From assembly GCA_964016885.1 (NCBI GenBank), contig OZ024741.1, positions 269,080,001-269,144,000 of the forward strand: 64,000 nucleotides of DNA. The letters are read 5' to 3'. The stretch comes from Eledone cirrhosa. Taxonomy: Eukaryota. The notes under the pieces were generated by a model. That model did not search any database and was not told the DNA's origin. It saw only the letters and a list, made by a program, of their open reading frames with translations. The translations under genes were made by a program, and so were the position numbers. Positions 1-64,000 of this stretch are shown one piece after another; the stretch's first letter is position 1; the number at the start of each line of letters is the position of its first letter.

Positions 1-2493
1 GTACCGAAAGCGAATGGCGATTGGAGACCTACTGGAGATTATCGACGCCTAAATTCGATAACGGTACCGGACCGTTATCCTATCCCTCATCTGCAAGACT
101 TTGCGTCTTCGTTGCAGGGATGCAAGATATTCTCCAAACTGGATTTAATTCGTGCGTACCATCAAATTCCTGTCCATAAAAATGACATTCCAAAAACGGC
201 TATAGTTACGCCATTTGGGTCATTCGAGTTTTTGACTATGCCGTTCGGATTAAGGAATGCCGCTAGTACTTTTCAGTGGTTTATGGATGAGGTTACTCGC
301 GGCCTCGATTTCGTCTATACCTATATTGACGACCTGCTCATTGCTAGTTCTTCTCAAGAGCAACATACGCACCATTTGAATCTTCTTTTCCGCCGATTGA
401 AGGCGTATAACGTGCAGATTGATGCACCCAAATGTGTTTTTGGTGCTGAGTCACTGACTTTCTTGGGTCACGTCATCGATGCTGATGGTATTCGACCCCG
501 GCCTGAGAGAGTTAAGGTCATAGAGGATTTGCCTCCACCGACCTCACTACGTCAGTTACGCTAGTTCTTAGGTCTGATTAACTTTTATAGGCGTTTCGTG
601 CCAAATTGTGCAAAATTGCTTTTCTCCCTGACAGAAATTTTGAAAAATTGTCGGAGGAAGAACAAAGATATTTCTTTGACAGACACTCAACTTGCTGATT
701 TTCAGCACGCCAAAACTGCTTTGGCTAATGCTTCGTTACTGACTCACCCGGTACCCGGTGCAAAGCTAACGCTTTGTGTTGATGCATCGGATATCGCTGT
801 GGGCGCAGTACTACAGCAAAACATCAATGGTTACCAGCAACCGCTGGAGTTTTTTTCCAGAAAGCTGAAACCTGCTGACGCGCTACAGCACCTTTGGAAG
901 AGAGCTTTTAGCCATCTATTTGGCCGTGAAACATTTTTCACATGTGCTAGAGGTAGACAATTTACTATCCTCACTAACCATAAACCATTGACTTTTGCGT
1001 TGAGAGCGAAGGCTGATAAATACTCGCCCAGAGAGACGAGACACCTTGATTTCATCTCGCAATATACGAGTGATATCCAGCACATTCCGGGTTCACTAAA
1101 TACAGCGGCCGATGCTTTGTCCCGCTTACCCGTGACAGCGATCTCGTCACCCTCTGACATAGATCTGACTCGTTTGGCTGCGGATCAGCCTCCCCTCGAG
1201 TCATTGGATGTTACATCGCCTGAGTTTGCGAATTGCGAGATGAAATACTTGCCTCTGTCGACTGCAGTTGGCCAAATCCTCTGCGACGTCTCTTTGGACG
1301 TGCCTAGGCCCTTCGTTCCAGAGAATCATCGTCGGACCGTGTTTCTGGCATTACATAGTATCTCGCATCCAGGATCTTCTTCCACAGCAAAGCTCATATC
1401 AGCTAGATTTTTCTGGCCAAATATGAGGCGTGAAATTGCTGCTTGGTGCCGTTCCTGCGTCGCTTGCCAGAGATCAAAGGTCCATCGACACGTCAAGGCT
1501 CCCCTGGGTACCTTTTCTAACCCAGATGCGCGTTTTTCACATATTCATATTGACATAGTGGGACCTTGGCCCGTCAGCGATGGTTATTCTTATCTGCTGA
1601 CCATAATTGACCGTTTTTCGAGATGGCCTGAAGCCATCCCCTTGAAAAACATCACCGCGGAAACAACAGCACGTGCTCTTGTGTCTGGATGGATCTCTCG
1701 TTATGGAGTTCTATCCACAATAACTACCGACCGTGGACGACAGTTCGAGTCGAGCCTTTTACTCGAGCTGTCAAAATTAATTGGTGCTAAACGCATTAGA
1801 ACTACGGCGTACCATCCCGCTTCGAATGGTATGGTGGAGCGTTTTCACCGACAACTGAAGGCCTCCTTAATGGCCTCAATGGACTCGGCGCATTGGAGCG
1901 AGTACCTCCCTATTGTGCTACTAGGGATTCGGTCAACGGTGAAGGTCGACTTTGGATTTTCACCGGCCGAAGTACTGTACGATGCCCCTCTGACGTTGCC
2001 CGGGCAAATGCTTGCCCCTATCTATCTTGATGCCCAAGATCACGCTTCCTACGTGTCCCGTTTGCGCTCCTATTTCCAGGATTTGCCGCCAATGGACACT
2101 AGGAAACAAACTGTCAAGACTGCTGTTCCGAGGGATATTGCCTCGTGGACGCATGTCTTTGTAAGGAAAGATTCCGTGAAGCCCCCGCTCACACAGCCTT
2201 ACACTGGACCTTACCGTGTCTTAGCGCGCTCGGCTAAGCATTTCACGTTAGATATTAAGGGGTCCAGGGAGACAGTTACAATAGACAGGCTTAAGCAGGC
2301 GCACCTTGACACGGACGCTGTGGTTCCTGATCCACGAACCCCTTCGTATTTGCCTGTTGAGCGAACGCCTGTTCCTGAACCAACATCATCGCCTGTCCCT
2401 ACACCACCACCATCGCCACGTTACAAGACCACGACCCGTTCAGGTCGTAGGGTCCACTGGCCAAAAAAATTTTGCAGCACCGTCTATATTTAG
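1..2493 (+). mobile_element. Ty3/gypsy LTR retrotransposon pol (RT, RNase H, integrase), 5' part outside window, disrupted
   Basis: RT motifs [20 protein letters not shown] and YIDD; RNase [13 protein letters not shown]; integrase H..H/C..C zinc motif, [22 protein letters not shown] and GPY motif. Domain order is RT-RH-IN. In-frame TAG at 562-564 and local frameshift damage near 880-950. Confidence 0.95.
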
Positions 2494-2703
2494 ACTATGT
2501 TAGCTGCACCCTTTTTTTGCCTCTGTTTTTCTGCTTTTTCTTTGCCTTGTTTTTTATGCATGCATGTTGTTGTTTTTTTATATTTTTCAAATCCTTATTC
2601 TGGATTCAATTTTTGGTAGAGCGAATAGCTCCCCCTTGTTGCATTGTTCGCCATCTTACTCCACATGTGAGTAATGACATCGATTTTCGATGATTTGAAA
2701 ATC

Positions 2704-2850
2704 TGGCAGGAGATACTGTAGTGAGACGCCTCACGCCTCTTGCCAGGATAATAGAACAACCCTAGTTATCTCCCGCTGGCTGAGAACGCGAGGAGTAAAC
2801 AGAGAGCCACTAGAAAGCAGACTGATCACACGCCAGAAAACAGCCTCTGT
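2704..2850 (+). repeat. Polypurine-tract-like sequence and start of the gypsy 3' LTR, cut off by a Tx1 fragment
   Basis: GGCAGGAGATAC is followed by TGTAGT at 2717, a typical PPT/TG LTR boundary downstream of pol. Tx1 sequence begins abruptly at 2851. Confidence 0.6.
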
Positions 2851-3521
2851 ACGAAACCGTTCTGCACGCACTTGTCCAATGTCCCTGCATTACTGACTTG
2901 TGGAGTTATGTCGAACAGCTACTGTCGCGTGTGGAACGAATCCAGCTATCGGCCGAGTCCATAGTGAAGATCGATCCACCGCCTTCCTTAGGTCAGGAAG
3001 AGCAGGACATTTTCCTCTGTTTGGTGGCAGTTGCGAAAGAGATTATATGGTGGACCAGGTTGAAAGGACTAAAGACAGACACTTTTCTCTTCGGCCAATC
3101 CCTCATCAACTTCTTCAAGTTTCACCTGGAAAGGAAGGTGAGGGCGGAGAGAGAAGTGCCCCCCTCCAGTATTTGCTAAAAGGTGGGTGAATGTGGCGAG
3201 AATGGCTCGTGTGAATGGGCCTACTCTGACCATGCGCCTATAGGCTAGCTAACTTGAGGAGAGGGGTGCTCTCCCTGGGTGCCCTAGAAGCGCAGGGTGG
3301 TTCAGGATTGGTGGGGTACCTGAAGCACCCCAGGGTCGTACACCCCCTATCGGGGAATTTATTTTGTTATATTTATGCATAGATTATTTTATATTTTTAT
3401 ATTTTCATTGTTAAATTAGTCTTGCCATTGTGCACTTTTACTCCACCTTATTGTAAACCCCACTGTCCCTGTCTTTGTATTGTCCCCTACATGTCGGCCC
3501 TGGTGGCTAATAAATGAAATC
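2851..3521 (+). mobile_element. 5'-truncated Tx1-like LINE, family A (copy A1)
   Basis: Near-identical to 8743-9416. Ends GGCTAATAAATGAAATC followed by ATTATT. Confidence 0.92.
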
Positions 3522-3756
3522 ATTATTAATGGCCGCACATGTGTGAAGACAGTACAAATCTGCGGGGGAAAAGGTTCGTAACTTTAAGCTGTTTTAAAGT
3601 GTCTTTTTTTTGTATTTTCTTGTCATTAACGAAACTTAAGGTACACATCTTGACTTAAAGAGAGGGATACCTCTCAATATTCGGGCTTTAAGCCCGAATA
3701 TTCAGATTTATTTTTAAAAACTTCGAAAAAAATCGCTTCCCCACCAAAAGAATATT

Positions 3757-5735
3757 ATGGAAATTTTCGACCTTGAAACGGTCAACAACGTTCAGGTCAA
3801 AAGTTTAAGGGCAGGCACTGCAGATTTCACCACGACTACGACGGCTACAGTCATGCCTGTCATCCACTCTACTGAATGTGAAGGCAAAACTCAAAAGCTA
3901 CCATCACAACCTTCTGTGATAGCAGCAGTATCATCTGAAAACGACATCACCACCACCGCCACAACCACCACCACCACCACTACCACAACAACAACAACAA
4001 CTCAGAGCAATAACGACAATAACACCGACAGCTTCAATGTAAACAAGGATGGCGGTGGCAACAGCAAGAATGACAACAACAACAATAAGAGCATCAAAAA
4101 CACCACATTTGCTGCAGCAGCAGCAAAAACAAAGCGCTTATTGAATATTGATATTGATATTAGCGATGAAGACGAACAGTTGGCCAAAGCGTGGAGGCTA
4201 ATTAAACGGGAGAAGTCCTGGGCAAACCTGACCATCCCGGACGAGGCAATAGCGGCCATGCAAAGGAGGACAGTGTTCTTTCGATGTATTTCGGTGCAGA
4301 CACGAAAAGTGGAACTTGCGAGCCAAGCAGAGGTCGAGGCTGCTTTGGAGTACATCGGAAGTAACATAGAGTACAAAGCAAGAAGCAAACAGTTCGGTAC
4401 CATCTCGGTACTGTACAAAACCGAGGCCTTCGCCATTAAGCACTCGGTGACCCCCTGCATAACGGAACGCATTATCATGCATCCCTCCTATATGGGTAAA
4501 AGGACAGTGAAGGTACGCATTCCCAGCATCCCACCAGGAATGAACATATGGTGGCTACTGGGATACGTAATCGAGGAGGGGACAGACACTACCCTTCTGG
4601 ACATCAAAAGGACAGAGAGAGAGTACTGGTCCGGAATGGATTTGGAGATTCTTCTCCAAATGAAACCGGAGGATATGAATAACATCCCGGATCTTGCCCG
4701 CCTGCAGGACGGGACAACAATCCAACTAATGATTGACGGAAGAAGGCCACGCTGCTTCGTCTGCGGGGAAGCAACGCATCTTCAAGCCTTCTGCTCTCAG
4801 CGCAAAAATGCAGGGGGTCGCAAACCTCCTTTGTTGCCAACGCCAGTGTCAGTACGGAAAGCTGCACCACAACCACCACCAAAAACAAAATCAACAAAAC
4901 ACGGACACCAACATCAAAAGCAGCCGGATCACCACCAACACCAAAACCAATCCAAGGAGAAAACGAGGAAAGCTCTCCCACTCCCCCCCCCCCAATTATA
5001 CACATAGAAAAAACAATAAACGCACACACAGACACAGAGGCACTCACAGACACAGACCCTTTGTCTTCCAGCAGCGAAGATGAAGGAAAATCCCAAAAGT
5101 GCAAAAAAACAGAGAAAACTCACAAAAAAAAGCCCTAACAAAACACAAAAACACACACAACAAAAAATACAGACACCACTAACGCAAACACTTCCCCAAT
5201 AACATCATCACCAACAGCAACATCGACACCACCTCCACAATCCCCGAAATGCAAACAACCTAAACAAACACAAGTACAAATAAACACACAAATACCTGAA
5301 ATTGCAGACACCACACCTACAACAAACATAGACATACCCGAAACAACACCACCAAAACCATCGCCACCACCTTCACCAAAACGAAAACAAATAAAACCAC
5401 ACCAACAAAATGTTAAAAACTTCGTGCTTGTCAGAAGGGCCAATGATAAACTGATGGCCCTCTTAGCGCGATGCGAGGACATTCAAACAGAGGGGGAGAT
5501 TTTTGAAATGAGCACATTTTGCGTGCCAGAAGATTTGCTTCTGGTCCGAATGTCACTCAATTCCTTCAAAGAAATTCGAGAGAGCTTTCCTCAAGACGTG
5601 GGAACCCCGAATGTGAAACCCACATCAAGTCTTTTAAAGGGGTTCCCAAAAGAAACCCCACCAACCATGAAGGTCGAACCACACGACCTTCACAAGACAC
5701 GGGAGGTAAGTAAACCTTCCCTCTCTCTCTCTTAG
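3757..5735 (+). pseudogene. Tx1 copy A ORF1 (gag-like, CCHC knuckle), frameshifted
   Basis: T/N-rich N-terminus, CFVCGEATHLQAFC zinc knuckle, P/T/K-rich C-terminal part. Frame breaks near homopolymers at ~4985-5130. Confidence 0.8.
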
Positions 5736-5744
5736 CTTACCAAT

Positions 5745-8700
5745 ATGGCCATATTAAGAGTAGGAAGTTTAAATGTTCGCGGCCTGGGGTCACCCTGGAA
5801 GCAGGGTCGCCTGCTCAACGACCTCCGGTCGTTGGAAATGGATGTGATTGCCGTAAGCGAGACCAGAATTTCCGACACGCGCGCACTAGCCCCCATTTTC
5901 GACGACTATCAGATCTTCGCATCTGTTAGCAGGCCGGGAATGGGGGCTGGGGTGGCAGTGCTGTTTAGGAAAGGACTGGATCTCGAGGTAAGGTCGATCT
6001 TCCAGGACCCGGACGGTAAGTTGGTGGTCTTGGATGTGAGCAGTAGTGATGGTGGTGCCTTTAGACTGCTGGCCGTCTACGCCCCTACAGGGGCCGGGCG
6101 ACCTGACTTCTTTAGGCGCCTGGAGACCTTTCTGGGTACGTCTCGCCCTTTACTGTTAGCGGGGGACTGGAATGGCATCTTAGACGCACGCTGGGATTGT
6201 GTGGGAGTAGCCGATAGGAGCGGGGGGTGCAAAAGCCTCAAGCACCTACTCAGCCAGTTCCAACTGTTTGACAGGTATCGACTAGATTTCCCCAATGTGC
6301 CAGTATGGACATGGACCAACCGAATGGGGTCATCTAGATCGTATATAGACAGGATCTTCATTAGGAAAATAGATAGAAATAGTGTGGGCTGTCCACTTTT
6401 TAAAACGGTCGCCTATTCAGATCACAAATTTGTGATCTGTACGGTCGACCTAAATAAAACGCGTAGGTTAGGACCGGGTTACTGGAAGCTGAACATGTCA
6501 TTTCCGGCACGTAAGGCTTACAGGGACCGAGTCAACAATTTAGTTAAGCAAAAGTTGACAGGGGGATCATCAACAACAGATGGTGGGGGGCTCTCAAAAG
6601 AGAGATTAGAGTAACTTCGATAGAGTTCAGCAAAGAACTAGCGTTAGAGAAATATAGAAAGGAGGGGGAGGTGGTAGATAAGTTAGACGAGGCTATTTGT
6701 AGTGGCATCGCAACTGACGTGCTAGCGGCGAGAAAGGCATTAGACCATTTCTTCAACGCCAAACACGAAGGTTGCATTGTCAGAGCTAAGGCGCGTGCGC
6801 TGAGAAACGAAGGAACTAAAGCAGTTCGATGGGCCCGCGTGGCGGAGGCGCAGCGTGGTAATAAAACCACAATTCGGTCTTTGGCGGACCGAGACGGACA
6901 CGAGATAAGCGATTCCAAGCGGATGTGTGAGGCCTTTCGCCAGCACTTTGCTCGGTTGTTCAGGGAGAGTGGCGAGTCAGAGAGAGTAGCGGATTTCAGT
7001 CCCTACCTTGACGGCTTGCCGCGCATCTCGACGATCGACGCTGAGCGCTGCGAAAGGCCGATTACTTCAGCCGAAATTCAGTACGCCCTTGTCGGCTGCA
7101 TGAGGCGCAAGTCACCCGGTTTGGATGGCCTGCCCTACGAGCTTTACGTAAATATGCCAGATTTGTTCTCCGAACTCCTCGAAGCACTCTACTGCAACTG
7201 GCAGCAGAATGGGAGTATTCCCAGTTCTGTGAGCAGGGGAGTGGTGACATTGATAAGGAAAGACGAGAACAAGAGGGATACATTAGACAACTTCAGGCCC
7301 ATAACTCTGCTCAACACAGAGTTTAAGATTTTGGCCAAGGTGTTAGCAAAGAGATTGGCGCTTGTCGTCGAGGATTTGGTTGGGGAGGCGCAAACTTGCG
7401 CAATCCCAGCCAGGTCCATACACGACAATCTCCACCTCATGCGATACATCATAGAGAGGGTAGGGTGTAAACCTGGCTTCGGTGGGGCACTGATCAATTT
7501 AGAGTTTGTAATCAAAGCAGCTGGCTTCGGCCCTGTCTTTAGAAGCTGTCTTTAGAAGCTGGATCGTTGCAATACACAGCGGCACAAGCTCGGTGGTCAA
7601 GGTTAATGGCCACCTCTCGGAACCATTTCGGCTCTCCCGATCGGTCCGTCAAGGGTGCCAACTCTCTTCCCTTCTGTACGTATTGACTCTCGAGCTTTTA
7701 CTGCGGAAGCTGGAGCTGTTGCAGGGCATCCCGCTCGAACCGGGGCGTGGAAAGGCGGTGTCGGCTTATGCGGACGACATCACCGTGATGGTGTCGAACA
7801 CCTCAGAAATCGAGGTGGTCGGCACCTTACTGAAGGAATATGAAAGGTTGACAGGAGCCAAACTTAACCCGGAAAAGTTGGTGGGCTTGCCGCTCGGAAC
7901 CTGGAGAGGCAAGCCCATGCCGTCCAACAGCGTCGCGGGGCGCTGGACGGACGGACCTGTAAAGTTGCTCGGGGTTTGGCTCGGACCAGACCTCCAGGTG
8001 GAAAAGAATTGGGACGAGGAAACGAGCAGAGTAGCCAGTCTCACCCAAAAATGGGCTGGGAGGAAGCTATCACTGAAAGGTCGCGCGGAGGTGGCGAATG
8101 CGTACATCGCGTCCGTCATCTACTACCGCCTAACCGTCGTGCCTTGCCCCCGTCCGCGCCTCGTCAAGTTGGAACGGCTCCTCTTCAAATTCTTGTGGAG
8201 GGGACAAGTTCCGTTGGTGAGGCGGTCCATCTGCTGCCAGCACCCTCTACGCGGAGAGCTGGGCATGCCGTGGCTAATGATGCGCAGACATGCGTTGAGG
8301 CTGCGACATCTCCAGATATTCTGACTCAATGGTGAACAGGTGTGGTCGCCGTTTATCAGACGGGCCTTTCCGCAGCTCATTTCTTTGACTGAGCTGCAGT
8401 CCTGGGTCAAGAAGAGACCGAGATTGGGTGACTGGCACCTGGAATGTTGCCAGGCACTCACTGCCCTCTACCAAGCGGGCAATGCGATCAGTGGAACTTC
8501 CACTCTCGAGTTCTATAGAGGATTAGTGGTGGGCAAGTGCAATGACGCACTCGGAGAAGCTTTGGGCCTCGACGAAGTCGAACTGACCAGTCTGTACCGG
8601 AGGACTTTTGAGCCGGGGCCGATGGACAATTTCCAGAAATCCCTCGCTTGGCAGTGCTACCGGGGGGCACTGCCGGTTCGGGATAAACTCTACAGGCACG

Positions 8701-9137
8701 GAAGTGCTGTCAGACGGACCTGCCCAAGATGCGCACAGAACGACGAAACCGTTCTGCACGCACTTGTCCAATGTCCCTGCATTACTGACTTGTGGAGTTA
8801 TGTCGAACAGCTACTGTCGCGTGTGGAACGAATCCGGCTATCGGCCGAGTCCATAGTGAAGATCGATCCACCGCCTTCCTTAGGTCAGGAAGAGCAGGAC
8901 ATTTTCCTCTGTCTGGTGGCAGTTGCGAAAGAGATTATATGGTGGACCAGATTGAAAGGACTAAAGACAGACACTTTTCTCTTCTGCCAATCCCTCATCA
9001 ACTTCTTCAAGTTTCACCTGGAAAGGAAGGTGAGGGTGGAGAGAAAAGTGCTGCCCCCCGGTACATTTTCTAAAAGGTGGGTGAATGTGGAGAGAATGGC
9101 TCGTGTGAATGGGCCTACTCTGACCATGCGCCTATAG
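5745..9137 (+). pseudogene. Tx1 copy A ORF2 (APE endonuclease + RT + Cys-rich C-terminus), frameshifted
   Basis: SLNVRGL, VSET, VYAP, AGDWN, SYIDRIF, SDH (APE); KSPGLDG, FRPITLLN, SVRQGC, AYADD (RT); CPRC...ETVLHALVQC. Confidence 0.93.
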
Positions 9138-9437
9138 GCTGGCTAACTTGAGGAGAGGGGTGCTCTCCCTGGGTGCCCTAGAAGCGCAGGGTGGTTCAGG
9201 ATTGGTGGGGTACCCGAATCACCCCAGGGTCGTCCACCCCTTATCGGGGAATTTATTTTGTTATATTTATGCATAGTTTATTTTATATTTTTATATTTTC
9301 ATTGTTAAATTAGTCTTGCCATTGTGCACTTTTACTCGACCTTATTGTAAACCCCCACTGTCCCTGTCTTTGTATTGTCCCCTACATGTCGGCCTTTGTG
9401 GCTAATAAATGAAATCATTATTATTATTATTGTTGTT

Positions 9438-12400
9438 GGTGAAGCCACGCTTCTTCTCGCCTCCAGTCTTTTTCAACGTTTTACCTCATTTTCAACCGTT
9501 CTAAACATTTTATTCAAGTTTTAAATTTGATAAAAGTTTAGAAGTGACCCACCTAATACAGGGGTTCACTAGTAAATAATACGGCATCCCTTTACGGGGT
9601 GTCGTATTCGTATTTGTGTAAAAATATTTTTTTGAAAAATTTCAACATGGATAACACAAGAAAGAGAGAGAGCGCTGTCAGACAACACAGAGAGAGGGAG
9701 ACTTTATCAGCATGTCAACAAGACAGCGTTCCAGCGGAGGTAAATATAAACGAAAATATTACAAAGGAAAAAAAGATTGTTACAGATTTAAAATTACCAA
9801 ATATTTCTAACACAAACAACACCAACAACATCACCAACAACAACACCAAAAATAACAGCGGTAAAGTCGAGAACGACAATAACAATGACAATAACAACAG
9901 CCACAACAACAATAATAGTAGGAACAGTATCAACAAAAACAACAATAATAACAACAGCCACAATAACAGTAACAGCAGCAACAGTATCAACGAAAACAAC
10001 ACCAACAACTGTTCCAGCGAAAAGAACAACAATGACACCGATACCTGTAATAGCGACCTCAGCACCACCAGTAAGACCAGTAGCGGCAGCAATAGTGGTG
10101 CTGCTGAAAAAGGGACCACTTCTTTTGCAGGTGTCGCCCGAAATATCGAGACAGTGTTAGTCACAGAGGAGGAGATGGCAGTCGCAAGGGCCATGGTGAC
10201 AAGAAGCGCAAATAGAGTTTCCCTGAAACCTCCACCCGATTTTTTCAAGGACCAGCAGCTACGGACGGTGACTTACCGCACCGTAAGCAAAATCTCACAT
10301 CGAGTGGAGAGAGCCACGGAGGCTCAAATCCAAAAGGCCTTGGGGTGCGTCTGGGCACGCAAAACCCACATCACCCGAGGCAGAAAGTACGCCACAGAAG
10401 ACGTACTTTTCGCCACCCCCCAGGAAGCAAAGTCTCACTCTTTGGAAACCCTAAAGAGTGAGGAGTTAGTCTTGGTGCCCTCCTACTGCGGGCAGAAAAT
10501 TGTGAGGGTCAAAGTGACGCAGGTCCCACCCGACGTGCCCATACCTTGGCTGGCCGCGTCTGTCCTTGCTGGAATTGAGAACAGGGCGACCATGCTGCAA
10601 GTAGAACAAATAGGGAGAGAGAACTGGTCAGGTGTAGGCATGCAAATGCTTATACAAACTGACCAGGAATGTATCGAGGCTATCCCCGATATCATAGACA
10701 CGAGGAAGGACTCCAACTCCCTATAAGTGTAGAAGGAAGACGGTCAAAATGTTATCTCTGTGGGTCGAAAGGTCACCTCAGGGCCTTTTGCCCGCAGAAG
10801 ACACCGAAGAGGGCCCCTCTCCTTCCAATACCTGGTCTGCTGCTACCAAGAGCAGGACAGGCAACACACGAAGAAGCCCCTTCCACGGTCAGTAGGAGGG
10901 CAACGTCCGTAGCACCCGTACCAAGGCCACGGATAACTAAAGCAGCATCATCAGTAGCGGCAACACCAATAGCTACATTTGAAATAGCTACACCAGCAAC
11001 AAAATTGCCGAAGAGGGCTCCACTACCACCACCAACAGCCGTGGAGCACATACCCCCCCCCCCCCCCCAGACGCCACAGAATCCGACATGGAGTTTGAGG
11101 CGGGAGTGACGTGGCAAACAGTCTGCCACAAAAAACAAAAAACAAAAAAACCCTTAGATTCACCCTCCAAAAGCGAAGACATACAAAGAGGGGTAAAGGC
11201 AGCAAGGAAACTTGCAGCAACACCACCACAAACACCAACAACGCAAACACAACAAGACACACACACCAAACAGCAACAAGAAGAAAACGGTAACAAAATC
11301 ACCCCTCCCCCAAAAAAGTACACAGCCATAAACATAGCAAAAATAGAACTCATAAAATATATAAAGCAGCACACAGATATCACGAAAAAAAACTACTACA
11401 CCCCACCAACACCAAAAACTCTCCCGACAAGCATAAGCATCATCGAAATCTCAATAGAACAGTACAAACCTTTAAAACAAAAATTCCCCAACGCAGTTGG
11501 AGACTTCAGAGGGACGGTTACCAAGAGGATATACACTGACATCTTCTTGGAAACACCCATGGCCAGCCAAAGGGACGGTTCTACTGTCCCTTCACCACAC
11601 GAACAAGGTAAGTGACCCTTTCTCACTTGCCCCGTTTCTCATCCAACATGGCTGTACTCAGAATAGGCAGTATAAATGCACGTGGCCTGGGGTCATCTTG
11701 GAAGCAGGGCCACCTGCTCAATGACCTTAGGTCACTAAACATAGATGTGGTGGCCATCAGTGAAACCAGAATCTCCCAGGCACGGGCCTTCGCACCGATC
11801 TTCGGCGGCTACGATGTATACGCATCTCCCAGCCGTCCAGGATCGGGGGGAGGGTTTGCCGTCCTTTTTCGGAGAGGCTTGGATCTCGCGATACGGGCCA
11901 TCTTCCTGGACCCAGAAGGTAAGTCGGTGGTGCTGGACGTGACCGGCAGCGAAGGCAATGCTTTCAGGCTAGTAGCCGTCTACGCCCCGACAGGGGCAGG
12001 ACGGCCAGATTTCTTCAGACGTCTAGAGACCTTTCTTGGAACGTCCCGCTCTTTAGTGTTAGTGGGCGACTGGAACGGTATCTTGGATGCACGCTGGGAT
12101 CGTGTGGGGCTAGTGGATAGGGGAGGAGGGTGCAAGAGCCTCACCAACCTGCTCAGACGTTTTGAACTGTCTGACAGGTATCGACTGGATCACCCGAATG
12201 TACCAATGTCGACATGGACAAACCGCATCGGGTCATCCAGATCGTATCTAGATAGGGTATTCTGCAGGGAACTAGATAAGGCTAGTATAAGTTGTCCACA
12301 ATTTAAAATAGTCGACTACACAGACCACAAATTTGTGATCTGTGAGATCGACATAGACAGACTTCATAGACAAGGGCCTGGTTACTGGAAGCTGAACGCG

Positions 12401-15331
12401 TCTTTCCCGGCGCGCAAGGCCTACAGAGACCAGATTAGCGTATTAGTTAAGCGGTCGTCAACAACAGGTGGTGGTTCGCCATGAAAAGGCCAATTAAAGT
12501 AGAGTCGATTAGGTTTAGCAAAGGAGTAGTGATAGAGGAAAATAGAGTAGAGGGAGAGCTAGTCAGAAAGCTAGAAGAGGCGTTTAGGACAGGCATCGCA
12601 ACCGACGTGCTTGCGGCGAGATTGGCACTCGACCAATTCTTCAACGCAAAACACGAAGGCTGCGTTGTCAGAGCTAGAGCGCGTGCTCTGAAACACGAGG
12701 GGACAAAAGCCGTCCAATGGGCCCGGGTGGCAGAGGCGCGACGTGGAAACAAAGCCACAATTCGGTCTTTGCCTGACCAAAACGGGTGCGTGATGCTCGA
12801 ACCCGAGCGGATGTGTGAAGCTTTTCAGCAGCACTTTGCTGAACTGTTCGGGAGCGGCGGCGGCCCGGATCGGGGCATGGACTTCAGTGCATACCTCGAC
12901 GGACTGCCTCGGCTATCGACGACCGCAGCACAGTGTTGCGAAAAGCCAATAACAGCCGGTGAAATACGGGAAGCGATGGCTAACTGCACAAGAGGTAAAT
13001 CGCCAGGTTTAGATGGTCTGCCCTACGAGCTTTATGCATTTATGCCAGACTTGTTCGGTGACCTCTTGGCAGATGTCTACTGCAACTGGCAGCAGAACGG
13101 GAGCATTCCCAGTTTTGTGAGCCGGGGAGCAGTGGCGCTGCTGCCCGAACAAGGGGGATGTTATTGATAATTTCAGGCCCATAACCCTGCTAAACGCAGA
13201 GTTCAAGATTTTGGCCAAGGTGTTAGCAACGTGTTGGCGCTTGTCGTCAAGGGTCTGGTGGGAGAGGCGCAGACATACGCTATTCCGGACAGATCCATAC
13301 ACGACAACCTCCACCTCATGCGATACATCATAGAGAGGGTGGTTAAGGAACCTGGCAAGGGTGGGGCCCTGATCAACTTGGATCAATCCAAAGCATTCGA
13401 TAGGGAAGACCATCGGTACCTGGCGGCGGTCCTCGAGGCAGCCGGTTTCGGGCCCGTTTTCAGGCGTTGGATCGCAGCAATGTACAGCGACATCTGCTCA
13501 GTTGTGAGGGTGAACGGTCACCTGTCGCAGGGTTGTCCCCTCTCGTCCCACTTGTACGTATTGGCTCTCGAGCCGTTACTGCACAAACTGGGGGGCGATG
13601 AGGGGCGTCCCACGCGAATTAGGATGCGGGAAATCCGAGTCGGCTTACGCTGACGACGTCACCGTGGTGGTGTCGAGCACCAGACACGTCCAGATGCTCG
13701 GCACCGCTCGGCACCCGCTCTCAAGGAATACGAAGCGGTGACAGGAGCAAAGATAAACCAGGAAAAGTCGGTGGGCTTGCAGCTAGGCACCTGGAGAGGC
13801 AAGTCCATGCCGTCCGACAGCGTCGTGGGGCGTTGGACGGACGGACCGGTTAAATTGCTCGGGGTCTGGTTCGGACCGGACCCCAAGATGGAGAAAAACT
13901 GGAACGAGGTGACGATCAGGGTGGGCTCCCTCACCCAGAAATGGGCTGAGAGGAAGCTGTCCCTGAAGGCCGGGCGGAAGTGGCGAATGCGTACATCGCA
14001 TCCGTCATCTGCTACCGCCTCACCGTCGTCCCTTGCTCCAGCCCAACTCTCACCAAAATGGAGCGCCTCCTCTTCCGCTTTTTGTGGAAGGGACGCGCTC
14101 CCATGGTCAGACGATCCATCTGCTGTCAACACCCGTTGCGTGGAGGACTGGGCATGCCATGGCTGATGATGCGCAAACATGCGCTGAGGCTGCGACATCT
14201 CTGGTGCTTCCTTGATGGTGAACGGGTGTGGTCGCCGTTCGCCAGGAACATTTTCCCACAGCTCGTCTCCTTGACGGAGCTGCAGTCCTGGGTCAGGAAA
14301 AGACCGAGGGATAGCGCTTGGAAACTGGAATGTCTCCAGGCGCTCACTGCCCTCTCCCAGTTGGGCACCAGTATCGGTGGAACATCCACCTCGGCGTTCT
14401 ATAGAGGACTAGTGGAGGGGAAGAGCGACGACATTCTCGGAGAGATCCTGGGCGTCGAAGAAGATCAGCTGTTTGTTCTCTTCCGGAGAACTTTCAGCCC
14501 GGGGCCTATGGATAACTTCCAAAAATCCCTGGCCTGGCAGTGCTACCGGGGAGCGCTGCCGGTTCGAGATAAGCTCTACAGGCACGGAAGTGCCGTCAGC
14601 TGAGCCTGTCCGAGATGCGCGCATAGCGACGAAACCGTTGTGCACGCACTCGTTCAGTGCCCGAGCATTGCTGACTTGTGGAGCTATGTCGAACAGTTGC
14701 TGTCACGTGTGGGACTGATCCGGTTGTCGACTGAGTCCATTGTGCAGATGGTCTCGCCGTCTTCCTTCGAGGAGGAAGGGCAGGCGGTTTTCATCTGCCT
14801 GGTGGCCATGGCGAAAGAGATTGTGTGGTGGACAAGGTTAAAAGGATTAAAGACAAACACTTTCCTCTTCGGCGAATCCCTAATTAACTTTTTCAAGTTT
14901 CACTTAAAGAGGAAAATCAGGGTGGAGAGGCAAGTGCTGCTTTCTAGAAAGTTTGTTGAAAGGTGGGTGAATGTAGCGAGAATGGTCCGAGTGAATATAC
15001 GTCTGAATATACGTCTGAATATATGTCTGAATATACGTCTGTAGTTTGAGAGATGGAAAAATTGAGAGGGGGCGCTTGCCCTGGTAGTCAGGGTGGCCGT
15101 GGTCTTTTGTGTGGTGTTCGCTACGAGTAACCCTCGGAGGTTTCCCCCCTATTGGGGAATTTTTCATTGTCTCAATTTTCATTTTATTGTTTATATATAT
15201 GTTTTATGTTTTTTTTTTCTTTTCTTATATAAATAATAAAAATATTTACACGCACAAAACCCACATCGTCCCGTCCTGTCCCGTCTGTGATGTTTTTCTT
15301 GATGTCAGCCCTTGTGGCCAATAAAGAAATC
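9438..15331 (+). mobile_element. Full-length Tx1-like LINE, copy B, disrupted
   Basis: Begins with GG after (ATT)n/GTT. ORF1 ~9647-11615 has CYLCGSKGHLRAFC. ORF2 11648-15044 has APE/RT motifs. Ends GGCCAATAAAGAAATC(ATT)3. Confidence 0.92.
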
Positions 15332-15340
15332 ATTATTATT

Positions 15341-15542
15341 GTGGATTGGCAGTATCGGTAGAGGGTCGGACGCCATGCTTTCCAGCATAGTTACGTCCCT
15401 TTACGATCTGAGTTCAAATCCTGCCGAGGTTGACTTTGCCTTTCATCCTTACGGGGTCGATAAAATAAAGTACCAGTAATGCACTGGGTAATAGCTGGCC
15501 TTGTGCCTAAAGTAGAAACAATTATTATTATTATTATTATTA
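15341..15542 (+). mobile_element. tRNA-derived SINE (main family, Meta-domain-like core) with (ATT)n tail
   Basis: A box TGGCAGTATCGG, B box GAGTTCAAATCC, core CTTTGCCTTTCATCCTTACGGGGTCGATAAAAT. Many other copies occur in the window. Confidence 0.9.
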
Positions 15543-18500
15543 CAGTTGCATTTATCTTGCTTTATGTTCATACGAGTTATCACCAAGTCACAACCAGTGA
15601 CCTCAAGAGACAACAAGGTCCGCCATGTTCAAGAAAGAACATACATACTCACACATGCATCTTTAGTGTTTAGACTTGTGATGTACTTATATTGACAGAA
15701 TCTTCCTTAGTATATGGGCAGTTCCCATTAGTACTATCTTTTGTATTTCTCCTATACGCGGGTTTCCTGGGATTTGCGATAAGTAATCAATAGACCCCTT
15801 AGGTATCATTCCCAGAGCGCCTACAACCACTGGTATTGTTTTAGTTCTCAATTTCCACATTTTTCAAATTTCTATCTCCAGGTCCTTATACTTGCTCAAT
15901 TTTTCAAATGTTTTTATAGATACATTCTTGTGTATTGGAACAGACATATCAATTAGCAGGCATACCCTCTTTTGAAAGTCCTTCAATATTATATCAGGTC
16001 TATTTGCATCTATTTTTCGGTCTGTTTGGATGCTAAAGTTCCACAAGATTGAGATGTGATCTTTTTCAAGTATGGGAGGTGGTTGATGCTCCCACCAATT
16101 CTTTTGATGGGGCAGGTCAAAATGCTTACACATTATCCAATGTATGTATTGTGCAGCTCTGTCATGCCTGTTTAGGTATTCGGTTGGAGCTATAGGACTG
16201 CGCATTGAAATTATATGGTCAATGGTCTCTGGTTGTTTTTTGCATACACGGCATAATGGGCTGCACCCATTTTTTATTATGTTGGCTTGGTAATTTTTTG
16301 TTGGCAGACACTGATCTTGTGCCGATATAATCAGTCCTTCAGTCTCCGATTTCAGTCCAGAGGATGCCAACCACTGATGGGCTAAATTTTTGTCAACATC
16401 AGGATTGTTAGCTCGCTCTGGGTATTTTCCATACACAGGCTTTTCTTGCCATTTCTTAGCCAGTTTCTGTAGCAGTTCTTTCTTTGCAGTTACTTTTACC
16501 TGCTTTGCTTTTTCTGTGTTTTCCATTTCAGCAGTAAATGGGACTTCTGAAATTTGTAGTCCATTACTGTATCTTTGTGCATCTTTTGAAATGGAATATG
16601 ATCTTTTGATGCTTTCGTGTTTCAAAACGAGTTTGATCATCCAATCATGTGATTCCCTTAGATATGTAGATAATCCAATTGTTGCAGTTTTCAACGCAAT
16701 GTCTAACTGGATTAACCCACGTCCTCCTTCTTTCCTAGGGAGATATATTCTATCTATATCTGCCTTAGGGTGATGCATTCTGTGCATGGTTAAGAATTTT
16801 CGAATTTTTGTATCGAGCCTACGGATCTCTGTGCTTGACCAGTTGATGACATTGTAACTGTAGGTTACTACTGGTATGGCAAGCGTGTTTATGGCATCGA
16901 TCCTATTCCTTGCATTCAATTCCGTTCTTAAGATTGCTCTTACTCTGCGGTAACATTCCTTCCTTATCCTTTCCCTCATTGTCGAGTGCTTGATTCCGTC
17001 TCCTTCACAAACACCTAGATATTTGTAAGTTTTTTCTTGATCAAGTTCTCTTATCACGTTCCCCCGATCAAGATTAATGTCTGAACTCTTCAGCAGCTTT
17101 CCTCTGGTGAACGTTGCTTTGGCGCATTTATCTAGTCCAAACTCCATTTTAATGTCATCACTGAACTGCTTCACAGTGGATAATAGCCCTTGCAATTGTT
17201 TCTCATTTTTTGCAAATAGTTTCAGGTCATCCATGTAGAACAGGTGATTAATGGTTTTGTCATAGACTTTATATCCATGTTTTGTTTCATTGAGCATTTT
17301 ACTTAATGGTATAAGTGCGATGCAGAATAAAAGCGGTGATAAAGAGTCACCCAGAAAAATTCCACAATTAATATTAACTTCTCCAGCTTCCAGTGATTTT
17401 GTTTCACTATTCAAAAGGAGTGTTGTTTTCCATGTCTTCATACTGAATGACAAAAACCTCCTGATAACGGGGGATATTTTGAAAATCTTTAAACATTTTT
17501 CAATCCAACTGTGTGGCAAACTATCGAATGCTTTCTAATAATCTATCCAAGCAATCGATAGATTTTTGTGTCTATTATGACAATCTTCCAGTATCATTTT
17601 GTTAACCAGAAGCTGATCCTTACAGCCATATGAGCCCCGTTTACACCCTTTCTGCTCAATGGGAAATAGGTCATTTGTTATCAGGTGGTCATATGTGTAT
17701 TCAGTTAGGACTGATGTTAAAATTTTATACATTGTGGTCAAGCAAGTTATCGGTCTGTAATTTTTGGGATTGTTTGTCTCATCATTCTTCGGAAGCAGGA
17801 ATGTAATGCCGTTAACTAGCCATGATGGTATCTTTTCTGGCTCCTTAACTATTTCATTGTAAAGTTGGGCTAACAGCTCATGAGACTCTGTGAAGGCATT
17901 TATCCAAAAGTTTTGTATTTTGTCTTTTCCTGGGGATTTCCATTTGATGGTTTTTCTTAGAGCCAAGCGCAACTGTTCAACTGTTATATTTTCCCATGTT
18001 TGTTCCTCAAGGTGAGCTGTATCTTTCATTTGTCTGTCTATCCATGGGGCATGTATGTTATGAACTTTTTCTTCGGCCCAGATCTTTTCCCAGAATTCTT
18101 GCACTTCCTCCTTGGGTGGTATTGATTTAGCAGTTATTGTTGACTTACCAATTTTTCTGTAGAAGTTTCTTTGGTTGTTTTTGAACATATTATTGTCCTT
18201 ATAGAATCTAGATCGTTTTTCAAAGCGCCTTATACGAGCAGCTTTGGCCGACACTTTTTGCTTGATTATTTCTATCAGCATGTCTATGTCACATGTTGAT
18301 TTTATACTGTACTTTTTTTTCAATTTTCTAAGTTTAGTTTGTTTAACATGTTCACCTACTTTATAGTTTGTTAAAATTTCTATGTCAGATCGGAGAAGGT
18401 TTATTTGGCGATTGATGTTCTCTTGCCAAGTAGATTTCTTGTGGGAATTCCTTTGTTTTTTCATCTTCACTCCACATAAGTGAGTGGTGACTTTAGCCGA

Positions 18501-18960
18501 TGCATAATAGAGATGATTTAAATCAGTAATGTTTAGTTTGTTTGTGATGATAATGTTTTTGAGAATTATGTTAGTCTTGTGTATTATCTTTTGGTTCTGT
18601 TTGGAGTTCTGGATCTTAGGGAGGGTGTCTCGTTGCCCCATGTCAGATTCTTTCATTTTCATCCATTCGATCATAATTTCATCCTTCAAGTTGGCAAGTT
18701 CATTCTCATTCATTTCTTTATCATTTACGATCTCATTATTTTCATTTGGAGTTTCATCCTGAGCATGCACTCCCTCCTCTTTTTCGATCCTTTCTTTAAT
18801 TTGTTCTGTTGCCAGTGATTCCGCCCCAACCCTGGGGTTCGAAGTGTTACAGTTTACCTCGTTTTCACTGACACATGTTTCATTTTCCCTTCGCTGACTT
18901 TGTGCTAATAGCTTGATCTGATCAATTTATTATCAAGCTAATAGCTTGATCTGATCAATT
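15543..18960 (-). mobile_element. R4/Dong-like RLE non-LTR retrotransposon, family 1, 5'-truncated, disrupted
   Basis: KSPGKD, NYRPITCL, EQKGC, GIFLGDSLSPLLF, FYMDDLKL, YKYLG, CRVC...HI, NRPDI...IDMSVP; frame ends GTAHILRKILSI* at ~15687. (ATT)n lies on both sides. Confidence 0.9.
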
Positions 18961-18988
18961 TATTATTATTATTATTATTGTTGTTATT

Positions 18989-19407
18989 CCTTGAATCTCA
19001 GTCATTGATGTTGGTTAACTGGAAAGTCCGTTGGATTGAATATCAAGCCACTACCTGCAGCCTCAGATATTCAGGACGTATCGGAGGGTTCTTGCTGTTC
19101 CAAGCAAGCATGCCTTTTGAAGCGTTCCAAAAAGCGTGAAGGGGCCGATTTTCTTTAACCATCCCTGGAAACTTTTGGAGATAGTCCCCAGTGCGCCTAT
19201 GACAATCGGGATCACTTTGACTTCATGGCAGTTCCAAATCCTTTTCACCTCCCACTTTAGGTCCTGGTATCGGTTAATTTTCTCCCTCTCCTTCTCTTGC
19301 ACTCTCGTGTCGAACGGGCAGGCCACATCCACAATCAGGCACGATCTTTTTTCTTTGTCCACAACCACCAGGTCTTTTTTCTTTGTCCACAACCACCAGG
19401 TCAGGTC

Positions 19408-19408
<1 letters not shown>
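18989..19408 (-). mobile_element. R4/Dong-like family 2, short 5'-truncated copy (RLE end + 3' UTR)
   Basis: Near-identical to 25459-25850. DLVVVDK...IVDVACP...GTARTLRYVL. Flanked by ATT arrays. Confidence 0.9.

Positions 19409-19462
<54 letters not shown>
19409..19462. repeat. (ATT)n microsatellite between Dong fragment and Tx1 copy C
   Basis: Pure trinucleotide run. Similar runs lie at 9417-9431, 15521-15542, 18958-18988, 30348-30362, 31345-31413, 34905-34922 and 35709-35720. Confidence 0.95.
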
Positions 19463-19465
<3 letters not shown>

Positions 19466-22400
19466 ATTGAATGCTATGGTTGACTGAGGCTCGGCTCTGT
19501 AAGGTATTGTAAATTTTGACCGCTATAACAATTGTAAATTATTTAAAACTTTAACCAAATTGTAGACAAAAACACCCTCCTCCCCGTGAGAGGGGTCTTT
19601 CTGCCTGTTATTTGGCCCTTCGTGGTTAAATAACTGCTTATTGGGGTTTTGTGCCCAATATTTATTTCAAACAAAAAAAAACATGGCTACGAAAAAGAAT
19701 TTTCACAAGTCACTCCCACTCATTCCGTCTTCTTCTTCCTCAATCGTCACTTCAGCAGAGAGAAGATTGTCTCTCTCCCTCCCTTCTCTAAATGTGTCTC
19801 TCTCCCTCCCTTCTCTTTCGCAAGCGACGCCAGTAAAGAAAAATCACGTGCAAAGCATGGAACATTTCTCCACGACGACGACAATGATGAAAAAGGTGTG
19901 CGTTAAATACGAAAACCCATTTCATTCGTTTGACGTCATGAATAATAGCAGTAGCAGCCGTAATAACAGCAGCAGCAGCAGTGAATAGGAAAACAACAGT
20001 AGCAGCCGAAACAGCATCAGCAGCAGCATAAACAACAACAGCATTAGCAGCAACAGCAACAACAACAGCAGCAGCAGCAACAACAACAACCACAGCAACA
20101 GCGGCAGCGGCAGTAGTCGTAGTACCAGCAGCAACAACAAAAGTAACAGCAGCTCTGACGACAACAACAACAACAACAACAGCAGCAAAGAAAAACCAAT
20201 CTCGTTTGCAGGTATCGCAAAGAACCTGGAAACCATCCTCATAACAAATGAGGAATTACAGGAAGCGAAGAAGATGGTGACGAAAACCGGACACCGAGCA
20301 ATCTGCAAGGCAGCCGAAAAACTTTTCGAAACCCAACAGCACTGTACGGTCACGTACCGTACAGTAAGCACAAAATCCCGTAGGGTTGAAAGAGCCACAG
20401 AGGCTCAAATACAAAAAGCCTTAGGGTCTGTGTGGCAGCGGAAAACGCATATCACCCGAGGCAAGAAATATGCCACCGTAGACGTGCTTTTTGCCACACC
20501 CCAGGAGGCAAAGGCTCAATCCTTAGTGACCCTAAGGAGCGAGGAAATGGTGTTGGTGCCCTCCTACTGCGGGCAAAAAATTGTGAGGGTTAAACTTACC
20601 CACGTCCCTCGCGTCTGTCCTCGTCGGAATCGAGGACAAATCAACTGTACTGCAAGTACAGAAAAGAGTAAGAGAAGATTGGGTCGGCACCTCCATTGAG
20701 ATGTTAATCCAAACCAACCAGGAGTGCATCGAAGCTATCCCGGATGTGATAAACTTCGATAACGGCACTCAACTGCCCATAAGTGTTGAGGGCAAACGCC
20801 CGAAATGCTTTCGCTGTGGATCGAAGACTCACCTCAGGGCCTTCTGCAACGAGAAGACCCTGAGAAAGGAAAAAAAAAACCCTCCTTCCGAAACCGGCTC
20901 CACTGCTACCAGCAACAGGACAAGCGGCAACCAGGAACGATAGGTCCGTGGTACCATACCCACGCCACGGAAATCAAGAACAGCAGCAGCAGTGGAAATA
21001 TTAACAACAACAACACTAATACCAACTGCAGCTCCAACAGAGACTCCACTGCAAACATCACCAACAACAACAAGTGAAAGAGTGGAGCTGGTACCCCTAC
21101 CCGAACTCATAGAATCAGACATGGAGTGTGAGGTGGGAGAGGGATGGCAAAAGGTCGCAAGAAGGCACAAACGCAGAAGCAGCGCATCGTCGCCTTCGAA
21201 AAGGGAGGAAAAAAATGAAAAAGGGGTAAAGGCTACTGCAAAGAGACTCACAGCAGCAACACCACCAACACAATCACCACCCACACTAGCACCACCATCA
21301 CCACCGGCGACAACCCCACCGCCAACAACAACAACACCTTCAACACCAACACCACAAGCACCAACATCGCAAACACAACAACAAAACACACACACACACA
21401 GCAACAACGACAAGAAAATAGCAGAACCATACCCCACCCCCAGAAAAACAAATGCACAGCAATAAATACACACAACAAGAAACTAATGACTTACATAATT
21501 GAACACACAGACATTTCACAGCACGACTACATAATACCAGCACCAATCAAAACACCAACGAACATAAGACTGGTAAGAATTACACAGTAACAATACACAA
21601 ACAATAAAACGAAATTCCCCAACGCAGTTGGTGATTTCAGAGACCTAGGAGGGACTCTCAACAGGAGAGTATATTCGGACATACTCATAGAAGAGCCGAC
21701 GACCAGCCGAAGGGACGATTCAACGGTCTTTTCAACAGACGATCAAGTGAAAAGGGATGGAGAAACCATCCTTCCTCTACGAAAAGTACGGTAAGTGGTC
21801 TTTCCCATCTTTTCCACTCCATTTTAAACATGACCTCACTCAGAATGCGCGTGGCTTGGGGTCGTCATGGAAGAAGGGCCACCTGCTCAACGACCTCAGG
21901 TCACTAAACATAGATGTGGTGGCCATCAGCGAGACCAGAATCTCCGAAGCACGGGCCTTCGCACCGATCTTCGGCGGCTAGGATGTGTACGCATCTCCCA
22001 GCCGTCCTGGATCGGTGGGAGGAGTTGCTGTGCTTTTTCGGAGAGGTTTGGATCTCGCCATACGGGCCATCTTCCTGGACCCAGAGGGTAAGTTGGTGGT
22101 GCTGGACGTGACAAGCGGAGACGGGCAAGCTTTCAGGCTAGTGACCGTCTATGCCCCGACAGGACCAGGGCGGCCTGATTTCTTCCGGCGTCTGGAGACC
22201 TTTCTTGGAACGTCCCGCTCTTTAGTGTTAGAGGGCGACTGAAACGGGATCTTAGATGCACGCTGGGACTGTATGGGATTAGCGGATAGGGGTGGAGTGT
22301 GGAAGAGCCTCACCAACCTGCTCAAGCGTTTTCAACTGTCTGACAGGTACCGATTGGATTTCCCGAATGTGCCAATGTGGACTTGGACAAATCGCATAGG

Positions 22401-25400
22401 GTCATCCAGATCATATCTAGATAGAGTATTTTGAAGGGAAATAGATAGGTCTAGCATCGGTTGTCCACAATTCAAGATAGTCAGCTACACGGACCACATA
22501 TTCGTGATCTGTGTGCTTGACTTAGATAGGCTTCATAGACGAGGACCCGGCTACTGGAAGTTAAACGCGTCCTTACCAGCGCGCAAGGCCTACAGAGACC
22601 GGATTAGCGAACTAGTTAAGCGGGCGTTGACGAGGGCCATCGCCAACAACCAGTGGTGGTTTGCTCTGAAAAGAGCGATTAGAATAGGGTCCATTAGGTT
22701 TAGTAAGGCTTTAGCAATAGAGAAAAATAGGGCAGAGAGAGAACTAGTTAGAAAATTAGACGAGGCGCTTAGTAAAGGCACCGCGACCGACGTACTTGCG
22801 GCGAAATTGGTCCTTGACCAATTCTTCAATGCAAAGCACGAAGGCTGCGTTGTCAGAGCTAGGGTGCTTGCTCTCAGACACGAGGGGACGAAAGCCGTTC
22901 AATGGGCGCGAGTGGCGGAGACGCGTCTTTGGTGGACCACGACGAGCGCATGCTACTCGATCCCGGGCAAATGAGTGAATCTTTTCAGCGACACTTCGCT
23001 CAGCTGTTCGGCGGCAGCGGTGGGCCGGGTCGAGGGATGGACTTTAGTGTCTACCTCGACGGACTGCCGCGGCTTTCGGCCACAGAGCGGAGTGTTGCGA
23101 AAAGCCGATAACAGCCGCTGAAGTACGGGAGGCAATGACTGGCTGCATAAGGGGTAAATTGCCTGGTTTGGATGGTCTGCCCTATGAACTTTACGTACAG
23201 ATGCTAGACTTGTTCGGAGGCCTCTTGGCGGACGTCTACTGCAACTGGCAACAGAACGGGAGAATTCCCAGCTCCGTGAGCCGAGGAGCGGTGGTACTGC
23301 TGAGAAAGGATCCGAACAAGGGGGATAACATAGATAATTTCAGGCCCATAACTCTGCTTAACACGGAGTTCAAGATTTTGGCCAAGGTGCTAGCAAAGAG
23401 GTTGGCGCTTGTCGTTGGTGGTCTGGTGGGAGAGGCGCAGACATGCGCCATTCCCGACAGATCCATCCACGACAACCTCCACCTCATGCGATACATCGTA
23501 GAGAGGGTAGCTAAGGAACCTGGCACGGGTGGGTCTTTGATCAATTTAGATCAGTTGAAAGCTTTCGATAGGGTTGACCATCGTTACCTAACTGCAGTCC
23601 TGAGGGCGGATGGCTTTGGGCCCGTCTTCAGAGGCTGGAACGCTGCCATGCACAGTGACATCTGCTCTGTGGTGAAAGTGAACGGTCACCTTTCGGAACC
23701 GTTCAACATCATGCGCTCGGTCTGACAAGGATGTCCCCTCTCGTCCCTCTTGTACGTATTGACTCTCGAGCCATTACTGCACAAACTGGAGACGTTGAGG
23801 GGCGTCCCGCGCGAACTAGGATGCGGAAGATCCGTATCAGCATATGCGGACGATGTCACCATAGTGGTGTCGAACGCCAAACACATTCGAGGCGATCGGC
23901 ACTACACTAAGAGAATACGAAGCGGTGACAGGAGCAATAATCAACCAGGAAAAGTCAGTGGGCCTGCAGCTCGGCACCTGGAGAAGCACGTCCATGCCGT
24001 CCAACAACGTCGTCGGACGCTGGACGGACGGACCGGTTAAATTGCTAGGGGTCTGGTTCGGTCCGGACCGCCAGACGGACAAAAACTGGGACGAGGTGAC
24101 GAGCAGGGTGGCTTCTCTCACCCAGAAATGGGCGGAGAGGAAGCTATTCCTGAAATGTCGAGCGGAGGTGGCGAATGCGTACATCTGCTACCGCCTGACC
24201 GTCATACCTTGTCCTAAGCCCCGCCTGACTGCTGTGGAGCGTTTGCTCTTTCGCTTTTTGTGGAAGGGACGCGCTCCGATGGTCAGGCGGTCCATCTGTT
24301 GTCAACACCCGCTACGTGGAGGGCTGGGCATGCCGTGGCTGATGATGCGCAGACATGCGCTCAGGCTACGACATCTCCACCTCTTCCTCGACGGTGATCT
24401 GGTGTGGTCACTGTTTGCTAGACACGTATTTCTCCAGCTCGTTTCCTTGACCGAACTGCAGTCCTGGGTCAAGCGAAGACCGAGAGGGAGCGCCAGGAGA
24501 CTGGAATGTCTTCAGGCGCTCACAGCCCTCGACCAATCGGGCAATGTGATCGGTGGAAACTCCAACTCGGCGTTCTATAGAGGATTAGTGTAGGGGAAGA
24601 GCGACGACGTACTTGGGGAAACTCTAGGCGTCGACGAAAATCAACTAGCCAATCTCTTCGGAAGAACTTTCGGGCCGGGGCCTATGGACAACTTCCAGAA
24701 ATCTCTGGCCTGGCAGTGCTACCGAGGAGCCTTGCCAGTTCGAGATAAACTCTACAGGCATGGAGGTGCCGTCAGCCGGGCATGTCCGAGATGCGCGCAG
24801 GGCGACGAAACCGTCCTGCACGCACTCGTCCAGTGTCCGAGCTTTGCTGACTTGTGGGTTTATGTCGAACACCTGCTGTCGCGTGTAGGACGGATCCGGC
24901 TATCATCTGAGTCCATCGTGAGGATTGCCCCGCCCTCTTCCTTTAGCCGGGAAGCGCAGGCAGTTTTTATCTGTCTGGTGGCCATGGCGAAAGAGATAGT
25001 ATGGTGGACACGTTTGAAAGGGCTGAAGACGAGCACTTACCTCTTTGGTGATGCCCTGATTGACTTTTTCAAATTTCATTTGAAAAGGAAAATCAGAGTA
25101 GAGAGGGAAGTGCTCTCGTCCCAGCATTTTGTTGAAAGATGTGTGAGAGAAGCAAGAATGGCCCGAGTGAATGGGCCTACTCTGAGTATATATCTGTTAA
25201 TTAAAGGTGGAAAACTGGGAGAGGGCACTTGCCTTGGTGGTCAGGGTCACTGTGGCCTTTTACTGGGCTTTCTCCACAAATGTCTCTCCGAAGTCTCCCC
25301 CCTATTTGGGAATTTTTCATTGTTATTTTTTTTGTTACATCCTCTGTTTTTGTTTTGTTACACGCAGAAATGTCCATTTGTACCGTCCTGTATTGTCCTG

Positions 25401-25452
25401 CACTGTCCTTAATGTCTACTTTATGTAAACCCTTGTGGTTAATAAAGAAATC
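19463..25452 (+). mobile_element. Full-length Tx1-like LINE, copy C, disrupted
   Basis: ORF1 ~19683-21794 has CFRCGSKTHLRAFC. ORF2 runs from ATG 21830 to ~25200 with APE/RT motifs and stops. Ends GGTTAATAAAGAAATC-ATTATT. Confidence 0.92.
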
Positions 25453-25458
25453 ATTATT

Positions 25459-28400
25459 CTTTGAGTCTCAGTCATTGATGTTAGTTAACTGGAAAGTTTG
25501 TTGAAATGAATATCAAGCCACTACCTGCAGCCTCAGATATACAGGACGTATCGGAGGGTTCTTGCTGTTCCCAGCAAGCATGCCTTTTGAAGCGTTCCAA
25601 AAAGCGTGAAGGGGCCAATTTTCTTTAACCATCCCTGGAAACTTTTTGAGATAGTACCTAGTGCGCCTATGACAATCGGGACCACTTTGACTTCATGGCA
25701 GTTCCAAATCCTTTTTACCGCCCACTTTAAGTCCTGGTATCGGTTAATTTTCTCCCTCTCCTTCTCTTGCACTCTCGTGTCGAATGGGCAGGCCACATCC
25801 ACAATCAGGCACGATCTTTTTTCTTTGTCCACAACCACCAGGTCAGGTCTATTATGTTCCAGTTTCTTTTCCGTCTGTATCCTAAAATCCCACAGCACCT
25901 TCACCTGATCGTTTTCTATCACCGACTCTGGCTTATGTTCATACCACTTCTCAGAATGTGGTAAATTGTTTACTTTGCATATGTGCCAGTGGATCACCTT
26001 GCCCATCACATCATGTCTCCAGCCCTTATAGTGAGTCTGGGCTAGGTGTTTACACTCGGATACAATGTGAGCCACAGTCTCCTCTCTCTCTCTCTCCACA
26101 GATCCTGCACAGTGGGCTAGCCTCCTCCTTGTAAATATGGTGTTTCAACCACTTCGTTTTGAGGGCCTGCTCCTGCGCAGCCATTAACATTCCTTCTGTA
26201 GCCTTTTTAAGGTCTCCTCTTTTCAACCAGTTCCATGTCTGTGGATCTCTGAATTCAGTTTTCTCAAAGAAGGTACTATGAAGGGATTTTTCCTGAAGGC
26301 TGCTCTTTCTCCTTGATGTTATTTCCTCCTTGGACATCCCCTGGTCTATTGTCCCCTCCTTCAGTACAGTTCTGAGCATTGGCTCCTTACTATCAGTCAC
26401 GTATTTGTGTAGGTTGTTTTTCTCCATCTGAACACAGTCCTCTATGCTGATAAGACCTCTTCCACCTTCAGATCTCCTTAAGTAGAGTCTATCGACATCA
26501 CTCCTCTTGTGGAACATGTTGTAGATAGTCAATAGCTTCCTAGTCTTCCTATCCATTTCTTTTTGTTCAGCAACATTCCATCTCAGAATTCCCGCACTGT
26601 ACCTAATAATAGACACAGCTCGGGAATTTACTGCACTTATGGCATTCCTACTGTTCAGATGTGACTTTAATACGCTCCTTACTCTCCGAATGTATTCAGT
26701 TCTTATCAATTCCTTTATTTTTTTGTTCTTGATGTCATCAGCCTCCAGAACACCCAAATACTTGTATCCTTCTTCAGAGTCAATTTCCTTTATCATCTCA
26801 CCTGTTGGTACCTGGATTCCGTTACTTCTGCTCAATTTACCCCTCTTCATCACAAGGACTCCACACTTACTAATACCAAATTGCATACATATATCATTGC
26901 TGAAAATACGGACAGTGTCAACAAGCACATCCAACTCCTTCTCACTCTTCCCGAAAAGCTTAAGATCGTCCATGAAGAGGAGGTGATTGATGGTAAGCCC
27001 TCCCTTTCCCAACCCGTATCCTGCTATCACTTTTCGCAGTACACTGGTCAGGGGCATCAGGGCAAGGACAAACAACAGAGGGGACAGACTATCTCCCTGG
27101 AAGATACCTCTCTTGATCTTCACGCTTTCCAAGGATTCTCCAGTTGATGTTAGCTCTGTTTGCCAGGACTTCATACTTTTGCCCAACAACTGTCTGATGT
27201 TATATGCCACCTTGAAGATCTCCAGGCTTTTGGTGATCCAAGAATGAGGCACCATGTCAAATGCCTTTTTGTAGTCTGTCCATCCCATGGCAAGACCAGT
27301 GTGTCTCCTCTTGCAATTCCTCATTACCATCTTATCAATAAGTAACTGGTCCTTTGTACCACGTGACTTCTTTCGGCATCCTTTCTGTTCGTCCGGTAAC
27401 AATTTGTTTGTGTGGAGGTGATGGTAGATTTCCTCAGACATAATGCTTGTCAACAGTTTCCACATTACGGACAGACATGTGTTAGGTCTATAGTTGGTAA
27501 CATAATTACCCTTGATTCGGTCTTTCATTATCAGAACTGTGGTACCTTTTGTCAACCACTCTGGTACATCACCTGACATCAAGCAGTCATTGAACATGGT
27601 TGTCAGTTTCGGGTGGAGGGATGTTATATTTTCAATCCAATACCCCTGCACACCATCTGTGCCTGGCGTTCCAGTTGGTTAGTTTTTTGGCCTGCCCCTT
27701 AAGAGTTTCAACTGTGATAATCAAATCAGTTTGTTGGTGTGCCTGTTCACTAATCTCCTTCTGTACTGTCTCAATCCACACAGCTTGGTCATTATGTTTA
27801 ACATCCTGCTCCCATATTCCTCTCCAGAATGTTTTAGTTTGTTCCGCCTCAGGGATCAAGTCGTTGCCTCTTTCTTTCCCTTCAAGCTGTCCAAACAGCA
27901 TCTTCTGGTTGTTGTCGAACATGCGGTTCTGTCTATACTGACTGACTCTGTTCTCGTATCGCCTGATTTTTGCACTCTTTACTACAATGCGTTGCTTCAG
28001 TTCCTCTATGATAATATTTAGCTTTTTCCTCCTAGTTTTTGTACTTTATTTCCAGTCTATTTTTAGTGTCTATGTTTTTTAGTGTCCCATTCAGTAGGGA
28101 CTCAAGCTTTCCAATGTCATTTCTCATTTCCCTGGTTTGACCACTCAGTCGTTTCTTCCACCAAGGCTCTGATCTTTCTTGTTTGTTGTTTCCTCTCGCT
28201 TTTATACCAAGTAGTTTCCTCACCGTATTTGCTGTTGCTTTGAGGATATTGTTGCACTGGTGAAGGCTCCTCGCCTCAAGGTATGGGATGACTTTGTTTA
28301 CCTTAGCTGTTGTTTCTTTTAACTTTTTCCTGTCTACAAATCTTAGGTTCATAGGTTTCCCACTATCATTGTTCAATCCATCTACCACTATGTTTAGGAT

Positions 28401-29075
28401 ATCAACCAAATCTTGTCCTAGCCCGTCAGCATTCATCTCCTCAGTGGCCGTATCTCTGTTCCAGGTATTATTTATCTCAGCATTCAGATCATTGTCTGCT
28501 TCGGGTGGTTCCTCGGTTTTCTCGACCTCCTCACCTTCATTTCCCACTGGCTCGTTTGCCTGGTATACTCCACTCTCCATCTCCAAGCTAATCTCTCTGC
28601 TCAGTTCCTCCAGTTCCAGCTCGCTTATCCACCCATTAGTTCTTATTACCCGAGCCTGCCCGGCCAATTTTTGTTCATCTAATTTAAATAGACCAATCTC
28701 GTTCCAGATGTTATGCATCCGTTTCCTATAGCCTTTCTCCTTGGGGTTACTCTTCAGGTAACATTGCATAACAGTTCTATTCAATTCTTTCGTCCAGTTG
28801 GTTCTGGTCCCTTTCCTTCTTCTTCTTCCTCAGACACCAGCAGTATTTGGTTGACAGCCAGGTCCCTGCTGCTGAGCCAGGGAGCACCTGTTGGGTGAGA
28901 GTCTGTCACATGACATTCTAGTCTCCATTTCACCGTTATTCGAACTGTTTAGGTTCGACATTTAAACACTCTTATCGAGGATTGGCGAATGTATGGTTAC
29001 ATAACCACCGGTGATTTCATCACCTCCGGTAATTTCGTCACTCCCGGTGATTTTTGTGTGGCATTATCACGCTGT
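25459..29075 (-). mobile_element. R4/Dong-like RLE non-LTR retrotransposon, family 2, near full-length, frameshifted
   Basis: N-terminus VMQCYLKSNPKEKGYRKRMHNIW; EPWWKKRL; GIFQGDSLSPLLF, LFMDDLKL, CRIC, NRPDLVV...DVACP. ORF ~28961 to 25533. Confidence 0.9.
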
Positions 29076-30362
29076 AGACGAACATAAATAAACAAACAAA
29101 CAAACAGGCAAAAAAAAACCAAAAAATGAATAAGCATAAGTTTCATTGTAATGTAATGTTTGAATGTCTGACTTAGTTTTTCCCTTCCCTTCTCTGTCCG
29201 TCTGTTTGTTTTTCTCTTCATTTTTCTTTTCTTTACGTTTTTCGTTGTTGCTGTGCTGCTATGATTTTGATTTTTGGCTTTTTGATTTTGACCGGGTCAT
29301 CAATTCAGTCTATTTATATATTTTGATGCCTTCCTCTTTTAGTGGGGGCACTACGATGTAGCAGGGGCTAGTGGGAGAGAATAGCGGTGGCAGCGATAAT
29401 GAGGCAGTGGCGGTGGTGGTGGTGGTGGTGGTGGTGGCGGTGCTGTGCTAGTAGTACCTAGCAGGAGGCAGTGGGAGAGAATAGCGGCGGCAGCGATAAT
29501 GAGGCAGTGGCGGTGGTGATGTGATCGTAGTACTGTAGCGATGGTGTTGAAGTTGGAGTAGAAATAGCGGCCGAGGCAACTTGACCAGAGTTTTTAGCGT
29601 GGTAGTGGCGGCGGTGTTGGTGGTGAAATTATCTTTAGCTATTTAGTCATTTTGCCATTTTTCTCCTTTTCGACTCTAACATTCCTGATCCAAAATTAAA
29701 TATTAATATTGTTTATTAACATTGTCTAGTGATACCGCCACCTTCCCCTTTCGTAAGTTAACAGAAGGTAATGGGGAAATAGCGGTGGCAGCAATGAAGG
29801 AGTGGCGGCGGCGGCGATGGGATAGTGGTAGCAGTGATGGATGGGTGGTGGCGGCGGTGACTGTAGTGATGGCGTTGTCGTTACTGAGTTTTGTTGAATA
29901 GACTGTAGTTTTGTTTGATCGGTGAATCTATGCGGTTAGTCGCGTATATGTGTTGACATATTCCTTAATATTGGAATTAAACATTTTGTGAAAACTTGAG
30001 ACAATAGTAATAGTAATTATAATTATTATGCTGGGATTGACGGTGGTGGTGGTGAAATTGCCGTTATCTGGCTGTTGTATTTAGTGTACACAGAGGAGTG
30101 ATGGGGTAGGTGGTGTATCTAGTTTGTGGTGTTGGTGAAATTGCTGTCATTTGGCTGTTCTATATAGTGTAGACAGAGGGGGTTTTCTTCCATTTATAAC
30201 CATATTCTTTTTTTGAATGTAAAATGTATATTACAAAATTGAATATTTGAGCGATATAACAATATATTATGGATCCGAATTTTCCTGAGACTTGAGTCTG
30301 GTGCTTATGCATCATTTGTACTAAGAATTGTTATTTCACAATAAATCATTATTATTATTATT

Positions 30363-31344
30363 GGCACCTGGAATGTTGCCATGCACTCACTACCCTCTAC
30401 CAAGCGGGCAATGCGATCAGTGGAACTTCCACTCTCGAGTTCTATAGAGGATTAGTGGTGGGCAAGTGCGATGACGCACTCGGAGAAGCTTTGGGCCTCG
30501 ACGAAGTCGAACTGACCAGTCTGTACCGGAGGACTTTTGAGCCGGGGACGAGGACAATTTTCAGAAATCCCTCGCTTGGCAGTGCTACCGGGGGGCACTC
30601 CCGGTTCGGGATAAACTCTACAGGCACGGAAGTGCTGTCAGACGGACCTGCCCAAGATGCGCACAGAACGACGAAACCGTTCTGCACGCACTTGTCCAAT
30701 GTCCCTGCATTACTGACTTGTGGAGTTATGTCGAACAGCTACTGTCGCGTGTGGAACGAATCCGGCTATCGGCCGAGTCCATAGTGAAGATCGATCCACC
30801 GCCTTCCTTAGGTCAGGAAGAGCAGGAAACTTTCCTCTGTCTGGTGGCAGTTGCGAAAGAGATTATATGGTGGACCAGGTTGAAAGGACTAAAGACAGAC
30901 ACTTTTCTCTTCGGCCAATCCCTCATCAACTTCTTCAAGTTTCACCTGGAAAGGAAGGTGAGGGTGGAGAGAAAAGTGCTGCCCCCCAGTACATTTGCTA
31001 AAAGGTGGGTGAATGTGGCGAGAATGGCTCGTGTGAATGGGCCTACTCTGACCATGCGCCTATAGGCTAGCTAACTTGAGGAGAGGGGTGCTCTCCCTGG
31101 GTGCCCTAGAAGCGCAGGGTGGTTCAGGATTGGTGGGGTACCTGAAGCACCCCAGGGTCGTACACCCCCTATCGGGGAATTTATTTTGTTATATTTATGC
31201 ATAGTTTATTTTATATTTTTATATTTTCATTGTTAAATTAGTCTTGCCATTGTGCACTTTTACTCCACCTTATTGTAAACCCCACTGTCCCTGTCTTTGT
31301 ATTGTCCCCCTACATGTCGGCACTGGTGGCTAATAAATGAAATC
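30363..31344 (+). mobile_element. 5'-truncated Tx1-like LINE, family A (copy A2)
   Basis: Near-identical to 8434-9416. Preceded by (ATT)5 and followed by a long (ATC/ATT)n run. Confidence 0.93.
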
Positions 31345-31348
31345 ATCA

Positions 31349-31413
<65 letters not shown>

Positions 31414-31415
<2 letters not shown>

Positions 31416-31546
31416 CCCACTTATTCCTGAGAGGGTCGGGGGAACAGAATCCTCGAACACTCATTCCATTGGGTCCTGTCAGGAGTAACCCTCTCTAATT
31501 GATCCGGCTGGATCCCCAAGCGAGACCAGTCAACCTCATGGATGTT
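31414..31546 (-). mobile_element. 3' tip of RTE-clade LINE
   Basis: Homologous to 45780-45917 and 58337-58480 (WSRLGIQPDQLE...RPSQE*, TAAGTGGGTGA). Confidence 0.8.
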
Positions 31547-34500
31547 AATCCCCTTGTTCGGATCCTTTCTCAGCAGCTCCACAGCTCCTCGGCTCACAAA
31601 GCTGGGAATTCTCCCGTTCTGTTGCCAGTTGCAGTAGACGTCCGCCAAGAGGGATCCGAACAAGTCTGACATTTGTACGTAAAGTTCGTCGGGCAGACCA
31701 TCCAAACCAGGTGATTTACCCCTTGTGCAGCCAGTCATTGCCTCCCGTACAAAGCGTTTGTTATCGGCTTTTCGCAACACTCCGCCTCAGTGCCCCCGAA
31801 CAGCTGAGTGAAGTGTCGCTGAAAAGCTTCTCACATTTGCCCGGCATCGAGTAGCATGCGCCCGTCGTGGTCCACCAAAGACCGGATCGTGGCTTTGTTG
31901 CCACGACGCGCCTCCGCCACTCGGGCCCATTGAACGGCTTTCGTCCCCTCGTGTCTGAGAGCAAGCACCCTAGCTCTGACAACGCAGCCTTCGTGCTTTG
32001 CATTGAAGAATTGGTCAAGGACCAATTTCGCCGCAAGTACGTCTGTCGCGGTGCCTTTACTAAGCGCCTCGTCTAATTTTCTAACTAGTTCTCTCTCTGC
32101 CCTATTTTTCTCTATTGCTAAAGCCTTACTAAACCTAATGGACCCTATTCTAATCGCTCTTTTCAGAGCAAACCACCATTTGTTGTTGGCGATGGCCCTC
32201 GTCAACGCCCGCTTAACTAGTTCGCTAATCCGGTCTCTATAGGCCTTGCGCGCTGTTAATGACGCGTTTAGCTTCCAGTAGCCGTCTCCCTGTCTATGAA
32301 GCCTATCTAAGTCAAAGTCACAGATCACGAATTTGTGGTCCGTGTAATCGACTATTTTGAAATGTGGACAGCCTATGCTAGACCTATCTATTTCCCTACA
32401 AAATACCCTATCTAGATATGATCTGGATGACCCGATACGGTTTGTCCATGTCCACATTGGCACATTCGGGAAATCCAGACGGTACCTGTCAGACAGTTGA
32501 AACCGTCTGAGCAGGTTTTCGAGGCTTTTACACCCTCCTCTCCTATCCGCTAATCCCAGACAGTCCCAGCGTGCATCTAAGATCCCGTTCCAGTCGCCCA
32601 CTAACACTAAAGAGCGGGATGTTCCAAGAAAGGTCTCCAGACGCCGGAAGAAATCAGGCCGCCCTGCTCCTGTCGGGGCATAGACGGTCACTAGCCTGAA
32701 AGCTTGCCCGTCTCCGCTGGTCACGTCCAGCTACACCAACTTACCTTCTGGGTCCAGGAAGATGGCCCGTATGGCGAGATCCGAACCTCTCCGAAAAAGC
32801 ACAGCAACTCCCCCCCACCCCCTCCGATCCAGGACGGCTGGGAGATGCGTACACATCGTAGCCGCCGAAGATCGGTGCGAAGGCTCGTGTTTCGGAGATT
32901 CTGGTCTCGCTGATGGCCACCACATCTATGTTTAGTGACCTGAGGTCGTTGAGCAGGTGGCCCTGCTTCCATGACGCGCATTTATGCTGCCTATTCTGAG
33001 TGAGGTCATGTTGAAACGGAGTGGAAAAAGAAAGGAAAGACCACTTACCTCACTTCTCGTAGAGGAAGGATAGTTTGTCCATCCTTTTCACTGCTTGTGG
33101 CCTCCTCCGGAAGGATGTCCTTATAAATCCTCCTGGAGAGTGTTTGTCGGAAGTCTCCGATAACCTTGGAGAATTTTTGTTTTAGTGTTGTGTACGTTTT
33201 CTGTGTGATGCGAGTGATTTGTATGTGTGGAGGTGGTGTGAACTTTTGGGTTGTTGTGTAGTCTTTTTCTGTGATGCTGGTGTTGTGTTGGATGTAGTGT
33301 AATAATTGGTTGTTGTTCAAATTTAATGCTGTGTAGTGTGTATCGTTTTTGTTGTTTTGTTTTGTTTGCGTTTGTTGTGGGTTTGTTTCTGTTACGCTTT
33401 TTGGTGATTTTTGTGGTGTTGGTGATGGTGGTTGTGGTGTTAATGATGGTGATGGTGTTGGTGTTTGTGGTGATGGGGCTGGTGATGCTGGTGTGGGTGG
33501 TTCCATAGCTGTCTTGAATTGTTTGTTTGTTTGCTTATTTGTTTCTCCCTGCATTTTGGTTTTGGAGGGTGGAGGAAGAGGATATTTTCTTTTTGGGGTT
33601 CTTTTTTTCTATTTCTTTTTTCCTGATATCATTTCCCACTCCTCCTCATCGTCATAATCTGTCTCCATTTGGGATAGGTCGGGGAGTGGAAAATCCTCCA
33701 TGGCGTTGGTTTGGGTTGTGGCGTGGTGGATGGTGGAGGCGCTGGTGCTAATTCTGGCGCGGTGGGTGGTGGGGGTGTTGTTGCTGCTACAGTTGTTGCT
33801 GCCATTTCTGCTGCTGGTAGTTTTGAAGGTTGAGTCACTGGAGTGGGTAGGGGAGGTGGCCTCAACTTTTTAGCCTGAGGGCTGAAAGCCTTTAGGTGGG
33901 TTCCTTCTCCACAAATGACACACCTAGGCCTTCTACCCTAACGATTACGGTGAGGTGGCTGCCGTCATTGAGGTCTATCACCTCTGGAATTTCCTCAATG
34001 TTCTTTTGGTCCGCTTGGATCAGGAGCTCCATCCCAGATCCGGACCAGTTCTCCTGCTTTACTTTTGTTACCTCAATTATTTTCGTGTTGGCCTCGATGC
34101 CGGCGAGGAAGGCAGCCATTAGCCAGGGAATTTCGATGGCCGGCGGAACCTGGGTCACCCTGATCTTCACGAGTCTCTGACCCTGTACCCATCTTTTTTT
34201 ACTATTCTCTTGGCTTCATTTAATTCATCCTGGCTTACCTCGATTGTTTCGCTTTTCTTGGCTGCTTTGGCAAACGACACATTTTGTTTTGCGCTGGTGT
34301 TGATGTTGTTGTTGTTATTCTCATTGTTGTTGTTGTTACTGTTGTTGTTATTGTTATTTTTGTTATTGTTATTTTTAGTTTCAGTTGTGGTGGAGGTCGT
34401 GGTGGTGATGTCAGTGGTGTTCGGCGTGGAAGAGTCGATTCTAGGTGAATCCATTTCGATGTCACGAGATAACATTTTTTTCTGTTGTCGCTGTGGTGGT

Positions 34501-34904
34501 GGTGGGGGTGGCGGCTTTAACACCTGCAGTTATTGGTAATGGCGGGAAATCCATGTCTGTATGCGGCAAATTTAAATAATTGAGACTGCTATTAATTATA
34601 TTTTCAGTGTTGGCAACCGTGGCAAGCTTTACAATGGTGGTGATGGTGGGGGGGGGGGGTCTGTTTAAAAACAGGAGATTTGTCGTCCATGTTTTTTTTT
34701 CAAAGAAATATTTTGTTTGATAAATAAAAGTTTAAATTTTGGGCTCAAGGCCCCAATATTATTTAGTGTCCTTTTCAGAAAGCAATATATGTGAACTTAT
34801 AAACACTTAACGACAAAAATGTTCCATAACAGGCAATTTGAAACAACTGAAAACAACAAACCTTTGCGGAGCTCACGACAATACGATTTCCTACGTAGGT
34901 CGCC
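31547..34904 (-). mobile_element. Tx1-like LINE copy D (5' UTR, ORF1, APE and start of RT), 3' half missing
   Basis: Starts with GG after (ATT)n on the minus strand. ORF1 runs from ATG 34690 with CVICGEGTHLKAF. ORF2 runs from ATG 33009 and is nearly identical to copy C. Confidence 0.9.
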
Positions 34905-34988
34905 AATAATAATAATAATAATTGTTTCTACTTTTGGCACAAGGCCAGTAATTACCCAGTACATTACTGGTACTTTATTTTATCGACC
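34905..34988 (-). mobile_element. 3' part of main SINE with ATT tail
   Basis: Reverse complement reads GGTCGATAAAATAAAGTACCAG...GGCCTTGTGCCAAAAGTAGAAACA(ATT)n. Confidence 0.85.
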
Positions 34989-35044
34989 TCGTTTGTTGTT
35001 TTCAGTTATAGAAAATGTTTGTTGTTAAGTGTTTATAAGTTCAC

Positions 35045-35708
35045 ATAATGTTTCTTTATTGACCACAAGGGCTAACATGAAGAAAAACATTAGAGACGGC
35101 ACAGAACAGTACAGACGATACAAAGTGGGTTTTGGTCGTGTAAACAGGTTATAACAAAATGCTGGTCGTTGAAGAAATCGGGTGGAGGTTAGAGGGAAAC
35201 TCTATTGTCGTTTCTCGACACCATGGCTCTTGCAACTGCCATCTCCTCCTCCGTGACTAGCACTGTCTCTATATTTCGGGCCACACCTGCGAAAGAAGTG
35301 GCCCCTTTTTCAGCGGCACCATTATTGCTGCCGCTACTGCTGCTACAGGCGCTACAGGTGTTGTTGTTGGTGCTGTTGCTGTTGCTACTGCTACAAACGG
35401 TGTTGTTGGTGTTGTTGCTGTTATTACTGTTGTAGGTGGTTGTGTTTTTGGTGCCACCGTTGTTGTTGTTTTCGGTGCAATTTGTATTGTTGCTGTTGGT
35501 GTCGTTGTTTATTTTCTTGTTAGTGGTGTTAATATCGTTGTTGAATGTGTTGTCATTTTTTTCTGTTGTCTGTATTTTGGTTGACGCTGTTATACACAGG
35601 GCAAAGTCTTCACACAACAAGAAATATTTAACAACTAATAATTTTAACAGGCAAATAAAGCGACTTACTGGGAGCGAGCAAAACGCCGATTAGACGTCCG
35701 ATTAGACC
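35045..35708 (-). mobile_element. Internally deleted Tx1 mini-element (copy E): 5' end + ORF1 N-terminus joined to 3' terminus
   Basis: GAAEKGATSFAGVARNIETVLVTEEEMAVARAM matches copy B ORF1. 35045-35145 matches the copy B 3' end (15246-15336). Confidence 0.82.
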
Positions 35709-35781
35709 AATAATAATAATGTGGATGATAATAATAAATAGGGAATAAAGAATCAGTATTGCATCATATACATATTTAATT

Positions 35782-35873
35782 ACATATTACATATGTTTCA
35801 TTGCCGATCAGCTCGAGGAACGATTGAATTATGTTTGTTCCTGACTCTGGAATAGGAATTTCCTCAGATATGT
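35782..35873 (-). ncRNA. Degenerate minimal hammerhead ribozyme with long stem II
   Basis: Minus strand reads ACATAT-CTGAGGA-(long stem II, imperfect base)-GAAAC-ATAT-GTA-ATATGT. Confidence 0.5.
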
Positions 35874-35991
35874 GTTTCTCACATGTAGACGCACGTCCAA
35901 ATGTTTCTGAATTGTTAAACACCCGATTCGATTTATATATATATATATCAATAATATTAATAAATGGAAGCTATCTTTATAAAACCATATT

Positions 35992-36052
35992 TATTTTATT
36001 ATATATATTTCAAGGGTACCAAAATTTTGGAACGCTCTCATCAGATAAAATA
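35992..36052 (-). ncRNA. Minimal type I hammerhead ribozyme (Penelope-type)
   Basis: Minus strand reads TATTTTAT-CTGATGA-GAGCGTTCCAAAATTTTGGTACCCTT-GAAAT-ATAT-ATA-ATAAAATA. Stem I is perfect; stem II has two mismatches. Confidence 0.72.
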
Positions 36053-36244
36053 CAAAAGTTGGTTTACAGATAGTGACATATTCAGACAAGAACTTAATGT
36101 TGTGAGTTCTATTTGAATAGTATTAATATTATTGATATTATACTCCAGAAGAATATTGTTGAGTGCTTCTAATCTGTTATAAATTAAATTGTTGAATAAT
36201 CAACAAATTAAATAACTCATTGCTTATATATATATATATATATA

Positions 36245-36578
36245 CAGTTGCCCGCGGGGCTTACGTTCCTAGAGCACTCGCGAAGAGTGAAAAACGGTGA
36301 ATATTGGATGAGGTGCATAAAAATGCCTATAAACATCAAAACAACGTAAAATAAAATATAGGACAGCAAATACAGTATAATGATATTAATAATTTAGCGT
36401 TAAAAAGCTTGGAAAAGATATATTGCCACGAAAAAGTCATTAAAATATCGCGGAAGATATTTACGTTTCTCCGAATATGCGGTGGTTTCTACAAACATTT
36501 ATTAGTTAGGTTCTAAGGAAAATTCCGCGAATATCCGGTGCTGCGAATGCCGGTACCGCGAATGTCGGGGCTACACTG
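36245..36578. mobile_element. Tigger/pogo-like MITE in a (TA)n run
   Basis: TA-CAGT...ACTG-TA ends. Subterminal (C)CGCGAA motifs. The left TIR is partly deleted. Confidence 0.65.
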
Positions 36579-37365
36579 TACATATATATATATATATACT
36601 TTTGAATGAAACGACTGATGCTACTGATTCAGCGAAGGTCTTATACTTCATCCTGGCCATAAATAAGAATGTTGACTGTTACGAAGAATTCTAAACAGGA
36701 TATGTAGATTCGATGTAATTCAACAATATTAAAGGTAAACGTCTTAAAGCTGGGCTAAATTCCAGTAATTTAGTGAGTATGTGTACATATGGTGTACCTT
36801 CCACGGTAGGAAAACGTGTAAGATTTACACTGGGTCCTTTAATTTCCTTTCGTTGCATTTTATAACAGCAAAACCTCAGCGCAAAACAGATTATTTCAAG
36901 TGACACTTTGGATAGAGTTATAAATATTGTTAAGTAGATTCGGGCAAATACAAAATGACATCGTTAGTTTCGCAACATGTTGAAATTGGATGAGGTGTGA
37001 ATTTGGTAGCTACCACAGAGTTATGTGTTGATTAAGATTTTATCTTTCTGAGAATATCTCATAACATTTTTTTTTTTTAATTTCTATACATATATATTTA
37101 TATATACGAACAGAATGAGTGTGGTGAATTATGAAATGGAGAAATGTTTATGGAAATGCAGAATTTGTGTGCAATATTATGTCAAAACGAATTGACTTAA
37201 TGATTTCTTTACAAGATAAAAATAAATCTATACATGATAGTGTCAAAAGATTTAGGCTTTTATCTCAAAATTCCTTATACTCAATTGGAAATTTCTGCTG
37301 AGACCCTTTACTCGTCTTAGAAATTATTGCTGAACAGCAAGATATATGTGAATATATATATATAG

Positions 37366-37561
37366 CAGACCTGTCAACTCTCCCCGTCCGACGGGAAGAT
37401 CTCCTACCCGCTTTGGGGTGGATGAGAGATGTCTTTCTCTTTTGAAAATGGGTATAGCTTTCATTATGTAAAATCTCCCCATTATGTCTCATTTCTCCCC
37501 GTTTTGGGGCACTTTTTTTCATGTTACTCTCCGTTTGGGCTTTTAGAGGTTGGCAGGTCTG
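37366..37561. mobile_element. Small MITE (hAT-like)
   Basis: TIRs CAGACCTGTCAAC / GTTGGCAGGTCTG. No clean TSD. Confidence 0.6.
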
Positions 37562-37570
37562 ATTTACACA

Positions 37571-37610
<40 letters not shown>

Positions 37611-37945
37611 TGTATATACATATATATGAATATATATACATATATATTGTCAGCCAACTAACAGAGAAGGAAGGACAAACACGGACAGAGATATGAACTT
37701 TCCTCTCTAAATATGTATGTAAAAACTAATAATTTTTCTTCCCCTTTTTATTATTCGTATAAATATGCAACATAACTACATTATGTATATCCGCTGTTGA
37801 AAAAGTATAATATGCTGAAACCGATATTACTAAATGCGGAAATACCACTTTATAAATAAATAAATGTTTTGATATCATACTGAAAGAATCTCTTCAGCAT
37901 TTTCTACTGAAAAAATCTGTTTACTCTCTACTATTTGTTTATATA

Positions 37946-38842
37946 CGAGGTGTGTCAGAAAAGTTCCAGGACTGATGTGACAAAAGATTTATTTCAAACT
38001 CAAACTTCACACTAAGAGTTTTCTCTTTCAAAGTAATCCTCCTGGAGTATGTAACTGTAATCTTAGCTCTCTGCAGCGATCAAACTTTTTTCTTCATCAT
38101 TTTATATACATGTTCTCTGTTTCAGGTCGTCAAGCAATGAGCACAGAGCAACGAACAAACTTGAAAACTCCGTCAGAAGCACCGGGATTGCTGCAGCAAG
38201 TGTATGGAGATGAGACGATGTCATGCTCACGTGTTTTTGAGTGGTGCAAGAGGTTTAAAGAAGAACGCGAGGACGTGGAAGATGACCCCAAGAGCGGAAG
38301 GCCCTCAACAACAAGGACTGAGGTCAACGTTGAGCGCGTCAGGCAGATGGTGCGTAGCGATCGTCGGCTGACTGTTCGACTGATGGCAAATGAGCTGGGC
38401 ATGAATCGGGACAGCGTCTGGAAGATTCTCACTGAAGATTTGGACATGCGGAAAGTCTGCGCAAAGATGGTGCCAAAACTGCTGAACGATGACCAGAAGG
38501 GTCGACGCATGCAAGTGTGCCAGGACATCCTCGAGCGTCTTGAAACCGAACCAGACTTGCTAGGGACAGTCATCACCGGTGATGAGTCATGGATCTTCGA
38601 GCACGACCCGGAGGGGACCCGTTTTGAAGACATGGACGACATCAAAAGAGCCGTGACGACGGAACTGCGGAGGATCCCGGAAGAATCCTTCCAGGAGTCC
38701 ATGCAAGCGTGGCAGAAAAGGATGGAAAAGTGCATTAGACTCCAGGGGGATTACTTTGAAGGAGAAAACTCTTATGTGTGAAATTGGGGTTTGAAATAAA
38801 TATTTTGTGACATCAATCCTGGAACTTTTCTGACTCACCTCG
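37946..38842 (+). mobile_element. Mariner transposon, internally deleted
   Basis: TIRs of ~50 bp (CGAGGTGTGTCAGAAAAGTTCCAGGA...) and TA TSD. ORF 38110-38781 has HTH region, SGRP and ITGDESW, joined directly to the C-terminal ...KCIRLQGDYFE. Confidence 0.92.
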
Positions 38843-38950
38843 TATATATATTCGTATGGGGTTGATGGCCGAGAGAAAGGTGTACTCATGACCCTGTGAC
38901 AGACAGGCGAAGCTCCAGAGTAACAATACTCACTTTGTAGCCTTAATATT

Positions 38951-39002
<52 letters not shown>

Positions 39003-39042
39003 TACAAATATTAATAAAATAGAAGTTCTTTTGATCAATTAC

Positions 39043-39095
39043 ATTTTATTATACATATTTCGGATGTACAACAGTACATCCTCATCAGACAAAAT
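39043..39095 (-). ncRNA. Minimal type I hammerhead ribozyme (Penelope-type), intact core
   Basis: Minus strand reads ATTTTGT-CTGATGA-GGATGTAC-TGTT-GTACATCC-GAAAT-ATGT-ATA-ATAAAAT. Perfect 8-bp stem II, 7-bp stem I, AUA cleavage triplet. Confidence 0.82.
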
Positions 39096-39247
39096 ATAAT
39101 GATACATGACATACCCTGAGAAGTTAAATGGTTAAGATTTAATCAAGGTATTAATATTAATAACTCTGGAAAATTATTTTCCGTAGAGTACTTCCAATCT
39201 ACTGTAAAACCCATTTTATGATATACTCATTGAATCTTGTTTAACTC

Positions 39248-39296
<49 letters not shown>

Positions 39297-39388
39297 AGTA
39301 ATAATAATAAATTTGAAGACTAAAATCCAAAGAGGGCTCGATAAGGAGAAATATATATCAAATATATAAGAACCGTAGAGCAAATATT

Positions 39389-40452
39389 TATTAAAATAAC
39401 AGATTAAAGTTTAAGCAAAGAATCGCTGCTTAACGGGATCTTCTGAAACTAACAAAGTCAATCTGTAAACGCAGAAGTGGATATTTCAAAAAACGTTGCA
39501 ACCGGAGGAAGACAGGAAGACGATGCTTTGGTTCGTGGAAACGTTCCCTGGCAAAGAACGGGAAAAAACGAATATAATACGTCATTAATAGGAGCGGTGA
39601 AAAACAATTACGCGCAAAGACAATACCACGTTTATGGTATAAAAGAAGTCGTAGACTAATGTTCTCTTAGGTGGTTCATAGAGACGTTCTCTGGCAATGA
39701 ACGGAAAAAACGAAGATAATACGTCATAATATACGAGAACAATTGCACGCAAAGACAAAACCACGTAAATGGTATAGCAGAAGTCGTAGACTAAAAATCT
39801 AACTAAAAATCTCCGCTTCAGAGTTAAGAATAAAGTAAATAAAATACAATACAGAGGTAATAGAAATTAAGTAAATACATGCACGTATGCAAATACGTAC
39901 ATACACAAGCATACGCGAAAACACTTGCCATAGGTATACAAAATCACGCACATATAAATATGTGTGTGTGTGTGTGTGCGTGTATACAAATAAATAAATA
40001 AATAAATACGTATATAACAAGCGCACACACATACCTACATGTAAATACACAAATGTTCGGAGACGTATGTCAACCAAAACGTGAAGTGCAAATATACACA
40101 CACCCTACATACGTACGAACCTGCAAACTCCCGTATACACATAACCAAACCATATATACCAGAATATATAAAAAATTATACGCCATAACATATACAATCA
40201 AATATACGTATGAGAAAGTATACGTACCTTCACAAAACATACAGGTAATATATACTTACCTATGCAAATTCGTTTTTTCCCGTTCTTTGCCAGGGAACGT
40301 TTCCACGAACCAAAGTATCGTCTTCCTGTCTTCCTCCGGTTGCAACGTTTTTTGAAATATCCACTTCTGCGTTTACAGATTGACTTTGTTAGTTTCAGAA
40401 GATCCCGTTAAGGGTAAAAGCAGCGATTCTTTGCTTAAACTTTAATCTGTTA

Positions 40453-40460
<8 letters not shown>
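39389..40460. mobile_element. Foldback element with ~185-bp terminal inverted repeats
   Basis: 39389-39573 is the reverse complement of 40268-40460, apart from one small indel. Internal diverged tandem duplication ~39530-39795. Confidence 0.8.
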
Positions 40461-40519
<59 letters not shown>

Positions 40520-40939
40520 CCTCGGCTGCGTTTGTCTGTTTCTCTCTTACTACTTCCCCGCTCTCTCTGTTTCTCTCACCTTCTTTCGCCCCCTCTGTCA
40601 GTTACACTTTCTCTCGACAGGTCACTTCCACTCACTCACTCACTCACTTTTTCTCCCCTTCTCACTTCCTCCCGTTTGGCCTGTGTGGGTTCTCTTCTTG
40701 CTCACATCTCACTCACGTCGGATGGTCTGTATCTCGCTCGCTCATGAAATCCACCCAGCTAAAGCTGACCGGATAACCATGTTGCTTGTTTTTTCCTATC
40801 TTTGCGTTGCTATCAATCCTTCCATGTTTGTTTACTTGTCTCACTCGCTTTACGCGATTTACTTGTCCCAATAGCTTTTTTTAGTTATTGCTCGCACCAA
40901 CCTGAGGTATATGATTTTTAATGCGATGAAATATATATA

Positions 40940-41058
40940 TGGCGTGTGGCTGAGTGGTTAGAGAATTGGATTCGCAATCGTAAGGTTGTGAGTTCCATTC
41001 CTGGACCAGGCGATGCGCTATGTCCTTGAGCAAACACTTTATTTCACGTTGCTCCTTC
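40940..41058 (+). mobile_element. tRNA-derived SINE, second family (CORE-like box), partial
   Basis: GGCGTGTGGCTGAGTGGTTAG A box, GAGTTCCATTCC B box, TGTCCTTGAGCAAACACTT. Homologous to 49127-49260. Confidence 0.7.
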
Positions 41059-41218
41059 TACCTGGAGTTGCGACCGATAGATAGTATTAGCAATTGGAAA
41101 GACCAACGGAAACATTGTTCCCTCGGTCCGATTTGACGAAAGTCGATCGTTCCTCATATATATATATAGGAGGAGGTTATAGTTCACTTGAAGCATTGTT
41201 TAATGAGGTATAAACGTT

Positions 41219-41786
41219 TGTATAATAAAGCCAAAACAATGCAGGTATGGACATAGAATAAAGAATTGTTTCTACTTTAGGCACAAGGCCAGCAATTACC
41301 CAGTGTATTACTGGTACTTTATTTTATCGACCCCGTAAGGATGAAAGGCAAAGTCAACCTCGGCGGGATTTGAACTCAGATGGTAAAGGGACGTAACTAT
41401 GCTGGAAAGCATGGCGTCCGACCCTCTACCGATACTGCCAATCCACCAACATAGAATAAAGAATGCAAATGCAAAAGATATTGTTGACAATTAGTCTTTT
41501 CCCTTAGATTTATTTAAATGTCCTTAATTTTCGAGATAATATCTCTTCTTAGAGAGAGGGAGAGAGAGAGAGAGAGAGATGTTGGTGTCATGCTGGCAGC
41601 ATGACTTGGCAAGCTATTTAGAACACTGGTTTAACCGCTTTACTTCCCTCCGAAGAAGAGATATTATCTCGAAAATTAAGGACATTTAAATAAATCTAAG
41701 GTAAAAGACTAATTGTCAACAATATCTTTTGCATTTGTATTCTTTATTCTATGTCCATACCTGCATTGTTTTGGCTTTATTATACA
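41219..41786. repeat. Foldback (~140-bp arms); left arm interrupted by a SINE
   Basis: 41219-41266 plus 41465-41550 is the reverse complement of 41652-41786. Confidence 0.8.
41267..41448 (-). mobile_element. Main SINE, full length, 16-bp TSD
   Basis: TSD ACATAGAATAAAGAAT at 41251-41266 and 41449-41464. Confidence 0.92.
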
Positions 41787-41795
41787 TATACAAAC

Positions 41796-41859
<64 letters not shown>

Positions 41860-42143
41860 ACGGTACCTGATTTAGGAGCCGCAGAAACCCAAATGCTGGA
41901 TTTTACCATCTTTCCAGGGGGTCCGGGTAAATGTTTCAATCATATATATTTTTATTTGTTTGACCCGAATTACTTGATCGTATTTTTTGGCTGTGCGAAT
42001 AATTGTTTAAGCATCGTCTCAGTGTGTTGGTATTAAACGTTAGTTATAGCTCTGGTTCATCCGAACCATTGAGCACTTTGCCGCACATTTCGAAGATTTT
42101 CGTTATTTCGTGGGCCGAAGTTCCGATTCTCGATAATTTTATT

Positions 42144-42212
<69 letters not shown>

Positions 42213-42216
<4 letters not shown>

Positions 42217-42653
42217 AAAAGGAAAAGAATGACTTCACTTGTAGTTCTAAATAATTTGATTTAATTTTAATTTAATTTTATAATATTTATAATATTATAA
42301 TATGAGTTGGTAGATCTAGTAAGTTCTTTGTTAACTTCGGTGGGAAGAATTTTAAAGATTCCTGGTTAACTTTATTGGAGAACTTTCTCGCATTCTTCGG
42401 TGGCGGTGGTTATTGTCAAACTGGAATCTTTAAAATTCTTCCGAAGTTACTAGATCTACCAACTCATAATGTTATAATATTATGAAATTAACTTTGCCTT
42501 TCATCCTTACGGGGTCGATAAAATAAAGTACCAGTAATGCACTGGGTAATTGCTGGCCTTGTGCCAAAAAGTAGAAACAATTATAAAATTAAATTAAAAT
42601 TAAATCAAATTATTTAGAACTACAAGTCAAGTCATTCTTTTCCTTTTTTTTTC
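42213..42653. repeat. Foldback between (TA)n runs; right arm carries a 5'-truncated SINE (42488-42583)
   Basis: GAAAAAAAGGAAAAGAATGACTT...GAGTTGGTAGATCTAGTAA...GAAGAATTTTAAAGATTCC is mirrored at 42423-42653. Confidence 0.8.
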
Positions 42654-42722
42654 AAATATATCTAACTGTACCAAGGATCTCACACATTTTCCAATATATA
42701 TATATATATGTATATATATATA

Positions 42723-42731
42723 AGAGAGGGA

Positions 42732-42806
<75 letters not shown>
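42723..42806. repeat. (GA)n microsatellite
   Basis: Direct inspection. Confidence 0.95.
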
Positions 42807-42809
<3 letters not shown>

Positions 42810-43371
42810 CTGAGGGTTGGTATGCCTGGGCTGTGCAGTGGGGTGAGCTCCTGTTGGCCTACAAAATAACTGAAATAGGTTGTGTTTAATCCCTCTGCCG
42901 GCCAAACTGCACCCCAAGCACCCCCGTCGCGGCACTGTCTCCACCAAATTGGGTTGGTTATGAAAGTGAGAGTTCAGCATTATAACTGATGCAACGCTTG
43001 GATTGCACAATCCTAAATTGCATATACTTGTGGCTGGGAACCACTTGAGAAACCAATCGCCTGAAGAAACCCCATTGAAATGAACTGAGCCCGTGAATTC
43101 CTTCAATGGAGCCGGCTCAACTCACCCCGGGTGAACGCCGTCACAAGTACAAGTAGTAATTAAATGTTGATATGGGCTTATTAATTAAATAATAGGGCAG
43201 TGAATTGGCAGTATCGGTAGAGGATCGGACGCTATGCTTTTCAGCATAGAGTTACGCCTCTTTACGGTCTGAGTTCAAATCTTTCATCCTTAAAGGGTCG
43301 ATAAAATCAGTAACAGACTGGGATCAATTTAATAACTTCTAATTTAACTACAACGCAAACAATTTTTTTTC

Positions 43372-44820
43372 GTGGTGCTGGTGGTGCTGGTGGTGGTGGT
43401 GGTGGTGGGGGCTGTTGCTAGTGGCGGTGGTGATGGTGGTGATGGTGGTGTTAGTGGTGGTGATGGTGGTCGTCATCGTAGTGATGGGGGGGGAGTGTTG
43501 CTAGTGGCGGTGGTGGTGATGTTAGTGGTGGTGGTGGTGGTGGTAGTGATGGGGGCGGTGTTGTTAGTGGCGGTGGTTGTAGTGTTAGTGGTGGTGGTGG
43601 TGGTGGTGATGGTGTTAGTGGTGGTGGTGTTGTTAGTGATGTGATGGTGGTGGTGTTGCTAGTGGTGGTGTTAGTGGTGGTGGTGGTGGTGGTGTTGTTA
43701 GTGGTGGTGGTGTTTTTGCTATTGGTGGTGGTGGTGTTTTTGCTAGTGGTGGTGGTGTTAGTGGTGGTGATGGTGTTAGTGGTGGTGTTGTTGTTAGTGG
43801 TGTGGTGGTGTTGTTAGTGGTGATGGGGATGTTGTTAGTGATGGTGTTAGTGGTGGTGGAGGTGTTGCTAGTGGTGGTGGTGTTTTTGCTAGTGGTGGTG
43901 GTGTTAGTGGTGATGATGGTGTTAGTGGTGGTGGTGTTGTTAGTGGTGTGGTGGTGTTGTTAGTGGTGATGAGGGGGTGTTGTTAGTGGTGATGGGGGGG
44001 GGGGTAGTGGTGGTGTTAGTGGTGGTGGTGGTGGTGGTGGTGGAGGTGTTGTTAGTGGTGGTGCGTTTGTCGGAGAAGATGATAAGTGTGGCGTTTAGTA
44101 TTGTTGAGCGTTCTTTTTCATGGTGAAATTGTTGTTGCTGCTGCCGCAGTTGTTGCTGTTGTTGTTGCTGCCGCAGTTGTTGCTGTTGTTGTTGCCAGTT
44201 GTTGTTGTTGTTGTAATAGTTACTGTTGCCATTATTACTGATGTAAGGGCGGCGAATTGGCAGTATCGGTAGAGGGTCGGACGTCATGCTTTCTAGCATA
44301 GAGTTACGGCCCTCTACGGTCTGAGTTCAAATCCCGTCGAGGTTAACTTTGCCTTTTATCCTTACGGGGTCGATAAAATAAAGTACCAGTAATATACTGG
44401 GGTAATTGCTGGCCTTGTGCCAAATGTAGAAACAATTAATACTGCTGCTGCAGTTATTACTGTCGCTGTAATTGTTATTGTTATTACTGTTGCTACTACT
44501 GCTGCCGTTGCTGTTGTTGTTGTTGCTACTGCTACTGCCGCTGCTGTTGCTGTTGTTGTTGTTACTGCTGCAGTTGTTGTTGTTGTGTTGTTATTACCAC
44601 TTAATTTCACATTAGATTTCGTTGCCGGATTAAAATAGGTATTAGATTTCGTTGCCGGATTATTGACGGTAGTGATGGTAGTGGTGATGGTGGTGGTGGG
44701 CGTCATGGTAGTGGTTTTGATAGTGTTGGTGATGGTGATGGTGGTGGTGTTGGTGGTAGTGGTGGTATTGGTGGATATAGTTTGGGTAGTGGAATTAGTG
44801 GTGATGATACTGTTGTAGCA
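43372..44820. repeat. Degenerate GGT/TAG/GTT/GCT trinucleotide low-complexity tract containing a SINE at 44247-44437
   Basis: Imperfect triplet repeats. The ORFs here are compositional artefacts. Confidence 0.85.
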
Positions 44821-45439
44821 TATGCTAGCTGAGTGGTGAAGAAACAACACCTAGGCCTACTAGCTGGAATATCACGCGGATAACCAAATCACTAATAATT
44901 ATAGATTGTGTTTGATTGTTATATAACAGATGCCATCAAAATACGTATTACGTAATAAATAGAATATGGTGAAATGATAACATCCTGCTTTCTAATACAG
45001 TGCTACTGGTAACATGTAACCCAGTACAACCTGTTCATGGTTGGGTCGTCGGCGATTAAACCGGCAACCTACCAAGCTTGCTTGGTGAGGAAGGTGATTT
45101 TGGATAACCTGCGGGATAAAAAAAACAAAAAAAAACAAGATCCGTCAAAGGGCGGAAGAATTCAGGAGAGTCAACGGCCATCTAATAAAGTTTTTTGGTT
45201 TTTTTTTTGAATGAGAGACTCTAGGAGAAGTTCACTTTGATATAAAACCTGTGACTTCATCCAGTGATGTAGACCAGTTCTACTTTTTGGGCAAATGAAT
45301 TCAATGTTCAATGGATGCAAACGAAGTCGCAGGTTTTATATCAGAGTGACCTTCTCTCAGAGAGATGTCTTAATGAAGACTATGAGTCTATCGCTTCACA
45401 CACACAAAAAAGAAACTTTATTGGATGGCCGTTGACTTA

Positions 45440-45930
45440 AAAGCCAAAATCGCTATCTTCAATGAGGTTTTCGTGCCAACCCTTACCTATGGTCATGAAT
45501 CTTAGGTAATGACTGAAAGGATACGATCGCAAATACAAGTAGTCGAAATGGGGTTCCACCGAAGAGTCTTAGGAGTAACGTTACTCGATAGAGTGTGTAG
45601 CTCGGAGTTCAGAGAGTCACTCCAGGTAGAGCCGCTACTTCTCCGAATTGAGAGATCACAGCTCCGATACTATGGGCATGTTGTTTTGTTAGAATGTCTT
45701 AGGAAAAAATCGCTGGAGAGATTTTACGGGTAAATCCAACCGGCAGGAGACCCAGGGGTACACCCCGAGCAAGATGGTTGGATAACATCCATTAACTTGG
45801 CTGGTCTCGCTTGGGGATCCAACCGGATCAGTTGGAAACGATTGCTTCTGACAGGACCTGCTGGAAGGAGTGTTTGGGGTCTCTGCCCCAACGGCCCTCT
45901 CAGGAGTAAGTGGGTGAGAAGAAGAAGAAG
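45440..45930 (+). mobile_element. RTE-clade (Expander-like) LINE 3' fragment with (GAA)n tail
   Basis: VPTLTYGHES*VMTERIRSQIQVVEMGF...VEPLLLRIERSQLRYYGHV. Ends TAAGTGGGTGA(GAA)n. Confidence 0.85.
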
Positions 45931-46124
45931 GAGGAGGAGATAAAAAATACATTATTTCACTACCGTTACGAATGCCATGAATTGCTCTCAGTGACTAAGT
46001 TATTCCCCTTACATCGGAATATGATGAAAAATCGAATAAAATCATTCGATTTCCACGTAAATTTGGGGCGGTGTGGGTTTTGTGCTTCAGTTGAAAATTA
46101 TCAATATCATTATTGAGATTAAAG

Positions 46125-46520
46125 GCGGTGGATTGGTATAATCGGTAGAACATCGGACACCCAGCTTCGTGGCATAGAGTTACGGCCCTTTACATTCTGA
46201 GTTCAAATTCCGCCGAGGCTAGCTTTACCTTTACCTTACGGGCTCAATAAAATAAAGTACCAGTAATACACTGGCGTCGATTTAATCGACTTTGCCCTCC
46301 CCCAAAATTGCTGGTTTCGTGTCTAAATCAGAAACCATTGGCATTATCGATAGAGAGTCGGGCGCCGTGCTTTGCAGCATAGAGTTACGTCCCTTTTCGG
46401 TCTGAGTTCAAATCCCGCCGAGGTTAACTTTGCCTTTCATCCTTACGGGGTCGATAAAATAAAGTACCAGTAATGCACTGGGGTAATTAGTGGCCTTGTG
46501 CCAAAAGTAGAAACAATTAT
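46125..46520 (+). mobile_element. Two head-to-tail copies of the main SINE (first is a longer variant)
   Basis: Two A/B box plus core sets. The first has an extra CGTCGATTTAATCGAC...CCCC segment. Confidence 0.85.
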
Positions 46521-46532
46521 TTTTGGCGAATT

Positions 46533-47260
46533 AATAAACTCTACAGGCATGGGAGTGCCGTCAGCTGGGCCCGTGTGCAGGGAGACGAAATCGTCCTACA
46601 CGTACTCGTCCAGTGTCTGAACATTGCTGACTTGTGAGTTTATGTCGAACACCTGCTGTCACCTGTAGGACGGATCCAGCTATCAGTTCAGTCCATCGAG
46701 AAGATTGCCCCCACTGCCTTCCTGTAATCGGGAAGGGCAGACCGTTTTTATCTGCCTTGTGGCCATGGCGAAAAAGGTCGTATGGTGGACACGTCTACAA
46801 GAGCTGAAGACCAGCACTTTTCTCTTCGACGAAGCTCTGATTGACTTTTTCAGGTTTCATTTGAGAAGAAAAATCAGGGTGGAGAGGAAAGGGCTCTCTT
46901 CCCAGCAATTTGTTGGCAAAAGATGGGTGAGAGAGGCGAGTATGGCACGAGTGAATGGACCTGCTCCGAGTATGCGCCTGTAGATTGGAGGTGGAAAACT
47001 GGGAGAGGGCACTTATCCTGGTGGTTAGAGTGACCGTGGCTTTTTGTGGGCTTTGTCCATGCCCGACCCTCGGATCCCCCCCCCCCCCTGCTCACGCATA
47101 TTAGGGAATTTACGATGTTTGAACCTGTTTTCTATATCTCGTTATATCAATATTTTACACTCTAAAACCCACACTATTTTCCGTCATGTTCTGTCTGTAC
47201 CATCCTTAATGTTTTTCTTCGTGTAAGCCCTGCGTGGCTAATAAAGAAATCCTTATTATT
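46533..47260 (+). mobile_element. 5'-truncated Tx1-like LINE (copy F, C-like)
   Basis: VFICLVAMAKKVVWWTRL...ARVNGPAPSMRL*. Ends GGCTAATAAAGAAATCCTTATTATT. Lies between SINEs. Confidence 0.88.
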
Positions 47261-49126
47261 GGTGGATTAGCAGAACCATGGGATCAACGATCAAAATGAT
47301 TTGCAGTATTTCTTCTAGTTCTTTCCGTTCAAATCCCACCGAGGTCAACTTCTGCTTTCCTGTTTCCGAACTCGATATACATTTTAAAAAATTACCAGTC
47401 ATTTAGTCAATTAACATACCCCACCTCAAAAATTTCTTGTGTTCTACTTACGTTAAAAACAATTTTTATTAACATTCACGTTCTGAGTTCAAATCCCAGT
47501 AGAGTCAACTTTGTTTTGTTTTTTTCTTGTTTGTTTTTAGCCTTACTGGGTTTATAAAAATTAAGAACCAAAGTGAAAGTAACTGACTCTATAATAATTG
47601 CAATTGTTTTAGAGGGATAGATACGGCTCTTCTAAAATGCAACGATATCCTTGTTATGACCGAGCAGCTTGTGAGAAAAAATTCTAATTCTTTGTTACTG
47701 GTTTTTATTTAGTAAGGAATATCTTTTCCCTAGGCACCGCTTATTCCCCGCCTAATAACTTTGTTATTCTTTTTAAAAGAACACCGAAGAAGTGTTTTTA
47801 ATTCCGAAGTTTATAACTTATTTATTTGTTTTAATAGTTATTATTTAATTCATAGAAACTCCCACACACTCACATAGAATGGAAGCGCTGCTTGTAGAAA
47901 TGTCTAAGAAGTAGGCAAATTGTTATTTAACAAGTAAACTTTCTATCAAATATTTTTTCAATTGTACGCACACGCACTCATTTTCAAACGTACACACATA
48001 TATAACATAAATACACACTTCATTGCGAGAGAAAGAAAAAGAAATTCATCCATGAAAATACATATCTATCCGTATGAGATTGGCGGCTGAAAGAAAGGTG
48101 TACTCAATACCGAAAAAGAGTTTTAATATACATTTTATTAAGGCTGAATAGTGAGTCTTGTTACTCTGGTGTTTCACCTGTTTATCACACATTCATTGTA
48201 TATATATATATATATAATGTAATACGATTTATCCTCATATTATCATACGTCATTACAGGAAGAAATAAATCTTCATATATATATATATACACACGTACAT
48301 AAATATAGTGACATACATACAAATATATTCGAATAATTTTACAAACATAAATCAACAAATACAATTATTTACTCACATTAAAAAGCCCATGAATCTTATT
48401 ACTACGGATACCTTTAGTTATATACGTCGTAAACTAACGAAAGTTTAACAATGTTTTTTTTTTTTTTAAAGAATTTACAAAATACTCGAAAAATCAATTA
48501 AATGAAAAAGAAGAAAAGTGAGGAATAGACATAAACTTTTTTCTATTAATAATATCTAATTCAGACCATAAAACTAACTGCTGTTTACTTGGAATCTATC
48601 CTGCAGAGTTTGAAATTAAATTAAACGGTAAGTGGAAGAAACTTGCAGGCAAGAAAAAAAGAGCGCTCTTTTTAAAACTTTTTTCTGCATTATATATTTT
48701 AATAATTTTAATTAATTAAAATTTCATTGTTATCTCTCCTACCAGCATTGTTAGTTTTAGTAATTATTGTTCTGATTCTAATTTAAAATGTCTTAATGTC
48801 CACTCTACTGTGTTTCAACCAATAATGTGTGGTCATGCTGGGACACAGTTTACCTAAAAGGCTCTTTTATGTTTCGGGGTGGAGTCTTTGTTTTCTTTAT
48901 TTGTTTATTCATGGTACTGTTTTACTGTAGAAAAAAAGAAATTATTGTTATTTTCCAAATTTCAATTTTGTTTGTGAGTCTGGGACAGAGCAAGGCAGTA
49001 CAGTAGCAGACGTTACAAATATAAGTAGGTTTGTATGGGAGATAAGAATCCTAACGTTTCAAGTAGGGCTCCAGTTGTACACCACGAAATACAAACTTAT
49101 TTATAAACGGTATTGTAGCGACATGT

Positions 49127-49390
49127 GAAGGAGTGTGACTTAGTGGTTAGAGCATTGAGCTTGCAATCGGAAGGTTGTGAGTTCGACTCTCGAACCGGGT
49201 GGTGCGTTGTGTCCTTCAGCTTGACACTTTATTTTACGTTGCTCCAGTTTATTCAGTTGTGATATCACTGGTGCCAAGCTGTATCGGCCATTGCCTTTTC
49301 CTTGGTCAACATCGGTGGCTCGGAGAGACTGGTATGCGACTGCTGGTCTTCCAAAACAAACCTTGCCCAAACTTGTGTCTTGGAGGAGAA
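49127..49390 (+). mobile_element. tRNA-derived SINE, second family
   Basis: A/B boxes plus TGTGTCCTT...GACACTTTATTTTACGTTGCTCCAG. Homologous to 40940-41058. Confidence 0.7.
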
Positions 49391-49462
49391 CTAGTCGCAC
49401 ATCTCATGTTCACTAGTACCCGGAGGGGTTCTTTCCCTTTTACTCTTCATATGATATATACA

Positions 49463-50516
49463 ATAATTGTTTCTACTTTAGGCACAAGGCCAGCAATAAT
49501 TCAGTGTATTACTGGTACTTTACTTTATCGACCCCGTAGGGATGAAAGGCAAAGTAAACCTCGGCGGGATTTGAACTCAGACTGTAAAGGGACGTAACTA
49601 TGCTGGAAAGCATGGTGTCCGACCCTCTACCGATACTGCCAATCCACAATAGTCGCATAGAACCTCTTTAATCTGCTTGATCAGAGCTGGCAAACTAACC
49701 CACCACCACAACAAATTTATTTTAGAGACATTTCGTACACCATGCTTTGAAGCATAGAGTTACGTCCCTTTATGATTTGAGTTCAAATCCCGCCGAGGTT
49801 AACTTTGCCTTTCATCCTTACGGGATCGATAAAATAAAGTACCAGTAATGTACTGGGTTATTGCTGGCCTTGTGCCTAAAATAGAAACAATTATTTATGC
49901 TTTGACGCATAGTTACGGCCCTTGCCATTCTGAGTTCAAATCCCGCTGAGGTTAACTTTGCCTTAAATCCTTACGGGGTTGATAAAATAAAGTACCAGTA
50001 ATGTACTGGGTAATTGCTGGCCTTGTGCCAAAATGTAGAAACATTTATTAGTGGATTGGCAGTATTGGTAGAGCGCCAGACACCATGCTTTCCAACATAG
50101 AGATATTGCTCTTTACGTTCTGAGTTAAAATCCCGCCAAGATTAACTTTGCCTTACGGGGTCGATAAAATAAAGCACCAGTAATGCACTGGGGTAACTGC
50201 TGGCCTTGTGCCAAAAGTAGAAACTATTATTAGGATATCATGGTGTTTCACATAAAAATAGAATTTATCGGATCATATATATATAATACACAAAAATGTG
50301 GTTAGGTCTTTATTTAAATGACAAATATACACACACACCTACGTGTTGCTACACAGGGAGGAAATTGACGCATAGAGTTACGGCCCTTGCTATTCTGAGT
50401 TCAAATCCAGTCGAGGTTAACTTTGCCTTTCATCCTTACGGGGTCGATAAAATAAAGTACCAGTGATGTACTGAATATTTGCTGGCCTTGTGCCTAAAAT
50501 AGAAACAGTTATTATT
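49463..50516. mobile_element. Cluster of five main-family SINEs (one minus strand at 49463-49647; three tandem plus strand at 49738-50231; one at 50366-50516)
   Basis: Repeated GAGTTCAAATCC...GATAAAATAAAGTACCAG...GGCCTTGTGCC..AA.TAGAAAC + ATT. Confidence 0.9.
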
Positions 50517-50712
50517 ACTTACTAATGTCCCTCTGTGTTTAATGTGAAATACATGTTCATCAATATATGCGTCTGTATACATATGTGTATGTGTGTGCAC
50601 ATTCAACACCAAACGAGGTAAATATTTTCAACTTTTCCCTTTTTTCGAATGAGTGTGTGCTTTGTCTGAGACAACTTGAAAATATTCTTCAAAGAACTGG
50701 ATTTGGCGATAC

Positions 50713-51359
50713 TTGGTTTTAGTGTCCTAAATTATCATCATCGACATTCAATTATTAACTCCACCCACTACACGAACGTCACGACACGTCATCAGCTTTG
50801 GCCCATCTCATCCCTTATCGCCTTTCTGTTTGAAGCATTTTTCTTTCCATCATTGGATCAGTGTATTGAGCGTGTGTGTATACATGCACGCATGTTAATG
50901 TGTGTGCATTGGATGGGGGTTACGGAAAGCAGGAAAGACAGTTATAGGTATTTATATGCTTCAATATTAAATATAATTACATCGAATCGTAAAAATATAA
51001 TGACAGAAAATATGTGATATTTAAGAGTTCATTGTAATATATATGACCTGTACAAACGTCCGAGTTCATGTTAGGAAATAAATGAGTTTAATTTAGGCAG
51101 CAGTCAAATTTTGATGTCTACTGTTTTGTTTGGCTTTTGAGTCTCTTTATGTCGTAATGACTGGTTGTGGACAATTGAAACACCTGTTGTTGACTTCCCA
51201 GAAAACTACCTGTCGTTTTGTTCTCTGCAGTTTATTAACTGATTTCAAACAGAAAGGGGATGAGATGGGCCAAAGCTGGTGACGTGTCGTGACGTATCGT
51301 GTAGTGGGTGGAGCTAATAATTGAATGTCGATGATGATAATTTAGGACACTAAAACCAA
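50713..51359. mobile_element. MITE/foldback with ~105-bp TIRs, unclassified
   Basis: TTGGTTTTAGTGTCCTAAATTATC...CCCATCTCATCCCTT is mirrored at 51255-51359. Confidence 0.78.
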
Positions 51360-51650
51360 TTATGGCCCTGGATTTTACCATTCCGTTGGATCACCTAACT
51401 CCCAGGGACATTCGAACGGATTTTACCATTTACAATCTACGGAGAGGAATAACAGATATTCAAAAGAAAAAAAATTAAAAGTTTGAAAGGATTGGTTGTG
51501 GCAACAACGAATGGAACCAACCTGGAGCAATTGTATCACACAATTACACATTCCTCCTTAACGTACACGTACAATTTTTCAAAAACAAATCCCCCCAAAA
51601 TAAAATAAAAATAAATAATTATAAATGGCGAGGAGCCGCCACTAGCTTCA

Positions 51651-51883
51651 CTGAATTCTATCAAATGGTCAAAGCTTCTAATTCTGTGAAATAGAATGGA
51701 AGTATGGGTTGACCTTTCAGTCACACCCGTCTATAAATAGATTTAGGTTATTTCAACACATGGCACCATCCCATCTCTTGAAATAACCTAAATCTATTTA
51801 TAGACGGGTGTGACTGAAAGGTCAACCCATACTTCCATTCTATTTCACAGAATTAGAAGCTTTGACCACTTGATAGAATTCAG
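51651..51883. repeat. Near-perfect 233-bp palindrome with 7-nt loop
   Basis: Arms of ~113 bp with very few mismatches; loop CACCATC. Confidence 0.92.
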
Positions 51884-51929
51884 GACCAGTAATGTAATCA
51901 CTCTCTAATTGTAAACATCTTATCATTCA

Positions 51930-54900
51930 GGTTTTGACTTTACTACAGTCTTGCCCCTGTGGGTTTTTTTACACAAACTCACAATTTCTGATTTTACTGC
52001 GGATTCACCCATGCGAAATATTACACAAACTCACAGCCTTAGATTTTGCACTTCTAACGTTTTTATTTTTCTTCTCTTTGCATATTCATTGCTCTTCCTC
52101 TTCCACTGTATTTACCTGCCTCTCACATCCTCTCCACGCACTCATAATCTGCTCACCCCTTACGTCGTCCTCGCGCACAGCCCACCTATGTCTTCGTTCA
52201 ACCCGTCGGTGGCCCGATGTTTCGATTGAACTATCACCGGCGATTGTCGATTGATAAAGTTGCCACCACTTTAACCTAGTCCACTCTAAGTGGCGGTGGC
52301 ATGCGTCGAACGACCAAGAGACCTGCTTGGTGGAACGACTATGTGACAACCGGTCAGCCTTCGACCTCTCTTTCTCCACCAACTTCGGCACGCACGAGAG
52401 GAGCTAACTTGTCCCCACCTACCCCCTCCTCCCCTTCACCACAGATTCCGAGCGAATTCAACCCGGCCAATCCCACCACCCCTACAACTGTTAGCCCACC
52501 ATCCAACCTCCGCTCTAGTCCCACCGTTAGAACCACTGCTGTCTCCTTTACTGACTCACTCCCTCCATCGAATTCCAACGCTGGCCCTCTACTGCCGGCT
52601 GCTGCCAGCCCACCACCTGATTGCGCTCTCTGCCCGCACTAGCCGGTACTTAAAGACAATTAAATGTCACCTATGCCACGCAAGCTACCACAGAAGCTGT
52701 GTCGGCATCACTGAAAGGCTTCACTACTGTATCTGTAATCGGTGCCACTTCAGCTCCGACGTATTCCGTTTGGTTGCCTCACACTTCGATGACCAACTCT
52801 CTACCGAGGACTTTGCCACAGCCGTCCAGGGTTTCTCCAAATCAAAGCTCATTAACCGGTTCCCCAAGGGAGCTCGGAATAGCTTTGCACGTGCCCTCTC
52901 TAATTTATTGAAAAACGTTTGCTCGTCCAACAAAAGGTCTGACTGGCAGAAATTGTTTTTGTTTCCTCTCATCTCTCTTCACGTGCACAATGCGAATTCG
53001 GGTTCCCTCACGTGCTCTCTCAAGCGGCAGTTCCAGCTGTTTGAGTCCACCCCAACCACGTCTCACTTCAGTTCAACATCGAGCTCGGTGTCCACCAACA
53101 GACAACCGGTAGACCCCAAGCGAACGGCCAATGCCAAATTCAGCGAATTTGACATTAAAGGGGCTGTCCGTCTCCTCTCTTCTCTGTCCTCCCTTGCTCC
53201 GTGTAACTTTGATTCTCTTGAGCGACTGAAAGAGAAGCACCCATCCGCACCCCCAGATGATCAGCTACACTGGCCCGAACCACCAGAATACTTGAGACCG
53301 GTTTACACCACCGATATCATCAGAAAGGCGATTTCATCCTTCCCCGGGTCAGGCGCGGGAATTGACGGCCTTCGTCAACAACACCTCAAGGATGGTATCT
53401 CCTTATCGGCCGGTGACGCCAGACTCGAACTCTTGGAGAGTCTGACTCAGTTTGTGAATCAGTTCTCTTCAGTGAACGTTCTCCCGTTCATCCGCCCACT
53501 GTTCTTCGGTGCGAAGCTATTTGGTCTCACCAAGCCTAACGGTGACCTGCGCCCCATTAGGGTTGGCTGCATCCTTCGCCGCCTCACTGCAAAGGTGTGT
53601 TTGCTGTTGGTCTCCAATTCACTAGCGGAGGAATTTTCCCCATCCAGCTGGGGGTGGGTACCAAGTTGGGATGTGAGGCTGCTGTCCACGCTACCAGAGC
53701 ATTTACCAAGTTGCCCTCCTCGTCCCCCAAGGTCATCCTCAAACTTGACCTCAGGAACGCTTTTAACTCCGTCAGCCACGACGTCGTCCTCGGCTCAGTA
53801 AGAGAGAGAGGGTCCCACAACTCTACCACTTTGCTTGGCAGGCTTATCGGGAGCCCTCCTACCTCTCTTTCGGTGACCAAATCATCACCTCTGCCTCAGG
53901 AGTCCAACAGAGTGACCCACTCGGGCCCGCTCTGTTTGCACTGGGCATTGATGACGTCACCAAGATGGGGGTTGAGTAGGACCTCAATGTCTGGTACCTC
54001 GACGACGCCTGTTTGGGGAGAATTCCGGATATGGTTCTCGCCACTGCCAACAAGATGGTTGAGGAGCTTGGCCGCCGGGGTCTCCAGGTCAATAGCTCCA
54101 AATGTGAGCTCTGCATCCTCAACCAACCGGCTTCTCAACACCAACAGCTAATCGACCTGTTTGCAGAGTCCTTCCCTTTCGTCGCGGTCCCTCCCCCGTC
54201 GGTTTGGTGCTCCTTAGAAGCCCCAATCACAGACCTTGCCTTCGAGTCAATCTTCCAATCGAAGATGGTTGGCTTTGAGCAGCTGCTGAAGAATATTGAA
54301 GTTATCGAACCCCATCAAGGTTTCTTCATACTCAGGAACTACCTGTCTATTCCTAAGCTTCTGTGTCTTCTCAGGGTCAGCCCCTCTAACAGATTTCCGT
54401 CCTGCCTCCAACGCTTCGACGACCTAATCTTCGAGAGACTCGAGTACCTGGTCAATGTTAGACTCTACAGAGTCCCGCGATCAGGCTGCGTTGCCCAAGC
54501 GATTTGGGGTCTTGGTCTTCGTAAGTGTTCGTCCCTCTCTCTTCCCCGCTTCCTTTCCTCCACCCACGCTTGCTCCACCCTGGTGAGCAGCATCCTCTCC
54601 TCTCCAACATGGACTAATTACAACAGGGAGTTTGGTGAAGCTCTCCAGCAATGGAGTGAGTTGGGCTTGTCTCTTCCCGAGAAGGTGGAGGACAGTCGAA
54701 GTCAGAGAACTTGGGACAGCATAAATTTGAAGGCCACCTTCGATTCCCTCTTCGTCCAGTCGGATCAGTTTGCAAGGCGCCGCTTACTATCTGCTAGCGC
54801 CAAATACTCAGGTGACTGGGTTGATGCCCTACCCATGGCCAACGTTGGTGGCCTACTCAGCCTGGACGAACTTCGTGTCTCCATCGCCCTCAGAGTGGGA

Positions 54901-55590
54901 GCTGGCATCTGCTTGGGTTTAAGGTGCCGATGCGGCAGACTCCTCGACTCGACAAGCCTCCACGGTCTTTCTTGCCGCCTGAATGCCGACCGCTTCGCGC
55001 GCTACACGGAGATAAACCTCATTTTCAAGAGAGCTTTGGCCCGAGCGAACATCCCCTCAATCTTAGAACCATCTGGGTTGTCCAGAAGTGACGGCAAAAG
55101 ACCTGACGGCCTTACCCTGTGCGCCTGGTAGAGAGACAGGTGCTTTGTCTGGGACGTCACTGTTAGGGACTCTTTTGCTCTTTCCCACATCCTGGATGTT
55201 GCGGTTAGGACGAGAGCCACAGCTTCCGCAGCCGAGCGGAGTAAGACCCTCAAATACTCTGATCTGTCAGCCAGCTACATTTTTCAGCCTGTGGCTTTCG
55301 AGACGTTTGGGGGAGACGGGCCGCTGACTGCGAGGTTCCTCTCTTCACTGGCGGCTCGCCTAATAGAGGTAACTGGCGAATCTCGCGAGGGCGCTTGGTT
55401 GTTTCAGCGTATTAGCCTCGCCATCACCCGAGGCAACGCTGCGAGTGTGCTGGCTTGCCTCAAAAATCATTAGAGAGGTTGCCCAGAACCCCTCGCTGCT
55501 GTCTTTTGCTCTGGTGTTGGCTCGGTTGTTCACCCCTACCTTTATATTTTCTTTAATATTGTAACATTAAAAGTATATATCTTCCTGAAA
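51930..55590 (+). mobile_element. CRE-clade RLE non-LTR retrotransposon, near full-length, frameshifted
   Basis: KPNGDLRPIRVGCILRRL, QLGVGTKLGCEAAVHA, KLDLRNAFNSV, GVQQSDPLGP, WYLDD, GLGL, CRCG...HGLSC, KRPDG...WDVT, FQRISLAITRGNA. ORF ~52301-55473. The 5' boundary is uncertain. Confidence 0.88.
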
Positions 55591-56953
55591 GAATATTAAA
55601 TCACGTATATATAGAATATAGGAAGAGGCTATGTAGCCGGTAAGAGTGTCAGACACCATACGTTGCGGCCCGAGTTAAGACAATTTGAAATCTTTTCCAC
55701 CATCAATTGTTAAAAAAACAAGTTAAAATCATTTAGTCGTCCATTCATAATGTACGTTACGCTTTACTTACATACACACAAATCTACACGTAAATACATA
55801 AACAGATACAGAGAACAGAAAGAGGGGGCTGGTGAAACGCTGTAGCGATGTGTGTTGCGTCTCTTTAGTGTTTACCGGCTACAAAGCCTATTCGAAAAAT
55901 ATACAATCAAAGCGAAAAACAAACCCATCAATTCAACACTGGGTGCGTTAATCGGTCACAAACCCCATGGGGAATTCGGAACCTCCCTCTAATACTTGTT
56001 GAGGCAAGCCAACATGGTGGCAGCATTACCACAGATGATGGCGAGGCTAAGATGCTGAAACAACCAAGTACCGTCACGGGCATCACCAGATACACTATGT
56101 CTAAATAAATGACGCTTGGAACTATTTTGATCATAAACAAACGCTTTTAATTACACTATATCTGAATAAAAGACGGCTGGAACTACTTTAATCGTTAGTC
56201 TCTCTTGATCAGAGGTGACCTGGGGCCAAACAGCATTATTCCTATCATGATCTCTTGACCTGGTGGAAATAACAGCCAAATTTCACTCAGATAATATTTT
56301 ACCGTCTTAAAAACTGTAAGGACAAATAGAGTAATATAGTTCTAGTTATGTTTGGCCTAACACAAAATAGAGAAAAAATTGGTTACATCTGGAGCGTCAC
56401 CAGTCGTCTACTTGATCTGAAGCTAAATAATAATTTATTAATATTCGTAAATTTATAGATCTACACTCATCTTTTTTTTTTTCCGTGTATTTTCAACGAA
56501 TCTCACCTCCAAAAGTAAATCCGTTGGTGCTTTTGAATCCTCCCCTCCGTTTTCTCAACAAAAAAAAGTCGTTTTCGTCTATTTTAAGGGGTCAGATTCA
56601 TAGGAGACATCAACAACTGTGGGGGGAAATCATTTTAAATTGAACGTGAGACGGACTGGCAGTTTTTTTTTTTGGGGGGGGGGGGTCTTTCGAAGCAGAT
56701 CACTATTAGTTTACTCTGCACCGTTTTTATTTATGAAGTTAGACAACTCTGGACAGCAGAAACAAATATTTTTACATAAAGTTAATATAAAAAGTGGTGT
56801 GCTTATGCGCGGACATGGCATGAAATAGCTTATAAAATAGGGTGAAGACCCTTAAAGACGGAAAAAGAAGTTGTCATCAGCCGCTGCATAAATATTTAAT
56901 GTTAACAATCGAAAATAAGTTTGCTAATTTTTAACTGATATTAAATCTACCTT

Positions 56954-57128
56954 GGCAGTATCAGTAGAGGGTTGGACGCCATGCTTTCTAGCATAGTTAC
57001 GTCCCTTTACGGTTTGAGTTCAAATACCGTCGAGGTTAACTTTGCCTTTCATCCTTACAGGGTCGATAAAATAAAGTACCAGTAATGTACTGGGTATTTG
57101 CTGGCCTTGTGCCAAAAGTAGAAACAAT
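56954..57128 (+). mobile_element. Main SINE with 13-bp TSD
   Basis: TTAAATCTACCTT at 56941-56953 and 57128-57140. Confidence 0.9.
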
Positions 57129-57317
57129 TAAATCTACCTTATGGCAGTGGAGACTTCTGTGTCCTTGGCCCTAGGACCACCTCCCTACTCACCACCATCG
57201 GCACGGAGTTGCTCACTCACAGGTGTGAGCCACGCAAGCTGGACCAACGTGTATCCTTTACCATCCTCCCGGACTGTGGGGTAACTAGCGTGTGGGCTCC
57301 CATTTGTATATAATAGT

Positions 57318-57555
57318 GAGAGATGGAGAAAGACGGAGGCAGTGAGTGAATGAGAGAGAACATCAACTATATAATAGGGAGAGTGAAAGAGAGACGGAGG
57401 TAGTGAGTGAAAGAGAGAGAGAACATCAACCATATAATTGTGAGAGATGGGGAGAGTGAAAGAGAGAGATGGAGGTAATGAGTGAAAGAGAGAGAACATC
57501 AACCATATAATGGGGAGCGGAGGCAGTGAGTGAAAGAGAGAGAGATAGGGAGAGC
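57318..57555. repeat. Purine-rich minisatellite
   Basis: Three to four copies of GGAGGYAGTGAGTGAAAGAGAGAGAACATCAACYATATAAT. Confidence 0.8.
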
Positions 57556-57833
57556 TTAATAATCCTAGCCATTTCTCTCATTTATGCACTCAATGTCATC
57601 TGCTTTCTTTTATCTCGCATTTATTCTTTAGAAAGTCTTTTTCATGTAATATAACCCCATTGTTGTAGGAGAATAAGGGAGACAACTAGTGGAGAAAAGA
57701 GGGAGATAATATAAATCTTCCTCTGGGTAGAACCCTGATTTAGTTACAGGCTGTTTTAATCCCTGGTAGGAATTGAACTCATGAATGCTCATCCATCAAG
57801 TTCACAAAACTGCAGCTGCTGTTGCCTCTTTAA

Positions 57834-57997
57834 GCCTTTAGCATTTAAACCAGCTGTAACTGGCCACTCATACTGACGTTAAGGTATTGTTCTCAAAATA
57901 AATAACACCAAAATCTCATGGATTCAATATTATGTAAGATAAAGCCTTTACCACGAAAATGCAATAGTATATATAGAGTAATGTAAATGCTAAATGG
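57834..57997. mobile_element. piggyBac-like MITE
   Basis: TTAA-GCCTTTAGCATTTA...TAAATGCTAAATGG-TTAA. Confidence 0.65.
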
Positions 57998-58327
57998 TTA
58001 AACAATACCTTGTTAAAACTAATTGTATTTGTTGCCTATTGAAGGTGTATGAACAAGAACATCACACAATAAGTAGCAGCACTTGTGAAATGTATCCCAT
58101 ATACTCTACCAACCATCTGTGTTTAACCTACTGTATATGGCTATGTTTAAACTGCTCGAGTTACCACTAAAAGGATCACAAACAAATTCAATTTTCTATT
58201 CCATCTCAGGAACCACAAACACTTATGGATGAAATCCCTTAGAGTTTGATTATCTGCAGTGAACTTTTTCTATATTTTGCAATACGATACATATATTAAC
58301 CCTACCAACATCATATCATGACATTAT

Positions 58328-58748
58328 GTTCTTCTTCACCCACTTATTCCTGAGAGGGTCATGGGAGAAGAGTCCTCAGACACGCCCTCCAGTGGGTCCT
58401 ATCAGAAGCAACTGTCTTCAATTGATCTCTCTCGATCCCCAAACAAGACCAGCCAAGCTCATAGATATTATTCAACCATCTTGCTTGGGGTCTACCCCTG
58501 GGTCTCCTGCCGGTTGGTTTTACTTGTAAAATTTGTCCAGCAATTCTTTCCTAAGACATTCTGACCACATGTCCATATTATCAGAGATATGATCTCTCAA
58601 TTTGGAGAAGTAGCAGCTCTACATGGTGTGACTCTCTGATCTCTGAGTTACAAACTTTATTGAGTAACATTACCTCCAAAGACCCTTCAGAGGAACCCCA
58701 TTTCAGCTGCTTGTATTCATGATCTTATTCTTTCTGTCATTACCCATT
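58328..58748 (-). mobile_element. Degenerate RTE-clade LINE 3' fragment
   Basis: Reverse-complement homolog of 45505-45925 with GAA tail. Confidence 0.8.
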
Positions 58749-59459
58749 AGGTAATATATCATTAGGTAATATATCATTAGGTAATATCTCATTAAAAAGT
58801 ATCAACTCGATTCACATTTCAATCCTGTTTGTTATTATAGTTTATATATAGATAATACATATGATAATAAAATATATATTGCTCGAAATAATTAACAGAA
58901 ACACTGGATTATTAATCTTATATTAGGAATGATGTAAACAGGTGAAAAGATCAAAATTATTGATTTTGGTTTTTTCATTAGGGCTGAGTTATGTGTGTGT
59001 CTGTCTGTGTGTCTTGGTGTGTATGTGTATCCATCTGTGTGTCTGTCTGTCTGTGTGTGTGTGTTCTACTTAATATATCTCTACATAAAATAACAGAATA
59101 CTTAAGCTAAGGTACAAGGAAAAGTGTGCAGCAACTTTTATGTTGCCTTTCTGATGATGGACTAGCATCTGAAATTTTGCCAATTTTATCAGGCTAGGGC
59201 TCCAGTTTATGAATACCTTCCTTTCTCTAATCATGTGATTATTATTTTTTATATTTATTATTCAGTCAAGATTATATCAGAAACTGTTTTCTACACACTC
59301 TCTGTCTCTCTCTCACTCTCTCGTTACTAAATTACAAATACAATTTGTATCTTTCCAGCTCCAAACCTGTTGAATTTTGAAGAAATATTTTGAATACATT
59401 GCTCACCTGACCAAATACTAATTAATAGAAGAGATTTAATACAATGCTACATAGTTGCC

Positions 59460-60437
59460 ATGGAAGTTGATCTGATCACTGATACTTATACCACTTTGCT
59501 TCCTTCATACAGCGACGACGTCTCTGATGATGACTTTACTCAAACCAATTCAGAACTGCAAGACTTGTTTCCCTGTGAAATATGTGGTAAAATCTACCTG
59601 ACTGAGTATAAAATCAGAAAACACAGTAAAACTCATACTGATATCAGTCATATGAAACAACATTTAAATCTCCATGATGGTTTCAAACAGTTCTGCTGTG
59701 AAATTTGCGGTCATGAATTCAAAAACAGTCACAAGCTTAATTTACATAAAAGGACCCACATGATAAACAAACTATTTGATTGTGTGTTTTGTAGTGAAAT
59801 CTTTTCTGATTCTCATAGTTTGAAGCACCATGTTAAAATAATACATATTGGAGAAATTCATAATAGAAAGCACACAGGAGAAAAACCATACACCTGTGAA
59901 ATATGTGATAAAAATTTTGCAACAAAGAATCATTTATCAAAACATCAAAGAATACACTCAGGAGTAAAGCCTTTTCATTGTAAAAATTGTGGCAAAAATT
60001 TTCTGAAAAATGAAGACTTAAAAATTCATGTCAGGTCCCATACTGGAGAAAGGCCTTTTTACTGTAAAATATGCTGGAAAGATTTTATCACCAACAGCCA
60101 GTTAAACAGGCACTTAAAAATACACACTGAAGAGAAACCATTCCACTGTGATGTGTGTGGTAGAAATTTCATACGAAACGACAATTTAAAGAGACATATG
60201 AAGACTCACACTGGAGAGAAATCATTTTACTGTGAGATATGTGGCAAAGGGTTTCGTGACAGTGCTCATTTAAAAAGACATTATCGCATACACATAGATG
60301 ACAAACATTTTTGCTGTGACATTTGTGGGGAGACGTTTATGACTAACAATGGACTAAGAAATCATTTAAAAACACACGAAGCTGATTTACCTCATGTCAC
60401 ATTTAGTGAGAGTGTGTCATTTTCTTTGGCTGAATAA
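59460..60437 (+). CDS. C2H2 zinc-finger protein (single coding exon; nine complete fingers, two half fingers)
   Basis: Repeated CxxC-x12-HxxxH with TGEKP-type linkers in a 325-aa open frame. Upstream acceptor TTGTATCTTTCCAG at ~59359. AATAAA overlaps the stop. Confidence 0.9.
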   Translation: MEVDLITDTYTTLLPSYSDDVSDDDFTQTNSELQDLFPCEICGKIYLTEYKIRKHSKTHTDISHMKQHLNLHDGFKQFCCEICGHEFKNSHKLNLHKRTHMINKLFDCVFCSEIFSDSHSLKHHVKIIHIGEIHNRKHTGEKPYTCEICDKNFATKNHLSKHQRIHSGVKPFHCKNCGKNFLKNEDLKIHVRSHTGERPFYCKICWKDFITNSQLNRHLKIHTEEKPFHCDVCGRNFIRNDNLKRHMKTHTGEKSFYCEICGKGFRDSAHLKRHYRIHIDDKHFCCDICGETFMTNNGLRNHLKTHEADLPHVTFSESVSFSLAE

Positions 60438-60463
60438 AAGAAATCTTCAGCCATACTTTAAAC

Positions 60464-60719
60464 CAGGCATGGGCAACCTTTTTCGAGAAGTGGGCCGCAT
60501 GGAATATGGCTCATCAGGCGGGCTGCAAGCACTAATTTACATTCTTGCCCACATTAAAAAAAAGGTGGTAACTCAGGTTGTTTTGATTTGTTTTCCTCGA
60601 TCGTAAAAATGATAGAAAGATAAATTACGACTGAAAAGTTGGGGTAAAAAAAGATTTCACTTAGGTGACTTAGGCGAGCCATTCAGAAAGCTTCGCGGAC
60701 CGCAGGTTGCCCATGACTG
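60464..60719. mobile_element. hAT (Charlie-like) MITE
   Basis: TIRs CAGGCATGGGCAACC / GGTTGCCCATGACTG with 8-bp TSD CTTTAAAC. Confidence 0.9.
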
Positions 60720-60837
60720 CTTTAAACCCTCAATACAATATTACTTGCATACACTTTATGTAACATTAAAAAAGAAAGCCGTCCATTTTATAATCAAGCT
60801 TTTACTTATCAACATTCTCAATCAATCACATTCCCGT

Positions 60838-62145
60838 AACTGATGCTGCCAGTCGTTGGAGTGCCACTCAAGATGTGCCACTGGTGCAGCCAGTTGTTGG
60901 GGTGCCCCTCAAGATGTCAAGATGTGCCACTGGTGCAGCCAGTTATTGGGGTGCCACTGAAGATGTACCACTAATGCAGCCAGTTGTTGGGGTGCCACTC
61001 AAGATGTTCCACTGGTACAGCCAGTTGTTAGGGTGCCACTGAAGATGTGCCACTGGTACAGCCAGTTGTTGGGGTGCCACTGAAGATGTACCACTAATGC
61101 AGCCAGTTGTTGGGGTGCCACTCAAGATGTTCCACTGGTACAGCCAGTTGTTAGGGTGCCACTGAAGATGTGCCACTGGTACAGCCAGTTGTTGGGGTGC
61201 CACTGAAGATGTACCACTAATGCAGCCAGTTGTTGGGGTGCCACTCAAGATGTGCCACTGGTACAGCCAGTTGTTAGGGTGTCACTGAAGATGTGCCACT
61301 GGTACAGCCAGTTGTTAGGGTGCCACTGAAGATGTACCACTAATGCAGCCAGTTGTTGGGGTGCCACTCAAGATGTTCCACTGGTACAGCCAGTTGTTAG
61401 GGTGCCACTGAAGATGTACCACTAATGCAGCCAGTTGTTGGGGTGCCACTGAAGATGTACCACTAATGCAGCCAGTTGTTGGGGTGCCACTCAAGATGTT
61501 CCACTGGTACAGCCAGTTGTTAGGGTGCCACTGAAGATGTACCACTGGTACAGCCAGTTGTTAGGGTGCCACTGAAGATGTACCACTGGTACAGCCAGTT
61601 GTTAGGGTGCCACTGAAGATGTACCACTGGTACAGCCAGTTGTTAGGGTGCCACTGAAGATGTACCACTAATGCAGCCAGTTGTTGGGGTGCCACTCAAG
61701 ATGTTCCACTCAAGATGTACCGCTGATGCAGTTAGTTGTTAGGGTGCCACTCAAGATGTGCCACTGGTGCTGCCAGTTGTTTGGGTGCCACTCAAGATGT
61801 ACCACTGATGCAGCCAGTTGTTGGGGTGTTACTCAAGATGTACTACTAATGCAGCCAGTTGTTGAGGTGTTACTCAAGATGTACCACTAATGCATCCAGT
61901 TGTTGGGGTGCCACTCAAGATGTACCACTAATGCAGCCAGTCGTTTGGGTGCCACTCAAGATGTCAAGATGTGCCACTGGTGCAGCCAGTTGTTGGGGTA
62001 CCACTCTAGATGTCAAGATGTGCCACTGGTGCAGCCAGTTGTTGGGGTACCACACCAGATGTCGCACTGGTGCAGCCAGTTGTTGGGGGTACCACACTAG
62101 ATGTGCCACAGGTGCAGCCAGTCTTTGGGGTGCCACTAGTGCAGC
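60838..62145. repeat. 41-bp minisatellite, about 30 units
   Basis: Unit NCCACT(AATG/GGTA)CAGCCAGTTGTT(G/A)GGGTGCCACT(C/G)AAGATGT. Confidence 0.95.
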
Positions 62146-62154
62146 TAGTCACTT

Positions 62155-62420
62155 TAGACGCTTTCGCAGTCAGCCGTTGCAACTGGTCTCTGTTCTTCGT
62201 CATGTGTTGGAGGGTCTCGGTGTTGTGACCAGTACAGTCTTTGATGTTGTCAGATCAAGATTTCTGTGTCTGACTCTCCATCACCCTCCCTTGACTGTGC
62301 CCTGGAGGATGTATCCCACTACAAGGAGTTGTGGTGGGATACATGACCATATCAGGCAAGTTTCAGTCTGTTCACCATTACAACAATGAGTGGTTCCTGT
62401 CTGCCAGCATATTTGAGAAC
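62155..62420 (-). mobile_element. Old RTE-like LINE 3' fragment
   Basis: Minus strand gives QEPL...RLKLA*YGHVSHHNSL...QGTVKG...DNIKDCTG-like remnants. Confidence 0.6.
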
Positions 62421-62614
62421 TTCTGCCTGACAAAGCTGTTTGTTTTGTGCTCCATGTATGGGATGTTCAGCATCAACATTCTACAACCACTTAATAACTG
62501 CAAGACTAGATCTTCTCTCTGTCTCTTCTACCAATTCTAGAATGATCTACTCTTCATTGAACATGTTAAACATCACTAATGTACCCATGTCTCATCTTAC
62601 TAAATATTCTATAC

Positions 62615-63059
62615 CAGCGGTCGCCAACCAGTGGTCCAAGAGAAAATGTTGGTGGTCCGGAGAAAAATTTGGACGTTATTTGCAATTTTTATGTTTAATT
62701 AATCATAAAACAAAAATAATATTCGGTTAAAATATATTTTATAACACCCCTAAAAAATGTTTCTCCTCAGTAAAAAACTAACATCCATGAAAGAATTTTA
62801 CAAATATGTATCAGCTATTGACAATATGGCACATGTACACTTCAGTATTGTTTAATAAAATGGAAGTTCTCTGTTGCCTTTCATCCTTACGGGGTCAATA
62901 AAATAAAGTACCAGTAATGTAATGGGTAATTGCTGGCCTTGTACCAAAAGTAGAAACAATTATTTTATAAATGTATTTATCTTTTTAAAAAAATTCATAT
63001 CTGTTGTCCACAGGATTTAAAATTATGAACTTAGTGGTCCGTGAGGTCAGCAACTGCTG
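62615..63059. mobile_element. hAT MITE containing a 5'-truncated SINE (62872-62964)
   Basis: CAGCGGTCGCCAACC...CAACTGCTG with 8-bp TSD TTCTATAC. Confidence 0.85.
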
Positions 63060-63644
63060 TTCTATACAATATAGCTCTCATGTTTGTGGAAATTGTATGG
63101 CACCAGATTAGTTGCTGGGATTTCTAGTTTGTTGTCTTATTTTTCTGAATTTAAGATTGTCTTTTGTTAGGAAAATATCAATAAAGTAATTAATATTAAC
63201 ACATGGAGTTGCTTTGACTATTTGATCTATTTTGTGAATATATATTTATATAATTTATATATATATATATATATCGAAAGTATATATTGAGTTAGAAACT
63301 CACAATAGTCTTCTAAGAAATTTAGGAATGAAGGGTTTACTAATCTGTACATCCACTGAAGAGCAATCGGATTTGTAACTCTCTCCACTTTGTTGCGAAA
63401 CAGTTCTACCAAAGGCTGTCTGGATGTGTTGATAGTTATGATTCGGTTTGTATTATTTCTTAATTTATCCTTTTAACTGAGTCTAGCAAACCGTATTGTT
63501 CATAGTTAGTATCTTATTCACCCTAGAGATTTAGGTCCCTTGTGATTTGAATGCATATATGTATATATCTGTGTTTGTCTCTCTTTATTATATTAAATTG
63601 TATATATATAATTTAATAAAAAATCCTGGCAAGCTCGAATTTTT

Positions 63645-64000
63645 ATGCCAAAGATAACGACAAATTCACCTCATGCTGCCGGACGAAAGGGCAAGGCCCC
63701 CTCTTTGTTTCGGCCACGGATGGCCAACATAACCCCAACCCCATCCCCCTCACCCATCCCTGTGCCCCATCCTCCAAACACAATCCAAAACTTCAGAGTT
63801 GGTACCATAAATGTAGGCACCTTAAAAGGCCGCTCTAACGAGGTTGTAGAAATGCTTGAGCGTAAGGAGGTTGATGTTTGCTGTATCCAAGAGACCAGGT
63901 GGAGGGGCGGGTCTGCTAGATTCATTGTGGGTAAAAAACGTTGCTATAAGCTTTTCTGGGTGGGAAATGACAATGGGATAGGTGGGTAGGAATCATGTTA
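63645..64000 (+). mobile_element. 5' part of RTE-clade LINE (APE endonuclease N-terminus), runs off window
   Basis: FRVGTINVGTLKGRSNEVVEMLERKEVDVCCIQETRWRG...YKLFWVG. The TAG at 63987 probably results from a frameshift. Confidence 0.8.

Follow-up and report, generated by a model that had tools for sequence, protein, structure and literature searches.

Tx1-like and R4/Dong-like retrotransposons in opposite orientations in (ATT)n repeats of Eledone cirrhosa

TRAS1 and SART1 are retrotransposons of the R1 clade. They insert in opposite directions in the (TTAGG)n repeats of Bombyx mori (PMC7265360). Both use an APE and are confined to telomeres, whereas here two enzyme classes are found at thousands of interstitial sites. 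Convergence of an APE and an RLE element on one target is described for Keno (Tx1, APE) and Utopia (RLE), which share a target in the U2 snRNA gene (PMC4640811). These two occupy one site of a low-copy gene with an identical 3' flank, while the elements analyzed here take opposite orientations in a repeat that is dispersed and persists on both flanks. Microsatellite targets are known within Tx1: Kibi uses (TC)n and Koshi (TTC)n (PMC3812793), and crocodilian Tx1 elements use (TTCC/TTTC)n (PMC4494074). Our Tx1-like elements resemble them in the L1-group ORF2 with APE and RT, the ORF1 with a knuckle and the microsatellite target, but differ from Kibi and Koshi in that the target is (ATT)n; a CTT run after the element was seen in only two copies. 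On the RLE side, Dong of the R4 clade (B. mori; DongAg and DongBg) targets TAA repeats (PMC3812793, which groups Dong with APE elements, in our judgement wrongly), and a primer in PMC3774820 places TAA upstream of the 5' end of B. mori Dong on the sense strand. Our Dong-like elements agree with it in the single ORF, the RT, the CCHC knuckle, the PD..D motifs, the TAA target and the same sense upstream. They depart from it in that two families with 35% identical proteins have a head of about 700 bases in common and share their target with Tx1 families. No HDV-like ribozyme was detected in them (see below).

For Octopus vulgaris, Dong-R4 and L1-Tx1 are listed among the recently active families, in passages that do not mention targets (PMC13282606), and passages of PMC3747384, PMC5786205 and PMC4824008 contain nothing on ATT targeting. 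No ATT-targeting Tx1 element was found in the literature searched; one may be listed in Repbase or in the supplements of PMC4494074. Here we describe a Tx1-like lineage (APE) and two R4/Dong-like families (RLE) that sit in (ATT)n in opposite orientations and stack genome-wide, probably because each nicks a different strand and primes there. Each component has a precedent, and the combination is assembled from known behaviors. Within the literature searched, (ATT)n would be added to the known Tx1 targets. The system would further offer a natural pair of unrelated endonucleases, predicted to act on opposite strands of one three-base repeat and available in young, near-intact copies, as well as a testable case of a microsatellite class that is born and grown by retrotransposition.

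Element families and anatomy of the array

The window, which is the whole stretch of 64,000 nucleotides that was analyzed, belongs to an assembly of 3.0 Gb in 1796 contigs, and the array occupies its positions 2851-35720. The anatomy in Table 1 was obtained by comparing the window with itself, by Pfam and by direct reading of the sequence.

Table 1. Elements of the window from left to right.
Position	Strand	Feature	Remarks
1..2852	+	Gypsy-type LTR element, pol (RNase H, integrase)	Pfam; 3' LTR cut after ~135 bases
2851..3520	+	Tx1-A 3' fragment, short ATT tail	96-98% to the window's other two Tx1-A ends
3531..9416	+	Tx1-A, full length; ORF1 with CCHC knuckle, ORF2 APE-RT-zinc knuckle	Stops and frameshifts
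9417..9437	+	(ATT)5 and GTT units	Tx1-A/Tx1-B junction
9438..15331	+	Tx1-B, full length, broken	ORF2 region 74% to Tx1-A
15341..15520	+	SINE, ~180 bases, tRNA-like head judged by eye	Then (ATT)7 at 15521-15542
15543..18960	-	Dong-1 (R4/Dong-like, RT and RLE), 5'-truncated	TAA tail
18989..19407	-	Dong-2 3' fragment, truncated at internal ATAATA	(ATT)18 at 19408-19463
19469..25452	+	Tx1-C, full length, broken	
25458..30347	-	Dong-2 with most of the long 5' region, broken ORF	35% protein identity to Dong-1
30363..31341	+	Tx1-A copy, 5'-truncated	Flanked by (ATT)5 at 30348 and (ATT)21 at 31351-31413
31414..31550	-	Old LINE 3' end, presumably RTE-like (AAG tail)	Bystander or seed; joined to Tx1-D
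31551..34904	-	Tx1-D; D-type 5' UTR and ORF1 on C-type ORF2, 3' half missing	(ATT)6 upstream, on own sense strand
34923..34992	-	SINE 3' half	
34991..35044	+	Inverted 54-base piece, D-like 5' UTR	Between half SINE and Tx1-E end; against local polarity; unexplained
35045..35708	-	Tx1-E, internal deletion (5' start fused to a Tx1 3' end)	(ATT)4 upstream at 35709-35720

The Tx1-like elements have two ORFs, of which ORF2 combines APE, RT and a C-terminal zinc knuckle (Pfam Exo_endo_phos, RVT_1 and zf-RVT); in ORF1 of Tx1-A, a CX2CX4HX4C motif was read from the sequence near 4753. Stops or frameshifts break all long copies of the window. Natural open frames exist in other copies and encode APE-RT-zinc knuckle for Tx1-A, C and D (the open Tx1-A ORF2 is P0001) and, for Dong, a single ORF (P0003) with RT, CCHC, RHD, PD..D and K..Y..L and no APE. 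The C-terminal motifs of Dong-1 were also read directly in the window. The Tx1-like ORF2 is nearer to L1 than to R2 (phmmer E of 5e-57 to L1 ORF2 and 2e-18 to R2), and the Dong-like protein is nearer to R2 than to L1. The two groups lie far apart in an RT tree built from all 29 rows. In this tree, Tx1-A, C and D fall into a 93/93 group with a TX1 protein of Stylophora that was named automatically and is not curated. The Dong-like RTs form a 100/99 group with unnamed insect, lizard, urchin and shrimp RTs, separate from a NeSL-like protein, in a tree that holds no Dong or R4 reference rows. The search for an HDV-like ribozyme at the Dong 5' end gave no Rfam hit, and our own descriptor, run without a positive control, found none. 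ARAGORN and Rfam gave no hit for the SINE, and a metagenome scan with protein P0005 found no relative.

The families also exhibit mosaic features. Dong-1 and Dong-2 share the 5' head mentioned above (80% overall and near-identical at its start; loci L305 and L310 versus L134; window 29640-30347) despite their distant proteins, and a head swap is the likely origin. The window segment 29000-30347 is the long 5' region of Dong-2 and is contiguous with Dong-2 in other copies. A stretch of 48 bases from the SINE 3' end is also found within the 5' region of Dong-1. The Tx1-D family recurs (L415, L417, L424 and L428; 4/20 C-type 3' ends) and combines a 5' UTR and an ORF1 of its own with a C-type ORF2, an apparent ORF1 exchange just before ORF2. 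Several Dong-2 copies (18989-19407 and L106-L109) share one truncation point, an internal ATAATA some 400 bases short of the 3' end, which reflects either a hot spot of microhomology or a non-autonomous short subfamily. In full-length Dong heads (L126-L153), the AAT run is often followed by one to four G, and AAG runs in some of them resemble slippage products of the AAGAAG in the head itself.

A sequence-only reading of this DNA had taken almost every junction of the array to be an (ATT)n run. We found at least two units in 11 of the 16 junctions and at least three in 9, which falls short of nearly all; one junction has less than two units and four have none, namely LTR/Tx1-A at 2851, RTE/Tx1-D at 31542-31550, SINE-half/inverted piece at ~34990 and the internal deletion of Tx1-E. 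The first of these is a 2-nt microhomology join. The Gypsy LTR runs on beyond the window's cut in 11/11 other copies, and the Gypsy element is a left neighbor outside the ATT system. Upstream of the window (L121-L123), a satellite of at least 20 kb with a 10-base unit and a 200-N gap abuts the 5'-broken Gypsy element. The polarity described earlier was recovered without exception: all Tx1-like ends that touch a run read ATT on their own sense strand, including the minus-strand copies D and E, and 3/3 Dong-like copies read AAT. The idea that the array is built on one microsatellite had to be given up. The plus strand reads ATT from 3521 to 31413 and AAT at 34905 and 35709, and since runs of both polarities are not derivable from one seed, the array consists of two stacks of opposite polarity. 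Perfect runs of at least 12 bp number 8 in 2851-35720 versus 1 (at 39299) in the remaining 28 kb.

The polarity flips at 31542-31550, where Tx1-D ORF2 and the RTE-like end share 9 bases. This suggests a deletion, likely one at microhomology. No contig or read of the short-read sample bridges this join, and such contigs are too short for the array. Contigs from this one sample, which is possibly the source sample, match 31416-31521 and 35656-35768 (a 113-base contig across the right-hand Tx1-E junction) without difference, and the window contains no N. Two other histories were rejected. The whole left stack is not nested inside Tx1-D, as the 40 kb upstream hold satellite and Gypsy and no Tx1-D remainder. 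A local tandem duplication producing the three Tx1-A ends is unsupported, for these are 96.4-97.9% identical to each other versus 97-98% to copies elsewhere, the latter picked for likeness to one copy.

Flanks of copies genome-wide

For the flank analysis, we took the 30 best genomic matches for each of nine element ends and dropped the window's own copy from each, which gives a sample of the copies closest to the window elements and not a random draw. A 5' junction was scored when at least three perfect units lay within 10 nt. Full-length copies have ATT in 25/29 (Tx1-A) and 29/29 (Tx1-C) of their 5' flanks, above the 20% of flanks of one type that PMC4494074 gives as criterion for target specificity. 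Dong heads follow AAT in 26/27 cases (two copies without head were left out), with AAG as the sole miss, and Dong 3' ends carry TAA on the sense strand in 29/29 and 25/29 copies. Tx1-B, D and E all follow ATT, as seen in a biased set of neighbors in loci already sampled. Not a single 5' junction shows the wrong polarity, against a background of 0.16% per orientation (113,200 positions). The opposite-polarity use of one repeat by APE- and RLE-type elements, first proposed from the window, is thus visible genome-wide in the flank counts. Absent 5' enrichment or random orientation had been named as observations against it; neither was found, and the enrichment is strong.

Since the repeat is found at the 3' end of every family, ATT could be a mere tail that accumulated passively, or unrelated copies could have been joined at microsatellites by mis-assembly, a concern to which the unbridged RTE/Tx1-D join adds. 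Truncated copies speak against this, because their 5' ends cannot encode the run, which must then be target and not tail. ATT is present at the 5' junction of 7/11 truncated Tx1-A copies (2 internal deletions set aside), and AAT at 10/11 for Dong-1 (2 set aside) and 9/16 for Dong-2 (1 set aside and 1 left out for its closeness to the locus edge). Truncated Tx1-C has ATT in only 1/6 (3 set aside); its five misses are two microhomology joins into antisense Dong, one junction at a SINE-like end and two unexplained cases. No perfect run is found at the other 4/11 truncated Tx1-A and 7/16 truncated Dong-2 junctions, and a further Tx1-C copy (L431) joins the interior of Dong-2 in discordant orientation. 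In the two copies with CTT runs (L294 and L433), a single ATT or AAT unit follows the element before the CTT run begins, showing that a long tail is not always element-coded. The tail and mis-assembly reading is further opposed by the window's lack of N, by the exact match of the right-hand junction in the short-read sample, which may be the source sample, and by the recurrence of each junction type with different partners on many contigs. Together with the strict orientation in stacks (102 versus 5, see below), this leaves it very improbable.

Three other elements served as controls. The RTE-like family has AAG tails and shows ATT or AAT at the 3' end in 0/29 copies, which rules it out as a third ATT-targeting class. 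A LINE which we take to be CR1-like, from motifs found in its sequence, ends in (ATT)n, and its 5' junctions are not in ATT. The SINEs had been described as ending in ATT. The ATT end is indeed present, but usually with one or two units, and at least three units were found in only 7/29 other copies. On the 5' side, a run is present in 4/29, and the SINE is thereby ruled out as a microsatellite specialist. Its duplications of at least 9 nt (18/29 copies) begin with ATT/TTA in 16 of 18 cases. We regard the SINE instead as a seed, inserting at a single ATTA. SINE and Tx1 share polarity, with the SINE duplications starting at ATTA, and the likeness of the SINE tail to the Tx1 tails was reached by 17 (Tx1-A), 48 (B), 81 (C) and 91 (E) of 2000 shuffles; Dong-1 also gave 90.

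These controls bear on an annealing-driven alternative, in which the endonucleases would be loose AT-rich nickases, or other breaks would be used, and successful insertion would depend on pairing between the primer and the RNA tail, AUU in Tx1 and UAA in Dong. Polarity and stacking would then be products of the tails, with no true convergence of endonuclease specificity. The start sites of the SINE duplications mirror such a process at small scale, and RNA-target pairing has been proposed for SART1 and R1Bm (PMC7265360). However, the CR1-like LINE has its ATT tail and yet its 5' junctions lie elsewhere, and the SINE's 4/29 compares with 54/58 for full-length Tx1. Thus, as the RTE-like, CR1-like and SINE data show, a tail alone does not yield the Tx1/Dong pattern with its near-complete use of long runs. 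We regard annealing as the sole determinant as unlikely and strand-specific nicking by the two endonucleases as the likely account.

Stacks and long ATT runs

Another Tx1 or Dong element lies within 120 nt of 107 of the 201 sampled Tx1/Dong ends, a lower bound since the element library was restricted to the window families. When same-class neighbors are expected to be parallel and other-class neighbors antiparallel, 102 of these are concordant and 5 discordant, in line with the stacking proposed earlier. A Tx1/Dong neighbor was found for 2/29 SINE and 1/29 RTE controls.

The genome contains 24,535 ATT runs of at least 8 units that start after a non-T base. Among the first 100 long runs on contig C1, 35/99 gaps measure at most 12 kb versus 4 expected if uniform, and the two runs lie on the same strand in 30/35 pairs with such gaps versus 31/52 pairs with gaps above 50 kb. 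The array had also been suggested as a source of the ATT microsatellites of this genome. This finds support in that 17 of the first 30 long runs abut Tx1 or Dong, all with the predicted polarity; these are confined to 6 of ~17 clusters, and isolated runs turn out just as frequently to be CR1-like LINE or SINE tails. Eight of the 30 are CR1-like LINE tails, and 28/30 have some retroelement end on the left, where the pattern used to find the runs favors 3' ends. In 40 evenly spaced 10-kb stretches (400 kb), 6 of the 11 runs of at least 15 bp abut Tx1/Dong, four of them in one stack; for runs of at least 24 bp, AAT is the most numerous class (9), with 7 for ATC. We conclude that Tx1 and Dong probably multiply runs within stacks and that other elements seed the isolated ones. 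Tx1-like sequence makes up ~4% of the 400-kb sample, so that such targeting would leave its mark on an appreciable part of the genome and keep insertions out of unique DNA.

Two more recurrent sequences start right after ATT runs (3' flanks of L004 and L222, and of L010, L026, L027, L297 and L302) and match no window element. They are probably further families of the same system.

Proposed insertion mechanism and neighboring features

Flanks on both sides, polarity, stacking and domain content were observed directly, and the strand assignment is derived from standard target-primed reverse transcription. Because the primer strand is complementary to the element, Tx1, with ATT as sense, would nick the AAT strand, where its RNA end (...AUCAUU) could pair with the primer; Dong, with AAT as sense, would nick the ATT strand. 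Within a few bases of the run, Tx1 3' ends carry a preceding signal that resembles AATAAA. None of the 58 sampled ends of Tx1-A and Tx1-C shows poly(A), consistent with priming through pairing of the RNA with the target. Judging from few cases, a Tx1 insertion may duplicate about 15-20 bases, turn one run into two usable runs and so keep the stack extending. Duplications could be read for two Tx1 copies (L242, 17-21 nt; L021, 15-17 nt); they are unreadable in nearly all other pairs, which are pure repeat, and none is clearly resolved for Dong. One Tx1-A copy has inserted into the ATT patch that lies inside the CR1-like LINE; the repeat flanking it adds up to ~37 nt over both sides, versus roughly 19-28 nt at empty paralogs. 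The earlier claim that each insertion leaves or expands an ATT run agrees with these two duplications and this one filled-versus-empty comparison, a thin basis that also applies to one run becoming two per Tx1 insertion.

Seeds would come from elements that do not depend on runs, namely the CR1-like LINE with its ATT tail and the SINE entering at a single ATTA. The window would then represent two stacks of opposite polarity, joined by the likely microhomology deletion. One may go further and speculate about a closed cycle, in which the CR1-like LINE and a Tx1-driven SINE scatter ATT seeds, the ATT-specific Tx1 and Dong elements multiply them from opposite strands, and retrotransposition accounts for most of the long runs, of which there are tens of thousands. 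We hold this extended picture only tentatively and give it somewhat less than even credence; if true, long ATT runs would be self-renewing, safe landing pads.

The remainder of the window contains further features. An older Tx1 3' fragment lies outside the stack at 46534-47260 (+), with a short ATT tail adjoining a SINE. A mariner-like transposon with inverted ends and HTH domains is present at 37950-38850. Two long GC-rich open frames of 484 and 383 codons at 52347-55131 (+) have no Pfam match. Finally, an ORF of 347 codons at 59394-60437 (+) encodes a C2H2 zinc-finger array and is followed by a 41-base minisatellite at 60848-62137.

Follow-up and report, generated by a model that had tools for sequence, protein, structure and literature searches.

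In Drosophila copia, all of pol is spliced out of the transcript, which yields a subgenomic RNA for gag alone (Yoshioka et al. 1990, as cited in PMC5580714). In the plant Ty1/Copia element EVD, U1 both splices the shGAG RNA and blocks early termination, according to the account in PMC5580714. In two-ORF LINEs, the excess of ORF1p over ORF2p is usually ascribed to the translation of a single bicistronic RNA, by reinitiation or from an IRES, as summarized in PMC5381506. The Tx1 clade, which includes Tx1, Keno, Kibi and Koshi, is presented in PMC4494074 and PMC5203782 as a group of animal L1-group elements. The titles and abstract openings that we covered, a scope outside which lie subscription journals, Repbase Reports and supplements, describe no conserved ORF1-end donor and no ORF2 intron for Tx1/L1 elements.

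We analysed a window of 64,000 nucleotides of the Eledone cirrhosa genome (contig OZ024741.1, positions 269,080,001 to 269,144,000), together with related copies elsewhere in this genome and an outgroup relative from another animal. We report a 5' splice-site motif that is kept at the end of ORF1 in these elements, and we discuss the probable role of ORF2 as an alternatively retained intron.

Organization and Classification of the Elements

Element A (3529..9430, + strand) is full length and decayed, and it is 96% identical across 5.9 kb to a genome copy with an intact ORF2 (L031). Its ORF1 starts at ATG 3757 and stops at TAG 5733-5735, and its frameshift-broken ORF2 (5745..9137, +) encodes an APE endonuclease, an RT and a zf-RVT domain. 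The 3' UTR of A, which is also the predicted last exon (9138..9409, +), has an AATAAA at its end (9404-9409), followed by (ATT)n. Element B (9440..15335, +; ORF1 ATG 9647; ORF2 11648-15044) is full length and lies head-to-tail behind A; such head-to-tail arrays of copies were also observed. Element C (19464..25456, +; ORF1 ATG 19683; ORF2 21830-25199) is full length as well, while element D (31542..34903, - strand; ORF1 ATG 34690; ORF2 ATG 33009) is 3'-truncated, ends abruptly near 31540 and carries an internal deletion in ORF1. Three 3' fragments without the junction complete the picture in the window (2851-3528, 30362-31377 and 46534-47245).

The Pfam domains of ORF2 are PF03372, PF00078 and PF13966, corresponding to the APE endonuclease, the RT and a C-terminal zinc motif, and its best PDB match is human L1 ORF2p (E = 7e-57), far ahead of R2. 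ORF1 carries a CCHC knuckle (CX2CX4HX4C) at 6/6 loci examined; the Pfam zf-CCHC family matches the outgroup ORF1 and gives no match for the C ORF1 of Eledone cirrhosa. Copies A-D adjoin (ATT)n, and several F-I copies adjoin (TCTA)n-like sequence, in many cases on both sides; these repeats may be tail or target. The elements probably belong to the Tx1 clade, the label that they had received in the preliminary description. Rfam had no match in the window, no viral contigs were found for the element, and a search for ORF1 homologues gave none; the single locus returned by a metagenome scan was false.

A 5' Splice-Site Motif at the End of ORF1

The consensus of U2-type 5' splice sites is AG/GTRAGT, the slash marking the exon-intron boundary. 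The ORF1 end reads GAG/GTAAGT in A (5703..5711, +), AAG/GTAAGT in B (11605..11615, +, including the ORF1 stop TGA at 11613-11615), ACG/GTAAGT in C (21788..21796, +) and GAG/GTAAGT in D (33043..33051, -), with the ORF1 stop TAA inside the motif in the latter two. As had been described, G/GTAAGT is found at 5706, 11608 and 21791 (+) and at 33048 (-), which is 39, 40, 39 and 39 nt before the ORF2 ATGs at 5745, 11648, 21830 and 33009; each of the four motifs is followed by a pyrimidine-rich spacer, and the motif falls in ORF1 phase 0 (A), 1 (B) and 2 (C and D). The distance between donor and ATG, which had been considered fixed, is variable, ranging from 24 to 47 nt over the lineages and being 13 nt in the outgroup.

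As a measure of chance, the window has GGTAAGT at a rate of 1.1e-4 per base. When the motif was scored across many copies, as had been proposed, GT[AG][AG]GT was present in the 45 nt examined upstream of ORF2 at 153/164 distinct Eledone cirrhosa junctions, compared with 2/656 control windows. Copies of A, B, C/D and J were over-represented in this sample, from which deviating-junction loci and the outgroup were left out. All of the 18 lineage representatives (66-96% identical) have GTAAGT, GTAGGT or GTGAGT upstream of ORF2, in all three ORF1 phases, and these variants stay within the donor consensus. The argument that protein constraint does not explain the motif needs to be narrowed: three phases are indeed kept, but part of the motif is coding-constrained in most lineages, where the ORF1 stop overlaps it in the form xx/G TAR GT in phase 2 and as GK followed by TAA or TGA in most phase-1 lineages.

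In most lineages the ORF1 stop lies within the motif or next to it, and the motif could be a termination and reinitiation signal for ORF2, composed of a stop context and a hairpin and resembling a donor by coincidence. For some spacers (B, B3 and F1), pairing with the motif is possible, and reinitiation is the model for human L1 ORF2 in PMC5381506. However, the motif is kept where the stop precedes it (outgroup) or follows 12-15 codons later (A and G), and the distance from motif to ATG varies from 13 to 47 nt. A hairpin over the donor was rejected as a general feature, as z was below -2 in only 2/19 sequences and the pairing partner differed. We therefore regard a reinitiation signal as very improbable.

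The outgroup relative shares 44% protein identity and 47-50% nucleotide identity with the Eledone cirrhosa elements. A stop followed by G/GTAAGT is present in 32/33 of its distinct ORF1 ends, and GTRAGT, a second donor, lies just downstream of the ORF2 end in 37/37. The donor and acceptor sites of the outgroup are non-coding. The donor at the ORF1 end is missing in one outgroup lineage (L218), and in a 31%-identical element (L221) there is only A/GTAAAT. All the lineages are kin and their synonymous sites are far from saturated, which would suit neutral inheritance of the motif from a single ancestor; the flanking ORF1 ends and spacers are, however, unalignable between clades and the phase is shifted while the motif is unchanged, and the motif is common to the outgroup at its low nucleotide identity. 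This explanation is largely refuted, and we give it hardly any credence.

The ORF1-end motif thus matches the U2-type 5' splice site and is kept independently of coding. Its persistence through three phases, its consensus-allowed variation and its recurrence in the 44%-identical outgroup make the proposal of a selected U1-type donor well supported at the sequence level. A second GGTAAGT, in the endonuclease region (6014..6021, +; also 11919, 22088 and, on the - strand, 32744), codes for G-K; it is missing in the E-H lineages and in J and A2, was rejected as a universal site and probably stands outside the splice system. Donor-like sites are also present near the 5' end of the element. A 30-nt micro-intron in A (GTAAGT..TTAG) was discarded, its AG being missing in most lineages.

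Candidate Acceptors and the Reading Frame after the Join

The likely acceptor in A is the ORF2 stop (CTATAG/GCT; 9114..9137, +), which gives a predicted intron of 5706-9137, and that in B is likewise the ORF2 stop (CTGTAG/TTTGA; 15021..15049, +), with an in-phase TGA directly after it. C has no acceptor at its ORF2 stop, which is TAA in this clade and a decayed TTA in the copy within the window; a likely replacement, a U-rich tract with CAG, lies 168 nt into the 3' UTR (25341..25367, +). The 3' fragment at 46534..47245 (+), with a 3' UTR close to those of C/D, retains CTGTAG/ATT (46978-46986) and is without the downstream CAG. The C/D clade has lost the ORF2-stop AG and gained the U-tract and CAG downstream. 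In a set of 55 B/C/D-clade 3' ends, 4 of them unclassified, the U-tract with CAG accompanies a TAA/TTA stop in 31/32, and CAG occurs at this site in 0 of 19 TAG-stop ends (15 read, 4 unread). The acceptor turnover in C/D is one event. From the C/D donor, the frame into the exon after CAG is open for 20 codons in 6/6 copies.

At the ORF2 stop, the acceptor tract is coding and 52-81% pyrimidine, and retention of TAG there is not significant alone, as 14/45 conserved K/E/Q columns likewise keep G3. The 3'-UTR acceptor of the outgroup has an invariant TAG and a pyrimidine tract of 75-95% with varying letters, and the intron to which it belongs is only 41% invariant (10 sequences). A pyrimidine tract and YAG kept beyond coding need were found both in the outgroup and at the C/D site. 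Outside C/D, the ORF2-stop AG (CTGTAG) is the likely acceptor.

When the donor is joined to the ORF2-stop AG, a stop follows within three codons in the ORF1 phase in 13/16 lineages, compared with 5/32 off-phase; with two doubtful phases changed, the counts are 12/16 and 6/32. The true phases score best among 27 clade-level rotations; the lineages are kin, and the clade-level phase test amounts to about 1 in 27. The early stop is missing in F1, F3 and F5, with 27-96 extra codons after the predicted join. Judged from sequence only, the predicted ORF1 C-terminus is unaltered or altered by three residues at most in 12-13/16 lineages. The predicted intron, of 3.3-3.6 kb, would cover the whole enzyme region (ORF2 is ~3.45 kb).

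The second donor after ORF2 in the outgroup raises the question of whether the ORF1-end donor is spliced mainly to another acceptor, in the next tandem copy or a host exon, with the GT after the ORF2 stop as a relic second donor. TAG/GTRA or GCTG/GTGA follows the stop in several Eledone cirrhosa lineages, where this GT could be a decayed second donor that also yields TGA/TAA, and head-to-tail arrays would supply a neighboring copy. Against this, Eledone cirrhosa 3' UTRs outside C/D contain no conserved downstream acceptor, and B and C/D are without GT at that position, yet B has the in-phase stop. Moreover, the 3' UTRs of Eledone cirrhosa (mostly 210-310 nt) correspond to the last exon of the outgroup (178-251 nt) in length, with weak sequence similarity (z mostly 1-4). 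We consider splicing mainly to another acceptor quite unlikely.

Search for Spliced Copies

A search for genomic copies lacking exactly the donor-to-acceptor segment, proposed in the preliminary description as a check, found none in five lineage groups. A pattern search returned no donor-joined genomic copy for A, C/D, E, F, G and J/A2; the J/A2/A group alone has 1,076 unspliced junctions, and among the first 100 in the list roughly 80 conform to the pattern used in the test. Chance similarity outside the elements accounts for the single matches of A, E and J, and a small insertion for the F match; those of C/D comprise chance matches and small indels, plus an inversion and one deletion at a microhomology that ends in CG. 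The C/D pattern search that covered the join to the 3'-UTR CAG gave 12 matches, none of them joined, and no donor-joined copy was present among 28 outgroup exon-2 starts. Contigs of four sequencing runs (one study, molecule type unrecorded) were compared with element A and the first part of B; none of 15 joints shown, out of 1,020, starts at the donor, nor does any loose end shown, an outcome that carries no weight either way. In one run (X4), ORF1 and the 3' UTR were relatively deeper, although contig depth cannot rank parts.

The absence of spliced copies would fit a site that U1 occupies with little splicing, whereby premature polyadenylation is suppressed or full-length RNA is held or stabilised. 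Poly(A) sites can be silenced by a donor downstream of them, as with the HIV-1 major donor, and AATAAA/ATTAAA occur at 1.74 per kb in ORF1, upstream of the donor. The donor-like sites near the 5' end point the same way, as does the same role of U1 in plant Copia (PMC5580714). Downstream of the donor, in ORF2, the frequency is only 0.21 hexamers per kb, and 14/18 lineages are without a poly(A) hexamer in its first kb. Because of this scarcity, the block to premature polyadenylation, put forward earlier as the alternative function, is weaker for the ORF1-end donor. Such protection also leaves the non-coding acceptor of the outgroup, the phase-tracking and the C/D turnover unexplained, and we think it unlikely.

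Discussion

We consider it probable that ORF2 is an alternatively retained intron whose removal would leave a message for ORF1 alone, in the manner of Drosophila copia. This role, one of two suggested in the preliminary description, gains indirect support from the phase-tracking and the C/D acceptor turnover, from which we infer splicing, and the lack of spliced genomic copies counts against it. The spliced RNA would consist of the 5' UTR, ORF1, the 3' UTR and poly(A), and would give ORF1 protein alone, with a nearly unchanged C-terminus and in the excess needed by the particle. A junction more than ~50 nt past a stop triggers nonsense-mediated decay, and the donor may be placed at the ORF1 stop to evade it. 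Unspliced RNA would provide ORF2 protein and act as the template. The spliced RNA may escape copying through the binding of ORF2 protein to the message that encodes it, a cis preference described for L1 in PMC5860796, or because this protein needs intron-internal sequence; with regard to cis preference, an RNA with a full 3' end would exist, yet there are no copies of it among at least hundreds.

A wider view, which we hold tentatively and with slightly less than even confidence, is that the elements of a branch of L1/Tx1-type LINEs, present in at least two animals, are organized as alternatively spliced units. One 3' acceptor would serve the donors close to the 5' end, those that follow ORF1 and, in the outgroup, those behind ORF2; ORF2 would be a whole intron, splicing would set the ORF1p:ORF2p ratio, and the spliced RNAs would be barred from copying, with messenger and genomic RNA kept apart in a non-LTR element much as they are in retroviruses. 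If ORF2 is a conserved intron, it would represent a second, RNA-level route to ORF1p excess, independent of copia, and counts of ORF1 or 3'-end reads would overstate the retrotransposition-competent RNA in such genomes. The exact predicted junctions make the ORF2-intron reading testable.

The elements share with the Tx1 clade an ORF2 with APE and RT, an ORF1 with a CCHC knuckle and an apparent association with microsatellites; the passages on this clade in PMC4494074 and PMC5203782 do not mention splicing. Human L1 has an ORF2 of the same superfamily and functional splice sites inside a LINE (PMC5860796). For its SpIREs, this source discusses donors in the 5' UTR and spliced copies that integrate as dead ends; here, in contrast, the sites frame ORF2 and are conserved over deep divergence, and no spliced copies were found. 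EVD likewise has a U1-type donor conserved behind its structural gene, but it is an LTR element with a short intron coupled to premature termination (PMC5580714). Copia resembles our elements in a ~3 kb intron over the whole enzyme region and a structural-protein RNA with a normal 3' end, and differs in that it has LTRs and a single long ORF and that its splicing is proven. Our elements are non-LTR with two ORFs; their donor sits at the stop of ORF1, and the likely acceptor coincides with the ORF2 stop or falls in the 3' UTR, with splicing as the deduced step. Being non-LTR with an APE-type ORF2, they fall outside Ty1/Copia; an intron spanning the enzyme region with the structural ORF left intact, as in copia, can be read from their sequence, and they likely work like copia without being members of that group.

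The Tx1-type elements and their surroundings

Within the window, which belongs to a 3.0 Gb animal genome, the Tx1-type LINE copies A, B and C are each present over their full length of ~5.9 kb in decayed form, and copy D is 3'-truncated. A, B and C carry an ORF1 with a CCHC knuckle and an ORF2 with APE/RT/zf-RVT domains, and the best solved-structure match of ORF2 is human L1 ORF2p. The Tx1 label suits these elements as a provisional assignment, the Tx1 features being those given in PMC4494074, PMC5203782 and PMC5753468. A short element with an internal deletion (35031-35720, minus strand) fuses the 5' end and ORF1 start to a 3' end of the B3 lineage type; its join is not GT-AG and is the sole such case among the fetched sequences. 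The window also contains an integrase fragment (565-2493, plus), two RT-bearing LINEs of another kind (15864-18926 and 25533-28829, both minus), an HTH_32 transposase-like ORF (37981-38781, plus) and a C2H2 zinc-finger ORF (59394-60437, plus).

Conservation of the donor

The window sequence confirmed the preliminary description of G|GTAAGT at 5706 (A), 11608 (B), 21791 (C) and 33048 on the minus strand (D), 39-40 nt ahead of the ORF2 ATG, in ORF1 phase 0 (A), 1 (B) and 2 (C and D). Junctions were sampled by protein searches and by an endonuclease-start pattern picked independently of the donor, which has 21,643 matches in this genome, an unrelated repeat among them. In this sample, which leans to a few families, the donor was present at 153/164 distinct junctions (136 G|GTAAGT, 13 G|GTAGGT and 4 other variants) versus 2/656 control windows. 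The 11 junctions without it belong to copies with point mutations, deletions or truncations and to one deviating lineage, which has CAG|GTAATT 52 nt upstream. All 18 lineage representatives, from three clades with 66-96% nucleotide identity, have the donor, so the conservation proposed as a check was borne out. The supposedly fixed distance of 39-40 nt holds for the four window copies and widens to 25-47 nt across these representatives. The donor is a real feature under selection, and neutral descent is scarcely credible as its source.

The earlier argument that protein constraint does not explain the motif was too sweeping: the ORF1 stop lies inside the motif in phase-2 lineages and directly after it in most phase-1 lineages. 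It lies 12-15 codons further on in A and G, and because this position varies by lineage, coding accounts for only part of the motif. A translation signal, another possible role, is highly improbable, with a hairpin z below -2 in just 2/19 sequences.

Just ahead of the donor, M-[ED]-[IV]-x-[QREP]-P recurs as a short shared motif in the low-complexity and otherwise unalignable ORF1 tails of A, J, E, F, G, H and I. Family A has ORF1 in phase 0 and, given one extra C, in phase 1 (L001-L030 and further junctions of the J/A2/A group), and its 3' UTR start supplies an early stop in either phase. In lineage G, ORF2 lacks an ATG in 5/5 copies (L097, L117, L124, L129 and L170) and starts at ATA GAT, overlapping the ORF1 TAG, which suggests a non-AUG start or recoding. 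Family J is very young (L162 and L163; C1:423.39-423.42 Mb and C4:157.08-157.10 Mb of the assembly). In most of the 150 copies listed, the 1150-codon ORF2 frame is open; many copies are arranged head to tail at a period of 5.84 kb, and the spacer end CCTGCCAG|CATG forms an acceptor-like site directly ahead of the ORF2 ATG.

A probable acceptor at the ORF2 stop and its turnover

ORF2 ends in TAG, mostly CTGTAG, in 15/18 representatives. This retention alone is not significant and is uninformative, since G3 is equally kept in 14/45 conserved K/E/Q columns. Two further comparisons, the second being that of the C/D 3' ends below, do carry information. For the first, we joined the donor to the ORF2-stop AG in 16 lineages, excluding C and D, which lack that AG. 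Read in the phase of ORF1 itself, this join met a stop no more than three codons on in 13/16 lineages versus 5/32 off-phase frames (12/16 versus 6/32 after two doubtful phases were altered), a contrast that could be inflated in the A and E-H clades, with B unaffected, by a GT after the ORF2 stop of some lineages that may be a relic second donor. The true phases rank best of 27 clade-level rotations, the identity of the early stop codon varies between clades, and lineages F1, F3 and F5 fail the test.

The candidate acceptors CTATAG (9137), CTGTAG (15044) and CTGTAG (46983) had been placed at ORF2 stops. The B clade and the fragment at 46983 retain TAG and lack CAG at the C/D position, whereas C and D end in TAA and have instead a CAG preceded by a U-tract, 158-176 nt past the start of the 3' UTR (31/32 ends). 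From the C/D donor, the frame into the exon past this CAG is open for 20 codons in 6/6 copies. This change is a single evolutionary event in which AG loss was paired with CAG gain. Splicing of the donor to some other acceptor is quite improbable.

At 9142-9332, a contig of sequencing run X4 alone omits 189 nt of A-type 3' UTR (depth 348); its CT..TT ends rule out a canonical splice.

An outgroup relative and further donor-like sites

An alignment search returned 43 loci in bacterial genome bins (L182-L224), most of which consist of a relative, 44% identical in protein, repeated in tandem. The contigs, from bins that serve as species representatives, are largely tandem animal-type retrotransposon arrays, probably host-animal DNA. 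In this outgroup, ORF1 ends in TAA G|GTAAGT 13 nt ahead of the ORF2 ATG in 32/33 distinct ends, and GTRAGT, a second donor, stands after the ORF2 stop in 37/37 ends. Some 250 nt beyond it lies an acceptor with an invariant TAG and a pyrimidine tract whose letters vary while pyrimidine content is held at 75-95%; the intron is 41% invariant, with 2/10 AGs invariant. In the sister lineage L218, the second donor and an acceptor are present and the ORF1-end donor is missing; L221, a 31% relative, has only A|GTAAAT.

Of the lineages with an intact 5' end, 8/12 have, as judged by eye, a further donor-like site 30-70 nt from that end, GTRAGT/GTAGGT followed by U-rich sequence (L122, L162, L111, L128, L118, L129, L174 and L124; also 35668, minus strand, in the window). 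Such a site is also present in 29/38 outgroup segments (e.g., L183 and L188). G, F1, F5 and I have an additional YAG slightly ahead of the ORF1 start. The 5'-end site suggests a multi-donor layout.

Proposed mechanism and known systems

ORF2 is probably an alternatively retained intron, as predicted from sequence, and the junctions of the donor-to-acceptor splice are predicted exactly and with good support. Spliced RNA would yield ORF1p alone; unspliced RNA would yield ORF2p and serve as the template copied. Escape from nonsense-mediated decay needs a donor near the stop, and the donor position agrees with such escape, as every donor lies within ~40 nt of a stop. Protection by U1 without splicing would fit the 1.74 poly(A) hexamers per kb of ORF1 but not the 0.21 per kb of ORF2, and is unlikely.

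The preliminary description had proposed a search for retrotransposed copies lacking exactly the donor-to-acceptor segment; none was found by exact-pattern matching in A, C/D, E, F, G and J/A2, and unspliced junctions numbered 1,076 in the J/A2/A group. ORF2p cis preference, described in PMC5860796, can explain this lack, which is also expected if there is no splicing and thus counts against the splice model.

Across the titles and abstract openings of openly accessible papers, no account of such an arrangement in a non-LTR element came to light. The accessible text of a vertebrate L1 inter-ORF survey (PMC5381506) treats IRES and reinitiation and does not contain the stem "splic", nor does that of an octopus repeat annotation naming active L1-Tx1 families (PMC13282606). 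In human L1, the products of splicing are SpIREs, which are dead ends (PMC5860796), and in plant EVD, U1 serves both splicing and protection (PMC5580714). The latter source also describes Drosophila copia, in which all of pol is spliced out to give a gag-only RNA. The copia intron removes the whole of pol, whereas the intron predicted here would remove ORF2 of a non-LTR element.
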